Assembly (NCBI GenBank): GCA_019241635.1 | Contig: JAFAWR010000300.1 | Location: 363 to 64,362, forward strand | Direction of reading: 5' to 3' | From: Solirubrobacterales bacterium | GTDB taxonomy: Bacteria > Actinomycetota > Thermoleophilia > Solirubrobacterales > Solirubrobacteraceae | Length of the DNA stretch: 64,000 nucleotides | Part shown: positions 1-64,000 of the stretch, piece after piece | Numbering within the stretch: the first letter of the stretch is position 1 | How the letters are laid out: each line of letters begins with the position of its first letter | The notes under the pieces: model-generated | Databases searched by the model: none | What the model was told of the DNA's origin: nothing | Seen by the model: the letters and a program-made list of their open reading frames with translations, nothing else | Position numbers and translations under genes: made by a program

Positions 1-329
1 TGCTGTCCCGTGGTGTTGTCGGTCACCACCGCCTTGACGATCGTGAACGTGCTCGAGCTCGGCGGCAGCGTGATCGTGATCTGCTGTCCCGGGCTGAGCG
101 CGCCGGCGCCCGAGGTGCTGAAGTGGATGACGTAGTCCGTCCGCGCGCCACCAGCGGCCGAGGGCGTGAGCGGGTCGAGCGTCAAGCCGGTCACTGTCGA
201 GGCCTGCGCCACCCCGGCGAAGGCGGCGAGCAGCGCCAGTGTCAGCACCGCGATCCGCCGCAGGCGCTTCGACCCGCCGCTGTGCGCGAGCAGCGTTTGC
301 CCTATCAGCCCCGATCCAGCGTCCGCCAT
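1..329 (-). CDS. Secreted protein, N-terminal part (runs off the window)
   Basis: Manual translation from ATG at 329: MADAGSGLIGQTLLAHSGGSKRLRRIAVLTLALLAAFAGVAQA-STVTGLTLDP...; Sec signal peptide, GAAGGA RBS; not in the ORF track because it is truncated. Confidence 0.75.
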   Translation of the reverse strand, partial: MADAGSGLIGQTLLAHSGGSKRLRRIAVLTLALLAAFAGVAQASTVTGLTLDPLTPSAAGGARTDYVIHFSTSGAGALSPGQQITITLPPSSSTFTIVKAVVTDNTTGQ

Positions 330-490
330 CGTCCGGTCCTTCGGTCACTCCTGGGGTCATCGCCCCAACGTCGGCGTCGGGAGCCCCGGCTCCGTTGCCT
401 CAGAGCCTCCCAAGCTAACGTCTCACCCGGACGAAGTCAACAATTCCTCGGTATACCTGAGGGAAAGCTCATGGTTGCTCATGGGTGCTT

Positions 491-3103
491 TCAGGGGCCC
501 GGCGCGAGATAGCTCTGGCCGGCGTTCAGGATGATCGTCCTGTGGAGGACGAAGTCGGTGACCACCACCGAGTCCGTGATGTCGTGGACGAGCGTGCCGT
601 CGCAGCGGGCGGTCATCGTCCAGTTGGTGCCGCGGACGGTGGCGGCGCTGTAGCGGCCGCTCGTGGAGAACTTGCCGTGCGCGCTGGCGTGGAGAAGCTG
701 GATCACCCGGCTGCGCGCGGTCTGGGCGTCGGCGGCGCCTCGCGCGTTGCAGATGGCCTGGCTGGGCGCCCCTTTGAATGCGCTCAGGACCATCATGACC
801 GTGGTCATCCCGCGGTTGGGCCCGCTCGTGAGCTGATGGATCCGAACCACCGCGCCGCCGAATTTCCCGGTCTGGGTCTTGCCGCGCTTGCCCTTCGACG
901 CGGCGTCCCGCGCCGTGCCGCCAGTGCCCGTGGCCGTGATCAGCTGGAACGTCCCGTGGCGGCTGTCAATGGCCACGCCGGCCGGTAGCTGCCGCAGTTG
1001 GGTTAGCGGCACGAGGTGACCGTGGATCAGCACCTGCACCACGCCCGACACCGGCGCGAGGTTGAAGCTCTGGCCGAGCGCCGGCGCGGTCGGGACGGGG
1101 GCCGGCGAGGTCTTGAACGTGACGTCCTGTCCGAACGCGGTGCCTGCGCTGTTCGTGGCCACGAGGCGTAGGTGATAGAGCGCATCGGGCACCAGGCCGG
1201 ACACGGTGACCGGGCCGACGCTGTGATCGGTGAAGTCCGCCGCGATCGGCTGTGACGGCGTCCGCGCGGTGTAGCTCGGTCCCGACGCCCCGACCTGGCT
1301 GTAGCGCTTGTCGAGGCCGTACTCGAAGTACACCGTGGTCGCCAGCCCCTCCGGATTCACCGAGCCCTGGAACCCGGCGCCCGAGTCGGTCACGGCGGAT
1401 GGCGTCCCGGTGACCACTGGCCCGGGGGTGCCCGGCCCGCCGCTGAATGTGGCGCTCACCGCGTTGTCGGCGTTCATGATCACCTGACAGGGGCCGGTGC
1501 CCGTGCACGCGCCGCTCCACCCGGCGAACGTCGACCCCGATGTCGGCGTCGCTGTGAGCGTCACGGTGGTGTCGGTCGTGTAGGCGTTCGAGCACGTCGA
1601 CGGGCATGCGATGGCGCCCGTGCCGTCCGACACAGCGCCGCTGCCCGAACCGCTCACCGAAACGGTCATCGCATGAGTTCCGCGGGCGAACTCGGCTATC
1701 GAGTCGGTGCCGGTGACGTAGACGTTGTTGCCGTCCGGCGAGACGGCGATTCCCGCCCCACCCAGCCCGGTGCCGTTCTCGTTGCCGGGACACTCGTTGC
1801 CGTGTGCGCTGGCGTCCTGGATGCAGCTGTCCGGGCTGGAAAGCTCCGTCAGCGCGCCGCCCGCATTGCGGGCGAGCTCCGCGACGTCCGCGCAGCCGTT
1901 GCCCGAGCTGCAGAACGAGGTCGGCGCGGCCGCATAGACGTTCTGACCGTCCTGGCTGACCGCGAGCTCGAAGCCGCTTCCGATTCCGACGGCCGCGCTG
2001 CCGCAACCGAAACCCTGTTCCGAGATGCAGTCGTTCGGCGAGGCGAGCTGAGCCAGCGCTCCGCCGGCGCCTCGGGAGAACTCGGCGATCGGGCCGCTTT
2101 CGAATTGTGAGGCCGCGTAGACGTTGTCGCCGTCCGGGCTCACCACGAGCCCGACGGCACCACCCAGCCCGGCGGCCGCGGAGCCGCAGGTCTGGTTGGG
2201 TTCGGGCGTACCGATGCAGTTGTCCGGCGAGGCGAACTGGGTGAGCGCGCCGGCCGAGCTGCGGGCGAACTCGGCGATCGAGCCGTTCGAGCTCAGGTTC
2301 GGCGCGCCCGCCGTGTAGACGTTGTCGCCGAGGGGGCTGACCACCACGGTGGTCACGTCCGAGAGCCCGGTCCCCGTGTTAGAGCATTCGCTGCCGCTCG
2401 CGCTGGCATCCTCGATGCAGTCGGCGGCACCGTCCGGCTCGCTGAGCGAACCGTCCGCCGCCCTCACGAGTTCGGTCACGGCCTTACCGACCTGGTCGGC
2501 GACGTACACGTTCTGCCCGTAGACCGCGAGGTCGTTGGGGAACTCGAGCCCGTGACCACCGACGTCGTTGCATCCCGGCGTGCTGTTCTCGGCGATGCAG
2601 TCGTGGCCGGAGATCTGGGTGAGCGTGCCGTCGGCGCCCCGGGTGAACTCCGCGACGTCGCCGTTGCTGCTGCTTCCCGCGGCCACATAGACGTTCTGGT
2701 TATCCGGGCTGACCGCGATGGCCCGTGGGTCGACGAGTCCAGTCGCTGTCGCGTTCTGCGAGCAGGTGCCGGCGCCGTTCGTGTGGTCCGCGACGCATCC
2801 GATCTCGGTCAGCGAGCCATCCGCATTGCGCCTGAATTCGGTGATGGCCGAGTCGTTGAAGCCGATCGAGTAGACGTTGTCGCCGTCTGGGCTCACGGCG
2901 ACGTTCTCGGTACCGGTCAGTCCTGAAGCCTTGGTCGAGCACTCGCTCGACGCGCTCCCGGTCGCCTCGACGCAGTTATTGGGGCTCGCCAGGGGCGTGA
3001 GCGAGCCAGGTGCCTGGGCCCGGGCGAGCTGCGGCGCCAGAAGCGCCGACATCATCGCCGCGACCGCGATCAGCGCACGAGAGACGGCGTGGAGCTTCGG
3101 GAT
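491..3103 (-). CDS. Secreted Cys-rich beta-propeller protein with InlB B-repeat-like, FN3-like and C-terminal FecR-like domains
   Basis: Repeated VAVSPDGxNVY blades with paired Cys; CPSTCS...TVTLTATP.SGSTFAGWSGAC repeat; C-terminus shared with the two neighbours. Start uncertain (ATC 3103 or ATG 3055). Confidence 0.8.
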   Translation of the reverse strand: MPKLHAVSRALIAVAAMMSALLAPQLARAQAPGSLTPLASPNNCVEATGSASSECSTKASGLTGTENVAVSPDGDNVYSIGFNDSAITEFRRNADGSLTEIGCVADHTNGAGTCSQNATATGLVDPRAIAVSPDNQNVYVAAGSSSNGDVAEFTRGADGTLTQISGHDCIAENSTPGCNDVGGHGLEFPNDLAVYGQNVYVADQVGKAVTELVRAADGSLSEPDGAADCIEDASASGSECSNTGTGLSDVTTVVVSPLGDNVYTAGAPNLSSNGSIAEFARSSAGALTQFASPDNCIGTPEPNQTCGSAAAGLGGAVGLVVSPDGDNVYAASQFESGPIAEFSRGAGGALAQLASPNDCISEQGFGCGSAAVGIGSGFELAVSQDGQNVYAAAPTSFCSSGNGCADVAELARNAGGALTELSSPDSCIQDASAHGNECPGNENGTGLGGAGIAVSPDGNNVYVTGTDSIAEFARGTHAMTVSVSGSGSGAVSDGTGAIACPSTCSNAYTTDTTVTLTATPTSGSTFAGWSGACTGTGPCQVIMNADNAVSATFSGGPGTPGPVVTGTPSAVTDSGAGFQGSVNPEGLATTVYFEYGLDKRYSQVGASGPSYTARTPSQPIAADFTDHSVGPVTVSGLVPDALYHLRLVATNSAGTAFGQDVTFKTSPAPVPTAPALGQSFNLAPVSGVVQVLIHGHLVPLTQLRQLPAGVAIDSRHGTFQLITATGTGGTARDAASKGKRGKTQTGKFGGAVVRIHQLTSGPNRGMTTVMMVLSAFKGAPSQAICNARGAADAQTARSRVIQLLHASAHGKFSTSGRYSAATVRGTNWTMTARCDGTLVHDITDSVVVTDFVLHRTIILNAGQSYLAPGP

Positions 3104-3110
3104 CCGTACC

Positions 3111-5240
3111 TCACTTGTGCTTCGGGGCCTTGGCCAGGTAGCTCTGGCCGGCGTGCAGGACGATCGTCCTGTGGTGGACGAAGTCGGTGACCGCCACGGA
3201 GTCGGTGATGTCGTGGGTGAGGGTTCCGTCGCAGCGGTCGGCGACCGTCCACTTGGTTCCGCGGACGGTGGCGGCGCTATAGCGGCCGCGCGTGCTGAAC
3301 TTGCCGTGGGCGCTGGCGTGCAGGAGCTGGAGAGTCCGGCTCGAGGCAATCGTGGCCTCGGCCGCTTTGTGTGCGCTGCAGGTCCCGTAGCTCGGGTCGC
3401 CCGTGACCGCGCCGTCGACCAGGCTCAGCGTGACCAGCCCCTTGTCGGCGCCGTTCTTCGCCTGGCTGATCTTGAACACACCACCGCCGAACTGCCCGGT
3501 CTGGGTCTTGGGTTTCTTGGGCTTCTTGCCCTTGGCCGCCGCGTCGCGCGCCGGACCCGAGCCGCCGAGCGCCGTGGTCAGCTGGAGGGTTCCGTGGAGC
3601 GCGTCGATCAGCGTGTTCTTGGGGATCTGCCTGAGCTCGGTGAGCGGGACCAGTTGCCCGTTCACCTTGATCAGCACGACGCCGCTCACTGGGGCGATGT
3701 TAAACGTGTTGCCGACGGTTGGCGAGGAGGGATTCGGGCCCTTCTGCGTGGTGAAGGTCAGGTCGGGACCGAACGAGGTGCCCGCGTTGTTGCTGGCCAC
3801 CAGCCTGACGTGGTAGAGCGCGTTGGGCACGAGGCCGCTCACCGCCGCCGACACCGTGTGGCTGGTGAAGTCGCTGCCCACCGTCTGCGCCGGTGTCGCC
3901 TCGGTGTAGACGAGCGGCCCGCCGCCGGTGTACTTAGGGTCGAGCGCGTACTGGAACTGCGCGGTCGTGAGCAGGCCATCGGGGTTGACCGAGCCCGTGA
4001 AGCCCGCGCTGGTGACGGCGACCGACGGCGTGCCCGTCACCACGGGTGAGGGCGGCGCGGTGATCGTCGCGGTGTCGGCGACAGTCGAGCTCCCCTGGTT
4101 GGTACCGACCGCGGTGATCGTAACCGCCACCGGATAGGTACCGGTCGCACCGTAGGGGTGCGTGCCGGTGACCGTGAAGCTCCCGCTGCCCCCGCTGATC
4201 GTTCCGGGCGAGGTCGTGCCGTCGCCCCAGTCGATCGTGGCCGAGTACGCGCTGGCGGTGGCGCTGGTGTTGGGGTCGGTGATCGTGGCCACGGTTCCCG
4301 TGAAGCCGGTGCCCGCCGAACCGGTCAGCGAGAGTCCGCCCGCTGGGACGGTGTCGACGATCTCCGTCTCGAAGGAGAACGGGCCTTGAGACTGCCCGGG
4401 GGAGATACCGGCGAACGAATAGGCGATGCCGTCGGCGTTATTGACTGGGGAGCCGCGGCAATCGAGGCACGAGTCCGCGAGCGCGTTGTCGTTGAGATCG
4501 GACCAGATGGTGGGCGACGTGGTCTGCTCCCACGAGTCGCCTGAAGTGATGGGGGCGAACTCCTCCAGAGCCGACGGCGGAGAGCCGAGCTGATTCGGCG
4601 TGCATGCGGCCGCGTTTGTTTCGAACGCTCCGAGGCCGGTGTCCGAACCGCGAAGCTGGCAGTCGCCCGCGTGGTAGAGCCAGCCGCCGTTGTCATCGGG
4701 GACGGTCCCGGTGTTCGTGATCGTGACATCGGTGCGATAGGTGTCGGCGCCGACCACGTAACTGTCGATTTCCGTGAGCTCCAGAACGACGGGTGTGTTT
4801 CCGGTCGGCGCCGAGAGAGTTACCGTCGTGGTGAGGCGGTAAGGACTCGGGGCCGTGCCGGATCCCGTGAGGGACTGATTTCCCGGGGACGACGTGAATG
4901 GCGTCTCGGTTTGTGGGAAGGACGTGTGCGTACCGCCGGCATGGTTGGCGAAGTCGGGGCCCCACAAACCGCCGGAGACGTTGTCGCCGGTGAGGTCCAG
5001 GAACGTCCCGCAGTCGCCGGGGCCGGGCGCGTTCGGGAAGAACTCGGTGCTCGAGAAGCCGCCGCTGCGCACCTGGCAGCTCAGGTCGTTGCCGATGTAG
5101 ATGTCGCTGAGCGGTCCGGCGGAGTGGATGTCGAGAAACGGAGTGGAGGCCGACGCCGCCGGCGCGGCGAGCAGGGCGAGCGACAGGACCGCGGCGGTGA
5201 ACCCGGCGAGTTGCCGAGCGGGTCGCGCCAACGGTCCCAT
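3111..5240 (-). CDS. Secreted protein with PKD-like, FN3-like and C-terminal FecR-like domains
   Basis: Signal peptide MGPLARPARQLAGFTAAVLSLALLAAPAASA; ATIDWGDG..HPY..GTY PKD-type motif; shared C-terminus ending AGQSYLA. Confidence 0.85.
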   Translation of the reverse strand: MGPLARPARQLAGFTAAVLSLALLAAPAASASTPFLDIHSAGPLSDIYIGNDLSCQVRSGGFSSTEFFPNAPGPGDCGTFLDLTGDNVSGGLWGPDFANHAGGTHTSFPQTETPFTSSPGNQSLTGSGTAPSPYRLTTTVTLSAPTGNTPVVLELTEIDSYVVGADTYRTDVTITNTGTVPDDNGGWLYHAGDCQLRGSDTGLGAFETNAAACTPNQLGSPPSALEEFAPITSGDSWEQTTSPTIWSDLNDNALADSCLDCRGSPVNNADGIAYSFAGISPGQSQGPFSFETEIVDTVPAGGLSLTGSAGTGFTGTVATITDPNTSATASAYSATIDWGDGTTSPGTISGGSGSFTVTGTHPYGATGTYPVAVTITAVGTNQGSSTVADTATITAPPSPVVTGTPSVAVTSAGFTGSVNPDGLLTTAQFQYALDPKYTGGGPLVYTEATPAQTVGSDFTSHTVSAAVSGLVPNALYHVRLVASNNAGTSFGPDLTFTTQKGPNPSSPTVGNTFNIAPVSGVVLIKVNGQLVPLTELRQIPKNTLIDALHGTLQLTTALGGSGPARDAAAKGKKPKKPKTQTGQFGGGVFKISQAKNGADKGLVTLSLVDGAVTGDPSYGTCSAHKAAEATIASSRTLQLLHASAHGKFSTRGRYSAATVRGTKWTVADRCDGTLTHDITDSVAVTDFVHHRTIVLHAGQSYLAKAPKHK

Positions 5241-5265
5241 CTTGAATCGCGTCCTCGGTCGATCC

Positions 5266-7101
5266 CTAGGGTTTCTTGGCCAGGTAGCTCTGACCGGCAT
5301 GCAGGACGACCGTCGTGTGGTGGACGAAGTCGGTCACCGCGACGGAATCCGTGACGTCGTGGACCAGCGTTCCGTCGCAGCGGTCGGCGGTGGTCCACTT
5401 GGTGCCTCGGACGGTCGCCGCGGCGTACTTGCCCTTGGTGGCGAACTTGCCCTTGGCGCTGGCGTGGAGCAGCTGGAGGGTACGGCTCGAGGCCTGGGAT
5501 GCCGTGACGTCGGCCGCCTTGCCCCTGCACTTGGCGTAGGACGGGCCGCCCTTGACCGCGCCCTCGACCAGCGTGATCGTGGCCAGGCCGCTGTGGGCCT
5601 GGGTGATCTTGAAGATCGCGCCACTGAAGCGGCCGGTCTGAGTCTTGACCTTGCCCTTGTGCTTCTTGCCCTTGGCCGCGGCATCGGCGGCCGGGTGGCC
5701 GCCGGCGGCGGTGATGATCTGCAGCGTGCCGTGGATGGCGTTGATCAGCGTGTTCTTCGGGATCTGGCGGAGCTGGGTGAGCGGCACGAACTGACCGTGC
5801 AGCTTGACCAGCACCAGGCCACTCACCGGCATCACGTTGAACGTCTGGCCGACCGTCGGCGCCCCGGGCGCCGGGAGCTTGCCGGTGAAGAACGTGATGT
5901 CCGGGCCGAATGTCGTGCCGCTGCCGTTCTGCGCGACCAGCCGCGCGTGGTACAGCGCGTTGGGAACCAGCCCCGCCACTGTCGCGCTCAGCAGGTGGTC
6001 GTTGAAGTCGCCCGGCACCGACTGGGGCGAGGTCGAGTTGGTGTAGTTCGCCCCCGAGCCGCCGAACTTGCTGTATTTGAGGTCGAGCCCGTACTGGAAG
6101 TACGCCGTCGTCGCCTGTCCGTTCCCGTTGACGAAGGCCGAGAACGAGGCGCCGGTGCCCTTGACGGTTGGCGGCGTGAGCCCGGGTGTGTACGGGGACC
6201 CTCCGCCGACGCCGATCGATGAGCCGACCGGCGGCTCCTCGAGGCTGAAGTAGGTCGATTGACCCGGCTGAAGCGCCGGCGAGAAGTGCACCACGCCCGA
6301 GCTGGTGTCAGCGCTGACGTTCGAGAACCAACTGGTCGGGCCCTCGTAGCCGTTCTGGGGGAACCCGCTTCCGGGTGCACCGGGCTCCGTGTAGCCGGCC
6401 GGCTCGCCCGATGGCGCGGGGAACGAGCAGTTCGTTCCCTGGGACCCGCAGGCAGCGCCGGGCGCGCCGGCCTGTGCGACGCAGCCCGCCGGGAGCGGGG
6501 CCGATCCCGGGTCGCAGATGCCATCCGCCTCAAAGCCGAACAACTGCGAGTTGGGGACCGCGAGCGGCAACTCGGAGACGGGCGAGGAGGAGTTGTTCTG
6601 CACGCCGATCAGCGAGTCATCGGAACCCTCGTACGGGCCCTGGTTCTGGTCCTGCAGAACGGTCTCGGTGCTGTTGTTGACCGTGATCAGAAACTGGCAG
6701 CCGGTGTTCTCGTCAACGGCGGGGCACTGCGTGAACATCGGGGGCGCTTGGCTCACGTTTGCCGTGAAGGAGTCATCGGTGCCGCTGCCGCAGTTGCCAC
6801 CAGTCAAAGTGATCGTGCCGAAGTCTGTGCCCTTGGCGGCGTAGGTGTGGCTACCCCTGACCGACCCACGGCTGATCGTTCCGGCGGACGTCGGAGTGCT
6901 GTCGCCCCAGTCGATCGTTGCAGCTGACGCACCGGTGCAGGACGGCGATGCGTCTACGACGCCCGAGAACGGCACGGTCGCCTGTGCGTTGATCGTGTCG
7001 TTATTCGCCAGCGCCACCGGCGCCGCGACCAGCGACACTGCCGCGAAGACGCCGACCAATCCCGCCATGCGGCGTACCAAGCAACGACCCGTCCCGCTCA
7101 T
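5266..7101 (-). CDS. Secreted protein with PKD-like, FN3-like and C-terminal FecR-like domains
   Basis: Signal peptide ending VALA; ATIDWGD..HTY motif; shared C-terminus with AATVRGTKW..RCDGTL..AGQSYLA. Confidence 0.85.
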   Translation of the reverse strand: MSGTGRCLVRRMAGLVGVFAAVSLVAAPVALANNDTINAQATVPFSGVVDASPSCTGASAATIDWGDSTPTSAGTISRGSVRGSHTYAAKGTDFGTITLTGGNCGSGTDDSFTANVSQAPPMFTQCPAVDENTGCQFLITVNNSTETVLQDQNQGPYEGSDDSLIGVQNNSSSPVSELPLAVPNSQLFGFEADGICDPGSAPLPAGCVAQAGAPGAACGSQGTNCSFPAPSGEPAGYTEPGAPGSGFPQNGYEGPTSWFSNVSADTSSGVVHFSPALQPGQSTYFSLEEPPVGSSIGVGGGSPYTPGLTPPTVKGTGASFSAFVNGNGQATTAYFQYGLDLKYSKFGGSGANYTNSTSPQSVPGDFNDHLLSATVAGLVPNALYHARLVAQNGSGTTFGPDITFFTGKLPAPGAPTVGQTFNVMPVSGLVLVKLHGQFVPLTQLRQIPKNTLINAIHGTLQIITAAGGHPAADAAAKGKKHKGKVKTQTGRFSGAIFKITQAHSGLATITLVEGAVKGGPSYAKCRGKAADVTASQASSRTLQLLHASAKGKFATKGKYAAATVRGTKWTTADRCDGTLVHDVTDSVAVTDFVHHTTVVLHAGQSYLAKKP

Positions 7102-7267
7102 CTGTGCACCCCCGATAGGTGGCCCCGATTTCCCATGTCGCGCGCTCGCCGGCCCCGAGCGACGTTCGGACCCTACACCAGGAATGGTGGCCGATCAAGC
7201 AGGCAGGGGACGGGGCGGCGGGCTGGGCTCAATCATCGACGCCGGTCGTGTGGACCGGGCCGCGCGT

Positions 7268-7494
7268 TGGACCTCTTTCCGGTCGCGGAGAACTCGTCAC
7301 TCGGCACCTGCCGGACCGCGAGTGGCGGATCGGGCGCGCTATTCGCGACTGAACTGCCTTTCACGTTTTGAGAGGGGGCCGAATGGCGAAGAAGTCGCGG
7401 TCGCGGGCGCGTCGACAACCCCGACCCGGCACACCGACCGGGCAGGACAGCCACGATCGGTCACGGCCCGAACGTCCGGGCCGCGGATCAATCA
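7268..7494. repeat. Dispersed structured intergenic repeat family A, copy 1
   Basis: Colinear similarity to 62155-62400, including near-identical CAACCCCGACCCGGCACACxGACCGGGCAGGxCAGCCACGATCG; hairpin 7294-7328. Confidence 0.8.
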
Positions 7495-8835
7495 GCCGAG
7501 CCTGGTCATGCCCAGGCTCGTGAACGAGTTGGGCGTGACGTCGAGCGCCTTGACCGCGAGGTCGGCGAACAGGCCGGCCGGCTCGAGGTCGTCGTTGCGG
7601 TAGGCGCGCCCATCGCGACGATCGAGGATCGAGAGCGCGCCGATCGAGCGGCCGGCGCGCTGGAGCGGGACGACCAGCATGGTGTAGGGCACGTAGCCGG
7701 TGCCGGCGGCGATCCGGGCCGCGAAGCGCGGGTCGGTGCGGCAGTCCGGGACGGCCTCGGCGACGCCGCCGCCGACGACCTGGCCGGCGATGCCGGTGCC
7801 GGGCGGGAGCCGGACGCCGACGATCTCGCGAGCGCCGGCGCCCCATGCCGACTGGTAGACGAGCTCACCGGTGGTCTCGTCGGTCAGGCAGATCGAGGCG
7901 GCGGCGGCGCCGAACACGCCCGCTGCGGTGTGGACGACGGCTTCCATAAGACCGCGCGAGGCATCCGGGTCGTCGATCGAGACCGCGAGCGAGACCCCGG
8001 TCTCGGTCCGCAGCGGGGCACCCAGCGCCTTGGCGAAGGCGGCCACCGAGGCGACACGGCGCTCGGGGATCATCTCCAGACCGGCGGCGATGGTGCGCTC
8101 GAGCTCGGGCGGGACGTCGGGGGCGATCGTCGAGAGCTTGGTCGGGTCGGCATACACGGGCGGGCGGCCGGCGATCAGCGTCCACAGCGTGGCCGCGACG
8201 CTGAACACGTCGGTGCGGGCCGAGACGTTGCCGCCGGCGAACACCTCAGGGGCCATGAACCGGGGAGTGCCGATGCCCACGGTTCCCTGCTGCTCGGCCT
8301 CGTCGAGCAGGCGGGCGATGCCGAAGTCGACGAGGACGACGCCGGCCTCGCTCAGGATCAGGTTTTGCGGCTTGACGTCCCGGTGGACGATCTGCTGCTC
8401 GTGCACATAGGAGAGCGCCTCGCAGGTCTGGCGCACGTACTCGATCGCCTGATCGACCGGAAGGCCGGGGGTTCCCCGCTGCTTGAGCAGGACGCCGAGG
8501 TCGATGCCGCGGACCAGGTCCATGACCAGGTACTGGCCGCTCGACACCGCGAAGTGGTCGATGATCCGCACTACGCGGGGGTGCGCGAGAGCCGACAGCA
8601 GCCTGGCCTCGGCCTCGAATCGCTGGTCGTGGTGGGGGTTGGTGCACTGCTTGAGCGCGACCTCGGTGTCGTTCTCGATGTCGATCGCGCGGTAGACAGC
8701 GCCCATGGCGCCGGACGAGATCGGCTCGACAACGCGGTAGCGACCCCGCAGGGTCCTACCCAAAACCTGAGACGCCGTTCTTGGCTCGTTCACGCGGTCG
8801 AGCGTCGCTAAAACTCCAGCTTGGTCCTGCCCCAT
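7492..8835 (-). CDS. Ser/Thr protein kinase with C-terminal GAF domain
   Basis: GAMGAVY, VALK, HRDVKPQN, DFG and APE motifs; GAF (GIAGQV...D...DPRF...MLVVPL); no TM helix. Confidence 0.9.
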   Translation of the reverse strand: MGQDQAGVLATLDRVNEPRTASQVLGRTLRGRYRVVEPISSGAMGAVYRAIDIENDTEVALKQCTNPHHDQRFEAEARLLSALAHPRVVRIIDHFAVSSGQYLVMDLVRGIDLGVLLKQRGTPGLPVDQAIEYVRQTCEALSYVHEQQIVHRDVKPQNLILSEAGVVLVDFGIARLLDEAEQQGTVGIGTPRFMAPEVFAGGNVSARTDVFSVAATLWTLIAGRPPVYADPTKLSTIAPDVPPELERTIAAGLEMIPERRVASVAAFAKALGAPLRTETGVSLAVSIDDPDASRGLMEAVVHTAAGVFGAAAASICLTDETTGELVYQSAWGAGAREIVGVRLPPGTGIAGQVVGGGVAEAVPDCRTDPRFAARIAAGTGYVPYTMLVVPLQRAGRSIGALSILDRRDGRAYRNDDLEPAGLFADLAVKALDVTPNSFTSLGMTRLG

Positions 8836-8967
8836 CCGCTCTACCCCCTGGCAGCGTAGACAGCCCGCCCTCACAGTCTAGCCAGGCCCCCCAAATCTCG
8901 CAAGACTTGGACGCCCTGGCCAAGCGGGGGGTTCTGGCCCGTCCGGCCGGGCCTGCGGGGGGCCTGG

Positions 8968-10191
8968 TCAGTGGACGATGAGGCCAACGACGAAGCCGGC
9001 GGCGAACGCCAGCAGCACGATCGCCACGACCAGCGCGACCAGGCGATTCTGGCGAGCGGCCACGCCCGCGGAGGCTGCAGCGGATGAGCGAGCCGCAGGC
9101 GGGTCAGCGGTGGCCACGGCACCGGCGAGGAGCTCGGCCTGGGCGACGGCCGTTTGGCCGCCCGCGCCCGCCGGCTCCAGGTGCGGACGGGAGACCTGCC
9201 GGGTGACCCCCGAGCGCTCCGGGGCTCGCGGGCCGGTGGATCCCGGCGGGGCCGGCTGTGGCGCGACGTGATCGGACCCCATGGCGGGCACCTTGGTCGT
9301 CTGAACGCGCCGCTCGCGCTCGCCGGTCGCACCATCGCGCGATGGGCCGCCGGCCGCGGCGACGCTCGGGGCACTCGAGGACAGGGCACGCGAGGCGGAC
9401 TGGATCATTTCCGCGGCCAGCGATGGTCGCGACCACGGGTCCTTGGCCATGCCGTGGCTGATCACTCCGTCGAGTGCCGGCGGCAGGTCGGGCCTGCGCT
9501 CTGAGAGCACGGGAGGGGGCTGCATCACGTGGGCGTGGAGCGTCGCCGCCTCCGAAGGCTTGGGGAACGGGACCTCGCCGGTCAGGCACTCGTAGAGCAC
9601 GCCGGTGAGCGCGTAGATGTCGCTGGCCGGCGTGGCCGGCTCGCCCTGGATCTGCTCGGGAGCGACGTAGTCGATCGTGCCGATGAACTGTCCCGTCCCG
9701 GTCAGGCGCGCCTCGTCGGGAGCCTTGATCAGCCCGAAGTCGGCCAGATAGGCGTGGTCGCGCTCGCCGATCAGGATGTTCTGGGGCTTGATGTCGCGAT
9801 GGATCAACCCCGCGCGATGCGCGGCGTCCAGGGCATTGGCGACCTGGGCGAGGATGCGCACGCTGCGGCGAGGGTCAAGCGCGCCGTCGAGGATCAGGTG
9901 CTTCAGGGTGGGTCCGCGGATCAGGCGCATGGCCAGGAACAGCCCGTACTCGCTCTGCCCGGCCTCGTACACGGCCACGATGTGATCGTGATCGAGCGCG
10001 GCCTGGACCTGCCCCTCGCGCTCGAAGCGGGCGCGGAAACCGGGATCGTCGCCCAGATTCGCGGCCAGCAGCTTGAGGGCGACGACCCGGTTCAGGGACA
10101 GCTGGGTGGCTTGATAGACAGCTCCCATGCCCCCCTCTCCGAGCGTCCCGTCGATGCGATACCCGGAAACGATCGTGCCCTCCTGTAGCAA
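8968..10191 (-). CDS. Ser/Thr protein kinase, C-terminal membrane anchor
   Basis: GEGGMGAVY, VALK, HRDIKPQN, DFG, YVAPE; hydrophobic C-terminal helix. Confidence 0.92.
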   Translation of the reverse strand: MLQEGTIVSGYRIDGTLGEGGMGAVYQATQLSLNRVVALKLLAANLGDDPGFRARFEREGQVQAALDHDHIVAVYEAGQSEYGLFLAMRLIRGPTLKHLILDGALDPRRSVRILAQVANALDAAHRAGLIHRDIKPQNILIGERDHAYLADFGLIKAPDEARLTGTGQFIGTIDYVAPEQIQGEPATPASDIYALTGVLYECLTGEVPFPKPSEAATLHAHVMQPPPVLSERRPDLPPALDGVISHGMAKDPWSRPSLAAEMIQSASRALSSSAPSVAAAGGPSRDGATGERERRVQTTKVPAMGSDHVAPQPAPPGSTGPRAPERSGVTRQVSRPHLEPAGAGGQTAVAQAELLAGAVATADPPAARSSAAASAGVAARQNRLVALVVAIVLLAFAAGFVVGLIVH

Positions 10192-10472
10192 AGCAGGAGG
10201 ATTCTACCCGCGGGTCAGGCCGTTACCCAGGCGGTTAGGTGATCGCCTACCGGGCCCGCGGAACGTCGCCGGACACGGCTCGCGAGGCCCCGCGCGCTTT
10301 ATTTGAGCCAGCCAATCCCATATCCTCAGGTGCATCGGAAGGCGATGCTTGAATGTCGGATGCGCGAGAGCAGCATCGGGGGCGCCGGGAACCCACCGGA
10401 TGGCTCTCCCGCAGTCGGTCGAGGACCTCTCCGAGATCGACCCGGACATCCGAGACAGAGCGTGAGTGAGCG

Positions 10473-11297
10473 ATGAGCGTGAGCGACCCCCGCATCGGCA
10501 GCCAGATCGGCGAGTACAACGTGGACGCCGTGATCGGGGAAGGGGGCATGGGCAAGGTCTATACCGCGACCGGCCCCGACGGCGGGCGCGTAGCCCTCAA
10601 GCTGGTCAAGGACGACTACGCCCGCGACGAGACGTTCCGCCGCCGCTTCTACCGCGAGGCGCGGATCGCCCAGACGGTCCAGCACCCGAACGTCGTGCCG
10701 GTGGTCGACACCGGCGAGCACGAGGGACTGCCGTACATGGCCCAGCGGTTCATCGAGGGCATGTCGCTCGACGACAAGCTCAAGCGCGACGGCCCGCTCG
10801 ACACCCAGACCGCGGTGCGGGTATGCACCGACGTGGCCGCCGGGCTCGAGGCCCTCTGGGCGGCGGGAATGGTGCATCGCGACGTCAAGCCGGCGAACAT
10901 CCTGCTCGACGAGACCGGCCGCGCCTACATCACCGATTTCGGGTTGGCCAAGGACACCCAGGGCTCGCTGCTCACGCTGCCGGGCCAGGCGCTCGGCTCG
11001 ATGGACTACATGGCGCCGGAGCAGATCCGCGGCGAGCAGGTGGGCGCGGCCACCGACATCTACGCCCTCGGGTGCGTGATGTATGAGTGCATGTGCGGGC
11101 GGCCGCCGTTCGCCGAGGTCCAGGGCATGCGCATCCTGTGGGCGCATCTCCAGGACCCGCCGCCCGATCCCCGCAGCGTCCGGGCCGACATCCCGGAGCG
11201 GTTCTCGCAGACGCTGCTGGTCGCGCTGGCCAAGGACGCGGCCCAGCGGCCGCAGACCGCCGGCGAGTACGCGCGCATGCTCGCCGACGCCGGCTGA
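10473..11297 (+). CDS. Ser/Thr protein kinase (kinase domain only)
   Basis: GEGGMGKVY, VALK, HRDVKPAN, DFG, YMAPE. Confidence 0.92.
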   Translation: MSVSDPRIGSQIGEYNVDAVIGEGGMGKVYTATGPDGGRVALKLVKDDYARDETFRRRFYREARIAQTVQHPNVVPVVDTGEHEGLPYMAQRFIEGMSLDDKLKRDGPLDTQTAVRVCTDVAAGLEALWAAGMVHRDVKPANILLDETGRAYITDFGLAKDTQGSLLTLPGQALGSMDYMAPEQIRGEQVGAATDIYALGCVMYECMCGRPPFAEVQGMRILWAHLQDPPPDPRSVRADIPERFSQTLLVALAKDAAQRPQTAGEYARMLADAG

Positions 11298-11307
11298 TCG
11301 CGGTCAG

Positions 11308-11357
11308 TGACCGGACGGGGCCGCGCGGCCCCAGGGACGCCGAGCGAAGCGAGGCCC
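11308..11357. repeat. REP-like two-hairpin repeat family B, copy 1
   Basis: TGACCGGACGGGGCCGCGCGGCCCCAGGGACGCCGAGCGAAGCGAGGCCC matches 53989-54037; lies between convergent genes. Confidence 0.7.
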
Positions 11358-11373
11358 ATGGTGGGCGGGGAGA

Positions 11374-11946
11374 TCAATCCCAGATCAGCGAGTACACGAC
11401 GTGCTCGCCGTGCAGCCCCTTGAAGTGATACTCGCCGTGCTCGGTGAAGCGGAAGCTGGGGTCGGTTTGGGTGTAGTCGCGCGCGCTCGATGAAACGAGG
11501 ATCTCGCCGCCCTTGGCCTGGGCGGCGATCCGGGAGGCGAGCACGACGTTCCGGCCCATGAGCTGCTCGGGATTGCCCATCACGAATCCCGAGTGCAGCC
11601 CGATCCGGATCCTCAGCGACCGCTGCTCGGCCGGGCCGGCGATGAACGTCCGCTGAAGCTCGACCGCGGCGTGGAGCCCCGCGTGGGCGCTGTTGAACGA
11701 GGCCAGGAAGCCGTCGTCCTGGACCTTCATCACCTGTCCGTCGTGACTCGTGACCAGGCGCTCAACCAGCAGATGGTGGTCGCGCACCAGCTGCTCCCAG
11801 CGCTCGGACCCAAGCTCCGCGGCCGCCCCGGCGGCATCCGCGATGTCGCTGAGCATCAGCGTGACCGCGCCGTCGGGCGAGCTCATCCGGCCGAGCGCGG
11901 GAGTCACCGGCTCGAGCGCCGAGGCGATCACGTCGATCGAGGTCAT
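11374..11946 (-). CDS. Stand-alone class III nucleotide cyclase domain (partly degenerate)
   Basis: VTLMLSDI, MKVQDDGF, RIRIGLHSG, GRNVVLASRI, GGEILVS, FKG motifs; start uncertain (11946-11988). Confidence 0.85.
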   Translation of the reverse strand: MTSIDVIASALEPVTPALGRMSSPDGAVTLMLSDIADAAGAAAELGSERWEQLVRDHHLLVERLVTSHDGQVMKVQDDGFLASFNSAHAGLHAAVELQRTFIAGPAEQRSLRIRIGLHSGFVMGNPEQLMGRNVVLASRIAAQAKGGEILVSSSARDYTQTDPSFRFTEHGEYHFKGLHGEHVVYSLIWD

Positions 11947-12022
11947 CTGAATGCGCGGCGGCATGGGCGGGCGAGAATACCTTGACACGTCCGGCGGCCC
12001 ACAGGCAGAATCGGCAGCCGGG

Positions 12023-13942
12023 ATGTCGGGGGCTCAGACCGATCACGGGATTCGGGCGAGCGCGTTCCCGCCGATTGGCGATTACGCGTTCCTGTCCGAC
12101 TGCGAGACCACCTCGCTGGTCGCGCCGAACGGCAACGTCGAGTGGATGTGCCTGCCTCGGATGGACTCGCCCAGCGTGTTCGCCTCGGTGCTCGACCGCG
12201 ACGCCGGCGGCTTCCGGATCGCGCCGGCGGACGTCAACGTCCCGGCCGGCCGGCGCTACATCCCGGGGACGATGGTGCTGGAGACGAGCTGGGAGACGCG
12301 GATGGGCTGGGTGATCGTCCGTGACGCGCTGTGCATCGGGCCCTGGCATCACGACACCGAGCGCTCGCACAGCCATCGGCGCTCGCCGACCGATCACGAC
12401 GCCGACCATGTGCTGCTCAGGATGATCGAGTGCGTGCAGGGGTCGGCCGAGATCAAGCTCGAGTGCGAACCCGCGTTCGACTACGGCGGGCTGGCGGTCG
12501 ACTGGGAGTACACCGGGACGGGGTATGGCGAGGCGGTGGCCCGCTCGGAGGGGATGGACCTGCAACTGCGGCTGATCACCGATCTGCGGCTCGGGTTCGA
12601 GGGGCCGCGGGCGCGGGCGCGGACCACGCTGCGCGAGGGCGAGGTGGCGTTCGCCGCGCTCGGCTGGTCAGAGCACGGGATGCCGACGAGCTATGAGGAG
12701 GCGGCGGAGCGGTTGGCCCGGACGCAGCGCTTCTGGCAGGAGTGGCTCAAGCACGGCACGTTCCCCGATCACCCCTGGCGCACCTACCTGCAGCGCAGCG
12801 CGCTGACCCTCAAGGGGTTGACCTATGCGCCGTCCGGCGCGCTGATCGCGGCGTCCACGACGTCGCTGCCCGAGGCGCCGGGAGGGGACCGCAACTGGGA
12901 CTACCGCTACACGTGGATCCGCGACTCGACCTTCACGCTGTGGGCGCTCTACTCGCTCGGGTTCGAGGAGGAGGCGAACGACTTCTTCTACTTCGTCGCA
13001 GACATGGCCGAGGCGGAGGAGGGGCAGCTTCAGATCATGTACGGGATCGGGGGAGAGTCCAAGCTCGAGGAGCAGCTGCTCGAGCACCTCTCGGGTTACG
13101 AGAACTCCCGCCCGGTGCGGATCGGCAACGGTGCCTACAACCAGGACCAACACGATGTATGGGGCGCGGTGCTCGACTCGATCTATCTCCACACCCGCTC
13201 GCGCGATCAGCTGCCCGACCGGCTATGGCCGATCATCAAGCGGCAGGTGGAGCGGGCGCTCGAGCGCTGGCGCGAGCCGGACCGCGGGATCTGGGAGGTG
13301 CGGGGCGATCCCAAGCACTTCACCTCGTCGAAGCTCATGTGCTGGGTCGCCGCGGACCGCGGCGCGCGGCTGGCCCGGATCCGCAACGACGAGCGCATGG
13401 CTACGCGCTGGGAGCAGGCCGCGGCCGAGATCCACGCCGACATCTGCGCGAACGGCGTCGACGAGCGCGGGGCGTTCGTGCAGCACTACGACACCGACGC
13501 GCTCGATGCGTCTCTGTTGATGATGCCGCTGGTTCGCTTCCTGCCGCCTGAGGACCCGCGCATACGCGCCACCGTGCTGGCCATCGCCGATGAGCTCACC
13601 GAGAACGGGCTGGTGCTGCGCTATCGGGTGGGGGAGACCGACGATGGGTTCGCCAGCGAGGAGGGCACGTTCACGATCTGCTCGTTCTGGCTGGTCTCGG
13701 CGCTGGTCGAGATCGGGGAGCTGGCGCGGGCGCGCGGCCTGTGCGAGCGGCTGCTGTCGTTCGCGAGCTCACTGGCGCTGTACGCCGAGGAGATCGATGC
13801 CGACACCGGTCGCCATCTGGGCAACTTTCCGCAGGCGTTCACTCACCTGGCGCTGATCAACGCGGTCATGCACATCATCCGCGCCGAGCAGCAACTCGAG
13901 CTGGGCGCGCCGGCCCGCGATCACGAGCTCGCAAGCCGGTGA
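12023..13942 (+). CDS. Glycoside hydrolase family 15 (trehalase/glucoamylase-like)
   Basis: IGDYAFLSDC, TTSLPE..GG.RNWDYRYTWIRD, GIWEVRG, LYAEE, LGNFPQAFTH motifs. Confidence 0.92.
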   Translation: MSGAQTDHGIRASAFPPIGDYAFLSDCETTSLVAPNGNVEWMCLPRMDSPSVFASVLDRDAGGFRIAPADVNVPAGRRYIPGTMVLETSWETRMGWVIVRDALCIGPWHHDTERSHSHRRSPTDHDADHVLLRMIECVQGSAEIKLECEPAFDYGGLAVDWEYTGTGYGEAVARSEGMDLQLRLITDLRLGFEGPRARARTTLREGEVAFAALGWSEHGMPTSYEEAAERLARTQRFWQEWLKHGTFPDHPWRTYLQRSALTLKGLTYAPSGALIAASTTSLPEAPGGDRNWDYRYTWIRDSTFTLWALYSLGFEEEANDFFYFVADMAEAEEGQLQIMYGIGGESKLEEQLLEHLSGYENSRPVRIGNGAYNQDQHDVWGAVLDSIYLHTRSRDQLPDRLWPIIKRQVERALERWREPDRGIWEVRGDPKHFTSSKLMCWVAADRGARLARIRNDERMATRWEQAAAEIHADICANGVDERGAFVQHYDTDALDASLLMMPLVRFLPPEDPRIRATVLAIADELTENGLVLRYRVGETDDGFASEEGTFTICSFWLVSALVEIGELARARGLCERLLSFASSLALYAEEIDADTGRHLGNFPQAFTHLALINAVMHIIRAEQQLELGAPARDHELASR

Positions 13943-13998
13943 GCTCGGCGATTCGACGTAAGCCTTTGGTCATCATCCGGTGAGATAGGTTCTTCGGC

Positions 13999-14391
13999 GT
14001 GCCCTGGGTCGAGGTGTTCGTCGTGTTCTTCGTGTCGCACGAGGTCGGCGACTATCTGCTTCAGACCGACTGGCAGGCCATGCACAAGCGAGGTGGACTG
14101 TCCAGCCCAGGGGTGAGGCGCCGCGCGCTGCTGTCGCACATCGCCACGTACACGCTGGCCTTCGTGCCCAGCCTGATCTGGCTGTTCGACAGCGTGCACT
14201 GGGGGGTCATCGGCGTGGCCGCGCTGATCGCGATCCCGCACCTGATCCAGGATGACGGGCGGCTGCTCACCGAATACGCGCGGTTGGTCAAGCGGGCCGA
14301 TTTGAACGCGAACCCGTCGCTCGGCGCGGTCCTCGACCAGGCGTTCCACTTCGTGGCGCTGTTTTTGCTGGCGCTGCTCGTGGGCCAGTGA
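13999..14391 (+). CDS. DUF3307-like small membrane protein
   Basis: H.VGDYLLQT...K and DQAFH motifs, several TM helices. Confidence 0.75.
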   Translation: MPWVEVFVVFFVSHEVGDYLLQTDWQAMHKRGGLSSPGVRRRALLSHIATYTLAFVPSLIWLFDSVHWGVIGVAALIAIPHLIQDDGRLLTEYARLVKRADLNANPSLGAVLDQAFHFVALFLLALLVGQ

Positions 14392-14460
14392 TCCCGCTCG
14401 CTTCTTGTCTACCAAACCCTTAGGATCGACCCGCAGGCATCGAACAAGGAGATCGAGAAC

Positions 14461-15315
14461 ATGGGGACCACCGAGCAGGAGATTCCGGGCGAAGTTCTTG
14501 AGTACCTGAGCGCGCAGAACACGCTCACGCTGTCGACCGCATCGCCGAGCGGAACGCCACACGCCGCGACGTTTCTGTACGTCAACGAGGGGCCATCGCT
14601 GTACTTCTGGTCAAAGAGCGCGACGGAGAGCTCGCGCCACATCGAGCAGAACCCGTTGGTGGCGTTCACGATCGACGAGTACACCGACGACCTCACCCAG
14701 ACGCGCGGGGTCCAGGGGACCGGCGAATGCTCGCCACTTTTGAGCGGAGAGCACATCGCGCGCGTGGCGGACCTGTTCGGCCAGAAGTTCCCTTCGCTGT
14801 CGCCGGGCGCGACGATGAGCATCGCGTTCTACCGGATCACCCCGACCGAGATCCAGTACATCGACAACCGCCAGAACCGGAGTCTCTCGTCCCCCGGGGT
14901 GTTCGGCGCGGAGTTCCATCGCGAGCGCTCCTACAGCGTGTTCGGCGGCCTGCCCACCCAGACGGCCAAGACGATCTCGGCCTCCCTGCAGGTGGTGGAC
15001 GCCGATCCCGACACGGTGGTGGCGCGCCAGGGCGGTCCGGCCGACAAGTTCTTCATCGTGGTCGACGGCGAGCTCGAGGTGACGCGCGAGGAGACCGGGT
15101 CGAGCGAGACGGTGGCCACGCTTGGCCCGGGCGATCTGTTCGGCGAGATGGCGATCCTGTTCGACAAGCCGCGCGGCACCAGCGCGCGGGCGACCAAGCC
15201 GACCAAGCTGCTGGTGCTCGACAGCGCCACGTTCCGCTCGGTGGTGGCGCAGTCGCTCGGTACCACGCCGGACTTCGATCAGATCATCCGGGACCGCATC
15301 GGCGCCGCGGCCTAG
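14461..15315 (+). CDS. PNPOx-like split-barrel flavin-binding domain fused to a cyclic-nucleotide-binding domain
   Basis: N-term LTLSTA...PHA...LYF...S.HI.QNP.VAFTI; C-term QGG.ADKFFIV..G..EV...GDLFGEMAIL..KPR.TSARA. Confidence 0.85.
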   Translation: MGTTEQEIPGEVLEYLSAQNTLTLSTASPSGTPHAATFLYVNEGPSLYFWSKSATESSRHIEQNPLVAFTIDEYTDDLTQTRGVQGTGECSPLLSGEHIARVADLFGQKFPSLSPGATMSIAFYRITPTEIQYIDNRQNRSLSSPGVFGAEFHRERSYSVFGGLPTQTAKTISASLQVVDADPDTVVARQGGPADKFFIVVDGELEVTREETGSSETVATLGPGDLFGEMAILFDKPRGTSARATKPTKLLVLDSATFRSVVAQSLGTTPDFDQIIRDRIGAAA

Positions 15316-15336
15316 CTTCGGGAAAGGGGGCCGACG

Positions 15337-15840
15337 GTGGAAACGTTCTCAGGCAAGGAGTTCCGCTCGACGGTGGGGGCGTTCGCCACCGGGGTCACGG
15401 TCGTGACCACCCGCGGCGAGGAGCACGCCTATGGCATGACCGCGAATGCGTTCTCGTCGGTGTCGCTAGACCCGCCGCTGATCCTCGTGTGCGTGATCAA
15501 TCCATCCGAGGGCGCCGAGCACATCACGCGCAACGGCGTGTTCGCGGTCAACATCCTGAGTCTCGCTCAGGAACCGCTCTCGCGCTACTTCGCCTCGCGC
15601 GACCGGCCGCGGGGCCGGGACGCGTTCGCGGAGGTGCCCCATCGCTTCGCGTCCAGCGGCTCGCCGATCCTCGAAGGGTCGGCCGCCTTCCTCGACTGCC
15701 GACTGCACACCACGCATGAGGCGGGCGATCACCTGATCTTCATCGGCGAGGTGCTCGAGCTCGAGGTGACCGACGGACATGAGCCGCTGCTGTTCCACGG
15801 CGGTGGCTACCGGCTGCTCCAGCCGCCCGTCGTGGCGTAG
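15337..15840 (+). CDS. Flavin reductase (HpaC/RutF-like)
   Basis: FATGVTVVTT, GMTANAFSSVSLDPPL, AGDH.IFIGEV motifs. Confidence 0.92.
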   Translation: METFSGKEFRSTVGAFATGVTVVTTRGEEHAYGMTANAFSSVSLDPPLILVCVINPSEGAEHITRNGVFAVNILSLAQEPLSRYFASRDRPRGRDAFAEVPHRFASSGSPILEGSAAFLDCRLHTTHEAGDHLIFIGEVLELEVTDGHEPLLFHGGGYRLLQPPVVA

Positions 15841-15893
15841 CTGCGGGCGCGGACTCAGGACGCGGCGGGGCGCGCTTGCGAGGCCGCGCGTCG

Positions 15894-16535
15894 TTACGAG
15901 GCCGGGCGCCAGGCCTCGCCGTCGAACACCAGGCGGATCGGTTCCGCGCCCTCGCCGATCGCCACCGCGGCCTCACGCGCGCTCAGATCGACATGCAAGG
16001 TGAGTGACAGGCTCGTCCGCTCCGTGGTGCGCTCGTCCTCGTCGCCGGCCGGCGCTGCGCCGGGGGGGGGAGTGGGGCGATCGGCGCCCGGCCGGTCGGC
16101 CGGATGCAGCCCTCGCTGGGGCCGGCCGGATGGCCCGCGCGCGATCGAGGGCGTCTCCTGACTCGCCGAGCGCGGCGCCACGGTGGGCTGCGGGTGGACC
16201 GCCTTGAGCGCGCGCTCGGTGGTCGGGACCGGCAGCTCGCGCACGACCAGGGTGGTGCCGCCGACCTCGACCGTGTCGCCTACCGAGAGCGTCTGCGGAC
16301 CGGAGATGCGCAGGCCGTTGACGAAGGTTCCGTTGGTCGAGCCGAGGTCCTCGATCGCGCAGAAGCCGCTGCGGTCAAGGCTGATGCGCGCGTGCGAGCG
16401 CGAGATCTCGTCGTCGTCGGCAAGTCGCCCCGCACCGTCGGCATGACGCCCGATCAGCAGTTCGTCGTCGAGCAGGATCGACATCCCGATCGCCCGTCCG
16501 GCCACCACCTCGAAGCGGGCCATAGCCTGACTCAT
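15894..16535 (-). CDS. FHA-domain protein
   Basis: IGR, ISRSHA, EDLGSTNGTFVNG motifs. Confidence 0.85.
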   Translation of the reverse strand: MSQAMARFEVVAGRAIGMSILLDDELLIGRHADGAGRLADDDEISRSHARISLDRSGFCAIEDLGSTNGTFVNGLRISGPQTLSVGDTVEVGGTTLVVRELPVPTTERALKAVHPQPTVAPRSASQETPSIARGPSGRPQRGLHPADRPGADRPTPPPGAAPAGDEDERTTERTSLSLTLHVDLSAREAAVAIGEGAEPIRLVFDGEAWRPAS

Positions 16536-16622
16536 GCGCGGACTGTACCGCGCAGTTGTCGCTCTGAGCGGGCGCCGGATTGCTTGCAGGCGCAGTTCGC
16601 CCACGGTAGTCTGCCGGGCGCT

Positions 16623-17264
16623 ATGGCACGGCTGCGTGTAGTGAGTGGGCCCGCCGCTGGACGGACGGTGGACATCGAGGAGGAGATCGTCATCGGTCGC
16701 GAGGACGCCGACCTGGACCTCGACGACCTCGAGCTGTCCCGTCGGCACGCGGTTGTTAGGCGGTTCGCCAACCGGCTCCAGGTGGAAGACCTGGGGTCTA
16801 CCAACGGAACTTTCGTCGATGGCAATCGGATCGCCGAGCCGACTCTGCTCGGCGGTGGCGCGGAGATCAAGATCGGCACGACCGTGCTGGTCGTAGAGGG
16901 GGTGCTGCCGGTGGGATCATCGGAATCGGGACGTGAGCTGGGGGATGCGGCGGCGCGAAATGTGACGCGCGTGAGCCCGGCGGTAGGTGCGAACAGCGCG
17001 GTCGGAAGCCCACAGGCCGCGGCGAGCGCGGCCGCGCCGCCCGCGACGGCGCCCCCGTCCTCAGCGTCGCCCTCCTCAGCGCCGATCACCGGTCCGCCGG
17101 CGACTCAGGCGCAGCCGACCCAGCCCCTGGCGCCGTTCCATCCGCCCGCGCAGCGTCGTCAGAAGGGCCTGGCCTCCCGGTCGTGGCTGCCGGTGGCGCT
17201 GTCGTTCGGCACGGTGGTCATCGTCGCCATCGCGCTCGTCATCTACTTCTCTCAGCACACCTAA
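16623..17264 (+). CDS. FHA-domain protein with C-terminal TM anchor
   Basis: IGRE, LSRRHA, EDLGSTNGTFVDG; Pro/Ala linker; hydrophobic C-terminus. Confidence 0.88.
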   Translation: MARLRVVSGPAAGRTVDIEEEIVIGREDADLDLDDLELSRRHAVVRRFANRLQVEDLGSTNGTFVDGNRIAEPTLLGGGAEIKIGTTVLVVEGVLPVGSSESGRELGDAAARNVTRVSPAVGANSAVGSPQAAASAAAPPATAPPSSASPSSAPITGPPATQAQPTQPLAPFHPPAQRRQKGLASRSWLPVALSFGTVVIVAIALVIYFSQHT

Positions 17265-17404
17265 GCTTCGGCTGCACGCCGGTTCAGCGTCCCGGGCGCC
17301 GGCGAAGGTGTGCGAGGGTCCAATCGTGACCGGGCGCGAGGGACGCCGAACGGGCGCCGCAGCCTCGCTTGCAGCGTTACCGCCGGCCCTGCTGCCGACG
17401 CGAA

Positions 17405-17956
17405 CTACTTCAAGGAGAAGTAGAGAACCAGCGCGATGCAGATGAGCACGAGGAACGCGAGCGGCGCGAGTTGCGCGCGCCGGCGTACCCGAACGTCGAG
17501 GTAGCGATCGACCGTGGGGTGACCCGCGGACGCGGAAGCCGGTTGCGCGGTCTGCTCGACCTTGGCGACCTCGGGATTCACGTAGGTCGGGGTGCGCTCG
17601 GCCATCGCCAGTCCGGGTGGAAGCTGGATCACGCCCGAGCCGCGCGCGCGGAAGTCGTCGGCGGTGCGGAACTGGATCACGCTCACTCCGACCAGGAGCT
17701 CGTCGCCGGCCTCGAGGTGGGCCGGGCCCATCAGCTCGTTGTGGTTGACGAACGTGCCGTTGGTCGACTCGAGATCCTCGACCGTCGCGCTGCCGTCGGG
17801 CGACGGCGTGATGCGGGCGTGCTGTCCGGAGACCTCGCCGTCGGCGAGGACGAGATCGGCGTTCGGGTCGCGGCCGATGACGATCGGGCGATCGACGATC
17901 AGCTGCTTGCCCGCGTCCGGCCCCTCGATGACTTCCAGATTGATCTCGCCCGCCAC
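17405..17956 (-). CDS. FHA-domain protein with C-terminal TM anchor
   Basis: IGRD, VSGQHA, EDLESTNGTFVN; C-terminal TM helix. Confidence 0.88.
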   Translation of the reverse strand: MAGEINLEVIEGPDAGKQLIVDRPIVIGRDPNADLVLADGEVSGQHARITPSPDGSATVEDLESTNGTFVNHNELMGPAHLEAGDELLVGVSVIQFRTADDFRARGSGVIQLPPGLAMAERTPTYVNPEVAKVEQTAQPASASAGHPTVDRYLDVRVRRRAQLAPLAFLVLICIALVLYFSLK

Positions 17957-18073
17957 CGGCGCGGAGAATAAGGGCTGCGCGCAACGCGAGTCAAGCGTGG
18001 TTGATGAACGCGCTCGAAACAGCCGGGCGCGGCTCTTGAAAGGCTCGCGGCTTTCCGGATAGGGTGCCGGGCC

Positions 18074-19423
18074 ATGACAGCCAGCGCTCCTCGCGACTCC
18101 GTAATTGCCGTGGTGGGCGACGGCTTCGGATCGCTACTTGTACATGTGACGGCCCACTATCTGGGCTTCACAAACGACCAGATCACGGTCTTCGGCCCAA
18201 GTGACAACCCAGTCGGTACCTACCAGCAGTTCGCGTACAACCTGGGCCAGACGGTGCTGCGCTCGGAGTCCGAGTCGCACTTCCTCGGCCCGGACTGGCC
18301 GACGTTCGCGCAGCTCGACGCCTGGTCGCACAAGTCGCTGAAGCCGCTGTGGCGTACGACGCGGCGCAAGTACAACCCCGGGGTTCCCGAGATCTTGACC
18401 GAGGCCGCGGTGGTCGCGAGGCGGATCGGATGGAACGACGTGCGCGTCCCGACGCGGGTCGGGTGGCTGCAGCGACAGACCCAGCCGACGCCGCACTTCG
18501 TGATGTACGACGAGCAGGCCAACTTCATCGGGCGCGCCAAGCACGTGATGCTGTCGCCCGGCCATGGCCCGCTGTCGTTCCCGCCGGTGCTGGCCAAGGC
18601 GCGCAAGGATCCGGCGCTGGCCGACCGGATCGTGCAGGCCTACGAGCCCAAGGAGTATGCGGCGGGAGCGCGCTACATCGTGCTCGGCGCCGGGATCGCC
18701 TCGGTTAACGAGTGGGCGAACATCATCGACGCCGGCGGTTCGTGCCTGGCGCTGACGCGCAATCCTCAGCCCGAGACCCAGGACCTGAACGTCCCGCGCT
18801 GCCTGTTCGAGTCGATCGGGATCGACGCCTACACGCAGCTGCCGTTCGAGCAGCGGATCGAGTTCCTCGGGGAGGTGCTGCGCGGCACCCGTCCCGAGCG
18901 CCGGGAGTGGCACGCGCGGATCAAGACCGGGCAGGACGAGGGGCGCTTCGATGCCCTGATCGGCGAGATCGACAAGATCGAGCCGGGGCGAGCCGGGCTG
19001 CGCGTCCACGTCAAGAGCGATCACGGCGAGGATCCGGGCTGGCTGGACGTGACCGGCGTCGTCGCGGGCACCGGATTCAACAAGTCGGTGCTGACCCTTC
19101 CGCTGATGCGCCGGCTGGTCGAGTTCTACAACATCCCCGTGGTCAACGGGAAGATCCGGTTGCAGACCAACTGCGGCGTGCCGGGACTGGACCGGCCCGA
19201 GTCGCGACTGTGCTGTAACGGGCTGATCGCCAACAACGTGATCCCGCACGGCGACACGATTGCCGGGCTCAAGTTCATCTCCCGTCGCTTTGTCGCCGAC
19301 TGCGCGCGGGCCGAGAAGCTGCGCAAGCGACCGTTCGGCTCGCGGATGGCGTTGCAGTTCTCGATGGGGCGCGATGTCGCCACCGCGCTTCGCACCGTGG
19401 CCCCGACCCAGCAGCTCGCGTAA
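18074..19423 (+). CDS. Putative FAD/NAD(P)-dependent oxidoreductase, function unknown
   Basis: Two Rossmann-like motifs (IAVVGDGFGS; YIVLGAGIAS), LRS motif and AGTGF, resembling N-hydroxylase-like flavoproteins. Confidence 0.6.
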   Translation: MTASAPRDSVIAVVGDGFGSLLVHVTAHYLGFTNDQITVFGPSDNPVGTYQQFAYNLGQTVLRSESESHFLGPDWPTFAQLDAWSHKSLKPLWRTTRRKYNPGVPEILTEAAVVARRIGWNDVRVPTRVGWLQRQTQPTPHFVMYDEQANFIGRAKHVMLSPGHGPLSFPPVLAKARKDPALADRIVQAYEPKEYAAGARYIVLGAGIASVNEWANIIDAGGSCLALTRNPQPETQDLNVPRCLFESIGIDAYTQLPFEQRIEFLGEVLRGTRPERREWHARIKTGQDEGRFDALIGEIDKIEPGRAGLRVHVKSDHGEDPGWLDVTGVVAGTGFNKSVLTLPLMRRLVEFYNIPVVNGKIRLQTNCGVPGLDRPESRLCCNGLIANNVIPHGDTIAGLKFISRRFVADCARAEKLRKRPFGSRMALQFSMGRDVATALRTVAPTQQLA

Positions 19424-19435
19424 GGGGAGAGCACC

Positions 19436-20017
19436 ATGTGTCCGACCGTTCTAGGCCGCGTACAGACCCGCTGGGCGATCCTCATCATCCCGGCGATCAT
19501 CTGGACGATCGTCTCGCTGATCACCGGCAACCCAAGCTACATCGTGCTGATCGGGCTGTACTTCGTGATCGGCGTCGCGCTCGACACCGCGTTCTACCCG
19601 TTCATCATCCGCTGGCAGCCGCCGTGGCTGACCTTCACGCTGGCGGTGGGCGAGTTCATCCTGGTCTACCTGGCCGCCAACGTGCTCAAGGGCATCCACT
19701 TCAGCTCGCATCTGGTGCCGGTGCTCGTGTACTGGATCACCTGGGTGATCGCGATCTGGACCAAGGTGGTGATCCTGCCGCTGCTGTCGCTGAGCTGGGT
19801 CGAGAACGCCGGCGAGTTCCGCTCGACCGACTGGTCGGTCGCCCCGGAGTATCTGCCGCTGCCGGTGCAGCCGTTCACGCCCGAGCTGGCCACAGGCGGA
19901 ACGCCGCCGCTGGCGCGCAAGTTCTCGGCCGCGGTGATCGAGATCCCCGAGGAGCTGAGGCGCGCGCCGAGTCCATCCGGCGTGTTCCAGATCCCCACCG
20001 GGCCGCCGCCGGCGTAG
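19436..20017 (+). CDS. Membrane protein of unknown function (about 4 TM)
   Basis: Hydrophobic helices; GGGGAG RBS; 12 bp after the oxidoreductase. Confidence 0.75.
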   Translation: MCPTVLGRVQTRWAILIIPAIIWTIVSLITGNPSYIVLIGLYFVIGVALDTAFYPFIIRWQPPWLTFTLAVGEFILVYLAANVLKGIHFSSHLVPVLVYWITWVIAIWTKVVILPLLSLSWVENAGEFRSTDWSVAPEYLPLPVQPFTPELATGGTPPLARKFSAAVIEIPEELRRAPSPSGVFQIPTGPPPA

Positions 20018-20032
20018 CGCCGGGCGGTCGCC

Positions 20033-20830
20033 TCAGGCGGCGAGCCGCGCGATGACCTCGTCGCGGTCGGTGCCGTGGGCGGCGAGCACGCGATCGAAGT
20101 CGGGGCCGTAGAAGCGCATCGCGGCGAGCAGGATGTCGCCGGTGCCGACGCTCGCGGCCTCGCGCTTGCGGGCCAGGCGGGCGGCGAGCTCGGAGACCGC
20201 GCCGACCGGGTCGCGATCGTCGCGCTCGGTGTCGGTGCCGTGCGACTCGACCGCCTCGGCGTGGCCGGCCTCGCCCAGCGGCGCCTCGCCCACGCCGAGC
20301 GCGCACAGCACGCGCGCGGCCTCGCCGTGCAGGCGCAGGATGCGCAGCCAGCGCAGCGCCTCGGCGCGACGGGAGGCGGCGAACGGCATCGCGGTGGCGG
20401 CCAGGCCGAGTGCCATCGCGGCGTCGGTGCACAGGGGCAGGGAGCCCGCGCCGTTCGTGCTGAGCGCCTCATCGAGCGTGCCGAAGCTGTCGAAGCAGGC
20501 GTCGAGCCCGGTCATCTCGAGCAGCTTGCGCTGGGTGGCGGGCATGCAGGCCAGGGCGAGCTGGGCGCTGCCCTCGACGCGCTTGCGGAAGCCGACGAGC
20601 ACGCCGAGCCCCATCGAGTCCATGTAGGTGAGCTGCGACAGGTCGATCACGTACTGGGCATAGCCCTTCTCCAGCAGCTCGACCAGCGTCCACTTGAGCT
20701 GGGGAGCGGCGGCCAGATCCAGGTCTCCCTCGACGGTCACCACGCAGACCCGATCATCGAGGACCCGGTGCGTGACCGCGAACGCGGCGGGGCTCGGCTC
20801 CTGGGGGATTCTGTCGAGCGAGCTCTCCAT
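20033..20830 (-). CDS. STAS (anti-sigma antagonist) domain fused to a Clp-N-like helical domain
   Basis: VEGDLDL..AP, IDLSQLTYMDSMGLGVL (phospho-Ser motif); C-term AARLA..R....VGTGDILLA. Confidence 0.8.
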   Translation of the reverse strand: MESSLDRIPQEPSPAAFAVTHRVLDDRVCVVTVEGDLDLAAAPQLKWTLVELLEKGYAQYVIDLSQLTYMDSMGLGVLVGFRKRVEGSAQLALACMPATQRKLLEMTGLDACFDSFGTLDEALSTNGAGSLPLCTDAAMALGLAATAMPFAASRRAEALRWLRILRLHGEAARVLCALGVGEAPLGEAGHAEAVESHGTDTERDDRDPVGAVSELAARLARKREAASVGTGDILLAAMRFYGPDFDRVLAAHGTDRDEVIARLAA

Positions 20831-20925
20831 GCTGAGGAAGTTTTCGGCCGCGGCCGCGGATGCGTTACCGGCCGTGAGCAGGCTCGACAAACGTACGTAT
20901 GGCGAACAAAAACCGGTGGGTTGAC

Positions 20926-22743
20926 TCAGGCCGGCGTCTGGGCGGCCTCGGCTTGAGCCGCGGCCGGCGCCGGGCCCTCGTCGAGGCCCCACAGCTTCAT
21001 CCGCGCCACCCGGCCGCGGATCTCGACCTCGTCGACGAAGACCAGATCGTCGGCCGGCGCGAGGAGCGCCTGCTTGGTGGAGTCCGAGAGCAGCAGCTGA
21101 TGGGGCGTCCCCTTGGTCATCGATTCGATGCGCGAGGCGGTGTTGGTGGTGTCGCCGACCGCGGCGTACTCGACGCGGCGCTCGGAGCCGACGTGACCGG
21201 ACATCACGTTGCCGCTGTTCAGTCCGATGCCCATGCGGAACCCGTCGCCGAGACCCTGCGAGCTGATCCACTCGTTGAAGCGCGGCAGGCGCACCTCGAG
21301 CATCTCCCGCGCCGTCCGCAGGGCCCGGTCGGCGTGATCGTTCATGGCCAAGGGCGCGCCGAACACGGCGAAGATCCCGTCGCCCATGTAGGCCACGAGC
21401 GTGCCGCCGTTGTCGAGGATGGCGTCGGACATCTCGCTCAGGTAGTGGTTGAGGACGTCGATCACCTGAGCCGGCGTGAGCTTCTCGGAGAACGAGGTGA
21501 ACCCGCGCAGGTCGGTGAACATGACCGTGCCCTCGCGCTGGATGCCCCCCAGGCGCAGGCCGTCGGCGCTCTTGAGCACCTCGTCGACGACGTTCTCCGG
21601 GACGAAGCGGGCGAACAGGTCGACGGTGCGGATCCGCTCGAACGCCTCGGTGACCAGGCCCACGGCGAGCGAGCCGATTCCGCTCAGGATCAGCGCCAGC
21701 AGCGGGTAGACGAACGACACGATCGTGCCGCCGTTGAACAGCAGCTGCGCGACGATCGCGAAGACGATCCCGATGGCCACGGCGATCCCGATCGACACGA
21801 TCGGGCGCACGCGCAGGGCGGCCAGCGGGACGGCAACCCCGAAGAGCACGATCAGCACCACGTTGACCCAGCCCGGCGTGGCCGAGAGCGGGAAGCCGCG
21901 CAGGACGGTGTTGATCGCGTTGGCCTGGACCTCGGCACCGGGCATTTCCGCGTCGGTTGGCGTCGGGTGGAGATCCTGCAGGTCGCTCCCGGTTGGACCG
22001 ATCACGACGATCTTGTGGGCGAAGAAGCTCGGCGCGATGTTGCCCGTGTAGACGTCGGCGAACGAGACCGTGCGGATGGTGCCGGTGCCGCCGACATAGT
22101 CGATCCACTTCGTCCCCGCAAACGGACGCACGCGCTTGCCCGTGGCCGTTTCGGCGGTGGCCACCGGGAAGGTCACGAGCTTGTCGATCGAGTAGGACGT
22201 TCGCCGGATGTAGTTGCCCGGATCGAACGGGAACAGCGTGATGCCTGGCTCGACGCCGGCCTGGCGCAACGCCTTCTGCGTCTGCGCTTGGCCGATCAGG
22301 CGGACGTCACCATTGGAGTCGGTCTCCTGGAACGACAGCACGACGCGACCGTTGACGTTGTTGCCTCCGAGCGCATTCAGGAGAGCCACGTCGTCCTTCT
22401 GGCCGAGCGAGCTGGGATCGGCGAACGCGATGTCGAAGGCCACCGCAGCAGGACGACCGGCACCGATGCGATCAAGCACCTTGGCCTCGATCGCACGTGG
22501 GAAGGGCCACTGCTTGTTGATCGTCGCGATGCTCGCGTCGTCAATGCCGACCACCACGATGTTGGACGGCGGCTTTTCGTTGCCGCGGACCGAAAATCTG
22601 GCGTCCACCGTGTTCAGATCCAACGTGCGCAGCGCCCGCGCGGCATACCCGCCGAGCGCCATCCCCGTCGCCACGATCGCCACCAGCGCGAGAAGCAGCA
22701 CCTTCAGGTTCCGGTTGCTCCCGAGTAGCCGCGTCCCTTTCAT
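20926..22743 (-). CDS. CHASE2-domain membrane class III nucleotide cyclase
   Basis: N-term TM, CHASE2 (IVVVGIDD.S, WPFPR, AFDIAF, MPGAEVQANAI), 3 TM, cyclase (FTDLRGFT, GD, GIGLNSG, GDTTNTASR). Confidence 0.92.
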   Translation of the reverse strand: MKGTRLLGSNRNLKVLLLALVAIVATGMALGGYAARALRTLDLNTVDARFSVRGNEKPPSNIVVVGIDDASIATINKQWPFPRAIEAKVLDRIGAGRPAAVAFDIAFADPSSLGQKDDVALLNALGGNNVNGRVVLSFQETDSNGDVRLIGQAQTQKALRQAGVEPGITLFPFDPGNYIRRTSYSIDKLVTFPVATAETATGKRVRPFAGTKWIDYVGGTGTIRTVSFADVYTGNIAPSFFAHKIVVIGPTGSDLQDLHPTPTDAEMPGAEVQANAINTVLRGFPLSATPGWVNVVLIVLFGVAVPLAALRVRPIVSIGIAVAIGIVFAIVAQLLFNGGTIVSFVYPLLALILSGIGSLAVGLVTEAFERIRTVDLFARFVPENVVDEVLKSADGLRLGGIQREGTVMFTDLRGFTSFSEKLTPAQVIDVLNHYLSEMSDAILDNGGTLVAYMGDGIFAVFGAPLAMNDHADRALRTAREMLEVRLPRFNEWISSQGLGDGFRMGIGLNSGNVMSGHVGSERRVEYAAVGDTTNTASRIESMTKGTPHQLLLSDSTKQALLAPADDLVFVDEVEIRGRVARMKLWGLDEGPAPAAAQAEAAQTPA

Positions 22744-22960
22744 GTATCCATCCCCTCGCGGATTGGCCCCAAATTCGCCCCCGTCAGCGCGGCCCGCAGG
22801 CAGCGTCAAACGTGAAGCCAGTCTACGCGCTGATCGGACGCCCGACAACCCCGGAGTTGACGAGCGGCCTGGACGCGCTTTACCGTCCCGGCAGGGACCG
22901 AACGTGGGACAAGGACGACGAGGGATCATCTGGGCGATGGCTGCGGTCGGTTCGGCCGGC

Positions 22961-23050
22961 GCGACGAGCGCGCCGGCCGCGGCGAGCGCGCCGGCCGTGG
23001 CGAGCGCGCCAGCGGCCGCGGCGAGCGCGCCAGCGGCGCCGAGCGCCGGC
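22961..23050. repeat. Imperfect 18-21 bp tandem repeat (GCGAGCGCGCCGGCCGCG units)
   Basis: About five units between the divergent cyclase and response regulator. Confidence 0.65.
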
Positions 23051-23078
23051 CAGACCTATCTCGCCAGGGCGCACTGAC

Positions 23079-23705
23079 GTGGCCGCCGACCCCATCACGA
23101 TCGTGATCGCCGACGACCACGCGGTGGTGCGACAGGGGCTGCGGCTGCTGCTCGAGGCCGAGGAGGGACTCGCGGTGATCGGCGAGTCGAGCGACATCGC
23201 GCAGACCGCCGCACTGCTGCGCGAGTGCACGCCCGCGGTGGTGCTGCTCGATCTCCACATGGGGCGGGATCTCAGCCTGAGCGCGTTGTTCGAGCTGCGC
23301 TCGGCCTCGCCGGGGACCCGCGTGGTGATCCTCACCATGGAGGACGACCCCGCCTTCGTCGCCCCCGCCTGGAATGCGGGGGCCGCCGGCTACGTACTCA
23401 AGGAGGCCTCCCGAGGAGATCTCGTGCGAGCCATCCGCACGGTGGCCAGGGGCGGGCGCTACCTGGATCCGGCGATCGGCGGATGGGCGCTGACCAGCGA
23501 CTCAGACGCCGCGCTCACCGAGCGCGAGCTCGAGGTGTTGCGACTGGTGGCGCTCGGGCATACCAACAGCGAGATCGCCGCCCGCATGTACATCAGCCCC
23601 CGCACGGTCGAGACCCATCGCGCGAACCTGCAGGCCAAGCTCGGGCTGACCGGGCGACCCGAGCTCGTGCGTTACGCGCTCGAGCACGGGGTGATCCATC
23701 GATGA
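23079..23705 (+). CDS. NarL/LuxR-family response regulator
   Basis: IADDHAVVR, LLDL, GYVLK, LTERELEVL..VALGHTN.EIA HTH. Confidence 0.92.
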   Translation: MAADPITIVIADDHAVVRQGLRLLLEAEEGLAVIGESSDIAQTAALLRECTPAVVLLDLHMGRDLSLSALFELRSASPGTRVVILTMEDDPAFVAPAWNAGAAGYVLKEASRGDLVRAIRTVARGGRYLDPAIGGWALTSDSDAALTERELEVLRLVALGHTNSEIAARMYISPRTVETHRANLQAKLGLTGRPELVRYALEHGVIHR

Positions 23706-25342
23706 GCGCGGGGACGCGAGCCGACGAACCACCGATCAGCGCGGGCGCCGCGCGGGCGCGGCAGATCGAGCTCGAGGCCGCCCAGCGCCGGGTCATCGAG
23801 CGCCTCCGGGCCAGCGCTCCGCCGCCTTCGTCGGCCACCAAGCGGGTTCTGATTGTCGCGGGCGCCGCGCTGCTGTTCGCGGCAACGTTCGCCGCCCGAG
23901 TGGTGATCAGCGACCCCGATGCGCTGCTGGCCAACTTCTACATCGTCCCGATCGCGGTGCTGGCCATCGAGTTCGGGACCCGGGCCGGGCTGCTCGCTGC
24001 CGCCGTCGCCGAAGCCCTGGTGCCCGCCTGGAGCGTGATCGACAACGTCAACGTCCACCCGCTCGGCTACATCGCGCGCGGCGCCGCTTTCGTGATCACC
24101 GGCCTGGTGGTCGGCCGCTTCTCCGAGCGGCTGCGGGGCGACATGGCGGTCCGACAGGACGCCCAGCGCGATCTGGCCCTGTACGCCGACCAGCTCGAGG
24201 CGAGCAACCGGGGACTGGCCCGGAGCGTCGAGCGGCTCGAGGCGTTCGCGGAGATCGCTCGGGCGGTGGGCGGCGAGACCGAGCTCGACCGGGTGCTCTC
24301 GCTGATCCTGGCCCAGGGCCGCGAGATCGTCGCCGCGCGCACGCTGGTCATGTACCTGCCGGAGGGGGACGAGCTGGCCGCGGTCAGCGGCAGCGCCATG
24401 CGCTCGGACTCGCAGCCTCGATTGCCATTGAACGGCTCGCTGGCCGGTCAGGTGCTGTTGACCGGGCGTCCCCGGCGGGTGGGTCCCGAGGTCGACCGGG
24501 CGCAGCTTTCGCAGCTCGCGCCCGACGCCCGGGCGGCGATCCTGGTGCCGCTGGTCTTCCGCGGCGAGCCACTCGGGGTGCTGGCCGGCATCAACGGCGA
24601 GGGTGAGCGCGCGTTCGCCGAGGAGGACGAGCAGCTCCTGATGTCGGTGGCGGCCAGTGCGGCCACCGCGGTGGCGACCGCGCGCTCGGTGGCGGCGGCG
24701 CGGTTGCGACTGAGCGTCGAGGCCGCCGATCAGGCCCGAGCGCGCTGGGCTCGCGAGCTGCACGACGAAACCCTGCAGGGGCTGACCGGTGCACGCATGG
24801 TGCTTTCGGGCGGCATGGCCCGGGGCGATCCCGGCGCGTTGCGCCGCGCCGCCGAGGCGGCCGACGCGCACCTCGCCGAGGAGATGCGAAAGCTGCGCGA
24901 CCTGATCGCCGAGCTGCGCCCGGCTGCACTCGACGACCTGGGGCTGGGGCCGGCGATCGAGTCGCTGGCCAAGCGCCAGGCGGCGATCGGAGGCTTCGCG
25001 GTCGAGCTCGATGTCGAGCTCGAATCCGAGCGCCGGCTGGACCGCGACACCGAGACCGCGATCTACCGGATCGTGCAGGAGGCGCTGAGCAACGCGGTCA
25101 AGCACGCCGGGGCGCGAGCGGTGAGCCTGCGGGTCACCCAGCTGCCCGACCGGGTCCAGGTGGCGGTCGAGGACGACGGCGCCGGCTTCGATCCGGATGG
25201 GGTGCAGGCCGGGTTCGGCCTGACCGGGATGCGCGAGCGCGCGCTGCTCGCGGGCGGCCGACTTTGGGTCGCCTCGGCCGACGGCGGGCCCACGCGCGTG
25301 GCGGCAGTGCTGCCGTTGCCGGCAAACGGCCGGCGCTCGTAG
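23702..25342 (+). CDS. Membrane sensor histidine kinase (GAF, HisKA_3, HATPase)
   Basis: ARELHDETLQ, QEALSNAVKHA, VEDDGAGF, GFGLTGMRER; ATGA overlap with the regulator. Confidence 0.92.
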   Translation: MSAGTRADEPPISAGAARARQIELEAAQRRVIERLRASAPPPSSATKRVLIVAGAALLFAATFAARVVISDPDALLANFYIVPIAVLAIEFGTRAGLLAAAVAEALVPAWSVIDNVNVHPLGYIARGAAFVITGLVVGRFSERLRGDMAVRQDAQRDLALYADQLEASNRGLARSVERLEAFAEIARAVGGETELDRVLSLILAQGREIVAARTLVMYLPEGDELAAVSGSAMRSDSQPRLPLNGSLAGQVLLTGRPRRVGPEVDRAQLSQLAPDARAAILVPLVFRGEPLGVLAGINGEGERAFAEEDEQLLMSVAASAATAVATARSVAAARLRLSVEAADQARARWARELHDETLQGLTGARMVLSGGMARGDPGALRRAAEAADAHLAEEMRKLRDLIAELRPAALDDLGLGPAIESLAKRQAAIGGFAVELDVELESERRLDRDTETAIYRIVQEALSNAVKHAGARAVSLRVTQLPDRVQVAVEDDGAGFDPDGVQAGFGLTGMRERALLAGGRLWVASADGGPTRVAAVLPLPANGRRS

Positions 25343-25348
25343 AGCGCG

Positions 25349-25382
25349 CCACGGCCCGGAACCAGCCGGTCCCGGGCCGCGG
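25349..25382. terminator. Hairpin between convergent genes
   Basis: CCACGGCCCGGAACC-AGCC-GGTCCCGGGCCGCGG imperfect inverted repeat. Confidence 0.5.
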
Positions 25383-25408
25383 TGGTTAGCCCCCTTACGG
25401 CGACGTGA

Positions 25409-28400
25409 TCAGGAGACCGAGATCGGTGGCTCGTCGGACGAGGGACCGCCGCCGGGTGCGGCCGGCGCCGGTGCGCCGGATACGGAGCGCGGCGAGAGCC
25501 CCAGCATGCCGGGGCCGCCGGCCATCGACCACTTGAACTGCGTGACGTTCTCCTTCGGAGCGAACAGCCCGGACCGCGAGCCGCGGCGTACGAACAGCAC
25601 CGGCGCCGGCGCCGCCTTGGCGATCGCCGAGCGGGTCGGGCCGAGGCCCTCCTTCCGCCACCGCTCGGAGAGGCCGAGCACCAGCAGCCCCGCCTGCTCG
25701 GCCGCGGCCACGATGCCTTCGCGACCGCCGGCGACGACCAGCGGCTCGGTGGCGATCCCGGTGGCCTGCTGCACGAGCAACCCGGCGTCAGCGAGCAGCC
25801 GCGTCACCGACTTGCCCTCGTCGGACTGGCCCGCGGCGCCGAGGAGCCTGAGCGGCGCCCCGGTGTTCGACGCCAGCCACGAGCCAAGCTCGAGCGCGGC
25901 CCAGTCGTGCTCGGCGCCGCCGAACGGAACCAGGATCGGCTTGTCGGGACCGAGCTCGATCGGATCGCCCTCCTTGGCGACCAGCACGGCCACGTCGGAC
26001 ACGGCATGTTCCATGAGCTCGCCGACCTCGCCGAGCGGGACGCCCTCACCCACCAGCCGACGTCGCCCGTCGGTGAGCACCAGATCGACCGGCTCGTGAT
26101 CGACGATGTGGGCGAGGTCCGAGCCGGGGCTCGACGAGGTGAGCGCCACGCCACGGGCTACGACACCCTCGAGGGCGAGCCGCTCGCGCAGGTCGTTGAT
26201 CGCTCGCGATGCCCGCTCGAGCGCGAGGTTCTCCGACTGCAGGCCGCCGCGCACGCCGGCGCCCGCGCCCCTGGGGGGCTGGACCAGGCGCGCGATGATC
26301 AGCTCGCGGGCCGGCTCGGACCGGGCCAGCGGCTCGGCCAGCGCCACCAGCTGCCCGATGGCGCCGTCGGTTTGCGGAGCGACCAGGATCGAGCGCTCCG
26401 GCACCGGGAGCTCCGGGTGCGCCTGGACCGCGGCGAGCGCGGCGTCGGCGAACTCGTCCTCGATGCCACGGCCGTACTCGTTGCGCGGGTCGAGCAGCTT
26501 GAGCAGCGGCCCGGCCATCAGGGTCGTCACGACCGCCATGATCACCAGCATCGCGAACAGCGTGTTCGAGATCGCGCCGACGTCCAGAGCCAGGTTGAGG
26601 ACGATCAGCTCGGTCAGCCCCCGGGTGTTCATCAGCGTCCCGATGACCGACGATTCCTTCCAGCTGTAGCCGGTAACCCGGGCGGCGATCGCGGCGCCGG
26701 CGAGCTTGCCGAGGATCGCCACCGCGATCAGCAGCAGCGTGAGCAGCCACAGCTCCGGACGGTCGAGCAGGCCGACGTTCGTCCGCAGGCCGGTGTAGAC
26801 GAAGAACACCGGCAGCAGCAGGGTGACCACGAAGTCGTCGATCCGGCGGGTGATCTCCTCGTTCAGGCGCGCGTGCCGCGGCATGATCATGCCGAACACG
26901 AAGCCGCCGAAGATGAACGCGATGTTGATCTCCTCGGTCACGTAGGCGGAGAGCAGGACGCCGATGACGATCGCGGCGAACCACGCGCCGGGCATTCGTC
27001 CCACCTCGTCGAACGCGGTCGCCATGCGCGCAACGACGCGCCGGACGATCAACACCATGACCAGCGTGTAGGCAGTCGCCTCGCCGATCGTCTTCGCCAC
27101 GTCCCCGAACGTCCCCGACGAAGCGATCGTGACCGCGAGCGCGATCAGGAACCAAGCGGTGACGTCGTCGACCGCGGCGCACGCGATGGCCAGCGAGCCG
27201 AGCGGGCGCTTGATCATGCGGCGCTCGGCCAGGATCCTGGCCAGCACCGGGAACGCCGTGATCGACATCGCCACGCCCATGAACAGCGCGAACGCGACGA
27301 ACTTCTTGTCCGGCCCGACGAGCTTGTAGAGCGGGAGCGCAACCGCGATGCCGAGCAGCATCGGCACGGCGACGCTGGTGTTCGAGATCGCCGTGGCCTG
27401 GGCGACCTTGCCCTTCAGCGAGCCTCGATCGACCTCGAGCCCGACCAGGAACATGTAGAAGATCAGGCCGAGGTTGGCCACCACCCCGAGCGCGGACAAG
27501 GTGTCGCTCGGGAAGAAGGTCGCCTGCAGGTTGGCCGAGAACGCGCCGAGCAGCGACGGGCCCAGGCAAAGGCCGGCGATCACCTCCCCCATCACGCGCG
27601 GCTGGCCGACCTTCACCGCGATGACCCCGAACACGCGGGCGACGATCAGCACGATCGCGATGGCCAGGAAGATGGCCGCGATCAGCTTGTTGGCGTCGGC
27701 GCGCTGCTTGGTCGCGGTGAACTTCTCGCCCGCGGGAGACAGACCGGAGGGGGTGGTCAGAGCCGGCTTGGCCTGCGAGGCCGTCGACGGGACCGGCGCG
27801 GCGACCTGGAGCGGGATCACCGTGACCTTCTGAAGCTGGAGGTCGTTGGCGGACGCGGTGAGGCGCGCGGTGCCGCCCTTGATGCACTTGACGTCGCCGA
27901 ACACGCCGGAGGTCTTGCTCGAGTACGCGACCGATCCGAGCAGCGCGCTGCTCGACGAGTAGAGCTGAGCGGACGACCCCGTGCCGTGGATCGAGAACGA
28001 GCTGCCGAAGCAGGTCGAGGCCGGCGACAGCGCGTAGGTGCCCTGGATATTCGGCGGCGTGCGCGGCGCGGCCGCGCCCGGAGCGGGCGGAGCGGCGCTG
28101 AAGCTGGCGGAGAATGGGGCCCCGCCGAGGGTCCCCTTGATCGCGGCTTTGGCGCCCGGGGTGGCGATCGCATCGAGCTTCTGCGACCCACCGGCCACGC
28201 AGTTCACCGTGCCGGTCAGGCGATGGCTGTTGCCGGCGAGTGCCGTCCCGCTGAGCCGTAGCTGCCCGCCGAGGGTGTTCTGGTTGTTGGTGAAGTTCAC
28301 GAACTGCCCGGACTGGAGCAGATTGAACGACGGGCCTGCCGCCGCCACCTGCGTCGGCGCCGTCGACGGCAGCGGAACCCCGCCAGCGGGCTTCGGCACC

Positions 28401-28585
28401 GGTCCGATGCACGAATCAGCCGCGGCGAGCGTGTAGCTCCCGGCGATCGACGGCTGCGCCTTCTCGTTGCCGCCCTTGTCGACAACGAAGATCACGACCG
28501 CGACCCCAATCACGGCGATGATCGCGTAGAAGGTGATCAGACGCGTGGCCAGCTTGCCACGCGGCATTTCCTTCTGTCCCGGCAT
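25409..28585 (-). CDS. CPA2-type cation/H+ antiporter with duplicated extracytoplasmic N-terminal domain and USP-like C-terminus
   Basis: GQPRVMGEVIAG..LGPS, MFLVGLE, SITAFPVLARIL, AAVDDV, GK, LMNTRGLTELIVL motifs; C-term ILVPFGG.EHD. Confidence 0.9.
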   Translation of the reverse strand: MPGQKEMPRGKLATRLITFYAIIAVIGVAVVIFVVDKGGNEKAQPSIAGSYTLAAADSCIGPVPKPAGGVPLPSTAPTQVAAAGPSFNLLQSGQFVNFTNNQNTLGGQLRLSGTALAGNSHRLTGTVNCVAGGSQKLDAIATPGAKAAIKGTLGGAPFSASFSAAPPAPGAAAPRTPPNIQGTYALSPASTCFGSSFSIHGTGSSAQLYSSSSALLGSVAYSSKTSGVFGDVKCIKGGTARLTASANDLQLQKVTVIPLQVAAPVPSTASQAKPALTTPSGLSPAGEKFTATKQRADANKLIAAIFLAIAIVLIVARVFGVIAVKVGQPRVMGEVIAGLCLGPSLLGAFSANLQATFFPSDTLSALGVVANLGLIFYMFLVGLEVDRGSLKGKVAQATAISNTSVAVPMLLGIAVALPLYKLVGPDKKFVAFALFMGVAMSITAFPVLARILAERRMIKRPLGSLAIACAAVDDVTAWFLIALAVTIASSGTFGDVAKTIGEATAYTLVMVLIVRRVVARMATAFDEVGRMPGAWFAAIVIGVLLSAYVTEEINIAFIFGGFVFGMIMPRHARLNEEITRRIDDFVVTLLLPVFFVYTGLRTNVGLLDRPELWLLTLLLIAVAILGKLAGAAIAARVTGYSWKESSVIGTLMNTRGLTELIVLNLALDVGAISNTLFAMLVIMAVVTTLMAGPLLKLLDPRNEYGRGIEDEFADAALAAVQAHPELPVPERSILVAPQTDGAIGQLVALAEPLARSEPARELIIARLVQPPRGAGAGVRGGLQSENLALERASRAINDLRERLALEGVVARGVALTSSSPGSDLAHIVDHEPVDLVLTDGRRRLVGEGVPLGEVGELMEHAVSDVAVLVAKEGDPIELGPDKPILVPFGGAEHDWAALELGSWLASNTGAPLRLLGAAGQSDEGKSVTRLLADAGLLVQQATGIATEPLVVAGGREGIVAAAEQAGLLVLGLSERWRKEGLGPTRSAIAKAAPAPVLFVRRGSRSGLFAPKENVTQFKWSMAGGPGMLGLSPRSVSGAPAPAAPGGGPSSDEPPISVS

Positions 28586-28812
28586 CTAAGCCCCCTTTAG
28601 GCTCGGCGTATGTGATGTCCCCCCGGCCGGCGCAAACCCCCGCCTCGGCCTGGTCGCGCGGAAAAGTAGCCCATTGCGGGCAACTCCGCATCCGGCACGT
28701 GCCATCGAACTGCATCCGTAAAGGACCGCAATTTTGTTCCGGAGGGCGCCGCGATCCGAGTTCGGCCGTCTCCGTGGGAGTTCGCGCTGTACCACGAGGC
28801 CTAGGTTGGTTT

Positions 28813-28916
28813 ACGCGGGGTCGTCGTCCCCTTCGCCCGTCCCTGCGTCGCCTCTCCGATCGTGGCGTCGCCGCGGGTTCCGCGAGGACGGGGCGAAGCG
28901 GATCGACGACCCGCGT
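28813..28916. repeat. Long imperfect inverted repeat
   Basis: ACGCGGGGTCGTCG..CTTCGCCCGTCC pairs with GGACGGGGCGAAG..CGACGACCCGCGT. Confidence 0.7.
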
Positions 28917-29010
28917 TGTTTGCACGTGTCGTGGTGCGCGGCTCCCACGGGGCGGATGCACGGCGCCGCGGCTTGGGAAAAGCCGGCGAGGGTCGCGAGG
29001 GTGCGGAAGT

Positions 29011-29106
29011 CGCCAAACCTCGTCCTCCGCCCGCCGTCCATGCCACATAAGCGTCTTGGAGGCGCTTATGTGGCCGAGGTTCCGGCGGGCGCGGGAGCTT
29101 TGGCGC
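29011..29106. repeat. Long imperfect inverted repeat with 15-bp core stem
   Basis: GCCACATAAGCGTCT-TGG-AGGCGCTTATGTGGC (29042-29074), extended by CGCCCGCCG/CGGCGGGCG and CGCCAAA/TTTGGCG. Confidence 0.7.
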
Positions 29107-29207
29107 GTTAGGCACCCCGCTCACTTTGCCCCGTGCGCTGACGCGCGCGGCCGGGACGGCAGACGCTCGGCGGCAGGAGATCGCTCGTGTCGCCTGTCGC
29201 CTGAGGT

Positions 29208-30365
29208 CTACAGCCCGAGCATTGAGGCGATGCGTACGCGCTGCGTCTCGTTGGTGCCCGAGTAGATCGGGGCACCGATCGCGTCGCGCAGGCCCTTCTC
29301 GAGCCCGTACTCGCGCGTGTAGCCGCGCGCGCCGAAGATCTGGATCGCCGACAGCGCCGAGGCGACGTTGGCCTCGCTGGTGATCAGCTTGGCCATCGAG
29401 ATCTCGGTGGTCACGCTGCGTCCCCGATTGAACCGCCGGGCGGTGTCGTAGAGGTGCTTGCGCGAGTTCTCCAGGCCGATCTTCATGTCGACGATCTTGC
29501 CGGCCACGTACTGGTTGGAGCCGATCGAGGCGCCGAAGGCCTGCCGGGTCTTGGCCCACTTGATGCAGCGCTCCATGCGCTCCTCCATCTCCCCGACCAT
29601 CATCATGAAGATGCACAGGATCTCGTAATTCATGACGTGCTCGAGGATGAAGAAGCCGGCCCCGGGCTTGCCGAGCATGTTCTCCTTGGGCACGCGACAG
29701 TCGCGGAACTCGAGCTCGCAGAACGGGCAGGTGTTCAGCCCGAGCTTCTCGATCGGCTCGCCCACGTGGAACCCGGACGTGTCGGTTGGGACCAGGAACG
29801 CGGTGATGCCGGCGGCCCCGCCCGCGGTGCCGGTCTTGGCGTACACGGTGATGATGTCGGCCAGCGGGCCGCTGGTGATCCAGATCTTCTTGCCGTCAAG
29901 GATGTACTCGTCGCCGTCCTCGGTGGCGGTGGTGATCATCGCCGTCGCGTCCGAGCCGGCGTTCGGCTCGGAGATCGCATGGGCACTGATGATCTCGCCG
30001 TCGATGAGCCGCGACAGATAGCGGTCCTTGAGATCGTCGGATCCGAACTTCTGGAGCGGGATCGCGGCGCTCACGACCTGCGTGGCCAGCGCGAACAGAA
30101 GCCCGGTGTCGCGGCATCCGTAGCCGAGGTTCTCGAGTACGTAGACCAGCGTGAGCACGTCGTGGCCCAGACCGCCCCATTGCTCGGCGAACGGGATCCG
30201 GATCACCCCGCTGTCACGGATCAGCTGCCACTTGTCGCGGTTGAAGCGGTTTGCCGCGTCATCCTCGAGATGACCGGCGTTGAGCGCCTCGAAGTGCTGA
30301 CTCAGTGACTTACGAAGCGATTTCTGCTCGTCGGTCCATTCGCCGGTTGGGGCGGTCAGTGCCAT
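29208..30365 (-). CDS. Carrier-protein-dependent acyl-CoA dehydrogenase-like enzyme (PltE/RedW prolyl-PCP dehydrogenase type)
   Basis: AHAISEPNAGSDA, GKKIWITSGP, IFGARGY, IYSGT (not IYEGT); operonic with A-domain and carrier protein. Confidence 0.85.
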   Translation of the reverse strand: MALTAPTGEWTDEQKSLRKSLSQHFEALNAGHLEDDAANRFNRDKWQLIRDSGVIRIPFAEQWGGLGHDVLTLVYVLENLGYGCRDTGLLFALATQVVSAAIPLQKFGSDDLKDRYLSRLIDGEIISAHAISEPNAGSDATAMITTATEDGDEYILDGKKIWITSGPLADIITVYAKTGTAGGAAGITAFLVPTDTSGFHVGEPIEKLGLNTCPFCELEFRDCRVPKENMLGKPGAGFFILEHVMNYEILCIFMMMVGEMEERMERCIKWAKTRQAFGASIGSNQYVAGKIVDMKIGLENSRKHLYDTARRFNRGRSVTTEISMAKLITSEANVASALSAIQIFGARGYTREYGLEKGLRDAIGAPIYSGTNETQRVRIASMLGL

Positions 30366-30382
30366 CGCGAGTGACTCTCCTC

Positions 30383-30781
30383 TCAGGTCCCTACGACTTC
30401 CCCGTACACGGACGGGTGGACGCCGGACTCGCTGATGCGGTGCGCTTCGTCGCCGGTCAGCGCCGGCGTGAACATGCAGACCAGGCGGAGGTCCTCGTCC
30501 TCACCTCCGAGCAGCCAGTGGGTGTCGTGCTCATCGAGCGCGTACATCCGGCCGGGGAAGATCTCGTGCTCGGTGCCGTCCATCGCGATGACCTTGCCGC
30601 GGCCCTCGATGCAGTAGCACGCCTCGAGATGGTTGGAGTACTCGATCAGCGTCTTGGTGCCCTTGCGCACGGTCGTGTCGGTGAGCGTGTAGCCCATGCC
30701 GTCGGCCTCGAGCAGGAAGCGCCGGCTCAGACCATTGCCCCATTCGACCGTCTTCACGTCCTCCAGGTCCCGAATGATCAT
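30383..30781 (-). CDS. ectC: Solitary ectoine synthase-like cupin
   Basis: MIIR, SRR.LL..DGMG, Y.NHLEACYCI.G, YALD.HD.H, C.F.P.LTG.E.H; no ectA/ectB in the window. Confidence 0.88.
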   Translation of the reverse strand: MIIRDLEDVKTVEWGNGLSRRFLLEADGMGYTLTDTTVRKGTKTLIEYSNHLEACYCIEGRGKVIAMDGTEHEIFPGRMYALDEHDTHWLLGGEDEDLRLVCMFTPALTGDEAHRISESGVHPSVYGEVVGT

Positions 30782-30802
30782 TTATGCCCCTTCGTTGGTT
30801 GT

Positions 30803-31615
30803 CTAAATGGCTGGGATCTGTCCCAGCTCTCCGAGTAGCCCCCGGAAGTCTTCGACCACGTCGCGCCCGGCCTCGCGCGCGGCGGTGACCCGCGCCACGC
30901 AGGTCGAGCCGACGATCGCGGCGTCGGCCCCCACCGCGCCCAGACCGTCGATGTGGCTCTTGTTCTTGACGCCGAAGCCGACCGCGATCGGCACTTCGGT
31001 GCGCGCCCGCAGCGTCTCCATCACCGGGACGAGCGCGCTGTGGTCCGGCGGACCCACGGTGCCGCTTCGGCCGTACGCGGCGACCAGGTAGATGTAGGCC
31101 GAGCCGTGGTCGGCCGCCTCGTGGAGCACCGGCTCCTCCGAGGTGGCGTAGCAGGTGGTGACGATCGGGAGATCGACGGTGCCCGCCGCCTCGTAGTACT
31201 CGGGCTTGAGCCGAGGTGGGAGCCCGTGCACGAGCAGCCCGTCGGCGCCCGACGCCTGTACGCGCTCAAGGAACTCCTTCATCGGCGTGCCCTTGATCGA
31301 GTAGCTCCAGTCGGCGAGCAGCGCGATCTTCAGATGGCTCAGCTCGGGGCGGACGCGACCGATGAAGGCGAGAACCGCCTCGCGATCGATGCCGTCCTGA
31401 AGTGCGCGGCTGGCCGAGGCGCGGATGACCGGCCCGTCGCTGGCCGAGTTCGGGAACGGGATGGCCAGCTCCAGGCAGTCCACGCGAGCCTCGTCAAGCA
31501 TGTGTACGAGCGAGCGGAACGTGTCCAGCGGCGGGTCGCCAGCGTTCAGGAACAGCGCCAAGCCGGGCCGCCCCGGGCGGGCGTCGGCGAAAAAGCGCGT
31601 CGCCGAGGCGGTCAT
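30803..31615 (-). CDS. trpA: Divergent tryptophan synthase alpha-like (indole-glycerol-phosphate lyase-like) protein
   Basis: AGDP, LELAIPF....SDGPVI (catalytic Glu and Asp kept), GADGLLV, VGFGV, AIVGS; no trpB. Confidence 0.88.
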   Translation of the reverse strand: MTASATRFFADARPGRPGLALFLNAGDPPLDTFRSLVHMLDEARVDCLELAIPFPNSASDGPVIRASASRALQDGIDREAVLAFIGRVRPELSHLKIALLADWSYSIKGTPMKEFLERVQASGADGLLVHGLPPRLKPEYYEAAGTVDLPIVTTCYATSEEPVLHEAADHGSAYIYLVAAYGRSGTVGPPDHSALVPVMETLRARTEVPIAVGFGVKNKSHIDGLGAVGADAAIVGSTCVARVTAAREAGRDVVEDFRGLLGELGQIPAI

Positions 31616-32661
31616 GCCACCACGGCCGCCTGCTTGCCGTGCGCCCGCATGCGGTCGATCAGCCGCGCAGGCTCGCGGGCGCTCATCGCATCGGCGGCCA
31701 TCCGGAGTCCCTCGCTCCAGTCGGAGGCGACTTCGCAGTTGATGGCCAGCGCGGCCGCGTTCAGCCTGATGCTCTCGATCGCGCCGATCGGGCCGTCCCC
31801 GCCGAGCAGGGCGAGGAAGTGATCGACGGTCTGATCGAGCTCGGGGACCGGAAGCAGGTCGTCGAACGGGCGCTCGCTCAGACCGAGCTCGCTCGGGCGT
31901 ACGAGGGACTCTTCGCCCCGGACGCTGTCGTACACGTGGCAGTCGACGACGCTCATCAGCTCATCGACCCCGACGTCGTTCCACACCACCCAGTAGTCCT
32001 TGCTCGAATCCTCGGAGACCAGCGACCTGAAGGTCGGCAACACGCTGTGATCCGACACCCCGGTGATCTGGAGTGACACCGGCACGGCGGCCAGGAACGG
32101 GCCGATCAGGTTGAAGAAGCGACCCACGGTCTTCATGTCGAAGGGCAGGATCTGCCGCGCCAGCATGCGCAGCTCCTTGGGGTAGACGAACGGGCCGGCG
32201 CAGGCCATCCCGAACGTGTCGAGCATCTCCTCGGTCTGCTCGTAGGAGCTGGTCTGCCGGATGCCGAGACGATCGAGCAGGTCGACCGAGCCGGTCCGGC
32301 TGGCGTACGCGCGCGAGCCGGTCTTGATCACGCGGGCCCCCATCGCCGCGGCCACGAACGCGGACGCGGTCGAGAGGTTGAACGTGCTCGGGCCGCCGCC
32401 GGTTCCCACGATGTTCACCGTGGTGCGGGTCGGCGGCCCGGGCTGGGGATTGCGGTCCCTTAGCGACTGCAGGAGCGTGCTGACCGAGGTGCCGTCAGGC
32501 ATGCGTGTCGTGAGCGACGACAGCACGGCCAGCGCTTCGCCCGGATGCAGGCTCTTGTCGCCCAGTCGGTCCCAGAAGTCACCCCATACCGCTTCGGAGA
32601 TCGGGTAGCGCTGAGTTACCAGCGCAGCCAGGGCTTCCGATGGCGGAGGCTTAGAGGTCAT
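31612..32661 (-). CDS. trpD: Divergent anthranilate phosphoribosyltransferase-like protein
   Basis: GTGGG..TFNLSTA.AFVAAA.G, GS.D.L..LG, FNLIGP, GVDE, NAAA; KHGN replaced by KTGS. Confidence 0.88.
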   Translation of the reverse strand: MTSKPPPSEALAALVTQRYPISEAVWGDFWDRLGDKSLHPGEALAVLSSLTTRMPDGTSVSTLLQSLRDRNPQPGPPTRTTVNIVGTGGGPSTFNLSTASAFVAAAMGARVIKTGSRAYASRTGSVDLLDRLGIRQTSSYEQTEEMLDTFGMACAGPFVYPKELRMLARQILPFDMKTVGRFFNLIGPFLAAVPVSLQITGVSDHSVLPTFRSLVSEDSSKDYWVVWNDVGVDELMSVVDCHVYDSVRGEESLVRPSELGLSERPFDDLLPVPELDQTVDHFLALLGGDGPIGAIESIRLNAAALAINCEVASDWSEGLRMAADAMSAREPARLIDRMRAHGKQAAVVA

Positions 32662-32712
32662 CTCGAAACGGGATACGTCGCCAGACGCGTGTCAGCGTTT
32701 TGAGATGCCCTC

Positions 32713-32976
32713 TCACTCGGCATGCGCGGTCTCCCGCGCCTGGTCGACGTAGGCCTTGATCGCCGCGACGGTCCGGAAGCTGTCGGGCCCGAGCTCGGAG
32801 TCGTCGACGCCGATGTCGAACTCGTCTTCCAGCCAGGCCACGACCTTGAGCAGCCCGAGGCTGTCCACGACGCCGCCGGTCAGCAGATCGAAGTCGTCAT
32901 CGAGATCCTCGACCGGGACGTCCGGCATGAACTCCTCGACGATGAACGCCTTGATCTTCTGAGTGGTCTCATCCAT
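32713..32976 (-). CDS. Stand-alone peptidyl/acyl carrier protein (PltL/RedO-like)
   Basis: Acidic, 87 aa, LL.GGVVDSLGLL phosphopantetheine Ser motif; GGAG RBS. Confidence 0.92.
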   Translation of the reverse strand: MDETTQKIKAFIVEEFMPDVPVEDLDDDFDLLTGGVVDSLGLLKVVAWLEDEFDIGVDDSELGPDSFRTVAAIKAYVDQARETAHAE

Positions 32977-34513
32977 TGGCACGACTCCTCTCTAGTGCGG
33001 CCGCGACTGCCTTGCGGTCGACCTTTCCGGTTGATGTTTTAGGTAGGGGCTCGGTGACGATCTCGATCATCGAAGGCATCTCGGTGCGCGCGAGACGTGT
33101 GGCGCAGTGCTGGCGCAGGATCAGGCTGTTGAGCTTGGCGTCGACCTCGCGCCGTACGTGCGCATGCAGGCGGGCGCCGGCCAGCTCGTCGGGCACTGCG
33201 ATGACCGCGACCTCGACCACCGCCGGATGCTCCTGGATGGCCTGCTCGACCACCTGGGTCGAAACCCGCACGCCCCGCACCTTGACGTAGAAGTCCGAGC
33301 GGCCCTCGAGCGTGAGCGTCCCGTCCTCGTGGCGGCGCACGATGTCGCCCGACTTGTAGTAGATGCGTCCGTCGCCGCCGTTCTCGGAGAGCGTGACGAA
33401 CTTCTCGTCGTTGAGCGACGCCTTGAGGTAGCCCCGGGTCTGGAACGGCGTCCAGACCACGAACTCGCCGGTGCCGGCGCCCTCGAGCGCGGTGCCGTCC
33501 TCCTGTTGGAGGCGGGCGATCACGCCGGGGATCGGCTGGCCGACCGGGACGTGGCTCGGCACGTTGCCATCGGCCAGTCCGACGAACTCGTGAATCAGGC
33601 TGTCGTTCGTCTCGGTGCAGCCGTAGAGGTTGTAGAAGCGGGCGTTCGGGAACAGCGTCGGGAGCTCGGCCAGCGAGCTGGCCGGGATCTTGTCCCCGGT
33701 GCTGATCACGTGCCTGACGCTCGGGAACGTTCGCCAATCCTCCCGGTGGACGTCGATCAGCAGGCGGTAGAGCATCGGCACGGCCTGGAGCACGTTGACC
33801 CGGTTGTCGTTGACGAGCTCGGCCAGGTACGCCCCCTGGGTCGCGCGGTCCTGGTCGACCATGGCGACGGTGCCGCCGTGCTTGAGCGTGGTCCAGATGT
33901 CGAGCAGGCACAGGTCGAAGTTGAGCGGCGCGTAGTTCGCCACCACGGTGCCCGCTTCGATCTCGAACTGCTCGGCCGCCCAGTCGGTGAACGCGTCGAC
34001 GCCGCTCGCGGTCAGCGGGACGATCTTGGGCAGCCCGGTGGAGCCCGACGTCGTGAGCATGAATGTCACGTCCTCGCCGCCGCCGACCGGCGGCCACTCG
34101 ATCCCTGCAGCATCGGGTGCGGCGCGCGCGTCATCGACCAGCGCGCGCAGGCTGGCCGCGCTCTCGCTGCGCGGTCCATGCGGGGAGAGAACCTGGCTGG
34201 TGCCAGCCTGAGCAAACAGCTGCGCCAACGTCTCGGGCGCGAGCTCGACCGACGGCAGCAGGAACGACCGGCCGGCGCGGAGACAGGCCAGGATCAGCCC
34301 GATCGCCTCGGGCGACTTCTTGGCCCGGATGCCGACCGGCCGGTCTTCGCGGAGCCTGGCGTCCTGTAGCTCGGCGAAGGACGAACCAGCCAGCTGCTGC
34401 AGCTCGCGATAAGAGACGGGGGCGCCGTCCCAGATGAGCGCGGGTGCGTCCGGCTGGCGCCGGACCTGCTCGGCGAAGTGGTCGGCCAGCGACCGGATCG
34501 CGGTCTGGCTCAT
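32969..34513 (-). CDS. Stand-alone amino-acid adenylation enzyme (PltF/RedM-like, altered pocket)
   Basis: TSGSTGLPK, APLNFDL, NLYGCTETN, YKSGD, GR.D..VKVRG.R, LPKTSTGKVDR; ATGA overlap with the trpC-like gene. Confidence 0.92.
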   Translation of the reverse strand: MSQTAIRSLADHFAEQVRRQPDAPALIWDGAPVSYRELQQLAGSSFAELQDARLREDRPVGIRAKKSPEAIGLILACLRAGRSFLLPSVELAPETLAQLFAQAGTSQVLSPHGPRSESAASLRALVDDARAAPDAAGIEWPPVGGGEDVTFMLTTSGSTGLPKIVPLTASGVDAFTDWAAEQFEIEAGTVVANYAPLNFDLCLLDIWTTLKHGGTVAMVDQDRATQGAYLAELVNDNRVNVLQAVPMLYRLLIDVHREDWRTFPSVRHVISTGDKIPASSLAELPTLFPNARFYNLYGCTETNDSLIHEFVGLADGNVPSHVPVGQPIPGVIARLQQEDGTALEGAGTGEFVVWTPFQTRGYLKASLNDEKFVTLSENGGDGRIYYKSGDIVRRHEDGTLTLEGRSDFYVKVRGVRVSTQVVEQAIQEHPAVVEVAVIAVPDELAGARLHAHVRREVDAKLNSLILRQHCATRLARTEMPSMIEIVTEPLPKTSTGKVDRKAVAAALERSRANG

Positions 34514-35235
34514 GACGACGCTCCCGGGGTGACCGGCGCGCGCAACTCGGCGCGGTGGCGTTCGAAGTCCTGCACCCAGCCGGCAATGCTGTTGGCCCGC
34601 AGCAGGCCGGTCCCGATCAACAGCCCCTTGAACCCGGCATCGATGAGCTCGGCGGCGATTTGCGGATCGAGGATCGCGCTGGCGCTCACCGGGCACGGGG
34701 TGCCGGCGGCGACCGTGGCCTCGAGCAGCGAGCGACTCGTGTCGATGTCGCCCGGCTCGCGCTCGCGCGTGTTGATGTCCTTGTTGTTGACCGCGATGAT
34801 GCAGTCCTCCGGGTGGATCACGGTGTCGAGCTCGGCCCGGTCCACGACCTCGACGAACGGGGTCACGCCGTGCTCGAGCGCAAGTTCGATCAGATGCTGG
34901 AAGGTCTTGGCGGGGAGGATCTTCGCGGTCAGCAGGACCGCCGACGCGCCCATCTCCCTGGCCGCCACGATCTGCTTCTCGCGCGTGATGAAGTCCTTCT
35001 TGAGCAGCGGCTTCTCGGTCAGCCCGGCCACTTCTTCGAGCATCGCGTCGCTGCCGCCGAACCATCGCCCGGTGACCACCGAGATGCAGGGCGCGCCGAC
35101 CTCCACGTACTGGCCGACGATCTCCTCGATCGTGCGCTCGCCCATCAGCTCGGCACCCTCGCCGTCGGAGCGCTTGACCTCCATGATGATCGGCAGGCGC
35201 CCGGCGAGCAGCGCGTCGATGAACGGGCTAGGCAT
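34510..35235 (-). CDS. trpC: Divergent indole-3-glycerol-phosphate synthase-like protein
   Basis: IIMEVKR, ISVVT...F.GS, LLKKDFI, GASAVLL, VEV, VNNKDI; short N-terminus; SESGI replaced by SASAI. Confidence 0.88.
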   Translation of the reverse strand: MPSPFIDALLAGRLPIIMEVKRSDGEGAELMGERTIEEIVGQYVEVGAPCISVVTGRWFGGSDAMLEEVAGLTEKPLLKKDFITREKQIVAAREMGASAVLLTAKILPAKTFQHLIELALEHGVTPFVEVVDRAELDTVIHPEDCIIAVNNKDINTREREPGDIDTSRSLLEATVAAGTPCPVSASAILDPQIAAELIDAGFKGLLIGTGLLRANSIAGWVQDFERHRAELRAPVTPGASS

Positions 35236-35965
35236 CGGGAGTGTCCCTCCAGGTGCGCGTGATCGCTCGCACCCGGTCGGGCGAGATCGCGCCGCCGCTT
35301 CCCTCGCGCGCGTTCGTGTCGACGTCGATTCCCAGGAACAGGGGGTGCGCGGCGAGCGCCGCATAGTCTGCGCGGTTGGCTTCGGAGATTCCGCCGGCGA
35401 GTAGGAACGGCCGCGACAACCGCCCGAGCAGCGGGGCCACGACGCTCGGATCGAGCGCCTGCCCGGTGCTGCCCACCCGGCCGTCCTCGGTGACCACGTC
35501 GAACAGGAAGACGTCGACGCCCGCCTTCTCATAGGAGCCGATCAGCGACGCCTCCACGCACTCCGCGCCGCGCACGTGGAGGACCTTGATCACGCGCACG
35601 TCGTCGCTAATCGCCTTGACCTTGCGAACCGTGCCGGGGGTGGGATAGCCGTGGAGCTGGATCCACTGCACGGGAGTACCGTCGAGCGTGGTTCGAAGCT
35701 CGTCCGCATCCTTGGCGAACGTCACCAGCACCGGTGTCAGCTGCCTGGCCGCGCCGTCGGCGGCAAGTGCCCGCCACCGATCGCGCTCGAGATCGTGGGG
35801 GCCGCCCGGGACACCCCACCACAGGCCCACGAAGTCGACGCGCTCGCCGGCCAGCACGCCGAGCTCGGCGGGATCGACGATCCCGCACACCTTGACGCGC
35901 GTCCCGTGGCCGGCCTCGCCCAGCTGCCGATCCTGCCCGTGGTGGCTCCCGCTTAGCAAAGCCAC
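35228..35965 (-). CDS. trpF: Divergent phosphoribosylanthranilate isomerase-like protein
   Basis: VKVCG (Cys), IQLHG, FLFD (Asp), G.TG, LAGGI..AN, GIDV; GTG start with AAGGGGG RBS. Confidence 0.85.
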   Translation of the reverse strand: MALLSGSHHGQDRQLGEAGHGTRVKVCGIVDPAELGVLAGERVDFVGLWWGVPGGPHDLERDRWRALAADGAARQLTPVLVTFAKDADELRTTLDGTPVQWIQLHGYPTPGTVRKVKAISDDVRVIKVLHVRGAECVEASLIGSYEKAGVDVFLFDVVTEDGRVGSTGQALDPSVVAPLLGRLSRPFLLAGGISEANRADYAALAAHPLFLGIDVDTNAREGSGGAISPDRVRAITRTWRDTPDA

Positions 35966-36086
35966 GTGTATGTGTCCCCCTTGATTACGGTCCGGCTTTG
36001 GCCAGCGCGAGCGCGGCCTCTGCCCCTGAAGCGCGACTTTAACGAGAACCGGTCCCCCGTGGCAACCCCTGGACCGTAAACAGGCG

Positions 36087-36135
36087 ATGAACAGCTCGGG
36101 GGCCGCGGCGTACACCGCGGCCCCCGAGAGTTCAT
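36087..36135. terminator. Strong hairpin downstream of the beta-propeller genes
   Basis: CTCGGGGGCCGCGG-CGTACA-CCGCGGCCCCCGAG perfect 14-bp stem flanked by ATGAAC/GTTCAT. Confidence 0.7.
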
Positions 36136-36160
36136 GCGTCTGCCGTTTCGGCGTGAGCGC

Positions 36161-37456
36161 CTAGAACGCGCCCGCTCCCGAGATGCCGGGCGGCAGCGTC
36201 GCCGGCGTCGCCTGGATCTCGGTCAGGCTTCCGCCGGACCCAACCCGGTACACGTCGATCTGGCTATCGATCCCCAGACCGGCCGGCGGCGGGGCCGACA
36301 GCGCCGAGCTCGGGTCGATCACGTACAGGTACTTGTCGTCGTTGCTGAGCGCCATGTCGGCCGGGAAGCCGGGCGCCGTACTGGCTTGGTGGCTGAGCGT
36401 CATCTTGCCGTTGCCGGCCACCGACAGGCTGGATACCGCACCCACGCCGCCGGTCGGTGCCGTCGAGCCGAGCGTGTTGGTCACGAACGCCCGGCGGCCG
36501 TTCTTGGTCACGATCAGCCAGCAGGCTGCGCGCCCGCCCGTCTTCACGTTGCTGACGAGCGTGAGCTTGCCCGTGTTCGACACCTTGTAGGTGGCCGCGG
36601 TACCGGTGAACTGCGTGAAGTCCCCAACCTGGGGCATGGCGCCGTTCGCCGTATTCACCTGGCCGGCGTTGCTGATCAGGAAGTAGCGGCCGACCGCCGA
36701 GAACCCGAACGGGTTGTCGATCCCCGGCGTGGCGGTTGCCCGCGCCGGTCCGGCCGAGCCGTCACGCGCGATCACGAACGTGTCGATCTCGCCGTACTTG
36801 CGCGGAAGCGCTCGCTGGGTGACGGCCAGCACGTCGCCGTTGGCCGAGAACCCGATGCCCGCCGGCGCGCCGTTCTTGTCCTTCTTGCCCTTCGGCGTGA
36901 CCGCCTTGAGCTTGCGGTCAGAGCCGGCGATCGGCGTCAGCTTGCCCGTGCTCGAGAAGTGCCAGCCGTAAATGCTGTAGCTCAACCCGTTGAGCACGTA
37001 GAGCAGGTGGCCGCTCGTGGCCAGGCTGACCGGCAGCTTCCCGTGCGTCGACACGCGATCCACCTTCTTCAGGCCACTGGCCGTGGCCTCGAACGAGGTG
37101 ACCGTGTTGTCACCCGCGTTGACCACGAACAGCAACTTCCCGTCGGGCGTCAGGTCGACCGAGCCCTGGGAGTCGACGACCGGCAGACCGAACGTCGGTG
37201 TCCCCGGGGGCGTCGGCTGTCCCTTTCCGCCGGTTGCCACGTTCCCGAGCAGCGAGATCGTGCCGTTCGCGGCCCGGTTATAGACGAGCACGGTGTTGCC
37301 CGCCGGGTTGTTGGTCTGGGTATAGAACCGATGCGGTACGCCCGACTTCTTTCCGGCGCCCTGCTTGGCGGCGTCAGCCGCCCATGGTGCGAGCAACGCA
37401 ACAGCGACCAGCAACAACCCCATCAGCCGCGCGATCCTCACGGCATTCCGTCCCAT
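36161..37456 (-). CDS. Secreted lactonase-family 7-bladed beta-propeller protein
   Basis: Signal peptide; YTQTN...GN.V, LFVVNAGDNTVTSF, PFGF, AACW, D.ALS.D.KYLYV. Confidence 0.85.
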   Translation of the reverse strand: MGRNAVRIARLMGLLLVAVALLAPWAADAAKQGAGKKSGVPHRFYTQTNNPAGNTVLVYNRAANGTISLLGNVATGGKGQPTPPGTPTFGLPVVDSQGSVDLTPDGKLLFVVNAGDNTVTSFEATASGLKKVDRVSTHGKLPVSLATSGHLLYVLNGLSYSIYGWHFSSTGKLTPIAGSDRKLKAVTPKGKKDKNGAPAGIGFSANGDVLAVTQRALPRKYGEIDTFVIARDGSAGPARATATPGIDNPFGFSAVGRYFLISNAGQVNTANGAMPQVGDFTQFTGTAATYKVSNTGKLTLVSNVKTGGRAACWLIVTKNGRRAFVTNTLGSTAPTGGVGAVSSLSVAGNGKMTLSHQASTAPGFPADMALSNDDKYLYVIDPSSALSAPPPAGLGIDSQIDVYRVGSGGSLTEIQATPATLPPGISGAGAF

Positions 37457-37648
37457 ATAGCCCTCCGATAAGAGTGTTAGCGCCCGGCCTATGCGCCCAA
37501 TAAGCGGCGCAACCCTACAGCATGGATTGAGCGCTGTGAAGATCCTGGGAACGCGGTGATACCGCGCTTGCAGTTGACGGGAGTCTGGGGCCGCGCGCGC
37601 CGTGGCGGCGCGCCCGCGGAAAGCGAGCGCGCCGCCCGGTGCATGTGG

Positions 37649-39004
37649 CTAGTTGACTGCGAGCCCCGAGATCAGCTCCGGGAGCGTGGCTCCCTGCGTG
37701 ATCGGGGTGAGGCTGCCATCGCCGTTGATCGCGAACACGTCGATATGACTGGTCGCCGGCGGCGGCGGCACGTTCGGAACGCTCACGTAGAGGAACCTGC
37801 CGTCAGGGCTGACTTCCTCGTCGGTGGGGCTCCCCGGGCCGAGATCGGTCTGCCCGAGCCGCGTCAACGTGCCACCGGACCCGACCCGATAGGTGGTCAG
37901 TCCACCGGCGCCGGTGCCGATGCCGTTGGGCGGCCCCAGGCTCGGCGCCGTCGAGAGCGTGTTGGTCACGAACGCGAAGCTGCCGTCCTTGGACAGGACG
38001 AGCCAGCAGGCCCCGCGTCCCCCGCTCGTGACCTCGGTGCTGACCGGCGTCAGCGTCCCGGTGCTCGAGAGGGTGTAGGACGAGGCCGACCCGGTGAACT
38101 CAGTCGGATCCAGGATCTCCGGAATGGGCAGGCTGCCCGCCGGGTAGGCGTACGTGCCGTTCACCTGGCCGACGTTCGAGACCAGCAGCGTCCCCGAGCG
38201 CGTGAACGCGAACCCGAACGGGTTCGGGTCGACGCTGGCGGTCCGGTCGGCCTGCTCGAGGGTCAGCGACCCGTCCCGGTTCACCGCGAACGTGTCGATC
38301 GCCCCGACCGTGCTCGGCACGCCGCGCTCGGTCACCACCAGCTGGTGCCCGTCCGGGCTGAAGCCGATCTGGGCGGCGACCCCGCCGGCGTTGGGCGGCG
38401 CCGGACCGGACGGGAACAGAGGCGAGATCAGCGTCTCCGACCCCGGGATCGGCCACAGACGACCGTCGTCGGAGAAATAGAACCCTTCGACGGTGCTGCT
38501 CTGCTCGTTGACCACATAGAGCAGATGGCCGTGCGTGGTCAGGCTGATCGGCAGAACCCCACCCGAGCTGACCCGATCCGCGCGCCTCAGGTGATCGCCG
38601 TCGGCCTGGAACGAGGTGATCGTGTTGTCGCCGTCGTTGACCACGAACAGCAGGCGGCCATCGCCGGCCAGGGCCATCGATCCGGAGGAGTCGACGATCG
38701 GGAAGGTGAACGGCGGCTGCGCGGCGATGCCGGTACCGCCGGTCGGTACGGTGGGACCCTGGGTGAGCGTGCCGTCGCGGTTGCGGTGAAAGACGATCAC
38801 CGCGTTCCCGCTCGGATTGTTGGTGGTGGTGTAGAGATCGCCGCCGCGATTACCGTGGAACCAGTGGCGGACGGCGTGATGGTGCTTGCCGCCCGCCTTG
38901 GCCTGCGCCGTAGCCGGCACGGCCGCGAGCACGACGGCGGCGAGAAGTAGGAGGATCCGTCGCACGAGTCGACTCGCGCGCACGGACTGCCCCGGTCCGG
39001 TCAT
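37649..39004 (-). CDS. Secreted lactonase-family beta-propeller protein (paralog of 36161-37456)
   Basis: Signal peptide; same blade motifs (LFVVNDGDNTITSF, NPFGF, GACW, SPDGRFLYV). Confidence 0.85.
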   Translation of the reverse strand: MTGPGQSVRASRLVRRILLLLAAVVLAAVPATAQAKAGGKHHHAVRHWFHGNRGGDLYTTTNNPSGNAVIVFHRNRDGTLTQGPTVPTGGTGIAAQPPFTFPIVDSSGSMALAGDGRLLFVVNDGDNTITSFQADGDHLRRADRVSSGGVLPISLTTHGHLLYVVNEQSSTVEGFYFSDDGRLWPIPGSETLISPLFPSGPAPPNAGGVAAQIGFSPDGHQLVVTERGVPSTVGAIDTFAVNRDGSLTLEQADRTASVDPNPFGFAFTRSGTLLVSNVGQVNGTYAYPAGSLPIPEILDPTEFTGSASSYTLSSTGTLTPVSTEVTSGGRGACWLVLSKDGSFAFVTNTLSTAPSLGPPNGIGTGAGGLTTYRVGSGGTLTRLGQTDLGPGSPTDEEVSPDGRFLYVSVPNVPPPPATSHIDVFAINGDGSLTPITQGATLPELISGLAVN

Positions 39005-39123
39005 GAAACAACCCCCAATGAATTGGTGCCCGCTCGGGCGCAGCAGCGCTGCGTCCTCGCATAGTCGTCCGCGACTCTAGTCCTGAGCCGCGCGCGGAGA
39101 AAGAAAATTTTGTGAACGAATGC

Positions 39124-40899
39124 TCAGACCAGGCTGGCCTCGCGGCGCGCGGCCACGAGGTCGACCGGCCGGCTGAGCGCCTTGAGCGCCGGCAGTTGCT
39201 CATTCGCGGCGATCCGGCCGGCCTGCAGGAACCGATCGGCGAGATGGAAGTCGCGCCATTCGGCCGGCCCGAAGCGGGGAGTGATCACGACGTCGCCGAG
39301 CGCGGCGTGACGAGCGCTGGTGTCGAGCTGGCTCAGGTCCATCGCCTCGAGGATGGTGTCAAGCGGCCCGCGGCGCCGCGGCTTGGCCGGCTCGGCCTCG
39401 GGCTCGTCGGGCACGCCGGGCCAGCGTTCGAGCGTTTCGGTCCCGAGCAGGTTGACCGACACCACGATGTCGGCGCCGTCCTCGATCACCGCTGCGGTGG
39501 GGACCGGGACGAGCGCGATCGCGTCGATCAGCCGGTGACCGTCGCGCTCCTGGGTGGGAAACACCCCCGCCACCGACAGCGCGGCGAGCAGCGCCTCCCA
39601 GATCGGCCCGCGGCGCTGGGCCACGGGCGCGCGCGCGGTCAGATCGACGGCCATGATCACCAGCGGGACCTGCGTGTGCGAGAAGAACGCGCCCTTGGTC
39701 GCCTCCTTGAGCAGGCCGGTGAGCGTCTCCAGCCCGGCCGAGCCGACCAGCGGCGACTTGAACAGCTGGGCGGTGTTCTCGGCGCTGAACGCTTCGCGGA
39801 AGCGGGCGTCGATCTCGCCGGCGCCATGGCCCAGGGCAAGCTGGCTGGCCACGAAACCGCCGATGCTCGAGCCGCCGACGTAGTCCACGGTGTAGCCCGC
39901 TGCCTCGAGCGCATGCAGGACGCCGACGTGGGCGTAGCCCTTGGCGCCGCCGGCGCCCAGGGCCAGCCCGAGCTTGGTTCGGGTGAGGTGGCGGGCGATC
40001 CATGCCACGTCGGCGTCGGCCAGCGCGAAGTCCGGCTGGCGCGCGCACTCACGCACGACCAGCCTGAGCGCGCTCGGGTGCCACATCTGGCTGGCCTGGC
40101 GCGCCTCGTCGGAGACCAGGATGATCTCGAGTCGCCGGCCCTTCGACGCGGCGGCCACGTTCCCCAGCCGGTTGGCCTCCTCGGCGTTGCCGACCAGGGC
40201 GACGACCCGATCGGCCTCGTCGAGCAGCACGGCGACCGTGTCGGGATCGAACTCCGAGGGGATGAGCACGGTGGCGTTCTCGGTGGCCAGCTCATCGGAC
40301 GCGGTGAGCGCGCCGGCGAACGACAGCGAGCGGTCGGCCACGGTGACCGGCTGGGCGCTGGCCATGCGCGCGGCGGCGATGAGCCCCGGGATCACTCCCT
40401 TCAGCGACGGCCCGGCGATCAACCCGATCTCCTCGCCCCGGTTGGAGCTCGAGCGGACACTCGCGCTGAACAGGGCGGCGCTGCGCGCGCTGGCCCGGAA
40501 CAGGCGCTCGCGCTGGGTATGGATCACGTTGATGAGGATGCGAGGGAAGCGCCCGGCCAGCGTGAGCAGGTCGGCGGCGTCGAGCTCGAGCGTGTCGGTG
40601 ATCGTGCTCGCCGACACCGTGGCGGTGCGCTCGGTGCCGGTGATCGCGTCCTGGGCGCCGATCACGTCGCCCTTGCGCATGCGCAACTCGATCTCCCCGC
40701 CGCCGGCCGTGGTGCCGGCGCTCCAGATGACCAGCCCGCCGGTGATCAGCCAGATGCGATCGCTCGGATCCCCCGCCGCGCACAGCTGCTCGCCGGGCGC
40801 GAACTGGCGCGGACGCATGTGCCCGGCGACCGTGTCCAGCTCAGCGTCGCTGAGCCCTTCGAACAGGCGGATCCCGGCGAGGTTCGTGTCACGGGCCAT
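39124..40899 (-). CDS. cNMP-binding domain + patatin-like Ser hydrolase
   Basis: N-term cNMP fold (GDPSDRIW.I..G...GDVIG...RTATV); GAGGAKG, GSSIG (GxSxG), LIDAI (DGG-like Asp). Confidence 0.88.
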   Translation of the reverse strand: MARDTNLAGIRLFEGLSDAELDTVAGHMRPRQFAPGEQLCAAGDPSDRIWLITGGLVIWSAGTTAGGGEIELRMRKGDVIGAQDAITGTERTATVSASTITDTLELDAADLLTLAGRFPRILINVIHTQRERLFRASARSAALFSASVRSSSNRGEEIGLIAGPSLKGVIPGLIAAARMASAQPVTVADRSLSFAGALTASDELATENATVLIPSEFDPDTVAVLLDEADRVVALVGNAEEANRLGNVAAASKGRRLEIILVSDEARQASQMWHPSALRLVVRECARQPDFALADADVAWIARHLTRTKLGLALGAGGAKGYAHVGVLHALEAAGYTVDYVGGSSIGGFVASQLALGHGAGEIDARFREAFSAENTAQLFKSPLVGSAGLETLTGLLKEATKGAFFSHTQVPLVIMAVDLTARAPVAQRRGPIWEALLAALSVAGVFPTQERDGHRLIDAIALVPVPTAAVIEDGADIVVSVNLLGTETLERWPGVPDEPEAEPAKPRRRGPLDTILEAMDLSQLDTSARHAALGDVVITPRFGPAEWRDFHLADRFLQAGRIAANEQLPALKALSRPVDLVAARREASLV

Positions 40900-40995
40900 G
40901 GTCGCCTGCCAGCGTATGGGGCGCGCGGCGGCCTCGTCAAGGCGCGGGAAAAGGTCACAGGGGCCGCTCGGGCCGTGTATAGACTCACGCCCGAA

Positions 40996-42015
40996 ATGGA
41001 AGCCAGCGACGCACGGGGCGCATCCGGATCTCTGCCGATCGTCACCGGCAAGAAGCTCATGCTGTTCGCCGGGCGGGCCAATCCCGAGCTTGCCGCGGCG
41101 ATCGCGCGTAGGCTCGGAATCGAGCTCGGCCACATCACGCTGAAGACGTTCTCGGCCGGCGAGGTGTACTGCCGGTTCGATGAATCGGTGCGCGGCGCCG
41201 ACGTGTTCATCGTGCAACCGACCTGCGCCAACCCGGAGACCGGGGTCAGCGCCAACGACGCGATGATGGAGCTGCTCGTGATGGTCGACGCCGCGGTCGG
41301 CGCCTCGGCCCACCGGGTGATCGCGGTGATGCCCTGGTACGGCTACTCGCGCCAGGACAAGAAGTCAGCCCTGCGCGAGCCGATCACCGCCCGGCTGGTC
41401 GCCCAGCTGCTCGAGACCGCGGGCATCGATCGCATACTCACGCTCGACCTGCACGCCGGCCAGGTCCAGGGCTTCTTCCGTAAGCCGGTCGATCACATGA
41501 CCGCGCTCCTGCTGATCGCCGACTACTTCCGTGAGCTTGAGCTCGACGACCTCGTGGTGGTCGCTCCCGACGTCGGCCGGGTGAAGCTCAACCACAAGTT
41601 CGCCGAGATGGTCGGGGCCGACCTGGCCCTGATGACCAAGGAGCGCCCGGCCCAACAGGTGGCCGAGGTCGGCTACGTGATCGGCGATGTGCGCGGGAAG
41701 ACCGCGGTGATCCTCGACGACATCATCGACACCGCCGGCACCCTGACCGCAGCCGGCCAGACCGTGCTCGACGAGGGCGCCCGGCGGGTGTTCGCCGCCT
41801 GCACGCACCCGGTGTTCTCGGGTCCGGCCTACGAGCGGCTTGCCTCCTCGCCGTTCGAGCAGGTGGTGGTCACCGACACGATCCCGCTGCGCGAGGGCGC
41901 GCCCGAGAAGGTCGTCGTCCTGTCGTGCGCTTCGCTGCTGGCCGACACGATCCGTCAGATCTTCACCGACGGTTCGGTCTCCGCCGTTTTCGGTGGCGAG
42001 AACCAACTCTTCTAG
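40996..42015 (+). CDS. prs: Ribose-phosphate pyrophosphokinase (PRPP synthetase)
   Basis: FSAGEV, SVRGADVF, YGYSRQDKK, DLHAGQVQGFF, VAPDVG, LDDIIDTAGT, VVTDTIP. Confidence 0.95.
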   Translation: MEASDARGASGSLPIVTGKKLMLFAGRANPELAAAIARRLGIELGHITLKTFSAGEVYCRFDESVRGADVFIVQPTCANPETGVSANDAMMELLVMVDAAVGASAHRVIAVMPWYGYSRQDKKSALREPITARLVAQLLETAGIDRILTLDLHAGQVQGFFRKPVDHMTALLLIADYFRELELDDLVVVAPDVGRVKLNHKFAEMVGADLALMTKERPAQQVAEVGYVIGDVRGKTAVILDDIIDTAGTLTAAGQTVLDEGARRVFAACTHPVFSGPAYERLASSPFEQVVVTDTIPLREGAPEKVVVLSCASLLADTIRQIFTDGSVSAVFGGENQLF

Positions 42016-42190
42016 AGCGAGGCCCATGAACGCTCGGTGAACGAGCGCGGACGAGTTGCAGCGGGGTTTCGGTTCCGTCATAGTCCTCCTTGGACGTGGA
42101 CCGAATTGGGGGTTGTAACCGGGGCTCGGTGGCGCCGACGAATCGTCGGCGTCTCGGTCGGTGTGACCCCGACGAACCGAGGAGGGGCTG

Positions 42191-43951
42191 ATGGCAGACG
42201 ACCGTTCGGCGTCGATGCTCGAACTGAAGGCGATCGACGCACCGACCGGCCACTACGACGTGGCGATCCTCGGCGGCGGACTGGCCGGACTGACCATCGC
42301 GATCCAGCTCAAGCGCGAGCGTCCGGAGACCCGGGTGCTGGTCACCGACAAGCGGACCGAGCCGGCGCCCGAGGCGGCGTTCAAGGTCGGCGAGTCGAGC
42401 GTCGAGATCGGCGCCTACTACTACCGCGAGATGATCGGCATGCGCGATCACCTCGAGCGATACCAGCAGCGCAAGCTCGGGCTGCGCTTCTTCATGCCGG
42501 CGGGCGACAACTCCGACATCACCAAGCGGGTCGAGTTCTGCACCCCCGGGCATCTCGACGCGTTCACCCATCAGATCGACCGCGGGCGGTTCGAGAACGA
42601 GCTGTTCCGGCGGGCGCGCAAGGCGGGCGCCGACGCGTTCCGCGGTTGGCGGGTGCAGGACGTGTCGCTCGGATCCGACACCCACACGATCCTCATGTCG
42701 CAGGAGGGCGAGGAGTGCATCGCCACCGCGCGCTGGGTCGTGGACGCCTCCGGTCGCGCCAACATCATGCGCCGCAAGCTCGGCGTGGGCGAGGGCGTCG
42801 ACACCGGCCATCACTGCAACGCGGCGTGGATACGGCTGGCCGGCGGCCTGGACTTCGAGGATTGGACCGACGACGAGGAGTGGCTCGGCCGGATGCCCGA
42901 GAAGGGCCTGCGCATCCACTCGACCTCGCACCTGATCCAGCCCGGTTACTGGCTGTGGCTGATCCAGCTGGAGTCGGGGCCGATCTCGATCGGGGTATGC
43001 GCGGACCCGCGCTTTCACCCGTGGGAGGAGATCTCGAGCTTCGACGCGTGGATGGACTGGATGAAGCGCAACGAGCCGCAGCTGCACGCCGCGCTCGAGG
43101 ACCGCCGCGCGGACGTGCTCGACTTCCTGCGCGTCCAGGACTACTCGTACGGATCGACGCGCTTCTTCTCCGGTGCCGATCGCTGGACGCTGGTCGGAGA
43201 AGCCGGGGCGTTCCTGGACGCGCTGTACTCGCCGGGGTCTGACTTCATCGCGTTCTCCAACACGTTCAGCTGCGAGCTGATCGAGCGTGAGCTCGACGGC
43301 GAGGACGTGACCGAGCTGGCGGATTTCTACAACGACTTCTACCTCGCGCTGTTCAACACGACAGCGCATCTGTACCGCGACAACTTCCAGCTGTTCGGTA
43401 ACCCGCAGGTGATGGTGGCGAAGTTCGTGTTCGATAGTTCTACCTACTTCTCCGGGATCGGCAATGCCTGGTGTCACGGGAAGATGCGCAAGCCCGAGGA
43501 CATCCGGCGATTGGGGGAGGTGCTCCGGCCCGCGATCGAGATGCTCCCCCGGATGCAGGAGCTCTTCCGCGACTGGAACGCGATCGAGAACACGCCATTC
43601 GAGGGCGTGTCGGTGCTGCCCAAGACGCTTGCGCCCTACATCCAGGCGCAGGCCGACATGGCGCATCCGGCCTCGGATGACGAGGTATTCGAGAACTCGC
43701 GCAAGAACGTCGAGTACCTGAAGGCGCTGGCGGTGTGGATATTCCACCGGGCGGCGCGGAATCTGCCCGATCCGCCGGATGAGAACCGGGGCATCAACCC
43801 GCTGGCGATCAGCCTGCACCCGGAGCGCTGGGAGGCGGACGGGCTGTATTCGGACGATGGGATCACGCTGGCCCAGGCGCTGGAGGCGTTGCCGGGTATC
43901 GAGGAGATGGACCTCGAGAAGCGCGGCGCGGTGGTGGCCGCGCAGGCCTGA
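42191..43951 (+). CDS. Flavin-dependent halogenase 1
   Basis: YDVAILGGGLAG, KVGES, RKLG (candidate catalytic Lys), DRGRFE, VVDASGR, WLWLIQL (WxWxIP-like), GEAGAFLD.LYSPG; GGAGG RBS. Confidence 0.82.
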   Translation: MADDRSASMLELKAIDAPTGHYDVAILGGGLAGLTIAIQLKRERPETRVLVTDKRTEPAPEAAFKVGESSVEIGAYYYREMIGMRDHLERYQQRKLGLRFFMPAGDNSDITKRVEFCTPGHLDAFTHQIDRGRFENELFRRARKAGADAFRGWRVQDVSLGSDTHTILMSQEGEECIATARWVVDASGRANIMRRKLGVGEGVDTGHHCNAAWIRLAGGLDFEDWTDDEEWLGRMPEKGLRIHSTSHLIQPGYWLWLIQLESGPISIGVCADPRFHPWEEISSFDAWMDWMKRNEPQLHAALEDRRADVLDFLRVQDYSYGSTRFFSGADRWTLVGEAGAFLDALYSPGSDFIAFSNTFSCELIERELDGEDVTELADFYNDFYLALFNTTAHLYRDNFQLFGNPQVMVAKFVFDSSTYFSGIGNAWCHGKMRKPEDIRRLGEVLRPAIEMLPRMQELFRDWNAIENTPFEGVSVLPKTLAPYIQAQADMAHPASDDEVFENSRKNVEYLKALAVWIFHRAARNLPDPPDENRGINPLAISLHPERWEADGLYSDDGITLAQALEALPGIEEMDLEKRGAVVAAQA

Positions 43952-44000
43952 CAGTCACTCCTGAAAGCAACGAACTTCCGCGATGGACAAAGGAGACAAC

Positions 44001-45734
44001 ATGGGGGATAGGCAGCCGGCAGACAGCTACGACGTGGCGATCCTGGGCGGCGGCCTGGCGGGGTTGACTCTGGGGATTCAGCTCAAGCAGGCCCGTCCGG
44101 AGACGAGCATCTTCATCGCCGAGAAGCGCAAGGGCCTGGCGCCCGAGGCGGCGTTCAAGGTCGGCGAGTCGACGGTCGAGGTCTCGGCCCACTACTTCGC
44201 CGACGTGGTCGGCGCGCGCGAGCACATGGACAGGGATGAGCTGCACAAGTTCGGGCTGCGCTGGTGGTTCCCCGCGGCCGGCAATACCTCGATTGCCGAG
44301 CGGATCGAGCGGGGGATCAACAAGCCGCTTCCCGAGCCGAGCTACCAGCTCGACCGGGGCCGGTTCGAGAACTACCTGGGCGACCGCGCTCTGGAGGTCG
44401 GAGTCGACCGGTTCGGTGACTGCCGCGTGCAGGACGTTTCGATCGGGGACCCGCACGTGATCCGGGTGACTTATCAAGGTGAGGATCGTGAGGTGCGCGC
44501 GAGGTGGGTGGTCGACGCCGCGGGCCGGTCCTTCCTGCTGAAGCGCAAGCTGGACTTGTTGGAAGAGAACGGCCATGTCGTGAACTCGGCCTGGTTCCGG
44601 CTCGACGGGGGATTGGATATCGAGTCGTGGGCCGATTCGGATGATGAGGAGTTCTTTTCGCGGATGTCCGAGCGCGGGCTGCGCCAGTACTCGACCAACC
44701 ACCTGTGCGGTCAGGGCTACTGGGTATGGATGATCCCGCTGTCCTCGGGACCGATCTCGATCGGGATCGTGGCCGACCCTCGCTTCCATCCCTACGAGGA
44801 GATGAAGACGCTGGACGGCGCGCTGGACTGGATCCGCCGGCACGAGCCGCAGCTCGGTGAGTCACTGGACGGGCGGATCGACCAGGTCGAAGACTTCCTC
44901 AAGGTGTCCGACTTCTCGTACGGGTGCAAGCAATGCTTCGACGGTTCTGGGCGTTGGTCCCTGGTCGGTGAGGCGGGGGCGTTCCTGGACCCGTTCTACT
45001 CGCCTGGCTCTGACTTCATCGCGATCTCGAACACGCTGTCGACCGACCTGATCTGCCGGTATCTGGATGGCGAGGACGTGAGTGAGCGCGCGCGGGCGTT
45101 CGATGATCTGTACCTGAACACGTACCGCGTCAACTTGACTCAGTACGAGGGGCAGTACGAGTTCTGGCAGAACGCGATGGTCATGACGGTCAAGATCTGC
45201 GCCAACAACATCCTGTACTGGGGCACCGAGTGCCTGCTGTTCTTCCACGACAAGTACGCGGATCTGGAGTTCATGGCCTCGGTGCGGCCGGACCTGGAGC
45301 GAATCTGGGCGATCACCCGGCGACTCGAGGCGATGTACCGCGAGTGGAACGCTCTGGAAGATCGCGAGTGGCGGCGCGCGATCGTGCCCACGCAGGACTT
45401 CCCGGGCATGTTCCAGCGCCACGTCGACATGGCCGGTGGATTCGACGACGACGGCGTCCGGGCCCGGCTGGCCTCGACGGCAGAGTTGATGGAGGCGTTC
45501 GCCGTGCTCGCGTTCAGCCGCGCAGCGGTCAATCTTGGCGACGCGGCGCCGGGCGAGGACGAGAAGATCAACCCCTACGCGGTGTCGCTGGATCCCTCTC
45601 GGTGGGAGGCCGACGGCCTGTTCGATGGCAGCGGCCTGTCGCTGGTCGAGGCCCGGGAAACCGAGGCGGCCGGGTTGCAGAACCTGTACCTGGAGGCCGT
45701 CGCGACGCCGGCGCCGTCCGAGCCGGTGTCCTAG
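44001..45734 (+). CDS. Flavin-dependent halogenase 2
   Basis: YDVAILGGGLAG, KVGES, HKFG, WVWMIPL, GEAGAFLDPFYSPG; AAGGAG RBS before ATG 44001. Confidence 0.85.
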   Translation: MGDRQPADSYDVAILGGGLAGLTLGIQLKQARPETSIFIAEKRKGLAPEAAFKVGESTVEVSAHYFADVVGAREHMDRDELHKFGLRWWFPAAGNTSIAERIERGINKPLPEPSYQLDRGRFENYLGDRALEVGVDRFGDCRVQDVSIGDPHVIRVTYQGEDREVRARWVVDAAGRSFLLKRKLDLLEENGHVVNSAWFRLDGGLDIESWADSDDEEFFSRMSERGLRQYSTNHLCGQGYWVWMIPLSSGPISIGIVADPRFHPYEEMKTLDGALDWIRRHEPQLGESLDGRIDQVEDFLKVSDFSYGCKQCFDGSGRWSLVGEAGAFLDPFYSPGSDFIAISNTLSTDLICRYLDGEDVSERARAFDDLYLNTYRVNLTQYEGQYEFWQNAMVMTVKICANNILYWGTECLLFFHDKYADLEFMASVRPDLERIWAITRRLEAMYREWNALEDREWRRAIVPTQDFPGMFQRHVDMAGGFDDDGVRARLASTAELMEAFAVLAFSRAAVNLGDAAPGEDEKINPYAVSLDPSRWEADGLFDGSGLSLVEARETEAAGLQNLYLEAVATPAPSEPVS

Positions 45735-45779
45735 CGGTTGGTCAGACCCCGGCAGGCCTCGGGCGGCCTCGGGCCGGGC

Positions 45780-47196
45780 TCAGGCCGGCTCGGGCCGGGT
45801 CAGCGCCTTCACGAAATCCTCGAGCTGATCGGTGCGCCAGCACTCGAACGCCGTGCAGTGCTTCTCGTAGGCTGAGATCACGCTGTCGCCGTAGTTCCAG
45901 TACAGGCGCGGCTCGGGGTTCAGCCAGAACGTCCGGCCGGCCTTGGCGGTGATCGCGGCGAACACGTCGTCTCGGGGCGGGCGGCCGTTGGTGCGGGCGT
46001 CGCCAAGCACGATCACGGTGGCGCGGGGATGGAGCTCGTCCTCGATCAGGGCCAGGAACTCGAGCCACACCCGCCCGTAGTCGGTGTAGCCGGAGATGTC
46101 GGCGACGCCGGCGTCTTTGGAGATCGCTTCGGATGCCGCGCGGAAATCGCGCTCTCTTTCGAGGACCGCGGTCACCTCCGAGATGCGTTCGATGAAGACG
46201 AAAGAGCGGAGCTTGCGGAAGGCGTCGTGGAGAGCGTGGAGTACGGACAGGAAGAAGGTCGATGCGCTGGTTACCGAGGTCGAGACGTCGCACAGGACGA
46301 AGATCTCGGGTCGTCGGGGTCGCTTCGGCCGGTACTTCAGAGCGATCGGGACGCCCCCGGTCTGCAGCGAGGCGCGCATGGTCCTGCGGAAGTCGACGTG
46401 GGCGTGCCGGGTGTGCCCCTTCAGCTCGTGGCCCTGGGTGGCGAGGCGCCGCTTCAGCTGGGCGACCACCTTGTGCACGGCGGCCAGGTCCTGGATCGGG
46501 CCGGTGGGGAGGGCGCGCTCGAGCTCGTTGAGCGGGCGCTTCGGGGGGAGGCTCGCCGTGCGCTCGATCAGGTTTCGCTCGAGCTCGCGTCTGAGATGCT
46601 GCTCGAACTTCCGGAGTTGGTCTCGGGGCAGTCCGTGATGTCTCGGGTCGTCCTCGGGGAGGTCAGGCTGGGGCTCCGTCCTGAGACCCAGCGCGCGTCT
46701 GATGCGCTGCACGTCGACGCCGAGGACACCGGAGCCCTCGCCGCGACCGAAGGCGGCGATGGCCAGGCGGGCCAGGTCTCTGAGCGCGTCGTCCGAGCCG
46801 TCTCTGAGGGCGGCGGCGATCTGCTGGCGCAGCGTGTCGAGGTTGATGTCGTTGTTGCTGGGGCCGTTCGAACCCGGGGACTCGGTGATGTTCCGGCGCG
46901 CGGCCTGGGCCTCGGTGGCGCGGAAGAAGAAGCGGTCGAAGACCAGCTCGAAGATGCGGCGATCGTCGTTTGACTTGGCCAGGGTGGCGGCGAGCGCCTC
47001 CTTGAAGTCCTGCTGCTCGGTCCAGTGGACATGGGTCAGCGCCTGGAAGGAGTCGAGGATCTCCGAAGTGCCGATGGCGACGCCCTCGCTCCTCAGATCC
47101 TCGGCGAAGGCGAGGAGCTGTCCGTCCAGAGCCCCCGGCGGATGGTCCGGGATGCCCCCGTAGATCGCCTTCCCCGCTCCCGGGCTCGCTCCGCGG

Positions 47197-47210
<14 letters not shown>
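45780..47210 (-). CDS. CoxE-like VWA-domain protein
   Basis: DFRRTMRASL, LCDVSTSV (MIDAS), GYTDYG, LGDARTN, WLNPEP. Confidence 0.88.
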
Positions 47211-48075
<865 letters not shown>

Positions 48076-48192
48076 GCCTGCTTCGGTCTGCATCGAGTCC
48101 GTCCAAATATAGGCGTCGCTCTGTAACAAGTCGGGGTCGGGGGTCGGTGGCGGGTCCACACTGGGCCTGTGCCGCTTGATCCCAACGTGGCT

Positions 48193-48293
48193 AACGTGCA
48201 ACTCGGCCCCGCCCGGGAGACGAGTTCCCGCTCCGCCACGTATAGCGGGGTCAACCGCGAACTCGACCACCCGGGCGCGGCGAATGTGCGGTT
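48193..48293. repeat. Long imperfect palindrome directly upstream of the DUF559 gene
   Basis: Nested arms GCCCGGG/CCCGGGC and CGAGTTC/GAACTCG. Confidence 0.6.
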
Positions 48294-48299
48294 AGTACG

Positions 48300-49217
48300 G
48301 TGAGCGGGGACGGCGCCGACCGGGTGATCGGGCGGATCGCGGCGAGCCAGCGCACGATCGTGGGCGCGGAGCAGGCGTATGCCCGCGGGGTCACCAGGCG
48401 GGCGATCGAGTGGCGGGTGCTGACCGGTCGCATGCACCTGGTGTTCCGGGGGGTGTACTCGTTCGGCTGCGGGATTCTGCCGCCGCTGGCCCGAGAGCAG
48501 GCCGCGCTGATCTCGTGCGGCGAGCACACGTTCCTCAGCAACTGGACGGCCGCGGCGATCTGGGGCCTCGGACCGAAGCTGCCGGATCCGGTCGAGGTTT
48601 CCGTGGTGGGCCGCCGTTGCCGTCCGCGGGACGGGATACGGGTGCACGAGATCAAGGAGATCGACCGGCGGGAGCTCCGTCGCCACAAAGGACTGTGGGT
48701 CAGCTCGCCGGCGCGGGCAGTGCTCGAGATCGCCGCCACCGGATCGACGTACGAGCTCACGCGCGCGATCGACCAGGGGCTCGCGGGCCGGCTGTTCACA
48801 CCGCGGGAGCTGTCCGACGTGCTCGCGCGCAATCGACCCTGCCGGGGATCGGCGCGCCTGGCGGCGATCCTGGCCGACCCGACGAGCGCCGCGGTCAGCC
48901 GCTCGAAGCCCGAGAAGCGCCTGCTCCGGTTGATCCGCGAGGCGGGCCTGCCCACGCCGGAGACGAACGTCGAGTTCGGCCGGTTCGAGCTCGACTTCTT
49001 GTGGCCGCGCGAACGGCTGGTGGTCGAGCTCGACGGCTACAGCTTCCATCGCGGGCCGGGTGCCTTCGGGCGAGACCACGACAAGGACCTCGCCGTGCGG
49101 GCGGCCGGCCTCGAGATGCTGCGCTTCACCGGCGAGCACGTGCAGAAGCGCGCGTGGATGGTCATCGCCACGATCGCCGGAACGCTGGCCCGGCTCCGGG
49201 CCGCCGGCCGGGGCTAG
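48300..49217 (+). CDS. AbiEi-like N-terminus + DUF559 (Vsr-like PD-(D/E)xK) protein
   Basis: RGVY, LS..TAA..WG, SRS.PE, ELDFLW, LVVELDG..FH, D..KD, LRFT. Confidence 0.85.
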   Translation: MSGDGADRVIGRIAASQRTIVGAEQAYARGVTRRAIEWRVLTGRMHLVFRGVYSFGCGILPPLAREQAALISCGEHTFLSNWTAAAIWGLGPKLPDPVEVSVVGRRCRPRDGIRVHEIKEIDRRELRRHKGLWVSSPARAVLEIAATGSTYELTRAIDQGLAGRLFTPRELSDVLARNRPCRGSARLAAILADPTSAAVSRSKPEKRLLRLIREAGLPTPETNVEFGRFELDFLWPRERLVVELDGYSFHRGPGAFGRDHDKDLAVRAAGLEMLRFTGEHVQKRAWMVIATIAGTLARLRAAGRG

Positions 49218-50197
49218 CGATCGAGGCGGCGGGTGTCGTCGTCGCCGAGCCGCAGCGTGGCGTCCTCGCCGAGCACGGCGGTGTCGTCCTCCCTGCCGGC
49301 GAACGGGATCGTCAGCTGCTCGTCGGCGGGCGGCTTCGGGACCGACCTGCGGATCGTGATGTCGGCGTCCGAGCGCTTGGCCCGGCCGAAGGGCATGGTC
49401 GGCGGATCGTCGGGGACGACGCGCTCGAACAGCTCGGCCGCGGTGGCCCGCCGGCGGGGCCGGCCGGGCGCGGGGTCAGCCGGCGGTGCCTCCGGGGGCC
49501 GTGGGCGCTCGGGCCGGGCGGGGGCCGGCGCGGCAGGGGCCCTCGCGGCGGGGGCCCTCGCGGCGGAGGGCCGTAGGCGCTCCGGTCCGGCGGGCGCCGC
49601 CCGACGCATGCGCACCGTGGTGGCTGCCGCGCTCGACCCTGCCGGCGGCTCATTCGTGCCCGGCAGCGGTGGCTCGGGCCGGTGGGCGGCGCGGATCCGC
49701 GAGCCGCTGTAGGCGAGGAAAGCCGCGGCGGCGAGGGCGAAGAAGATGCCCCATTCGATGCCGGAGGTCGTGGCCGACGGTCCGTTGGTGGTCGCGCCCT
49801 GCTTGTCGAAGATGCGCCAGACGATCAGCACGCAGGTCCACACGCCGGCGGCCGTGATGACGCCGCCGTCGCCACCCGGCAGATGGAAGGCACGTCCCTC
49901 GGCGCGCTGGAAGAGCAGCGTGATCACGCCGGCGGCGACGAGCAGAACGGCGGCTTCGACGAACGAGAAGGCACCCCAACCGGTGATCGTGGCGCTGGCT
50001 GACTGGAGGGCGGAGGTCTTGGCCCGGGCGATCAGCGTCACCTGATACCAGGGCAGGAACAGCGTCACGAACAGGGCGCCCGAGGCGAACGCGGCCAGCC
50101 GGGACTCGTGGGGCAGGGCCCGCCAGGCCCGCACGAGCCGAGTCGTCCCCGAGCCCAAGCGATGCGCGGCACCGGCGGCGGTGGGCCCCTCGCTCAT
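49214..50197 (-). CDS. Membrane protein with Pro/Arg-rich tail
   Basis: About 4 TM helices (FLPWY motif) then low-complexity tail. Confidence 0.7.
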   Translation of the reverse strand: MSEGPTAAGAAHRLGSGTTRLVRAWRALPHESRLAAFASGALFVTLFLPWYQVTLIARAKTSALQSASATITGWGAFSFVEAAVLLVAAGVITLLFQRAEGRAFHLPGGDGGVITAAGVWTCVLIVWRIFDKQGATTNGPSATTSGIEWGIFFALAAAAFLAYSGSRIRAAHRPEPPLPGTNEPPAGSSAAATTVRMRRAAPAGPERLRPSAARAPAARAPAAPAPARPERPRPPEAPPADPAPGRPRRRATAAELFERVVPDDPPTMPFGRAKRSDADITIRRSVPKPPADEQLTIPFAGREDDTAVLGEDATLRLGDDDTRRLDR

Positions 50198-50245
50198 GGT
50201 CCGATTGTAAGGGGCCCAGGAGCGGCGGCGGGAGGGGTTCCCCCT

Positions 50246-50722
50246 CTAGAGGATGGGAATGTCCTGGACCTCGACGGCCTGCTCGCGCCGGCGCTCGAGG
50301 CGCTCCAGATACCAGTCGATCAAGGCGCGCAGGGCGAGGAGCAGCTCGCGCAGCGCGCCGATGAGCCGCCGCTGGAGATCGGGTGGAACGAGCTCGCGCA
50401 GGGCCTGGACGAGCGCCACGAACGGGTCGATGTCAGGGATGCCGGCGCGGCCATCGTCCGGGACCTGCCAGCCGGCCGGCGGGGGTTTGGCGGAGGGCTT
50501 GCCCGCGGCATCAGGGTTACCGGCACCTCCGGGGTTCTCGGCGGCGCCCGGGACTGCGCCGGCGGCGGCCTCGGCGGCCTGGGCCATCAGTCGCTCGGCT
50601 GCCTCGGAGGCGCGGTCGAGGCGTTGCTCGAGCCGGCGCAGTGCCTCCTCAGCCGAACCGGGGGGAGGGGGTGCGGGTGGGCGGGGCTCGCCGGGCCCGG
50701 CTGACTCAGACGGGCTTGGCAT
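50246..50722 (-). CDS. Hypothetical protein coupled to the ArsA gene
   Basis: Helical C-term ALRELLLALRALIDWY...VQDIPI; overlaps the ArsA stop. Confidence 0.7.
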   Translation of the reverse strand: MPSPSESAGPGEPRPPAPPPPGSAEEALRRLEQRLDRASEAAERLMAQAAEAAAGAVPGAAENPGGAGNPDAAGKPSAKPPPAGWQVPDDGRAGIPDIDPFVALVQALRELVPPDLQRRLIGALRELLLALRALIDWYLERLERRREQAVEVQDIPIL

Positions 50723-51902
50723 CGCGGGCTCCGCGGAAGCTGACCTCGAGCGCCCCGTCCTCGAACGTGGCGGCGCTGGGCTGGAAGGCGGCCAGCGCCG
50801 AGGGCAGGATGATCGTGCGCCGCTGCCCATCCACGCCGACGATCAGCTCGAGCCCGATTTTCTTCAGCGAGATGTCGCCCTTCTCGGCGAACGGCAACAT
50901 CAACCGCAGCCGAGCACCGTCCTCGGACACGCTGAGCTCCTGGGTCAGGCGGTCGTGGAGGACCGCGGCCGGGTCGACGCCGTCGGGCCCGCCGAACAGC
51001 TCCGAAGCCAAGCGGTCGAGCATCTCGCCGCCGAGCACCTCGGAGTCGAAGAAGGGCGCACAGAGCACGGGGACCGGGGCGAAGGCGGATCGGACGAGCG
51101 AGAGATGCTCCTCCTGCACGCGGCGCCAGCCTGCGAAGTAGTCCCCGACCTCCGAGGGGAACACCCGGTTGACGATCACCGCGTCGGTCAGATAGCCGTA
51201 CAGGTTCAGGTAGGTGAACGTCCGCATGGCCTCGCCGATGACCATCTTGTCCGGGTTCATGACCAGGCGGACCGTGCAGCGCTCGCGGTCACGGAGGATC
51301 TCGTTCATCGCGATCAGGTTCTTGGAGAGGCGCTGGACGTCGGCGAACACAGCAGAGCCGGGCAGCTGGATGTCGAGGAGCGAGCGGGCAAGGGGCCGGG
51401 CCGCGGCGAGCAGCTGTCGCTCGAGCGGAAACACCTTCTCGATCCACCAGCGCGCGACGTCCGGGAACGACAGCAGGCGCAGGGTCTCGCCGGTGGGGGC
51501 GCAGTCGACGACGATCGCGTCCCACTCCGGCGACTCGTGCGCCGCCTGCAGCCGCAGCAGCGAGAACAGCTCGTCCATGCCGGGCGGGACGGTCAGCTCC
51601 TGGGCCGAGATGTGGTCGAGTCCGCGCTCGACGAACACCTCGCCGAGCCACTCCTGCACGCCCGACCAGTGGCGCTCCATCTCGTCCTGGGCGTTGACCT
51701 CCTGGCCCCACAGCCGGTCTGACACGGCGCTCGGCTCGGGACCCAGCGAGGCGCCGAGCGACTCCGAGAGGCTGTGCGCCGGGTCGGTCGAAAGCACGAG
51801 TGTGCGCAGTCCCGATGCGGCGCAGGCCCGCGCGGTGCACGCCGCCACCGACGTCTTGCCGACGCCGCCCTTGCCCGTGTAGAGGATGGTCCGGGGGGCC
51901 AT
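50706..51902 (-). CDS. ArsA/Get3-family ATPase with C-terminal HSP20-like domain
   Basis: GKGGVGKT, STDPAHSL, PGMDE, VDCAPTGETLR. Confidence 0.92.
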   Translation of the reverse strand: MAPRTILYTGKGGVGKTSVAACTARACAASGLRTLVLSTDPAHSLSESLGASLGPEPSAVSDRLWGQEVNAQDEMERHWSGVQEWLGEVFVERGLDHISAQELTVPPGMDELFSLLRLQAAHESPEWDAIVVDCAPTGETLRLLSFPDVARWWIEKVFPLERQLLAAARPLARSLLDIQLPGSAVFADVQRLSKNLIAMNEILRDRERCTVRLVMNPDKMVIGEAMRTFTYLNLYGYLTDAVIVNRVFPSEVGDYFAGWRRVQEEHLSLVRSAFAPVPVLCAPFFDSEVLGGEMLDRLASELFGGPDGVDPAAVLHDRLTQELSVSEDGARLRLMLPFAEKGDISLKKIGLELIVGVDGQRRTIILPSALAAFQPSAATFEDGALEVSFRGARDAKPV

Positions 51903-51983
51903 GATCGGGCGAGTCTAGACCGGCGCGTCGCCAAGGACCGGCTGCTACATTCGCCGCGAGGGGCACAGTCGGAAAGGGACGCG

Positions 51984-53138
51984 ATGCATCATCGGAGAAC
52001 CGCATTCACGGGCGTGGTCATGGTCGCGCTGGCGAGCCTCGCCCTCGCCGCCTGCGGGAGCAGCAACAGCTCACCGTCCGGCAGCCCAAGCACGCTGCTC
52101 AGTCAGACCTTTACCGGCACCCACAAGGTCACCAGCGGGGTGCTCAACCTGACGCTGACCATCGACCCGTCCGGGTCGAGCACGTTCAGCGGCCCGATCA
52201 CGCTGAGCTTCGGGGGCCCGTTCCAGACCCTCGGCTCGGGCAAGCTCCCGGAATCGAACTTCACCGTCAGCGCGAGCGCCCTGGGCCGGAGCGTGTCGCT
52301 GGGCATCCTGTCCACCGGCACGAGCGGCTACGTCACGCTCCAGGGCGTGAGCTACCAGATGCCCCAGGCGACCTTCCAGAGGCTCGAGTCGAGCTTCGCG
52401 CAGCTGGCCTCGGGCGCCGGCGGGAGCAGCCAGAACTCGGGAGCCCTGGCCAAGCTGGGGATCCGCCCGCTGCAGTGGCTGACCCATCCGAGCACCGTCG
52501 GCGTCGAGACGGTCGGCGGCGCCCAGACCGACCACATCCACGCCGGGGTCAACGTGCCGTCGCTGCTGAATGACCTCAACACGTTCCTCGAGAAGGCATC
52601 CTCGGTCAGCAACGTGGCCGGCGCGTCGCGGCTGAAGTCTGGTCTCTCAGCGACCACCCGGCAGAAGATCGCCGCGGCGATCCGCAACCCGAGCTTCGAC
52701 GTGTGGACAGGAACCAGCGATAAGACGATCCGACGCCTGACCATCGCCTTGACGCTGCCGGTCACCGGCAGCCTGTCGAGTCAGACCGGCGGGGTCAAGT
52801 CGGCCGACATCGGGCTGACCATGCAGTACTCCGAGCTCAACCAGCCGCAGACGATCACCGCGCCGACGGCGGTCCGGCCCTACAGCGAGTTCCAGAGCAA
52901 GGTCAGCGGGTTCATCCAGGGGCTGCAGGGCGCGGCCTCCGGCGTGCTCGGCGGCACTGGCTCGAGCGGCGCTGGTTCGAGCGGGAGCGCCGGTTCGAGC
53001 GGCGGCGCGAGCACCGGGGGGTCAAGCACCAACGGCTCCTCGTCCAACGTCACCAAGTACAGCCAGTGCATCCAGCAGGCGAACGGCGACGTGGCCAAGA
53101 TGCAGAAGTGCGCGTCGCTGCTCGGCAGCGGGGGCTAA
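51984..53138 (+). CDS. Lipoprotein (LppX/LprAFG-like fold possible)
   Basis: Lipobox LAAC after a hydrophobic stretch; Ser/Gly-rich tail with a terminal Cys pair. Confidence 0.8.
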   Translation: MHHRRTAFTGVVMVALASLALAACGSSNSSPSGSPSTLLSQTFTGTHKVTSGVLNLTLTIDPSGSSTFSGPITLSFGGPFQTLGSGKLPESNFTVSASALGRSVSLGILSTGTSGYVTLQGVSYQMPQATFQRLESSFAQLASGAGGSSQNSGALAKLGIRPLQWLTHPSTVGVETVGGAQTDHIHAGVNVPSLLNDLNTFLEKASSVSNVAGASRLKSGLSATTRQKIAAAIRNPSFDVWTGTSDKTIRRLTIALTLPVTGSLSSQTGGVKSADIGLTMQYSELNQPQTITAPTAVRPYSEFQSKVSGFIQGLQGAASGVLGGTGSSGAGSSGSAGSSGGASTGGSSTNGSSSNVTKYSQCIQQANGDVAKMQKCASLLGSGG

Positions 53139-53167
53139 CCGCGTCGCTGCTCGGCAGCGGCGGCTAG
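53112..53167. repeat. Direct duplication of the last 9 codons of the lipoprotein gene
   Basis: GCGTCGCTGCTCGGCAGCGG(G/C)GGCTA twice, 2 bp apart. Confidence 0.75.
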
Positions 53168-53168
53168 G

Positions 53169-53477
53169 TCACTCGCGCCCGAGCTCCTCCTGCTCCTCCT
53201 CGTACTCCTCGGGCTCTTCGTCGGGGTCCGCGCCGGCACCCTCCGGCGCGTGATGGGTCTGGAACGTCTGCAGGAGCTCGTCGCGGCGATCCTCCTCGAC
53301 CGGAACCTCGTCCGAGATCAGGACCCAGTCGGCGCCCTCGAACTCCTCCATGTTGAAGATCTCGGCGTCGAGCTCGGGCGAGTCGTCAACGATGACCAGC
53401 ACCTCGGTCTGCGGGTTGAAGTATGTGCCGGGGCGGTTCAGCAGCTCGTCGAGCTCGAAGCGGCGGGGGTCTGCCAT
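53169..53477 (-). CDS. Small acidic hypothetical protein
   Basis: 102 aa, high-GC3 codon usage, PGTYFNPQTEV motif. Confidence 0.7.
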   Translation of the reverse strand: MADPRRFELDELLNRPGTYFNPQTEVLVIVDDSPELDAEIFNMEEFEGADWVLISDEVPVEEDRRDELLQTFQTHHAPEGAGADPDEEPEEYEEEQEELGRE

Positions 53478-53545
53478 GGCGCGGGAGCCTAGCGGTTAGA
53501 GCCCGCTGAGCGCATGGTGGTCAGAGCCCGCTGAGCCCCCGGCGC

Positions 53546-53968
53546 TCACAGCCCGCCGAGGGCCGTGATCTCCCGCTCGATCTCGGCCTCGACGTCGAGC
53601 GGCGGCTTGCCGGCGCGCACCCGGCGGTGGTTGCGGGCCACCACGAGCTGGCGGATCTCCTCGCGCAGCGCCGGATCGACGGCCGGCGCGGTCAGGCGGG
53701 CGAGCTCCTCGTCGACATCGATGGCCGCCTCGCCGCGGCGGGCCCGGCGCTCGTTGCGCGCCTCCAGGAGCTGGCGGATCTCGTCGTCGCGCTCGGTCAC
53801 GCCGGCATTCCGGGGCGTTTCGTGGTCCATCACGAAGCGGCCCTTGCCGTAGTCCTCCCAGGTCTTGCGGCTGGCGATCAGCGCCCCGAAGGCGATGATC
53901 ACGGCCAGGATGCACACGACCCAGATGACGATGTTGAACGACGAGTGCACGCCGTAAGTGTGGCGCAC
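53546..53968 (-). CDS. Small membrane-anchored hypothetical protein with an internal repeat
   Basis: N-term TM; two EIRQL..ARN.RR.R.G...DV..E units; start uncertain. Confidence 0.7.
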   Translation of the reverse strand: MRHTYGVHSSFNIVIWVVCILAVIIAFGALIASRKTWEDYGKGRFVMDHETPRNAGVTERDDEIRQLLEARNERRARRGEAAIDVDEELARLTAPAVDPALREEIRQLVVARNHRRVRAGKPPLDVEAEIEREITALGGL

Positions 53969-53988
53969 CCGCCCCGTGGCCTCGGTAC

Positions 53989-54037
53989 TGACCGGACGGG
54001 GTCGCCCGGCCCCACGGACGCCGCCGAAGGCGGCCCC
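53989..54037. repeat. REP-like two-hairpin repeat family B, copy 2
   Basis: TGACCGGACGGGGTCGCCCGGCCCCACGGACGCCGCCGAAGGCGGCCCC matches 11308-11357. Confidence 0.7.
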
Positions 54038-54117
54038 GATCAGACATCCGCCTATCCGCGCGGGCGGGATGTGCGAGAGGAGGTTGGTAACGACCGTTGA
54101 TTGGGTAGCATTAGAGC

Positions 54118-54135
54118 ATTGACTGACTAGTCAAT
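54118..54135. promoter_or_regulatory. Palindromic operator upstream of acyl-CoA dehydrogenase (TetR-like)
   Basis: ATTGACT-GACT-AGTCAAT in an AT-rich promoter region. Confidence 0.55.
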
Positions 54136-54158
54136 CTACTTCGCCAAGGAGAACCCAA

Positions 54159-55331
54159 GTGGTTGATTTCACGCTCACCGACGAGCAGCGGAGCATGCGC
54201 GAGATGGCGCACGACTTCGCCGAGAAGGAGATCCGGCCCGTTGCCTGGGAGTACGACCGGGACGGGACCTGGCCGCAGGCGCTGGTCGAGAAGGCCTGGG
54301 AGCTCGGGCTGATGAACAACCACTTCCCGGAGGAGTACGGCGGCGCGGGGCTCGGCTATCTCGAGGGCTGCCTGATCGAGGAGGAGCTGGCCTGGGGCTG
54401 CTCGGGCATCAGCACCTCGCTGACCTGCAACGGCTTGGCCACGGCGCCGATCATCCTGGCCGCCTCCGAGGAGCTCAAGAAGGAGTATCTCGGTCGCCTG
54501 GCCGAGGCGCCGCTGCTGGCCTCGTTCTGCCTGACCGAGCCCGACGCCGGGTCAGACGTCTCCGGCATGAAGACGACCGCCGTGCGCAAGGGCGACAAGT
54601 GGGTGATCAACGGCTCCAAGTGCTTCATCACCAACGGCGAGTACGCCAACTGGTACACGGTCTACGCCAAGACCGACAAGGAGGCCGGCCATCGCGGCAT
54701 CTCCTGCTTCCTCGTCCCCCGCGACGCCGGTGTGATCGTCGACAAGCACGAGGACAAGATGGGCCAGCGGGCCTCGAACACCGCCACCGTGGTCTTCAAC
54801 GACGTGGAGATCCCGGCCGATCACCTCGTCGGCGAGGAGAACAAGGGCTTCAAGATCGCGATGATGACGCTCGACCGCACCCGCCCGGGCGTGGCCGCGA
54901 TGGCCACCGGCGTGGCCCGCGCGGCGATGGAGTTCGCCATCGAGTACTCCAAGCAGCGCGTCCAGTTCGGCGTCCCGATCGCCATGCACCAGGCGATCCA
55001 ATTCATCATCGCCGACATGTCGACCAAGGTTCATCTGTCGCGCCTGGCCACGTGGCATTCGGCGGTCCTGCTCGATCAGGGCAAGCGCAACACGCTCGAG
55101 TCCTCGCACGCCAAGCGCTTCGCCGCCGACTCCGCGATGGAAGTGACAACTGACGCGGTTCAGGTCTACGGCGGGTACGGTTTCATCAAGGAGTACAAGG
55201 TCGAGAAGCTGATGCGCGACGCCAAGATCCTCCAGCTCTACGAGGGCACCGCACAGATCCAGCGGCTGGTGATCGCGCGCGAGACCTTGCTGCCGCGGCG
55301 CGTGGAGGCGCCCGCACCGGCAGCCGCATAA
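54159..55331 (+). CDS. Acyl-CoA dehydrogenase
   Basis: FCLTEPDAGSD, NGSKCFITNG, KMGQRAS, R.QFG.PI, YGGYG, QLYEGT.QIQR; AAGGAG RBS. Confidence 0.95.
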   Translation: MVDFTLTDEQRSMREMAHDFAEKEIRPVAWEYDRDGTWPQALVEKAWELGLMNNHFPEEYGGAGLGYLEGCLIEEELAWGCSGISTSLTCNGLATAPIILAASEELKKEYLGRLAEAPLLASFCLTEPDAGSDVSGMKTTAVRKGDKWVINGSKCFITNGEYANWYTVYAKTDKEAGHRGISCFLVPRDAGVIVDKHEDKMGQRASNTATVVFNDVEIPADHLVGEENKGFKIAMMTLDRTRPGVAAMATGVARAAMEFAIEYSKQRVQFGVPIAMHQAIQFIIADMSTKVHLSRLATWHSAVLLDQGKRNTLESSHAKRFAADSAMEVTTDAVQVYGGYGFIKEYKVEKLMRDAKILQLYEGTAQIQRLVIARETLLPRRVEAPAPAAA

Positions 55332-55356
55332 CTCTTAGTTCCCTGGGGCTGGGCGG

Positions 55357-55396
55357 GAGGCGCTGGGACGGCCATGCAGGGGCGTCCCAGCGCCTC
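55357..55396. terminator. Hairpin between convergent genes
   Basis: GAGGCGCTGGGACG...CGTCCCAGCGCCTC perfect 14-bp stem. Confidence 0.7.
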
Positions 55397-55406
55397 AACA
55401 CTACGA

Positions 55407-55601
55407 TCAGTCGCGCGGAGCCTTGGTTTCCTCGCGCCCGACGACATCGAGGGCGTCCCACGGTCGGATCGGCTCGTCGGGGTGCGGGCGGACGCTGCCA
55501 CTGCATTTCTGGCAGCGCTCACGGTCCGAGGGGTTGACCCAAAGGCACCTCGGGCACTGCCACTGCTCCCGGTTGACCCAGCGCCCGGTCGGATCAGACA
55601 T
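55407..55601 (-). CDS. Small RanBP2-type zinc-finger protein
   Basis: WQCPRCLWVNPSDRERCQKC = W-x-C-x2-C-x3-N-x6-C-x2-C; ATG overlaps the upstream stop. Confidence 0.6.
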   Translation of the reverse strand: MSDPTGRWVNREQWQCPRCLWVNPSDRERCQKCSGSVRPHPDEPIRPWDALDVVGREETKAPRD

Positions 55602-55917
55602 GCGGATCCGGGGCGGGAACAATCAGCGCGGCGGCCTTCGGCTTGGCGGTGGGCTTCGATTTCGGTTTCTTGGTCATCGCGTAGACGCCGACCACGATCA
55701 CCCCGAGGCAGAGCGCTCCGCACACCCCGGCCAACGTGTAGCCGCCCAGTCGTGATCCGCTGGCCCGCGAGCCGTTGGCCCGCGAGCCGTTCGCGAGCTT
55801 GAGGCCGAGCAAGAGAAACCCGAACGCGACCACGACGCCGGCCCCCGCGGCCAGAGTCACCGCGAAGATCTTCCACATCGCGCTCCAGTCGACGATCGGC
55901 GTGGCGAGGACGAACAT
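55594..55917 (-). CDS. Small 2-TM membrane protein coupled to the PiT gene
   Basis: MFVLATPIVDWSAMWKIF...; TGATG overlap with PiT. Confidence 0.75.
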   Translation of the reverse strand: MFVLATPIVDWSAMWKIFAVTLAAGAGVVVAFGFLLLGLKLANGSRANGSRASGSRLGGYTLAGVCGALCLGVIVVGVYAMTKKPKSKPTAKPKAAALIVPAPDPHV

Positions 55918-57098
55918 CAGGCGGCGGCCGGCCTCGCGGCGAAGGCTCCCTCCGCCTCCTGCTCCGGCGTGACGCCCGTGCGGTCGAGGTCCCGTGCCGT
56001 GACCCGGTTGCGCTTGGAGAGGGTCCACAGCCCGAGCGCCATCGCGGCCGCGAGCAGCGCGATCACCACCGCGCCCACCTGACTGTGCTTGCCGAAGACG
56101 TTCGCGATGTTCCAAGCCGCGGCGCCGACCAGTCCGGCCGCGGGCAGCGTGATCACCCAGGCCAGGACCATCTGTCCGACCACCGGCCAGTGCACGACTC
56201 CGCCCCGCTTGCCCAGGCCGGCGCCCATGACCCCCCCCGAGACGACCTGCGTCGTCGACAGGGGATAGCCGTAATACGAAGAGGCCAGGATCGTCGCCGC
56301 GCTGGCTGACTCGGCCGCGAAGCCCTGCGGCGACTCGACCGTGGTGATCCGGTTGCCCATCGTGTTGATGATGCGCCAGCCGCCGCTGGCGGTGCCGAGG
56401 GCCATCGCGGTCGCGCAGATGAGCTTGACCCAGATCGGCACGGTGAAGTGGGTCGCGCTGAGGTGGCCGGTGGAGATCAAGGCGAGCGCGACCACGCCCA
56501 TCGTCTTCTGGGCGTCGTTGGTCCCGTGGGCCAGCGAGACGAGCGATGCCGACCCGATCTGGCCGTATCGGTAACCGGCTCTGGCCTCCTCCTGGCCCAG
56601 GCGGCGGATCAGCCGGTAGGCGGCGCTCGTGGCCAGGAAGGCGACGATGCCGCACACGAAGATCGCCAGGATCCCCGGAGCCACGACCTTCTGCACGATC
56701 CCGTGGACGCTCACCGCGCCGCTGCCCACGGACGCGATCGACGCTCCGATCAGGCCGCCGATCAGCGCGTGGCTAGAGCTCGAGGGAATCGTGAAGTACC
56801 AGGTGATCAGGTTCCAGGTCATCGCGCCGATCAACGCCGCCTCCACGACGCTGAGACCGCCAGCACCGGCGGTCGCCGAAGCCGGGACGATTCCCTTGGC
56901 GATCGTGGTGGCGACGCTGATCGAGACGAACGCGCCAACGAAGTTGAGCGTCGCCGAAAGGACAACCGCGACGACCGGCTTGAGCGCGCCCGTGGCGATC
57001 GACGTCGCCATCGCATTGGCCGTGTCGTGAAAGCCGTTCGTGAAGTCGAACGAGACCGCCGCGACGATCACGATCACCAGAACCAGGGTGGATCCCAT
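55917..57098 (-). CDS. Inorganic phosphate transporter (PiT family)
   Basis: NGFHDTANA.AT, PSSSSHAL.GG, HGTNDAQK.MG, PLSTTQ. Confidence 0.93.
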   Translation of the reverse strand: MGSTLVLVIVIVAAVSFDFTNGFHDTANAMATSIATGALKPVVAVVLSATLNFVGAFVSISVATTIAKGIVPASATAGAGGLSVVEAALIGAMTWNLITWYFTIPSSSSHALIGGLIGASIASVGSGAVSVHGIVQKVVAPGILAIFVCGIVAFLATSAAYRLIRRLGQEEARAGYRYGQIGSASLVSLAHGTNDAQKTMGVVALALISTGHLSATHFTVPIWVKLICATAMALGTASGGWRIINTMGNRITTVESPQGFAAESASAATILASSYYGYPLSTTQVVSGGVMGAGLGKRGGVVHWPVVGQMVLAWVITLPAAGLVGAAAWNIANVFGKHSQVGAVVIALLAAAMALGLWTLSKRNRVTARDLDRTGVTPEQEAEGAFAARPAAA

Positions 57099-57164
57099 GC
57101 CGCCCGGAGCGTCCCAAGTCGTCCGGCCGCGCGAGTGAACCTGCTGTGAAAACTAAGCGCGGTC

Positions 57165-58063
57165 TTACTCGGTGCGCGAGAACTGCCAGATGGCGATGCC
57201 GAGCATCGCCAGACCGAGGACGACCACCATGCCGGCCTCGAGCAGCGACGGGACGCGCCAGCCCCACCAGGTGATGCCCGGATCGAGGGCGGCCCGGGCC
57301 GCCGGCGAGATCGACAGGTGGTTGAAGACCAGGCGGCGCATCGGATCGACCGCGTAGCTCAGGGGATCGAGGCGGTTGAGCACGGCGAGCCAGCCGGGCA
57401 GGCCGGACGGCGGGAACAGGGCGCCCGAGATGAAGAACATCGGGGTGACGATCATCTGCATGACGCCCATGAACGACTGCATCTGCTTGATCCGGATGGC
57501 GATCATCACGCCGAACGCGGTGATCGAGAAGGCCAGCAGCAGCTGCAGAACGAAGATCCCGAGGATCATCAGCGGCGCGTAGGGGACGCCCACCAGGCCG
57601 GCCAGGCAGATCACGATCACGCCCTGGATTCCGGCCACGGAGGCGCCGCCCAGGCACTTGCCGATGACGATCGAGCTGCGGCGAACCGGCGCCACCATCA
57701 TCTCGCGCAGGAACCCGAACTCGCGGTCCCACACGATCGACGCGGCGGAGAACATCGCGGTGAACATCACCGCGATGCACAGGATGCCCGGGTAGATGAA
57801 GGTCTTGAGGCTCACGCCGTGGGTGCCGGCGCTGGACAGGCGCTGGAGGCCGGAGCCGAGCACGAACAGAAACAGCAGCGGCTGGACCAGCGTGGTCGCC
57901 ATGCGCAGGCGATCGCTTCGGTAGCGGATCAGCTCGCGGCGCCAGACGATCTTGATCGCGCGCAGCTCGGAGCCGACGCTGCGCTTGGGGACGGTGACCC
58001 GGACGATCTCGCCGGGTGTGGGGCCCGTCGCAGTTTCGGCGCCCGGCCGGTCCGTGGTCGTGC

Positions 58064-58067
<4 letters not shown>
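57165..58067 (-). CDS. ABC-2 exporter permease (DrrB-like)
   Basis: DREFGFLRE..VAP, FFISGALFP, PLSYAVD; 6 TM. Confidence 0.9.
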
Positions 58068-59077
<1,010 letters not shown>

Positions 59078-59098
59078 CTCGCTCAACACGTTAGGCGA

Positions 59099-59794
59099 TC
59101 AGACCTCGGAGTCCTGCTCGTCCTCGTCCTGGGCGAGGATCCGATACAGGGCGCGGCGGGTCTCAGCCAGCGTCTGGCGCGCCTTCTCGGTCTGGCGCTC
59201 GTCGCCCTCCTGGGCGACCTGCCAGGCCGCCTTGCCGATCTGGATGACCAGCGAGGCGATCTCCGAGAGCGAATGGGCCTGAGGATCGTCGTCCTGGTCC
59301 TCCGGCTCCCAGGGGGCGGGATCGGTCTTGGACTCGGCCAAGCGCTCGCGACCCGTGTCGGTGATCTCGAGCAGCTTGGTGCCGTCTCGCTCGACCGCCC
59401 GGATCAGGCCCTCGTCCTCGAGTTGGGCCAGCGTCGGGTAGACCGAGCCGGGGCTGGGACGCCAGCGACCGCCGCTTCGCTCCTCGATGATCTGCATCAG
59501 CTGGTAGCCGTTGCGCGGCTCCTCGGCGAGCAGCATCAGGAGCGCCGTGCGGACGTCGCCGCGGCGCCGGCGGCCGCGACCACCACCGAAGGGGCCTCCG
59601 CGTCCGGGTCCTCCGCGTCCGGGTCCCCCGAACGGAGGTCGGTCCCCCCAGGGGCCGCCGCGGAACTCGCGCAACGCGGCCAGCCGCTCCAGGTGATCCA
59701 TGTGCGAATGGCGCCCGCGTCCGCGGCCTTCGCCTTTCATCATCGCCAGGCGGGCGATCAGCGGCCAGGGTGCCGCCATTTCGTCGTGACTCAT
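59099..59794 (-). CDS. PadR-family transcriptional regulator
   Basis: RGDVR.ALL.LL.E.P.NGYQL, WRPSPGSVYPTL. Confidence 0.92.
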   Translation of the reverse strand: MSHDEMAAPWPLIARLAMMKGEGRGRGRHSHMDHLERLAALREFRGGPWGDRPPFGGPGRGGPGRGGPFGGGRGRRRRGDVRTALLMLLAEEPRNGYQLMQIIEERSGGRWRPSPGSVYPTLAQLEDEGLIRAVERDGTKLLEITDTGRERLAESKTDPAPWEPEDQDDDPQAHSLSEIASLVIQIGKAAWQVAQEGDERQTEKARQTLAETRRALYRILAQDEDEQDSEV

Positions 59795-59823
59795 GGTTTC
59801 TCCTTGTAGGTTATGAATATCGA

Positions 59824-59843
59824 CGATGTATAACGATATATCG
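59824..59843. promoter_or_regulatory. Probable PadR autoregulatory operator
   Basis: Perfect palindrome CGATATATCG (59834-59843) preceded by a degenerate copy CGATGTATAA, about 40 bp upstream of padR. Confidence 0.55.
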
Positions 59844-60041
59844 CCGACAGTCGTTTGTCAAGGAGGCGCTTCAGCCGCACAGCCCTCCGGCGGCACCGGC
59901 GCTTTTCGTGTCGTGCGTGTGATGCCTCTCGGCCGCGAACGCGAGTGCCGCCGAACGGCCGCCGTGGTTTCGCTCAGAGCTCTGGAGGGCCAGGCGGCGC
60001 GGCGCGGACAGCCGGGACGGTCGGGCCGGGCGCGGCGGGGG

Positions 60042-61067
60042 CTACTCGTCGTCGCCGTTGCGGGGGCCGCCGCTGCGCGAGCGGATCCAGTCGGCCGCCT
60101 GCTCGGCGAGCCCGCCGATCTGGTTGCCCATCTTCGTGACGTTGTCGCCGATGTCGCGGAAGATCGCCCGGAAGCGCTCGGCGTAGAACTCGAACGCGTC
60201 GCCGGCTTCCTGCTGGACCGGTGGCTCTTGGCCGCGTTTGATGTACTCGCCGCGCTGGATCCGGTCGTACTCGCCGCTCTGGACCCACTTCATGACTTCC
60301 GAGACCCGCCGCACCGCGTAGGGGTGGGTGCTGTTGATCTCGTAGAAGAACCGCCGGACGCGGTCTGAGGGGTCGTCCCAGTCCTCGTACTCGCGGGCCT
60401 GGGCCAGGAACGCGTCGAGATTGAGCTTGTCCGCGTGCATGCCGCCGGCCAGGACCATGAGACCCCGGCAGACGATTGTCGGATCGCGCACGACGAGCGC
60501 CTCGGCGCGGTCGCAGCTGAGCTCGGCGGCCCGTGACCATTCGAGCAGAACCGCCCGGACGGCCAGCGCCGGGATCCCGAGCGGGAAGGGGACGTTGCCG
60601 CCGACGCGCAGCAGAATCTGGAGCGCCGTCGTGTACAGCATGTGGTCGGAGAGGATGTGAGCGACCTCGTGCGCGAGCACCGCGCGCTGCTCCCCAGAGC
60701 CGAGCCGCCCGAGCAGCGGTGTCCCGACGACCACGATGGGATTCTGAGAGCCGATGGCCATCGCGTTGGCGACGATCGTGTCGGTGACGTACAGGTCGTA
60801 CGTGCGCGGCATGTCGAGGATCTTGCAGACCGCGAGCTGGTGCGCCCAGAGGTCGGGGAGCTGTCGCTCGCCGACGCGCACCGAGTTGCTGAGGAACATC
60901 TGGCGCATCGCGCGCTCGTACTGCCACTCGATCAGCTTGCGCACGACCGTGTCGAGCATGGGGACCGCCTTCAGCGCGGCGGTGGCGGCGCGGTCGGCCG
61001 GGTGCTCGTAGGCCTTGGAGGAGATGTTGGGATAGGGCTCTACATCTGCGGGGAGAGTCTCGACCAT
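60042..61067 (-). CDS. M48-family zinc metallopeptidase
   Basis: YEHPADR, NA.AIG, AHEVAH (HExxH), AELSCDR, THP...RR. Confidence 0.9.
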   Translation of the reverse strand: MVETLPADVEPYPNISSKAYEHPADRAATAALKAVPMLDTVVRKLIEWQYERAMRQMFLSNSVRVGERQLPDLWAHQLAVCKILDMPRTYDLYVTDTIVANAMAIGSQNPIVVVGTPLLGRLGSGEQRAVLAHEVAHILSDHMLYTTALQILLRVGGNVPFPLGIPALAVRAVLLEWSRAAELSCDRAEALVVRDPTIVCRGLMVLAGGMHADKLNLDAFLAQAREYEDWDDPSDRVRRFFYEINSTHPYAVRRVSEVMKWVQSGEYDRIQRGEYIKRGQEPPVQQEAGDAFEFYAERFRAIFRDIGDNVTKMGNQIGGLAEQAADWIRSRSGGPRNGDDE

Positions 61068-61127
61068 GTGCGGAGCCTACTGCCTAGACTGCCCCGCCTC
61101 GATGTCTGTCTGCAACGAGTCCGCGCG

Positions 61128-61991
61128 GTGACCGACTCCGTGTCCGCGGCCGGCCGGCTGGCGGCGCTGATCGAACAGGCCGGGTCGGTGGTCGCGCTGA
61201 CCGGCGCGGGGATCTCGGTGCCGTCCGGCATCCCGGACTTCCGCTCCCCGGGGACCGGGCTGTGGGCCAACGTCAACCCAATGGAGGTGGCCCACATCGA
61301 CGCGTTCCGCCGCGACCCGGTGGCGTTCTGGAGCTTCTACGGCCAGCGGTTCAACTCGCTCGACTCAAAGGCGCCCAACCGGGCCCATGCCGCGCTGGTC
61401 GAGCTCGAGCGCGCCGGCCGGCTCGACGCGGTGATCACCCAGAACATCGACCGGTTGCACGCCCGGGCGGGGACGAAGAGCCTGGTCGAGGTGCACGGCT
61501 CGATCTCCCACTCGATCTGTCTCGTCTGCGGGCTACGGTACGAATTGGAAGACGTGCGCCGCCGGCTTGGGGGGGACCCGGAGGGGGTGCCGCGGTGCGA
61601 GTGCGGCGAGCCGCTCAAGCCGGGCGTGGTCCTGTTCGGTGAGTTCCTCCCGGTCGAGGCGATGGCCCGGGCCGAGGCGCTCGCCGCCGGCGCGGACCTG
61701 ATGCTGTGCATCGGCTCCTCGCTCGAGGTCTATCCCGTGGCGGGCCTGCCCGAGACCACGCTGGCCGCCGGCGGCCAGATCGCGATCCTCACCCAGGGTC
61801 CGACGCCGTTCGATCGGCGGGCCGCGGTGCGGATGGGCGGCGACGTGGTCGACGAGCTCGAGGCCGTGCTGGCCGCGCTCGGGCTGCCGGCGCCCGACGG
61901 ACCGGCCCTCGCCGACCCGTCGGGGCCGCGGACCGCCGACCCGCCGGCGCTGCCGCTCGCCGACCCGCCGGCGCCGCGGACCGCTAGATGA
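61128..61991 (+). CDS. cobB: Sir2-family NAD-dependent deacylase
   Basis: TGAGIS..SGIPDFR, TQNID.LH, EVHG, Cys Zn site, KPGVVLFGE, GSSL.VYP; repetitive ADP-P tail. Confidence 0.92.
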   Translation: MTDSVSAAGRLAALIEQAGSVVALTGAGISVPSGIPDFRSPGTGLWANVNPMEVAHIDAFRRDPVAFWSFYGQRFNSLDSKAPNRAHAALVELERAGRLDAVITQNIDRLHARAGTKSLVEVHGSISHSICLVCGLRYELEDVRRRLGGDPEGVPRCECGEPLKPGVVLFGEFLPVEAMARAEALAAGADLMLCIGSSLEVYPVAGLPETTLAAGGQIAILTQGPTPFDRRAAVRMGGDVVDELEAVLAALGLPAPDGPALADPSGPRTADPPALPLADPPAPRTAR

Positions 61992-62154
61992 TTGATTCCA
62001 CGGCCACGTGGCCTTGGGGGCGGGGATGCGTCGCGCGTAGAGCGGGGCGGCGCGGTGAGGTGGGCGGGGTGGGGCGGTGCGACGAGCGGGGGGAGAAAAC
62101 CGATCTCTGCGGGGCTCGCCCCGGACACGCCGCCGTATGAGGCCGGCCGCCCGA

Positions 62155-62400
62155 TGGACCTCTTTTCAGTAGGGACGAACTCGCCACTCGGCATCTGCCG
62201 GTCCGCGAGTGGCGAGATCAGTCCCGTATAGCGCGCATTTCTCACCATTCGCGCCGCGCGGGTCCGCGAATGGCGAAAAACTCGCGGTGGCGGTGGCGGT
62301 GGCGGTGGCGAGCGCGTCGCCAACCCCGACCCGGCACACGGACCGGGCAGGGCAGCCACGATCGCTCACGGCCCGACCCTCCGGGTCGCGGAATCAATCA
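62155..62400. repeat. Dispersed structured intergenic repeat family A, copy 2
   Basis: Colinear with 7268-7494; perfect stem TCGCCACTCG/CGAGTGGCGA; internal (GGTGGC)n expansion. Confidence 0.8.
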
Positions 62401-62401
62401 T

Positions 62402-63256
62402 CTAGCCCGCCAGCGCCGCCGCTCGAGCCCTGAGCGCGGCTTCGATCCGGCCCAGCGCGAACGCCGTCGCCCCGCGCCCCTCGGCCGTCGCCTCGCCGCG
62501 GAGCGTGGCCTCGGCTGCCGCGGCCACGCCGGCATGCAGGCCGCGGAGCTCCTCCAGCCGCTCGGCGAGGGCCGGGGCGGCCAGGTCGGAGGGCAGCTCG
62601 GCCAGCGCGGCGTCGAGGGCGATGAGCACCTGCAGCGCCGCCGCGGTCTCGCGGCCGTCTTCGAGGTCGAGGCGCGCGCGGAGGGCCAGGTCCTCGCAGC
62701 TCAGCGCCCGCTCGCGTCCGGTGAGGAGCGCGGCCAGCCGGGCCTGGGCGGCCGGGATCCGCGAGCGCCGCCGGCGCGGGCCGGCATCGACCAGCTCCCG
62801 GGCGTCGGTCCAGAGCCCGTCGGCCACCTCCTCGCCGGCGCCGTAGCCCAGACGGGCGACCAGGGCGTCGGAGCGCGCGACGCCGTGGGCGCGCGGATCG
62901 GCGCTGGCCAGCCGATGAGCGTGCAGTGCGCGGTTGAGGACGGCCAGGCCGTCGGCCAGCTCGGGCTCGCCGGCGCCGTTCAGCCACTCGGCGGCGCGCT
63001 TGGCGTCGGGGATGGGGTCGCCGACGTCGACGACCGTCGCCCGAGTGGTCTCAACCGGAATAGGCTCAGGCTCAGGTTGAGCCTTATGCTGGCGCCGGGA
63101 TGGCCCGAGGCGCCGGTGCTTCCGGGCACCCAGGGTGCTCAGCACGAGCACATGCGAGGGCGCGGCGTCGTCGTCGCGGCGGATCAGGTAGCGACCGTCC
63201 GGCGGGCCGAGTGCCCGCGGTACCTCGAGCTGGCTGAAGCGAAAGAGGGCGGCGAT
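62402..63256 (-). CDS. Hypothetical protein
   Basis: Open frame 62402-63265; first canonical start GTG 63151, but protein-like sequence (LFRFSQLEVP..LGPPDGRY) extends to ATC 63256. Confidence 0.65.
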   Translation of the reverse strand: MAALFRFSQLEVPRALGPPDGRYLIRRDDDAAPSHVLVLSTLGARKHRRLGPSRRQHKAQPEPEPIPVETTRATVVDVGDPIPDAKRAAEWLNGAGEPELADGLAVLNRALHAHRLASADPRAHGVARSDALVARLGYGAGEEVADGLWTDARELVDAGPRRRRSRIPAAQARLAALLTGRERALSCEDLALRARLDLEDGRETAAALQVLIALDAALAELPSDLAAPALAERLEELRGLHAGVAAAAEATLRGEATAEGRGATAFALGRIEAALRARAAALAG

Positions 63257-63265
63257 CCGCGCAGG

Positions 63266-64000
63266 CTATTGAGCGCCGGTCTTGATCGCGTACTTGCTCG
63301 GCGAGATCGGGACGATCGGCTCGCTGATCTGGCTGATGCGGTTGATCAGCTTCGTCCACTGGCCAGGCTGCAGGATGCTGCCAGCCACCTCGGCGAGCTT
63401 CTGGTTGTTGCCGTAGAGCTGGGTGTAGGCGATCTGGATGCGGTTGGCGTGATCGGAGAGCTTGAGCGCCGTGGGCTGGTTTTTGTAGCTCATCAGCGAG
63501 ACGATCTCATCGGGCGCCATCTCGCCCTGGAGCGTGAGCAGGCGGCGAACCGTGATGTCGGTGATCGAGCTGCGGCCCTGGTGGCCCTGGATCGGGATGC
63601 CGTTGATCGCCGAGATGTCCATGCTCGCACCGGTCGCACCGGCCGGATCGACGCCGTTGGAACCGCTCGGGGTGCTCCCGCACTTGAGGCCGCTGACGTC
63701 GGGCTTCAGGCCCGAGGCCGAGAGGAACTCGATGTCGGCCAGGATCCGCCGGTCGATCGCACCCGACTGGATGTCGCGCCGTCCGCACGGATAGATGTTG
63801 ACGTTGGGATCCTCGAGCACGCGGGTTTCCAGCTGCTCCTTGGACATCAGCAGGATCTGGCCGATGGTCGGGTTCTTGGCGTGCGGGCCGAAGAACGGGT
63901 CGACTCCGGCCGCGCGGTAGACCGCGGTCGCCTCGAGCAGCTTCCAGCCGTCGAGGATCGGCTTGGGATCGATGTACGGCGCGCTCTTGCCGGCCGGCTG
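63266..64000 (-). CDS. C-terminal part of a large protein, possibly a cell-wall hydrolase (M23/transglycosylase-associated)
   Basis: Frame open to the window edge; PAG..AP.IDPKPIL resembles the end of an M23-type domain; function tentative. Confidence 0.55.
   Translation of the reverse strand, partial: QPAGKSAPYIDPKPILDGWKLLEATAVYRAAGVDPFFGPHAKNPTIGQILLMSKEQLETRVLEDPNVNIYPCGRRDIQSGAIDRRILADIEFLSASGLKPDVSGLKCGSTPSGSNGVDPAGATGASMDISAINGIPIQGHQGRSSITDITVRRLLTLQGEMAPDEIVSLMSYKNQPTALKLSDHANRIQIAYTQLYGNNQKLAEVAGSILQPGQWTKLINRISQISEPIVPISPSKYAIKTGAQ

Follow-up and report, generated by a model that had tools for sequence, protein, structure and literature searches.

A probable stand-alone kosinostatin-type pyrrolopyrrole cassette, linked to halogenase genes, in a soil Solirubrobacterales genome

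What is made by an operon that combines four tryptophan-pathway-like genes with an ectoine-synthase-like gene and a pyrrole-type carrier cassette, and does it represent a new kind of pathway? The question was raised by a locus in a 64,000-nucleotide stretch of DNA (the window) from an uncultured soil Solirubrobacterales MAG that is 75% complete. The pathway itself is not new in kind: its core gene combination is already described for kosinostatin. The operon probably represents a free-standing version of the kosinostatin-type pyrrolopyrrole cassette, a portable eight-gene module leading to a carrier-bound bicyclic acid. What is new is a Thermoleophilia clade in which PltA/Bmp2-like halogenases, a second prs, a cNMP-patatin and secreted beta-propellers are found in linkage with this cassette.

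Locus organization and orthology to the kosinostatin cassette

Pfam analysis placed a tightly coupled minus-strand cassette, PRAI'–IGPS'–A–PCP–TrpD'–TrpA'–EctC'–ACAD, at 29208–35965 (Table 1), and every gene call was backed by GC3 frame bias. Its junctions are overlaps of 8, 4, 14 (A-domain stop and PCP start) and 4 nt and gaps of 51, 21 and 17 nt, which confirmed the compact operon of the original prediction (overlaps, or gaps up to about 50 bp). Likewise, the prs gene and two halogenases expected 5 kb away form a divergent prs–Hal1–Hal2 operon, with prs 5.0 kb from the PRAI' start, and a flavin reductase is 13 kb distant. The 96-bp region between the divergent genes may provide regulation common to both operons. 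As predicted, Pfam detected no TrpB, TrpE/G or EctA/B domain among the GC3-supported ORFs of the window; thioesterase, C and KS domains were not present either. The antiporter, in contrast to its earlier inclusion in the cluster, was rejected as a cluster gene, since its conservation is limited to close relatives with more extensive synteny.

Table 1. Features of the cassette and its neighbourhood (window coordinates)
Feature	Coordinates	Strand	Assignment
Na_H_Exchanger-Usp protein (antiporter)	25409-28585		622 bp downstream of ACAD
ACAD	29208..30365	-	Pfam Acyl-CoA_dh_N/M/1; last cassette gene; carrier-linked, prolyl-carrier type
EctC'	30383..30781	-	Pfam Ectoine_synth 1.8e-36; ectoine-synthase-family cupin
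TrpA'	30803..31615	-	Pfam Trp_syntA 3.3e-41; tryptophan-synthase-alpha paralogue without TrpB
TrpD'	31612..32661	-	Pfam Glycos_transf_3 (TrpD family); PRPP-dependent phosphoribosyltransferase, aryl-amine site altered
PCP	32713..32982	-	Pfam PP-binding; stand-alone peptidyl carrier protein
A enzyme	32969..34513	-	Pfam AMP-binding + AMP-binding_C; stand-alone adenylation enzyme
TrpC'	34510..35235	-	Pfam IGPS 3.1e-37; indole-3-glycerol-phosphate-synthase paralogue
TrpF'	35228..35965	-	Pfam PRAI 9.5e-10; phosphoribosyl-anthranilate-isomerase paralogue; first cassette gene; start approximate
Beta-propeller 1	36161..37456	-	Pfam Lactonase 5e-20; 7-bladed, secreted (signal-like N-terminus)
Beta-propeller 2	37649..39004	-	Pfam Lactonase 4.5e-25; 7-bladed, secreted (signal-like N-terminus)
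cNMP-patatin	39124..40899	-	Pfam cNMP_binding + Patatin; patatin-like acyl hydrolase
Divergent intergenic region, 96 bp	40900..40995	.	Between patatin-to-ACAD genes (-) and prs-Hal1-Hal2 (+); gene coordinates
prs	40996..42015	+	Pfam Pribosyltran_N 6.9e-47 + Pribosyl_synth; second, cluster-linked PRPP synthetase
Hal1	42191..43951	+	Flavin-dependent halogenase-like enzyme, variant motifs
Hal2	43983..45734	+	Flavin-dependent halogenase, pyrrolyl-S-carrier type

The original prediction also held that no described pathway has this gene combination, which proved wrong. As recounted in PMC7918784, the kstB/kstC pyrrolopyrrole sub-cluster of kosinostatin (Ma et al. 2013 Chem Biol 20:796) contains the same eight genes, the kstB genes leading to a carrier-bound pyrrole unit and the TrpD/F/C/A-like kstC genes converting pyrrole and PRPP to the pyrrolopyrrole. 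The predicted PRPP-based annulation to a pyrrolo[2,3-b]pyrrole skeleton matches this recounted role. The antiSMASH type of the kst region is 'T2PKS, ectoine, NRPS'. The same account mentions a MIBiG entry for the kosinostatin cluster, so that the core is already represented there. It also assigns a kst-type cluster of Nocardiopsis valliformis to WP_017579213-258, a range that includes our TrpD' representative (P0136, WP_017579242.1). The order in that locus (L095) is A–PCP–TrpD'–TrpA'–EctC'–ACAD–(Transglut_core)–PRAI'–IGPS', surrounded by deoxysugar, P450, GT and SnoaL genes. All eight window genes are orthologous to the kst-type cassette, and the proteins share 45–65% identity with the N. valliformis orthologues (TrpF' 45%, TrpD' 46%, TrpC' and TrpA' 50%, ACAD 51%, EctC' 65%).

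The co-occurrence on which the prediction depended was borne out: the eight genes were found together in 73–80 of 80 related loci, a grouping far beyond chance. The cassette was constant across ~85 loci in four contexts (type II PKS, NRPS, KS/dehydratase and stand-alone); NRPS-linked, KS/MaoC-linked and Actinomadura examples retained all eight genes down to 36% TrpD' identity.

Enzyme features and the proposed route

The canonical trp genes of the MAG are located on contigs C201 and C160, and all Chorismate_bind matches of the genome fall on contigs other than that of the window. The cassette proteins share 26–32% identity with the MAG's own trp enzymes. TrpD' (29% identical to housekeeping TrpD) scored 146 bits against TIGR01245, below the cut-off of 199, and TrpF' scored 71 bits against an NCBIfam cut-off of 216; tblastn detected no second TrpF copy in the 75% complete MAG. 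TrpC' (129 bits, vs. 271 and 266 for the housekeeping copies) fell below the cut-off of every NCBIfam TrpC model, and TrpA' (141 bits, vs. 249 and 239) is 26–30% identical to the MAG's two further copies. In TrpD', the GTGG, NxST, Lys and G-x-DE motifs are retained, whereas KHGN is changed to KTGS, GTGGDG lacks its Asp and HPA is changed to YPK. The canonical genes elsewhere, the missed equivalog cut-offs of TrpD', TrpC' and TrpF' and the changed anthranilate-site motif therefore support the earlier view that the trp-like genes are repurposed, dedicated paralogues and not a tryptophan supply.

The PCP carries the phosphopantetheine site GGVVDSL, and the A enzyme matched PltF (6o6e) at 1.5e-47. 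Its code, D-L-L-(Q/Y)-I-T-L-D-S-K, is invariant in all clades, kst-type included; at position 278, a 6-residue loop insertion leaves the choice between Q and Y ambiguous. The best solved relatives of the ACAD are the prolyl-ACP dehydrogenase AnaB (4irn, 1.6e-88) and an L-prolyl-PCP dehydrogenase (5zw0), and among NCBIfam models it comes nearest to PigA (366 bits) and RedW (327 bits), without reaching either equivalog cut-off. EctC', the sole EctC in the 75% complete MAG, scored 137.5 bits against PRK13290 (cut-off 128). Aligned to Paenibacillus lautus EctC (5onn), it retains the iron ligands E57, Y84 and H92 and the contacts W21, S23, R25, T40, Y52, C104 and F106. Thus the motif readings of the original prediction (A-domain code, KTGS in TrpD', intact EctC' metal ligands) hold.

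Hal2 contains all halogenase motifs (GxGxxG, the Lys in HKFG, WVWMIP and FLDPFYSPG), with PltA (1.6e-23), Bmp2 (5bva, 7.7e-20) and Mpy16 (5buk) as best solved matches. Hal1, whose best solved match is PltA (5dbj), retains GxGxxG and the Lys (RKLG). A prs copy with 70% identity is located on contig C285. The cNMP-patatin contains an oxyanion motif (GAGGAKG), a nucleophile motif (GGSSIGG) and candidate Asp motifs (DAI, DGA), and the N-terminus of propeller 1 is a hydrophobic signal-like segment.

The pathway would most likely yield a carrier-bound acid of the pyrrolo[2,3-b]pyrrole type that is halogenated. L-glutamine would be cyclised by EctC' to the cyclic amidine ADPC, which the A enzyme would load onto the PCP, and the prolyl-type ACAD would oxidise the ring to a 5-aminopyrrol(in)e-2-carboxyl thioester. 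The exocyclic amine would then be N-ribosylated by TrpD' with PRPP from the dedicated prs, followed by an Amadori shift (TrpF'), closure of the second ring on the adjacent ring carbon by TrpC', which would not need decarboxylation, and removal of glyceraldehyde-3-phosphate by TrpA'. In the Thermoleophilia clade, Hal2 and perhaps Hal1 would halogenate the carrier-bound heterocycle with reduced flavin. Release by the cNMP-patatin, a speculative candidate off-loading enzyme, is a guess.

Alternative origins of the rings and role of the neighbours

The glutamine origin of the first ring is our preferred reading, held tentatively at somewhat below even confidence, and it is at odds with published feeding experiments. 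Cyclic amidines are documented products of EctC-family enzymes, among them ADPC made from glutamine (Czech et al. 2019, PMC6344544). By atom count, the bicyclic core plus carboxyl, less two ribose carbons, would leave C5N2, the composition of glutamine. This unproven origin is chemically economical and fits the features of the A domain and EctC'. For kosinostatin, however, the accounts in PMC5321127, PMC8400222 and PMC7918784 assign the first ring to nicotinic acid. The same cassette and annulation could operate on this precursor if the A enzyme loaded nicotinate and the ACAD, EctC' and others reduced, opened and contracted the pyridine to a pyrrole before TrpD'F'C'A' acted. The identical A-domain code in the window and the kst-type locus means that both must use the same substrate, which favours that route; nonetheless we regard it as the less likely of the two origins. 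The A enzyme retains D235 (the alpha-amino anchor), K517 and the stand-alone-proline scaffold, the ACAD belongs with the prolyl-carrier dehydrogenases, and nicotinate, being C6N1, would have to lose one carbon and gain one nitrogen. The invariant eight genes include no deformylase, oxygenase or aminotransferase. Moreover, PMC7918784 describes the proposed deformylase KstB7 as not conserved in other kst clusters. Another reading, which takes in the original alternative, has the trp-like genes supplying tryptophan or a free (halo)indole that is then joined to a standard pyrrolyl-carrier unit made from proline. TrpA alone can release indole, and the set of A, PCP and ACAD is similar to the triad that forms pyrroles, yet this reading was rejected as highly improbable: the TrpD' site and equivalog scores speak against it, the invariant set contains no coupling enzyme, EctC' would be left unexplained, the A code departs from the L-Pro consensus at positions 301, 330 and 331, and the kosinostatin orthologues are assigned to the pyrrolopyrrole, not indole, in the account of PMC7918784.

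A further question is whether prs, the two FAD enzymes, the patatin and the propellers are mere neighbours of an unhalogenated pathway. No Actinomycetes version of the cassette has these accessory genes, Hal1 has variant motifs (WLWLIQ for WxWxIP, FLDA for FxDP), and the secreted propeller genes that intervene (~5 kb) look unrelated. However, Hal and/or prs were found within 10 kb of the cassette in 50 of the 52 Thermoleophilia loci with full flanks, in three gene orders, and both Hal genes were located just past prs in 5/5 flank-limited genomes. In a sample of 300 genomes of the order, a Hal2 orthologue with at least 65% identity was present ~13 kb or less from the cassette in all four cassette-bearing genomes, whereas only one of the 296 cassette-free genomes had an orthologue above 60%. 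The best solved relatives of the halogenases, furthermore, are pyrrolyl-S-carrier halogenases, and coincidental proximity therefore appears improbable. The linkage was also seen in the 100/100 clade. Among 65 Thermoleophilia-type loci, prs was beside the cassette in 34 despite flank limits, a homologue of propeller 1 was present in 49 and a cNMP-patatin homologue adjoined the cassette in 47. The originally proposed linkage of prs and two halogenases to the cassette is supported, and it is specific to this lineage.

Comparison with known systems

Like the housekeeping TrpD–TrpF–TrpC–TrpA branch, the cassette has the folds and the PRPP, metal and phosphate motifs, and presumably follows the same logic of N-ribosylation, Amadori shift, ring closure and retro-aldol cleavage; it differs in its sequence divergence, altered TrpD' motifs and sub-cut-off scores, and in lacking TrpE, TrpG and TrpB. 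EctC' resembles EctC and the orphan EctC-type proteins (PMC6344544) as a cupin with an intact Fe triad and nearly all substrate and product contacts, but it has no ectA or ectB, carries Asn38→Thr and a 3-residue insertion after Trp21, and is always embedded in a carrier-protein cassette.

In the pyoluteorin (PltF/PltL/PltE/PltA), Bmp1-4 and marinopyrrole (Mpy) systems, too, a stand-alone A enzyme works with a carrier and a prolyl-type ACAD before FADH2-dependent halogenases act, and PltA, Bmp2 and Mpy16 are the nearest solved relatives of those in the window. In contrast, the window A code departs from the stand-alone L-Pro consensus, L(L/F)YLALVC (PMC3874040), at substrate contacts (301 T, 330 D, 331 S), its ACAD misses the PigA and RedW cut-offs, EctC' and the four trp-like enzymes are obligatory partners, and the halogenases (~585 aa) have a long C-terminal extension and only ~25% identity to PltA.

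The closest system is the kosinostatin/quinocycline B cluster (kst) of Micromonospora sp. TP-A0468, together with the N. valliformis locus. It has in common with the window the eight genes, the A-domain code and, going by the published accounts, the PRPP-dependent, trp-like route to a carrier-bound bicyclic amidine of pyrrolo[2,3-b]pyrrole type; kosinostatin's own unit is a reduced bicyclic amidine. The window lacks the type II PKS, sugar, NmrA and transglutaminase-core genes, has a permuted order with PRAI'–IGPS' first, not last, and adds the dedicated prs, two PltA-type halogenases, the cNMP-patatin and the secreted propellers. Instead of a spiro-anthracycline as in kosinostatin, it probably makes a small heterocycle that carries halogen.

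Gene organization of the window

Because the G+C content of the window is ~69%, ORFs were filtered by third-position GC and then scanned against Pfam. The operon layout of the original prediction, with prs and the two halogenase genes standing apart from the cassette, was borne out by the Pfam assignments and gene junctions, the cassette genes overlapping by 4–14 nt or lying no more than 51 nt apart (range −14 to +51 nt). The absence of trpB, trpE/G and ectAB from the window also held, as no TrpB, TrpE/G or EctA/B domain was detected there by Pfam. In addition, an Rfam scan of 25000-46500 returned no family at the gathering score.

Features of the cassette and its neighbors (primed names, cassette paralogues; PRAI', TrpF'; IGPS', TrpC')
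Feature	Position	Strand	Basis or remark
PRAI'	35228-35965	-	Pfam
IGPS'	34510-35235	-	Pfam
Stand-alone adenylation enzyme (A)	32969-34513	-	Pfam
Carrier protein (PCP)	32713-32982	-	Pfam; GGVVDSL site
TrpD'	31612-32661	-	Pfam
TrpA'	30803-31615	-	Pfam
EctC'	30383-30781	-	Pfam
Acyl-CoA-dehydrogenase-family enzyme (ACAD)	29208-30365	-	Pfam
Two secreted Lactonase-family beta-propellers and a cNMP-binding patatin	upstream of cassette	-	Pfam
prs	40996-42015	+	beyond a 96-bp divergent region from the patatin side
Hal1, FAD-halogenase-like	42191-43951	+	
Hal2, FAD-halogenase-like	43983-45734	+	

Several further features were observed around the cassette. The 622-bp gap between ACAD and a Na+/H+ exchanger gene (28586-29207) shows no clear coding frame bias and no Rfam match, and a gap of similar length (527 bp) occurs at the related loci L010 and L035. 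At 3111-7194 there are two large ORFs, of 740 and 642 aa, that have GC3 support and belong to no Pfam family. The region 7492-25342 is dense in signalling genes: besides three Hanks-type kinases (one GAF-fused), it encodes two FHA proteins, a GAF-HisKA_3 histidine kinase and two adenylate/guanylate cyclases, of which one has CHASE2. Along with the two cNMP-binding proteins encoded near the cluster, these genes may point to control by cyclic nucleotides. Directly after Hal2, a VWA_CoxE protein and a MoxR-like AAA ATPase are encoded on the minus strand (45780-48270). No homologue of either was found in the flanks of the 80 related loci, so both genes probably lie outside the cluster.

Separate canonical trp genes were looked for, as the original prediction had envisaged, and were found in the MAG (4.4 Mb, 75% complete). 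Higher-scoring TrpA, TrpC and TrpD copies are located on its contigs C201 and C160, all Chorismate_bind genes of the genome lie on contigs other than that of the window, and the trp-like proteins of the window are 26–32% identical to the MAG's own trp enzymes or have no match to them. TrpD', TrpC' and TrpF' scored below the NCBIfam equivalog cut-offs (146 vs. 199 bits, and best scores of 139 vs. 260 and 71 vs. 216, respectively). TrpA' scored 137 bits with TIGR00262, above the cut-off of 102, with about half the score of the MAG's other TrpA copies and no TrpB in the window. Moreover, TrpD' keeps the PRPP and metal motifs and is altered in the anthranilate-site motifs (KHGN to KTGS; GTGGD to GTGG-G, with Asp deleted) and at HPA (to YPK), and these changes are invariant in 11 relatives. 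Judged by sequence, though less clearly so for TrpA', the trp-like genes of the window are not housekeeping genes. A role in Trp or indole supply was rejected on the basis of the three sub-threshold scores and the altered TrpD' motifs. Housekeeping trp genes seem to be present twice in the MAG itself, with TrpE, TrpC and TrpA on both C201 and C160, reflecting either a true duplication or the binning of two strains (contamination 4.7%).

Distribution of the cassette and its linked genes

More than 1000 close homologues of TrpD' were found, mostly in Solirubrobacteraceae MAGs, and in a search of representatives over 80 TrpD' clusters reached E ≤ 1e-30. When species genomes were scanned with an alignment of TrpD', 80 loci were obtained, and all proteins of the window were run against each of them by tblastn. 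Co-occurrence of the eight core genes was observed, as had been anticipated: they were found together in 73–80 of the 80 loci, with misses mostly at contig ends. Cultured hosts include Streptomyces jumonjinensis, Rhodococcus rhodnii, Kibdelosporangium aridum, K. philippinense, Actinosynnema and Kitasatospora. In Streptomyces the cassette is accompanied by NRPS modules, an ELFV dehydrogenase and MbtH; its neighbors in Rhodococcus and Kibdelosporangium are KS, MaoC dehydratase, Anthrone_oxy proteins and a PLP enzyme, and those in Actinomadura are NRPS, PALP and UbiD/UbiX; a further locus (L097) has a similar KS/MaoC-type context at only 36% TrpD' identity. Since its context varies in this way, the cassette behaves as a portable unit delivering a carrier-bound building block, a module shared widely across Actinomycetota in at least four contexts. 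In the Actinomadura meridiana locus (L096, 13555-18985), an extra 245-aa protein, PALP (TrpB-fold) and UbiD/UbiX are inserted among the trp-like genes, and this variant adjoins a large NRPS.

In the TrpD' tree, kst-, NRPS- and KS-linked cassettes form an Actinomycetes branch in which halogenases are absent, and 62 rows make up a Thermoleophilia clade supported at 100/100. Hal and/or prs lie within the fetched flank in 52 of these 62 rows. Counted separately, 52 loci have full 10-kb flanks, and Hal and/or prs are present in 50 of them, the other two ending at the patatin gene. Both halogenase genes were located directly beyond prs in five genomes whose flank had ended at prs, and the linkage of Hal/prs to the cassette is kept through three different gene orders. 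Within an even sample of 300 genomes from the window's order, a Hal2 orthologue of at least 65% identity was present within ~13 kb in all four cassette genomes, and one exceeding 60% in a single genome, itself fragmented, of the other 296. With the cassette found in only 4/300 order genomes and 2/23 genomes of the genus, a lineage-wide (core) trait was rejected. Taken with the Hal linkage across loci, this occurrence shows that the cluster is a patchy accessory cluster to which the halogenases belong.

The antiporter, which the original prediction had listed downstream, was rejected as a member of the cluster. The Na_H_Exchanger-Usp genes are kept only in the closest relatives (34/80 loci), whose further flanks (GAF-histidine kinase, response regulator and CHASE2 cyclase) share synteny with the window as well; at more distant Thermoleophilia loci they are missing, although Hal, prs and patatin are retained there.

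PltA, Bmp2 and Mpy16, the best solved relatives of both Hal1 and Hal2, are pyrrolyl-S-carrier halogenases. Given these relatives and the genomic linkage, we infer that the halogenases would act on a carrier-tethered pyrrole. Hal2 has all four motifs (GxGxxG, the Lys in HKFG, WVWMIP and FLDPFYSPG), with HKFG at the catalytic Lys where PltA has KKFG. Hal1 keeps only the Lys and GxGxxG, WxWxIP being replaced by WLWLIQ and FxDP by FLDA. The Hal1 orthologue in the genome of locus L018 (G004:C6:132527-134277) is split into four frame-shifted pieces beside an apparently intact Hal2, which points to a pseudogene or to an error in the long-read assembly. At 14392-15840, 13 kb from the cassette, a PNPOx_N + cNMP-binding protein is encoded together with a Flavin_Reduct protein; the same pair adjoins the cassette in 12–13 of the 80 loci (e.g. 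L045, L049 and L056) and could serve the halogenases as their reductase.

The linked prs is a second copy in the MAG, 70% identical to one on contig C285, as would be expected if TrpD' had a PRPP source of its own. The patatin, with intact oxyanion and Ser motifs and candidate Asp motifs, is found with the cassette at 47 of 65 Thermoleophilia-type loci; it might, speculatively, release the product.

Pieces identical to the window were found in a root metagenome (X2) and near-identical ones in a rock metagenome (X1), and the window could derive from either sample. From a soil metatranscriptome (X24) came only short contigs of 150–290 nt, 90–95% identical, that covered parts of TrpA', TrpD', PCP, A, prs, Hal1 and Hal2; these come from relatives, carry neither level nor strand and could represent DNA carry-over, and offer at most a hint of cassette transcription in soil.

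Origin of the first ring

The nearest relatives of ACAD are prolyl-carrier dehydrogenases, with AnaB (4irn, 1.6e-88) as the best solved match, together with 5zw0. However, ACAD falls below the equivalog cut-offs of the nearest NCBIfam families (PigA, 366 vs. 500; RedW, 327 vs. 650) and is thus not an equivalog of the prolyl-PCP dehydrogenases of the L-prolyl-carrier pyrrole triads (PltF/PltL/PltE, RedM/O/W and PigI/G/A). The A enzyme resembles PltF, with D235 and K517 kept, and the motifs FDLCLLD, QAVP, I(S/L)TGD and YGCTETNDS are present in the window, in L096, in L097 and in the kst-type locus of Nocardiopsis valliformis (L095). Its inner code, read motif-anchored from the alignment, is L-L-(Q/Y)-I-T-L-D-S, whereas that of stand-alone L-Pro A domains is L(L/F)YLALVC; positions 301, 330 and 331 are changed (to T, D and S), and of these 301 and 330 touch the proline ring directly (PMC3874040). 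EctC' keeps the Fe ligands Glu57, Tyr84 and His92 and all substrate contacts except Asn38 (Thr), has a 3-residue insertion after Trp21, and passes the NCBIfam subfamily cut-off. It is the single EctC match in the 75%-complete MAG and, unlike ectoine synthase, has no ectA or ectB beside it in the window. The prolyl-type ACAD, the altered PltF-like code and the largely intact EctC' would together be consistent with the loading of a cyclic amidine that resembles proline.

[quoted passage not shown] By atom count, the bicyclic core with its carboxyl, less two ribose carbons, leaves C5N2, which would correspond to glutamine. For kosinostatin, the published origin of the first ring is nicotinic acid, reported as the fed precursor of its pyrrolopyrrole (PMC7918784, PMC5321127 and PMC8400222). 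However, the eight invariant genes include no obvious means to take carbon from nicotinate and add nitrogen, and the proposed deformylase KstB7 is not conserved (PMC7918784). Therefore, formation of the first ring from glutamine through EctC' is preferred, tentatively and at slightly less than an even chance, to the nicotinate origin, which we consider rather unlikely.

The later steps would follow established trp chemistry and the published kstC assignment: TrpD' would catalyze N-ribosylation, TrpF' an Amadori shift, TrpC' ring closure without decarboxylation and TrpA' a retro-aldol reaction. The possible product, pyrrolo[2,3-b]pyrrole-2-carboxylate, is an indole isostere, and no halogenated natural product of this kind is known. 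A literature search for a halogenated pyrrolo[2,3-b]pyrrole gave nothing relevant, the phrase form possibly being unlike the printed name. The trp-like conversion is the published assignment of the kstC genes, as summarized in PMC7918784. It is conceivable, if doubtful, that the ~11–14 genes of the Thermoleophilia form suffice as a minimal, self-contained route from glutamine and PRPP to free halogenated pyrrolo[2,3-b]pyrrole-2-carboxylate, with EctC' supplying ADPC. If EctC' does supply ADPC, the origin from nicotinic acid published for the pyrrolopyrrole of kosinostatin would have to be revised.

Relation to the kosinostatin cassette

An exhaustive representative search with TrpD', combined with a cluster look-up, identified the N. 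valliformis TrpD' WP_017579242.1, which falls inside the range WP_017579213 to WP_017579258 of the kst-type cluster of this species (PMC7918784). The gene order in L095 is A-PCP-TrpD'-TrpA'-EctC'-ACAD-(Transglut_core)-PRAI'-IGPS'-NmrA, with deoxysugar, P450, glycosyltransferase and SnoaL genes as neighbors. In the TrpD' tree, the window groups with the cassette TrpD' proteins, far from canonical TrpD. The cluster of kosinostatin/quinocycline B, a product with a pyrrolopyrrole unit, was described by Ma et al. (summarized in PMC7918784), and a PRPP-derived bicyclic amidine of the pyrrolo[2,3-b]pyrrole type is known only for kosinostatin, from feeding studies (cited in PMC7918784 and PMC5321127).

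Literature searches for later mechanistic work on the pyrrolopyrrole pathway gave nothing relevant, and how the EctC-like, ACAD and trp-like enzymes make the bicyclic amidine is still unexplained in the literature found. The window holds the same eight genes without any PKS or NRPS and with an apparent PRPP supply of its own, and the linked halogenases would mark any product by an easily recognized isotope signature; the Thermoleophilia clade therefore offers a compact system for pathway reconstitution and for the question of glutamine versus nicotinate. Moreover, the cluster points to an as yet undescribed halogenated heterocycle in uncultured soil Solirubrobacterales.

The identities of the window proteins to those of L095 are 51% (ACAD), 65% (EctC'), 50% (TrpA'), 46% (TrpD'), 47% (PCP), 46% (A), 50% (IGPS') and 45% (PRAI'). 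The kst-type cassette thus has the same eight clustered genes at 45–65% identity, against 26–32% to the MAG's own paralogues, and has an identical A-domain specificity code. Therefore, the claim that no pathway with this gene combination had been described was wrong for the core. The original interpretation is thus supported in part: the chemistry that it foresaw matches the kosinostatin pathway, and since that pathway was already described, the core is not new. The stand-alone cassette linked to halogenase, prs and patatin genes in uncultured Solirubrobacterales is a new form of this known core.

Follow-up and report, generated by a model that had tools for sequence, protein, structure and literature searches.

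ADPC, the cyclic amidine 5-amino-3,4-dihydro-2H-pyrrole-2-carboxylate, is also known as 2-amino-1-pyrroline-5-carboxylate. The EctC of H. elongata makes ADPC from Gln in a reversible reaction that favours glutamine, and EctC enzymes also hydrolyse cyclic amidines (PMC5924519). The ectoine field has itself singled out 'solitary' EctC proteins as an unresolved problem; that of Pseudomonas syringae has been discussed, and a solitary EctC was reported to complement an ectC mutant (PMC5924519). A function outside ectoine synthesis is established for Athv28, an EctC homologue encoded outside an ect operon: it makes ADPC from glutamine in vitro, and its deletion showed that anthelvencin depends on it. 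Its similarity to ect-cluster EctC is described as high, and its substrate sites are conserved (PMC8627960). In showdomycin biosynthesis (Streptomyces showdoensis), the cyclase SdmE converts Gln to 2-amino-1-pyrroline-5-carboxylate ahead of loading by SdmC (A) and SdmD (PCP), and oxidation follows (PMC8724604). The support for SdmE being an EctC homologue is indirect; antiSMASH 'ectoine'-type regions have been reported to be showdomycin-like.

The closest gene arrangement is that of kosinostatin (quinocycline B), produced by Micromonospora sp. TP-A0468 (Kst) and Streptomyces albidoflavus FXJ6.189 (Ksn). The pyrrolo[2,3-b]pyrrole unit has been attributed to the kosinostatin cassette, with the kstC genes converting a pyrrole and PRPP into the pyrrolopyrrole, and knock-out of ksnC3 abolishes production. 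KsnB3, a protein of 124 aa, is annotated as an 'L-ectoine synthase' (PMC13099267). The published kosinostatin study (Ma et al.) is cited as reporting nicotinic acid and ribose, not glutamine, as the pyrrolopyrrole precursors. If this origin is right, a KstB3-type enzyme would have some other role than forming ADPC.

We analysed a 64-kb window (the whole stretch of 64,000 nucleotides) from an uncultured Solirubrobacterales bacterium, a host unlike the kosinostatin producers. An EctC-like cupin of the KstB3/KsnB3 type, here termed EctC', is encoded at 30383-30781 on the minus strand (ATG start, 132 aa) and is proposed to be an L-glutamine cyclodehydratase making ADPC. The reading frame has a GC3 of 0.92 and is preceded, 6 nt 5' of its start, by the Shine-Dalgarno-like box GAAGGGG. 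The gene begins 21 nt after the TrpA' stop and ends 17 nt before the ACAD start, and is apparently translationally coupled within a secondary-metabolite operon. Comparison with close orthologues gave dN/dS values of 0.05-0.11, indicative of purifying selection.

EctC' belongs to the ectoine synthase family, matching Pfam PF06339 (Ectoine_synth) with an E-value of 1.8e-36 and 125.7 bits (cut-off 27 bits); this is the only PF06339 match in the genome, and it scores below canonical EctCs (125 versus 160-203 bits). Against NCBIfam NF009806 the protein reached 137.5 bits, barely above the cut-off of 128, compared with 190 for an ectB-linked EctC. The closest PDB match was Paenibacillus lautus EctC (5ONN, E=4e-31). 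An AF2 model (pLDDT 87.3, pTM 0.81) superposed on 5ONO with an rmsd of 1.3 Å over 114 columns, and its best Foldseek matches were the P. lautus structures 5ONM/5ONN/5ONO and Sphingopyxis alaskensis 5BXX (TM 0.77-0.81). EctC' therefore has the cupin beta-barrel fold of these canonical enzymes, to which it is 43-46% identical.

A preliminary description of the locus had reported an intact metal-binding E/Y/H pattern (HLEA, YAL, HD.H), and E53, Y80 and H88 are indeed present within the motifs H51-L-E53-A, Y80-A-L and H85-D-T-H88. These residues align with the Glu/Tyr/His iron ligands of EctC and are invariant in 130 sequences. S19, R21, T36, Y48 and F104, which contact the substrate carboxylate and amine, are likewise invariant in the alignment. 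In canonical numbering, the equivalents of Ser-23, Arg-25, Thr-40, Tyr-52, Cys-104 and Phe-106 are kept, whereas Trp-21 is replaced by Gly, Asn-38 by Thr, Trp-51 by Glu, Val-59 by Cys and Pro-109 by Ala. The earlier description had also read GLSRR for W-x-S-x-R and YTLT for FSFH, a segment more generally written FS[FL][HN]. Both motifs are as stated (G17-L-S-R-R21 and Y31-T-L-T34), with the refinement that the Trp of the former is shifted rather than lost: it lies 3 residues N-terminal, as W14, and is invariant in the clade.

The remark that ectAB is absent held for the window, where tblastn detected no ectB-like gene, and also for the genome (75% complete), across which no match to EctA (TIGR02406) or EctB (TIGR02407) exceeded its cut-off. 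Canonical EctCs are found in an ectAB(D) context that EctC' lacks: of 29 canonical loci that were fetched, 26 have ectB adjoining EctC, and no ectB-like gene is present in any of the 80 cassette loci. We considered whether the Streptomyces relatives at approximately 70% identity are ordinary ectABCD enzymes; this was ruled out, as they lie in the same cassette, while true ectB-linked EctCs show just 39-47% identity to EctC'. The suggested phylogenetic comparison with canonical EctCs was made by a rapid IQ-TREE analysis of 130 alignment columns, with support by SH-aLRT only and no bootstrap. It placed EctC' outside the ectB-linked clade, the carrier-linked clade being separated from 28 canonical EctCs by a long branch of 1.4 substitutions per site (SH-aLRT 99). 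One canonical sequence in the tree, L124, comes from the unpublished genome G179; it and the unpublished genomes G273 and G535 enter as rows of tallies only, and none of our conclusions depends on them.

Trp-21 is reported to be fully conserved among 437 ect-cluster EctCs, and at the Asn-38 site 27 of 28 canonical actinobacterial sequences have H or N, with His in most of the actinobacterial enzymes. In all 82 relatives from Trp-like cassettes, by contrast, the canonical Trp-21 is Gly and Asn/His-38 is Thr (Thr34 in EctC'). More broadly, all 102 carrier-linked EctC-like proteins share WG[NS]GxSxR, E/Q47 and C55 (with one exception at position 55) and have no Asn/His at position 34. This simple, testable signature splits carrier-pathway cyclases from ectB-linked ectoine synthases across the 130 sequences. 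EctC' thus departs from bona fide ectABC(D) enzymes in its lack of ect genes, in its Trp-21 register and Asn-38 site and in its tree grouping. On this sequence evidence, it is most likely an EctC-family cupin recruited from ectoine synthesis into secondary metabolism; EctC' is not itself a new kind of enzyme.

The operon comprises eight genes, PRAI'-IGPS'-A-PCP-TrpD'-TrpA'-EctC'-ACAD, all on the minus strand. Its first gene (35228-35965) encodes the phosphoribosylanthranilate-isomerase-like PRAI' (TrpF', KstC3-type; PF00697, E=9.5e-10), and a promoter-like site is present about 70 nt 5' of it (36065-36036, minus strand). There follow the indole-3-glycerol-phosphate-synthase-like IGPS' (TrpC', KstC4-type; 34510-35235; PF00218, E=3.1e-37), which falls under the cut-off for every NCBIfam TrpC model, a stand-alone adenylation enzyme, A (KstB1/SdmC-type; 32969-34513; 514 aa; PF00501/PF13193, TIGR01733), and a stand-alone carrier protein, PCP/ACP (KstB2-type; 32713-32976; 87 aa; PF00550, E=4.4e-7), the start of which was set at an ATG preceded by a GAGAGGAG box. 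The anthranilate-phosphoribosyltransferase-like TrpD' (KstC1-type; 31612-32661; PF00591, E=1.7e-34) scored 146 bits against TIGR01245 (cut-off 199), compared with 383 bits for a housekeeping copy on contig C201. Similarly, the lyase TrpA' (KstC2-type; 30803-31615; PF00290, E=3.3e-41), which has no TrpB partner in the operon, scored 137 bits for trpA against 210-220 for two stronger matches in the genome (contigs C201 and C160). These scores mark TrpA' and TrpD' of the cassette as divergent paralogues; the housekeeping genes are on a separate contig. The last gene (29208-30365; Pfam Acyl-CoA_dh N/M/C) encodes ACAD (KstB4-type), which resembles the prolyl-PCP dehydrogenases PigA and RedW (NCBIfam scores 366 and 327 bits, each under the equivalog cut-off). 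Pfam thus bears out the neighbours previously named for EctC': it is preceded by TrpA' and followed by an acyl-CoA-dehydrogenase-family gene.

In gene content and order, the core A-PCP-TrpD'-TrpA'-EctC'-ACAD matches kosinostatin ksnB1-B2-C1-C2-B3-B4 (Table S3, PMC13099267), and the gene products differ in size by only a few residues (PMC13099267). The two arrangements differ in that C3 (PRAI-like) and C4 (IGPS-like) follow ACAD in kosinostatin, whereas PRAI' and IGPS' precede A in the window. Kosinostatin additionally has KstB6 (transglutaminase-like), KstB5 (a serine hydrolase), a type II PKS and sugar genes, all of which are missing from the window. EctC' proteins in loci with the kst gene order are 58-66% identical to that of the window. 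The orthology of EctC' to KstB3 and SdmE is drawn from gene order, annotation and reviews.

Related loci show that the cassette is a conserved unit. Homologues of ACAD and TrpD' lie beside EctC' in all 80 loci fetched, from Solirubrobacterales to Streptomyces, and the counts for the other genes are 78 (PCP), 77 (TrpA'), 75 (IGPS') and 70 (A, and likewise PRAI'). Between Thermoleophilia and Streptomyces no cassette gene is better conserved than EctC', at 67-73% identity (others 38-60%). In Thermoleophilia the cassette occurs by itself, unaccompanied by a PKS, by KS/aminotransferase extension genes or by a thioester-releasing enzyme; in the window and the Thermoleophilia loci, tblastn gave no match to the KS, aminotransferase, transglutaminase-like or beta-lactamase-fold proteins of other cassette types. 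Every further gene family that a search showed to be conserved around Thermoleophilia cassettes is also represented in the window.

A second architecture was apparent in Streptomyces. Of 20 loci with a 48-57% identical EctC', 19 carry the module A-(PCP)-EctC'-ACAD-transglutaminase-like and, in contrast to the window, possess the transglutaminase-like gene and no Trp-like genes. Both the clade signature and the A-domain code of the window recur in the short A-PCP-EctC'-ACAD modules, but their EctC' has C or A at position 34 (T in the window) and S at 102 (C in the window). Beside five such modules, a search for the C-glycosynthase (PF04227) returned only distant housekeeping copies; these five are therefore not showdomycin clusters proper. 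The pocket code of the window A domain, read from motif anchors rather than from a structure, is D-L-L-Q-I-T-L-D-S-K. The code D-L-L-Q-x-T-[IVL]-D-S-K recurs in 87 of 89 A domains from three cassette architectures, which suggests that the same substrate is loaded in each, and the pocket keeps Asp235, typical of amino-acid A domains. EctC' therefore has in common with KstB3/SdmE-type enzymes the adjoining A, carrier and PigA/RedW-like dehydrogenase genes, the kst/ksn gene order and the A pocket.

The mention in the preliminary description of an ADPC-supplying EctC homologue in the anthelvencin cluster was correct (PMC8627960). Yet the window is not a congocidine/distamycin-like pyrrolamide NRPS cluster, since neither its annotated genes nor the families conserved in related loci include pyrrolamide or condensation-domain genes. 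Moreover, anthelvencin ADPC is used as such by the pyrrolamide NRPS, unlike the oxidation on a carrier proposed here, and where Athv28 keeps conserved substrate sites, the window clade shows the displaced Trp together with further substitutions. KstB3/KsnB3 of kosinostatin and the showdomycin module are closer precedents.

Context, tree and active-site signature all support the suggestion that EctC' serves precursor supply, not osmoprotection. The chemistry of the pathway that follows is inferred throughout, from its substrate through each reaction to its product. EctC' probably cyclises free L-glutamine to ADPC and thereby starts a carrier-protein route to a pyrrolo[2,3-b]pyrrole carboxylate. 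EctC' would bind free L-glutamine, with the iron centre (E53/Y80/H88) polarising the side-chain amide; attack of the alpha-amine on this amide and departure of water would then yield the cyclic amidine. The stand-alone A enzyme would load ADPC onto the 87-aa carrier protein, and ADPC-S-PCP is proposed to be aromatised by the PigA/RedW-like dehydrogenase to 2-aminopyrrole-5-carboxyl-S-PCP. Up to this point the logic is that of SdmE, SdmC and SdmD, from cyclase to A to PCP to 2-aminopyrrole-5-carboxylate. Whereas the showdomycin product passes to a C-glycosynthase, the four Trp-like enzymes of the window would draw on PRPP to annulate a further pyrrole ring at the exocyclic amine. This annulation would begin with phosphoribosyl transfer, proceed through Amadori rearrangement and ring closure, and end with the retro-aldol loss of glyceraldehyde-3-phosphate, giving the pyrrolo[2,3-b]pyrrole carboxylate. 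Because ADPC formation by EctC is reversible and favours glutamine, flux would have to be pulled forward, presumably by ATP-driven loading and irreversible oxidation; the fixed place of EctC' between the loading genes and the dehydrogenase is in keeping with such a pull.

That same placement, between the carrier and loading genes and a carrier-dependent dehydrogenase, might also suit a different order of events, in which L-glutamine itself is activated by the A enzyme and cyclised only once loaded, EctC' converting glutaminyl-S-PCP by dehydration into carrier-bound ADPC-S-PCP. So might the unfavourable thermodynamics of the free reaction (PMC5924519). However, the invariance of S19 and R21 in the clade points to a free alpha-carboxylate being held, known EctC-type ADPC formation uses free glutamine (PMC8627960, PMC5924519) and the showdomycin review puts the cyclase ahead of the A enzyme (PMC8724604). 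The conserved A pocket, with Asp/Ser at positions 8/9, would in addition be no less suited to a cyclic amidine than to glutamine. We therefore regard cyclisation on the carrier as improbable. We attach a similarly low likelihood to a start from nicotinic acid, in which the EctC-like protein would be an amidine hydrolase or cyclase, opening or closing a ring on a nicotinate-derived, carrier-bound intermediate. This origin is the one reported for kosinostatin by Ma et al., and the hydrolysis of cyclic amidines by EctC enzymes (PMC5924519) would accommodate it. The A pocket argues otherwise: with its Asp235 it matches the amino-acid adenylation model TIGR01733 and not an aryl-acid code (a nicotinate-accepting aryl-acid enzyme has the code PLPAQGVVNK), and the same pocket occurs in showdomycin-type modules, the stated precursor of which is glutamine (PMC8724604).

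It is highly improbable that EctC' is a working ectoine synthase for osmoprotection, drawing N-gamma-acetyl-diaminobutyrate from elsewhere like the solitary EctC of Pseudomonas syringae. The family scores above curated cut-offs, the intact Fe triad and several retained substrate contacts would allow such a function, as would the complementation of an ectC mutant by a solitary EctC (PMC5924519). Against it stand the failure to find ectA or ectB in the 75%-complete genome, the embedding of the gene in a secondary-metabolite operon, the Gly and Thr replacements in the 82 cassette relatives and the position outside the ectB-linked clade. EctC' was also absent from 300 other genomes sampled in the class, including five of the genus, which fits an accessory trait. 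The formation of ADPC from free L-glutamine consequently remains our preferred reading. A more tentative extension, drawn from the A pocket common to showdomycin-type modules, is that the kosinostatin pyrrolopyrrole derives from glutamine and not nicotinic acid; the pocket makes this choice directly testable.

Further genes on the plus strand of the window may relate to the cassette; their proximity is a feature not seen in kosinostatin. A ribose-phosphate pyrophosphokinase (PRPP synthetase; 40996-42015, start approximate) is recognised by Pribosyltran_N and Pribosyl_synth domains that form the C-terminal third of ORF 39112-42015, and likely supplies the co-substrate for TrpD'. Downstream lie two flavin-dependent halogenase-like proteins, 47% identical to each other. 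Protein 1 (42191-43951; motifs GGGLAG, FKVGES and WLWLIQ) and protein 2 (43983-45734; motif WVWMIP) both have PltA (5DBJ) as best PDB match (E=9e-18 and 1.6e-23, respectively), followed for protein 2 by 5BVA/5BUL and 5BUK. Halogenase homologues abut the cassette in several related loci, and a PRPP synthetase lies within the 10-kb flank in 13 of 44 Thermoleophilia-type loci. With two PltA-like halogenases and a PRPP synthetase repeatedly adjoining it, and with no PKS, the Thermoleophilia form of the cassette is new. The halogenases may act on the pyrrolopyrrole carboxylate. We suggest only tentatively that the end product is a halogenated pyrrolo[2,3-b]pyrrole carboxylate and that the Trp-like enzymes act on a carrier-tethered arylamine. 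We know of no description of the pyrrolopyrrole scaffold, or of carrier-tethered Trp-like enzymology, outside kosinostatin.

Among the genes of the window there is neither a thioesterase nor a condensation gene, and neither a transglutaminase-like gene nor one for a beta-lactamase-fold hydrolase, so that product release is not accounted for by gene content. ORF 28416-29048, located 3' of ACAD, was considered as the missing release enzyme and rejected as non-coding (GC3 0.59, no Pfam match); it bears no similarity to transglutaminase-like or beta-lactamase-fold proteins.

Solitary EctCs such as these lead genome-mining tools to false 'ectoine' cluster calls. The pyrrolopyrrole cassette is far more widespread than the rare kosinostatin cluster, being present in at least four genomic contexts and in dozens of uncultured soil Solirubrobacterales. 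An EctC' homologue of at least 59% identity was also detected in 36 of the 401 Streptomyces genomes sampled.

EctC' (window 30383-30781, minus strand; ATG start, 132 aa, GC3 0.92) follows a GAAGGGG box, begins 21 nt past the stop of a divergent TrpA homologue (TrpA') and ends 17 nt short of the start of a dehydrogenase gene, the position from which the preliminary description had argued for precursor supply. The protein matches the Pfam Ectoine_synth family (E=1.8e-36) and, at 137.5 bits, barely clears the 128-bit threshold of the NCBI ectoine-synthase model, on which an ectB-linked enzyme reaches 190. Comparison with P. lautus EctC of known structure (5ONN, E=4e-31), with residue roles taken from Czech et al. 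2019 (PMC6344544), places the iron ligands at E53, Y80 and H88, bearing out the view that the metal-binding pattern is intact. Further contacts are retained at S19, R21, T36, Y48, C102 and F104. The two altered motifs noticed earlier were likewise confirmed. Gly17 occupies the Trp-21 site, so that the segment reads GLSRR in place of W-x-S-x-R, with the refinement that the tryptophan is displaced three residues towards the N-terminus (W14) and not lost; Thr34 occupies the Asn-38 site, so that a second segment reads YTLT. Glu47 falls at the Trp-51 site. The AlphaFold model of EctC' (pLDDT 87.3) fits 5ONO with an rmsd of 1.3 A across 114 columns, and dN/dS against close orthologues is 0.05-0.11.

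EctC' is the only EctC-family gene in this MAG (75% complete), and neither EctA nor EctB gave a match at cut-off in the same 75%-complete assembly, in agreement with the absence of ectAB reported before. It is the seventh of eight closely packed, partly overlapping genes on the minus strand. The first, a PRAI homologue (PRAI', 35228-35965), has a promoter-like site some 70 nt 5' of it and is followed by IGPS' (34510-35235), a stand-alone adenylation (A) enzyme (32969-34513), an 87-aa carrier protein (PCP; 32713-32976), TrpD' (31612-32661), TrpA' (30803-31615), EctC' and the dehydrogenase (29208-30365), which is closest to the prolyl-carrier dehydrogenases PigA/RedW. TrpA' and TrpD' are divergent paralogues; another contig of the genome, C201, holds both a trpD and a trpA match that are much stronger and presumably represent the housekeeping pair, and a second strong trpA match is on C160. 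Some 620 nt of low coding signal (28586-29207) follow the dehydrogenase gene and contain a weak terminator-like hairpin (28681-28669, minus strand). An ORF at 28416-29048 (210 aa) is probably not a gene (GC3 0.59, no family match).

A phylogeny of carrier-linked and canonical proteins, part of the comparison suggested in the preliminary description, set the two apart. In a quick search with 116 distinct sequences and 130 columns, a branch of 1.4 substitutions per site (SH-aLRT 99) divided 88 carrier-linked proteins from 28 canonical EctCs, and the Thermoleophilia sequences formed one group (support 88). The ectB gene lies directly 5' in 26 of 29 canonical loci (one verified by TIGR02407 at 667 bits) and is absent from all 80 cassette loci examined. 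The motif W-G-[NS]-G-x-S-x-R is universal among the 102 carrier-linked sequences, as is an E or Q at position 47, and 101 of them share a Cys at 55. At position 34 the cassettes have Thr, and the short modules lacking the Trp-like genes have Cys or Ala; His or Asn stands there in none of the 102. In canonical sequences the Gly17 column is occupied by W (or F) and position 34 by H or N; W or H prevails at 47, and V at 55. The shifted tryptophan of some orphan EctCs was previously remarked by Czech et al. (PMC6344544); the signature separating carrier-pathway cyclases from ectoine synthases appears to be new.

A scan for related loci, using one genome per species, returned 80 that encode a protein 67-97% identical to EctC'. 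Homologues of the dehydrogenase and TrpD' flank it in every case, accompanied by the carrier protein in 78, TrpA' in 77, IGPS' in 75, and A and PRAI' in 70 each, the absences being mostly due to contig ends or the coverage filter. MAGs of Solirubrobacterales, Thermoleophilaceae, Gaiellaceae and similar groups account for 44 loci, with the gene order of the window; the other 36 belong to Streptomyces, Kitasatospora, Dactylosporangium, Streptosporangium and Actinoplanes. Between the two groups EctC' is the most conserved cassette gene (67-73% identity versus 38-60% for the rest). The distribution is sporadic: a further 300 genomes sampled from the class, five of them congeneric, yielded no protein at E<=1e-30. 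Among 401 sampled Streptomyces genomes, 36 encode a homologue at least 59% identical to EctC', 25 one of 48-58%, and almost all an ectoine-type gene of 39-47%. This breadth, common in Streptomyces samples and extending to dozens of uncultured Solirubrobacterales, appears to be new. The unpublished genomes G179, G273 and G535 enter the tallies as single rows, and no claim depends on them. Kitasatospora sp. NBC_01300 carries the cassette twice, inverted, near both ends of its 7.76-Mb chromosome (164-185 kb and 7.57-7.59 Mb; L059, L080), as do genomes G768 and G626, apparently within terminal inverted repeats. Two Streptomyces EctC'-type genes (G785:C74:112217-112618 and G548:C1:1370564-1370947) each contain one in-frame TGA and may be decaying copies.

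Four architectures were observed. Short modules, which make up 19 of 20 Streptomyces loci retrieved from the 48-58% tier, read A-(PCP)-EctC'-acyl-CoA-dehydrogenase-family enzyme followed by a transglutaminase-like gene, without Trp-like genes. Most of the 36 actinomycete loci are extended cassettes, in which a class I/II (AONS-type) aminotransferase and a FabF-like ketosynthase (KS) immediately precede the eight genes (L039-L080, L146, L147, L152, L158; for example L045:2874-5429). These two proteins are 74-81% and 65-77% identical, respectively, between Streptomyces, Kitasatospora, Dactylosporangium and Streptosporangium, and by analogy this form would apply the assembly logic of the prodiginine bipyrrole (MBC) to a pyrrolopyrrole starter. 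Five loci have the kosinostatin order, with the transglutaminase-like gene between dehydrogenase and PRAI'; in one of them a ketosynthase and a hydrolase of the beta-lactamase fold lie close by. Two Streptomyces loci of this order (L148, L153) have no polyketide synthase nearby, their neighbours being an SNF2 helicase and NmrA-type reductases; the nine-gene form thus occurs beyond kosinostatin clusters. In the Thermoleophilia form of the window, none of the transglutaminase-like, aminotransferase, KS or hydrolase extras was found.

EctC' belongs to an already known kind of enzyme. The preliminary description named an EctC homologue as the proposed ADPC (5-amino-3,4-dihydro-2H-pyrrole-2-carboxylate, alias 2-amino-1-pyrroline-5-carboxylate) source of anthelvencin, and the literature agrees: the EctC homologue Athv28 turns glutamine into ADPC in vitro, and anthelvencin production depends on it (PMC8627960). 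According to a review, the cyclase SdmE of showdomycin, likened to EctC' from its published description, cyclises L-glutamine to the same compound, which is activated by SdmC, placed on SdmD, oxidised and hydrolysed to an aminopyrrole carboxylate (PMC8724604). H. elongata EctC performs this conversion as a reversible side reaction with the equilibrium towards glutamine (PMC5924519). For kosinostatin, KstB3 resembles EctC' in gene order and annotation; the published order is ksnB1 (AMP ligase, 507 aa), ksnB2 (ACP, 87), ksnC1 (anthranilate phosphoribosyltransferase, 345), ksnC2 (TrpA, 249), ksnB3 ('L-ectoine synthase', 124), ksnB4 (acyl-CoA dehydrogenase, 379), ksnB6 (transglutaminase-like), ksnC3 (PRAI) and ksnC4 (IGPS) (PMC13099267, Table S3). 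Deletion of ksnC3 abolishes kosinostatin. Showdomycin-like and kosinostatin-like 'ectoine'-type antiSMASH regions have been reported.

Ten pocket residues, read off motif anchors, gave the code D-L-L-Q-x-T-[IVL]-D-S-K in 87 of 89 partner A domains drawn from the two cassette types and the short modules; two positions, both aliphatic, are the only variable ones. Amino-acid-activating domains characteristically carry Asp at the first of the ten. Judged by this code, the A domains of all three should take the same substrate.

The analysis establishes the family and fold of EctC', its key residues, the operon and its conservation, and the common A pocket; as the best reading we infer that free glutamine is converted to ADPC by EctC'. 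ADPC would be loaded on the carrier protein by the A enzyme, and a single two-electron oxidation by the dehydrogenase would suffice to give 2-aminopyrrole-5-carboxyl-S-PCP. TrpD', PRAI', IGPS' and TrpA' would then, on or off the carrier, redo indole-forming chemistry at the exocyclic amine, drawing on PRPP as the donor, to produce a pyrrolo[2,3-b]pyrrole. ATP-dependent loading and aromatisation would pull the unfavourable cyclisation, which would plausibly explain the constant presence of the cyclase gene within the module. The short-module product would have to be freed from its carrier; transglutaminase-like genes occur in short modules and the kosinostatin order and are absent from the window's and KS-linked forms, which hints that the intermediate of the window's pathway stays carrier-bound.

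Cyclisation might alternatively take place on the carrier, from glutaminyl-S-PCP, but this is unlikely; Athv28 and SdmE are both described as acting on glutamine. A nicotinate-based route, as set out in the published kosinostatin work of Ma et al., would give the EctC' cupin another role. It carries some weight but is improbable; the amino-acid-type A pocket, common to showdomycin-type modules, speaks against it, the code quoted for a nicotinate-accepting aryl-acid enzyme being PLPAQGVVNK. A true osmoprotective ectoine synthase would accord with the family match, and is highly improbable for a protein with the carrier-linked signature and no ectB neighbour.

The opposite strand, 5-10 kb from the operon, encodes a PRPP synthetase and a pair of paralogous flavin halogenase-like proteins (42191-43951, with WLWLIQ replacing the WxWxIP motif, and 43983-45734, with WVWMIP; 47% identical). 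The closest solved relative of both is PltA, followed, among other flavin halogenases, by 5BVA/5BUL and 5BUK, structures of Bmp2 and Mpy16, enzymes that halogenate pyrroles tethered to a carrier. In several of the related loci, for example L002, L014, L016 and L032, homologues directly adjoin the cassette. Between operon and PRPP synthetase stand two paralogous lactonase-type seven-bladed beta-propellers (ORF limits 36161-37456 and 37649-39004) and a patatin protein that also bears a cyclic-nucleotide-binding domain (ORF limits 39124-41313; true start probably later, near 40899), the sole candidates seen for product release or tailoring. Within 10-kb flanks of the 44 Thermoleophilia-type loci, propellers occur in 28, the patatin protein in 24-27, halogenase-like genes in 14-18 (some abutting PRAI') and PRPP synthetase in 13. 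This context, with PltA-like halogenases and no PKS, appears new and may point to a free halogenated pyrrolopyrrole. Downstream on the operon's strand, a protein of the Na+/H+-exchanger family with a fused universal-stress-protein domain (25409-28585) carries an N-terminal extension of about 314 aa; an exchanger follows the cassette, within the same flanks, in 23-26 of the 44 loci, an association that could be plain synteny or reflect a role in export or resistance.

Follow-up and report, generated by a model that had tools for sequence, protein, structure and literature searches.

A stand-alone adenylation enzyme, probably of the SdmC/KstB1 kind, beside an EctC-like cupin and Trp-like genes in Solirubrobacteraceae

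In the showdomycin pathway of Streptomyces showdoensis, as Ren et al. [quoted passage not shown] According to that summary, the cyclase SdmE makes ADPC from glutamine, and cyclisation precedes activation. The EctC homolog Athv28 also turns glutamine into ADPC in vitro (PMC8627960). For kosinostatin, the substrate of the kstB loading pair is given as nicotinic acid in Table 5 of PMC7918784, which condenses Ma et al. (2013), and PMC8400222 also states that the kosinostatin NRPS unit incorporates nicotinic acid; a near-complete kosinostatin cluster has been reported in Nocardiopsis alkaliphila (PMC7918784). In the literature searched, no paper was found that names KstB1 or gives the code string of PltF, the L-prolyl-AMP ligase of pyoluteorin biosynthesis (PDB 6o6e, 7thq), and none was found that is relevant to an EctC/TrpD cluster or to aminopyrrole biosynthesis.

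The window, i.e., the whole 64,000-nucleotide stretch of Solirubrobacteraceae DNA that was analysed, carries a gene for a stand-alone adenylation enzyme (the A enzyme) in the following operon and neighbourhood:

29208..30365, minus strand: acyl-CoA-dehydrogenase-fold flavoenzyme of the prolyl-PCP dehydrogenase kind (Pfam ACAD N/M/C)
30383..30781, minus strand: EctC-like cupin, proposed ADPC-making glutamine cyclase (PF06339, 125.7 bits; NF009806, 137.5 bits against a cut-off of 128)
30803..31615, minus strand: TrpA-like lyase, for which the operon has no TrpB partner (PF00290, 141 bits)
31612..32661, minus strand: divergent TrpD-like phosphoribosyltransferase (PF00591, 120 bits; TIGR01245, 146 bits, below the cut-off of 199)
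32713..32982, minus strand: carrier protein (PCP, 89 aa) with the phosphopantetheine serine motif GGVVDSL (PF00550), overlapping the A gene by 14 nt
32969..34513, minus strand: stand-alone NRPS adenylation enzyme (514 aa; code DLLQITLDSK), from translation, Pfam, PltF alignment and AF2 model
34510..35235, minus strand: TrpC-like (IGPS-like) enzyme (PF00218; NF001377, 140 bits, below the cut-off of 260)
35228..35965, minus strand: TrpF-like (PRAI-like) isomerase (PF00697; NF002295, 71 bits, below the cut-off of 216)
36161..37456, minus strand: lactonase-like beta-propeller protein (PF10282)
40996..42015, plus strand: PRPP synthetase paralog (PF13793, PF14572, PF00156)
42191-43951 and 43983-45734, plus strand: two tandem FAD-dependent halogenase-like genes (weak PF04820/PF01494 matches)

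The genes of the operon overlap or are separated by gaps of at most 51 nt. In particular, the ATG of the A gene and the TGA of the TrpC-like gene before it overlap as ATGA, and GGGAG lies 9 nt upstream of the ATG; the TrpC-like start was placed, by likeness to the relative L011, at the ATG that gives an 8-nt overlap with the TrpF-like gene. An EctC-like gene, a PCP gene and a dehydrogenase gene are thus found with the A gene in one tight operon, as expected for a loader of the SdmC/KstB1 type. The EctC-like gene is the only EctC homolog found in the genome, which is 75% complete. Of the NCBIfam models, PigA (366 bits) matches the flavoenzyme best, followed by RedW (327 bits), each score being below the cut-off of its model. 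Gene order is unchanged in the relatives L011 and L012 at 72-78% identity, and the lactonase-like gene lies directly upstream of the operon in other Solirubrobacterales as well (L011, L012, L030 and L090). A PRPP synthetase gene also stands beside the cassette in L012, and the halogenase-like pair, whose CmlS-like matches are far below the cut-off, is kept near the cassette in L011, L012 and L031. A housekeeping trp operon with an insertion was ruled out, as far higher-scoring trpD, trpC and trpA genes are located on contigs C201 and C160; the housekeeping TrpD on C201 scores 280 bits, and the TrpA copies elsewhere in the genome score 239-249 bits.

The A enzyme is a stand-alone (type II) NRPS adenylation enzyme and probably belongs with SdmC and KstB1, a likeness that is drawn through clusters resembling sdm and kst. 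As SdmC (showdomycin) and KstB1 (kosinostatin) are already described, the novelty of enzyme kind implied by the earlier note is not supported. The protein contains the NRPS A-domain (ANL superfamily) core motifs LTTSGSTGLPK, FDLCLLDIW, NLYGCTE and GKVDR, and a Pfam search assigns PF00501 (178.6 bits, 2.2e-52) and PF13193 (53.2 bits, 5.9e-14). Its best-scoring NCBIfam family, TIGR01733, is matched at 247.9 bits, below the cut-off of 317.4, which marks it as a divergent stand-alone form. The AF2 model (pLDDT 87.4) matches A-domain structures at E values of about 1e-40. An exact look-up of the protein returned no identical record, and an exhaustive representative search returned only giant multi-module NRPSs with additive scores and no near relatives. 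In the full-length PDB search, LgrA came out on top (3e-69) by summation over two A domains; since PltF outranks it once residues 150-514 are searched alone, a glycine-type reading was abandoned. Among solved structures, PltF gives the best single-domain match (7.9e-45), and the model superposes on it at a TM score of 0.75-0.77 with about 26-27% identity in the structural alignment, which agrees with the proposal of the earlier note that a PltF scaffold has been adapted to take a cyclic amidine such as ADPC in place of proline.

The specificity code was read from a HMMER alignment to PltF (chain 6o6e_B). Pocket residues of the A enzyme lie in these motifs:

33893..33919, minus strand: A4 motif FDLCLLDIW, with positions 235 (D200), 236 (L201) and 239 (L204)
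33776..33796, minus strand: NVLQAVP, with position 278 (Q243; Tyr in PltF)
33599..33631, minus strand: A5-region motif NLYGCTETNDS (residues 295-305), with positions 322 (L296), 330 (D304) and 331 (S305)

The segments FDLCLLD, LQAVP, ISTGD, NLYGCTETNDS and GKVDR of the A enzyme pair with FDLSVLD, WYSVP, LFAGE, NLFGPTETNVC and GKVDR of PltF, which gives DLLQITLDSK (D200, L201, L204, Q243, I270, T272, L296, D304, S305 and K497) against DLLYLALVCK. Both strings, which the earlier note gave from a manual alignment, are reproduced letter for letter; a proline code was not obtained, and the motifs FDLCLLDIW, NVLQAVP, VISTGD, NLYGCTETNDS and PKTSTGKVDR, which include those quoted with the strings, are all present in the translation. 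Positions 235, 236, 239, 322 and 517 are the same in the two enzymes, whereas positions 278, 299, 301, 330 and 331, five of the ten, are Tyr, Leu, Ala, Val and Cys in PltF and Gln, Ile, Thr, Asp and Ser in the A enzyme. Thus, as had been claimed, hydrophobic PltF positions have turned polar or acidic on a kept scaffold (Tyr278, Ala301, Val330 and Cys331 into Gln, Thr, Asp and Ser). The A5 motif of the A enzyme also has Cys where PltF has Pro325.

All of the 120 closest homologs (72-92% identity) carry the code D-L-[LFV]-Q-[ILV]-T-[VILG]-D-S-K. In addition, 185,579 species genomes were scanned with the pattern N-x-[YF]-G-x-T-E-T-N-D around Asp330, which yielded at least 120 loci from many actinomycetes and some proteobacteria, encoding proteins of 28-89% overall identity (28-58% for most); Asp330 is preset by the pattern, and its conservation in these loci is therefore by construction. 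S. showdoensis and Micromonospora TP-A0468 are not among the matches listed. Among the matches listed, 101 of 112 complete codes read DLLQxTxDSK, and Gln278 is kept in 118 of 119, Thr301 in 115 of 120, Ser331 in 117 of 120 and Asp235 in 115 of 115 proteins. A genome scan for the motif with Pro at position 325, the PltF residue, gave no match, so that the Asp330 pocket always occurs without Pro325. In an alignment of 38 sequences with a mean column identity of 49%, N295, G298, T300-D304 and D200 are invariant and S305 nearly so. Kept in close and distant relatives, the pocket code is judged from sequence comparison to exceed chance.

Within 8 kb of the Asp330-motif A gene, among the matches listed, an EctC-like gene is found at 97 of 120 loci, a PCP gene at 95 and a PigA/RedW-like dehydrogenase gene at 89; where these are missing, most of the remaining listed loci end at the locus edge. 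As the loci are relatives, this linkage could partly stem from shared ancestry. TrpD/TrpA paralogs, i.e., the kosinostatin-type pyrrolopyrrole cassette, are present in 52 loci among the matches listed, as they are in the window, and a YeiN-like C-glycosynthase (PF04227, 332 bits) is present in 8. Some of the YeiN loci form a single operon A-PCP-EctC-ACAD-transglutaminase-like-YeiN. The transglutaminase-like hydrolase comes after the dehydrogenase in 55 loci among the matches listed, but neither the window nor five relatives from the Solirubrobacterales have it. The code DLLQ[MILV]T[IVL]DSK is common to the YeiN-type loci L014, L016, L059, L064, L069, L095 and L119 and to the kst-type locus L057 of Nocardiopsis alkaliphila (DLLQITVDSK), whose contig also carries a KS-alpha/beta pair about 17 kb away. 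In the tree, the window protein belongs to a Trp-linked clade (28 Trp-type and 3 edge-cut sequences, support 91) that includes L057, and the YeiN-type A enzymes form a clade of their own.

The comparisons show the pocket code and how widely it is kept, which genes are linked to it and how the families are related; what the enzyme loads, what Asp330 does and all of the chemistry are inferred. The A enzyme probably adenylates glutamine-derived ADPC, the product of the neighbouring EctC-like cupin, and loads it onto the carrier protein encoded next to it, where it would be oxidised to an aminopyrrole. The cupin would cyclodehydrate L-glutamine, giving ADPC, an imino acid with a cyclic amidine. 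With ATP, the A enzyme would form ADPC-AMP and then acylate the phosphopantetheine arm of the 89-aa carrier protein; dehydrogenation of the ring by the PigA/RedW-like flavoenzyme would then give carrier-bound 2-aminopyrrole-5-carboxylate. In the pocket, the retained proline-ligase scaffold would supply Asp235 for the ring nitrogen and Lys517 for the carboxylate, together with Leu236, Leu239 and an aliphatic residue 322, and Asp330 would pair with the protonated exocyclic amidine. Using PRPP, the TrpD/F/C/A paralogs probably add a second pyrrole ring to the aminopyrrole; the resulting bicyclic amidine would be a pyrrolo[2,3-b]pyrrole like that of kosinostatin. The PRPP synthetase paralog likely supplies the co-substrate of the TrpD-like enzyme. 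The cyclic-amidine interpretation, first put forward in the earlier note, is supported by comparative genomics: the Asp330 pocket stands beside EctC-like, PCP and dehydrogenase genes at the frequencies given above among the matches listed, the same code is found in YeiN clusters with the gene content of showdomycin, for which the summary in PMC8724604 has SdmE making ADPC and SdmC activating it, and Athv28 provides a precedent for an EctC homolog that makes ADPC from glutamine (PMC8627960).

Other substrates have to be weighed against ADPC. Nicotinic acid could be loaded as published for the kosinostatin kstB pair, with the pyrrole arising by later ring contraction. The assignments in PMC8400222 and in Table 5 of PMC7918784 (a summary of Ma et al.) favour this route, as does the kosinostatin (Trp-linked) type of the window cassette; however, the pocket makes it unlikely. 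Asp235, which binds an alpha-amino or ring nitrogen, is present in 115 of 115 proteins among the matches listed, and nicotinate has no matching group. The aryl-acid enzymes DhbE and MxcE, which accept nicotinate, have the unrelated code PLPAQGVVNK (PMC8400222), and enzymes of that type are without Asp235, whereas D200 is present in the A enzyme and invariant in its family. Moreover, a proline ligase is the nearest relative among solved structures, and DLLQxTxDSK also occurs in showdomycin-type clusters, which are glutamine-fed according to the summary in PMC8724604. The near-constant EctC-like cyclase and pyrroline-type dehydrogenase would lead straight to an aminopyrrole in which one carbon bears both nitrogens of the amidine, as it does in the product.

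Loading of L-glutamine (or glutamate), with cyclisation by the EctC-like enzyme on the carrier protein, is given equally little chance. Gln278 occurs in some glutamine codes, and the order of steps is not fixed by the gene set. With free glutamine, the EctC equilibrium lies far on the glutamine side (PMC5924519), and trapping on a carrier would help. However, the A enzyme has a compact proline-type scaffold (L236, L239, aliphatic 322) and not a glutamine-type pocket, both EctC (PMC5924519) and Athv28 (PMC8627960) work on free amino acids, and the summary of showdomycin in PMC8724604 places cyclisation ahead of activation. It is very improbable that another EctC product, ectoine or another six-membered cyclic amidine, is loaded. 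An acidic pocket would be compatible with cyclic amidinium ions of any kind, and the EctC-like neighbour exceeds the cut-off of NF009806, the ectoine synthase subfamily; however, no EctA over the cut-off is found in the genome (75% complete), the dehydrogenase belongs to the prolyl kind, which acts on five-membered rings, and the related pathways, as outlined in PMC8724604 and PMC7918784, give five-membered aminopyrroles. The least credible candidate is an ordinary prolyl-AMP ligase (PltF/RedM-like) that makes pyrrole-2-carboxyl-S-PCP next to an unrelated EctC-like gene: the stand-alone A gene with a PCP and a PigA/RedW-like dehydrogenase beside it and PltF as best PDB match agree with it, but five of ten code residues depart from DLLYLALVCK, including the buried Asp of V330D, these changes are kept across phyla and tied to EctC-like genes, and a plain pyrrole lacks the amino group that would be required by a TrpD-like enzyme.

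With ADPC as the preferred substrate, a broader proposal can be made tentatively, and we hold it to be possible but rather doubtful: every pyrrolopyrrole cassette, that of kosinostatin included, may start from ADPC, and the product of the Solirubrobacteraceae version may be a free pyrrolo[2,3-b]pyrrole, perhaps a halogenated one, with the Trp-like enzymes conceivably working on a carrier-bound substrate. The first part is suggested by the invariant Asp235/Gln278/Thr301/Asp330/Ser331 pocket and the EctC linkage, and the second by the lack of a PKS or NRPS partner and of a release hydrolase in the window, which does have a PRPP synthetase of its own and the pair of halogenase-like genes. To our knowledge, free pyrrolo[2,3-b]pyrroles have not yet been reported as a class of small molecules from bacteria. 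If ADPC is the start everywhere, the derivation of the kosinostatin pyrrolopyrrole ring from nicotinic acid, as published, would need revision, a conflict that is hereby raised and can be tested. A-domain annotation relies on specificity codes; DLLQxTxDSK together with Cys325 and TETNDS, tied to EctC-like genes at 97 of 120 loci among the matches listed, offers a practical signature of aminopyrrole pathways, which covers showdomycin-like C-nucleosides and kosinostatin-like pyrrolopyrroles as well as a third group that is uncharacterised.

Compared with known systems, the window operon has the architecture of a stand-alone A enzyme, a PCP and a flavin dehydrogenase in common with PltF. SdmC is likewise a stand-alone A enzyme; its partners on the way to 2-amino-1H-pyrrole-5-carboxylate are a glutamine cyclase of the EctC-like kind, a PCP, an oxidase and a hydrolase, and the YeiN-type clusters hold this enzyme set as the summary in PMC8724604 describes it for showdomycin. 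The A domains of the 8 YeiN clusters among the matches listed share DLLQxTxDSK with the window protein and are 42-49% identical to it where the full length aligns (32% for L075, which is cut by a contig end). In contrast to showdomycin, the window operon has neither a YeiN-like C-glycosynthase nor a transglutaminase-like hydrolase and carries TrpD/F/C/A paralogs instead. The cassette differs from that of kosinostatin in the PRPP synthetase and two halogenase-like genes nearby, in the absence of polyketide synthase, condensation domain and sugar genes from the window, and in a pocket that does not fit nicotinic acid, the published substrate of the kosinostatin loader. Uncultured soil Solirubrobacteraceae thus hold a pared-down, halogenase-linked version of the cassette, which shares with the kosinostatin cluster of Micromonospora sp. 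TP-A0468, as outlined in PMC7918784, the eight-gene set of A enzyme, PCP, EctC-like enzyme, dehydrogenase and TrpD/A/F/C-like enzymes, and whose A enzyme stands in the Trp-linked clade alongside the kst-type enzyme of L057.

The stand-alone NRPS adenylation (A) enzyme of the window resembles PltF, the L-prolyl-AMP ligase of pyoluteorin biosynthesis, in scaffold but differs from it in half of its specificity code.

32969-34513, minus strand: stand-alone A enzyme, 514-aa ORF with an AMP-binding domain and its C-terminal subdomain

The ATG of this gene shares an ATGA with the stop codon of the upstream gene and is preceded by GGGAG. Its top NCBIfam match is an amino-acid adenylation domain model (248 bits, below the 317-bit cut-off), and an AlphaFold2 model, for which 38 diverse relatives were used, has high confidence (pLDDT 87.4, pTM 0.80) and TM scores of 0.75-0.77 against solved stand-alone A domains, including PltF. 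PltF (6o6e_B) is also the top PDB match for residues 150-514 (7.9e-45, HMMER alignment); LgrA, first in the full-length PDB search, was rejected, as its rank is due to summing two A domains. The gene is accessory, with matches at E ≤1e-100, both weaker, in only two of the 120 genomes sampled within the host's family.

HMMER residue pairing, in columns that we take from GrsA motifs to be the ten code positions, gives DLLYLALVCK for PltF versus DLLQITLDSK for the window protein, which is not the standard proline code. Both strings agree with those given in an earlier note, which had proposed a PltF-like A domain with a pocket suited to a cyclic amidine, an interpretation that comparative genomics supports. 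In particular, Asp235, Leu236, Leu239, Leu322, and Lys517 (GrsA numbering) are common to both proteins, and the changes from PltF are Tyr278Gln, Leu299Ile, Ala301Thr, Val330Asp, and Cys331Ser. The 120 closest database clusters (72-92% identical, chiefly from soil metagenomes, the named ones being Solirubrobacteraceae MAGs) all carry D-L-[LFV]-Q-[ILV]-T-[VILG]-D-S-K.

The peptide motif N-x-[YF]-G-x-T-E-T-N-D was scanned across 185,579 species genomes. With any residue at position 325 it occurs at no fewer than 120 loci, and with proline there, as in PltF, it has no match in these genomes. Hosts among the matches listed include Streptomyces, Amycolatopsis, Kitasatospora, Actinoplanes, Nocardiopsis, Micromonospora, and Solirubrobacterales MAGs, together with Azospirillum, Methylococcaceae, Halomonadaceae, and one Melainabacteria MAG. 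All 120 loci listed encode a stand-alone A homolog (28-89% identity to the window protein), and DLLQxTxDSK is found in 101 of the 112 complete codes. Conservation of Asp330 is built in by the scan pattern, the other code positions being free: Gln278 is kept in 118/119, Thr301 in 115/120, Ser331 in 117/120, and Asp235 in 115/115 of the loci listed. Judged from sequence, a code of this type is a clear predicted specificity signature for the family. A very divergent branch (L013, L055, and L108, from Methylococcaceae and Desulfosarcinaceae MAGs) has the variant DLFQ[LI]A[VI]DTK; the L013 and L055 enzymes are about 28% identical to the window protein, tblastn found no PCP in this branch, and gene order at L013 differs (EctC-dehydrogenase-A-TrpD-TrpC-TrpF).

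In the window, the A gene lies within a compact minus-strand operon (neighbours overlapping or at most 51 nt apart) in the order TrpF-like, TrpC-like, A, PCP, TrpD-like, TrpA-like, EctC-like, and acyl-CoA-dehydrogenase-like. The PCP has its serine motif, and the dehydrogenase most resembles PigA and RedW, both dehydrogenases of the prolyl-carrier type. A genome search found no second EctC-like gene and no EctA above its cut-off. Three of the four trp-like copies score under NCBIfam cut-offs, and a housekeeping role for the set was rejected because other contigs carry trpD, trpC, and trpA copies with far higher scores. The source MAG (75% complete, 4.7% contamination) has two high-scoring trpC/trpA sets, on contigs C201 (5766-9982) and C160 (6113-8877), which could reflect true duplication or bin contamination.

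The window's nine-gene order recurs in relatives at 72-78% identity, with halogenase-like genes nearby and PRPP synthetase in some. The window operon has a conserved lactonase-like propeller gene upstream and, nearby, a cNMP-binding patatin, PRPP synthetase, and two halogenase-like genes; no ketosynthase, condensation domain, or thioesterase was found among the window genes examined. Between the dehydrogenase and a Na+/H+ exchanger-Usp gene, 28416-29616 holds overlapping ORFs on both strands, and the three scanned (28416-29048, minus; 28612-29265, plus; 28801-29616, minus) have no Pfam match. In a 72%-identical relative (L012:15225-17383), the operon runs on into a PNPOx-cNMP-binding fusion, a flavin reductase, and an RraA-like protein; the reductase would be a fitting partner for the halogenase-like enzymes. 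In the window, this place is taken by the Na+/H+ exchanger gene. In another relative (L011:1-2868), the halogenase-like genes are flanked by UbiD, an FMN-dependent dehydrogenase, and a UbiX-like flavoprotein.

Among the 120 loci listed, EctC-like (97), PCP (95), and dehydrogenase (89) genes occur within the 8-kb locus. Eight loci have no EctC-, dehydrogenase-, or TrpD/TrpA-like genes; in those inspected, the A gene sits at the locus edge, so that the side expected to hold the cassette is cut off. Three contexts can be distinguished: TrpD/TrpA-like genes (52/120), a YeiN-like C-glycosynthase (PF04227, 332 bits; 8/120), and, in the remaining loci, cassette-only clusters, commonly accompanied by a MarR regulator and a transglutaminase-like gene. 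A ketosynthase was seen in 15/120. The transglutaminase-like gene (PF01841) directly follows the dehydrogenase in 55/120 loci of both cassette types, for example:

L015:5662-6375: transglutaminase-like gene, PF01841
L028:144-917: transglutaminase-like gene, PF01841

It is also present in L016 and L027, but neither the window nor five Solirubrobacterales relatives carry it. It probably encodes the pathway's thioester hydrolase. An arylmalonate-decarboxylase-like gene (PF17645) beside cassette-only clusters (L038:2994-3863 and six further loci) may provide an alternative route for handling the carboxylate.

A FastTree tree of 71 A enzymes of near-full length places the Trp-linked enzymes in almost a single clade (support 91; 28 rows plus 3 cut at the locus edge) and the YeiN-type enzymes in a separate one. 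The window protein clusters with those of three Solirubrobacterales MAGs, beside Azospirillum griseum. Full Trp-linked cassettes outside Actinomycetota were seen in A. griseum (L032) and the Melainabacteria MAG (L040). The Azospirillum enzyme is the nearest non-Solirubrobacterales relative, which suggests cassette transfer between phyla.

The EctC homolog Athv28 converts glutamine in vitro into ADPC (5-amino-3,4-dihydro-2H-pyrrole-2-carboxylate) (PMC8627960), as Halomonas EctC does weakly (PMC5924519). Given the gene context, the most economical reading is a five-step route in which the EctC-like enzyme would form ADPC, the A enzyme would adenylate it and load the PCP, and the PigA/RedW-like enzyme would oxidise it to carrier-bound 2-aminopyrrole-5-carboxylate. 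The TrpD/F/C/A paralogs would then handle this aminopyrrole as an anthranilate analogue and use two carbons of the ribose to form a second ring; in the resulting [2,3-b] bicyclic amidine, both nitrogens would sit on what had been the amide carbon of glutamine. Asp235 and Lys517, unchanged from PltF, would fit an α-imino acid, and the new Asp330, surrounded by Gln278, Thr301, and Ser331, would fit a protonated amidine.

For the kosinostatin loader, nicotinic acid has been published as the substrate (PMC7918784; PMC8400222); however, Asp235 is invariant in the family, the scaffold is of the proline type, and the nicotinate acceptors DhbE and MxcE carry an unrelated code (PMC8400222), so that nicotinate loading appears quite improbable here. 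The code thus stands in testable disagreement with the nicotinic-acid proposal. Loading of glutamine, with cyclisation afterwards on the carrier, is likewise considered improbable, and proline and ectoine are unlikely substrates.

Loading of ADPC can be compared with two known pathways. In showdomycin biosynthesis, the cyclase SdmE turns glutamine into 2-amino-1-pyrroline-5-carboxylate, which is activated by SdmC with SdmD as carrier; oxidation and hydrolysis yield an aminopyrrole acid that is ribosylated by SdmA (PMC8724604). This enzyme list matches the single run A-PCP-EctC-dehydrogenase-transglutaminase-like-YeiN at three loci (L016, L075, and L119). In kosinostatin biosynthesis, kstB genes load an acid and form a pyrrole, which kstC genes turn, with PRPP, into a pyrrolopyrrole, and a near-complete kst cluster is reported in Nocardiopsis alkaliphila (PMC7918784). 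The locus from this species (L057) has a full cassette with the code DLLQITVDSK, about 17 kb from a KS-alpha/beta pair on the same contig. The window A enzyme is probably of a kind already known from showdomycin and kosinostatin.
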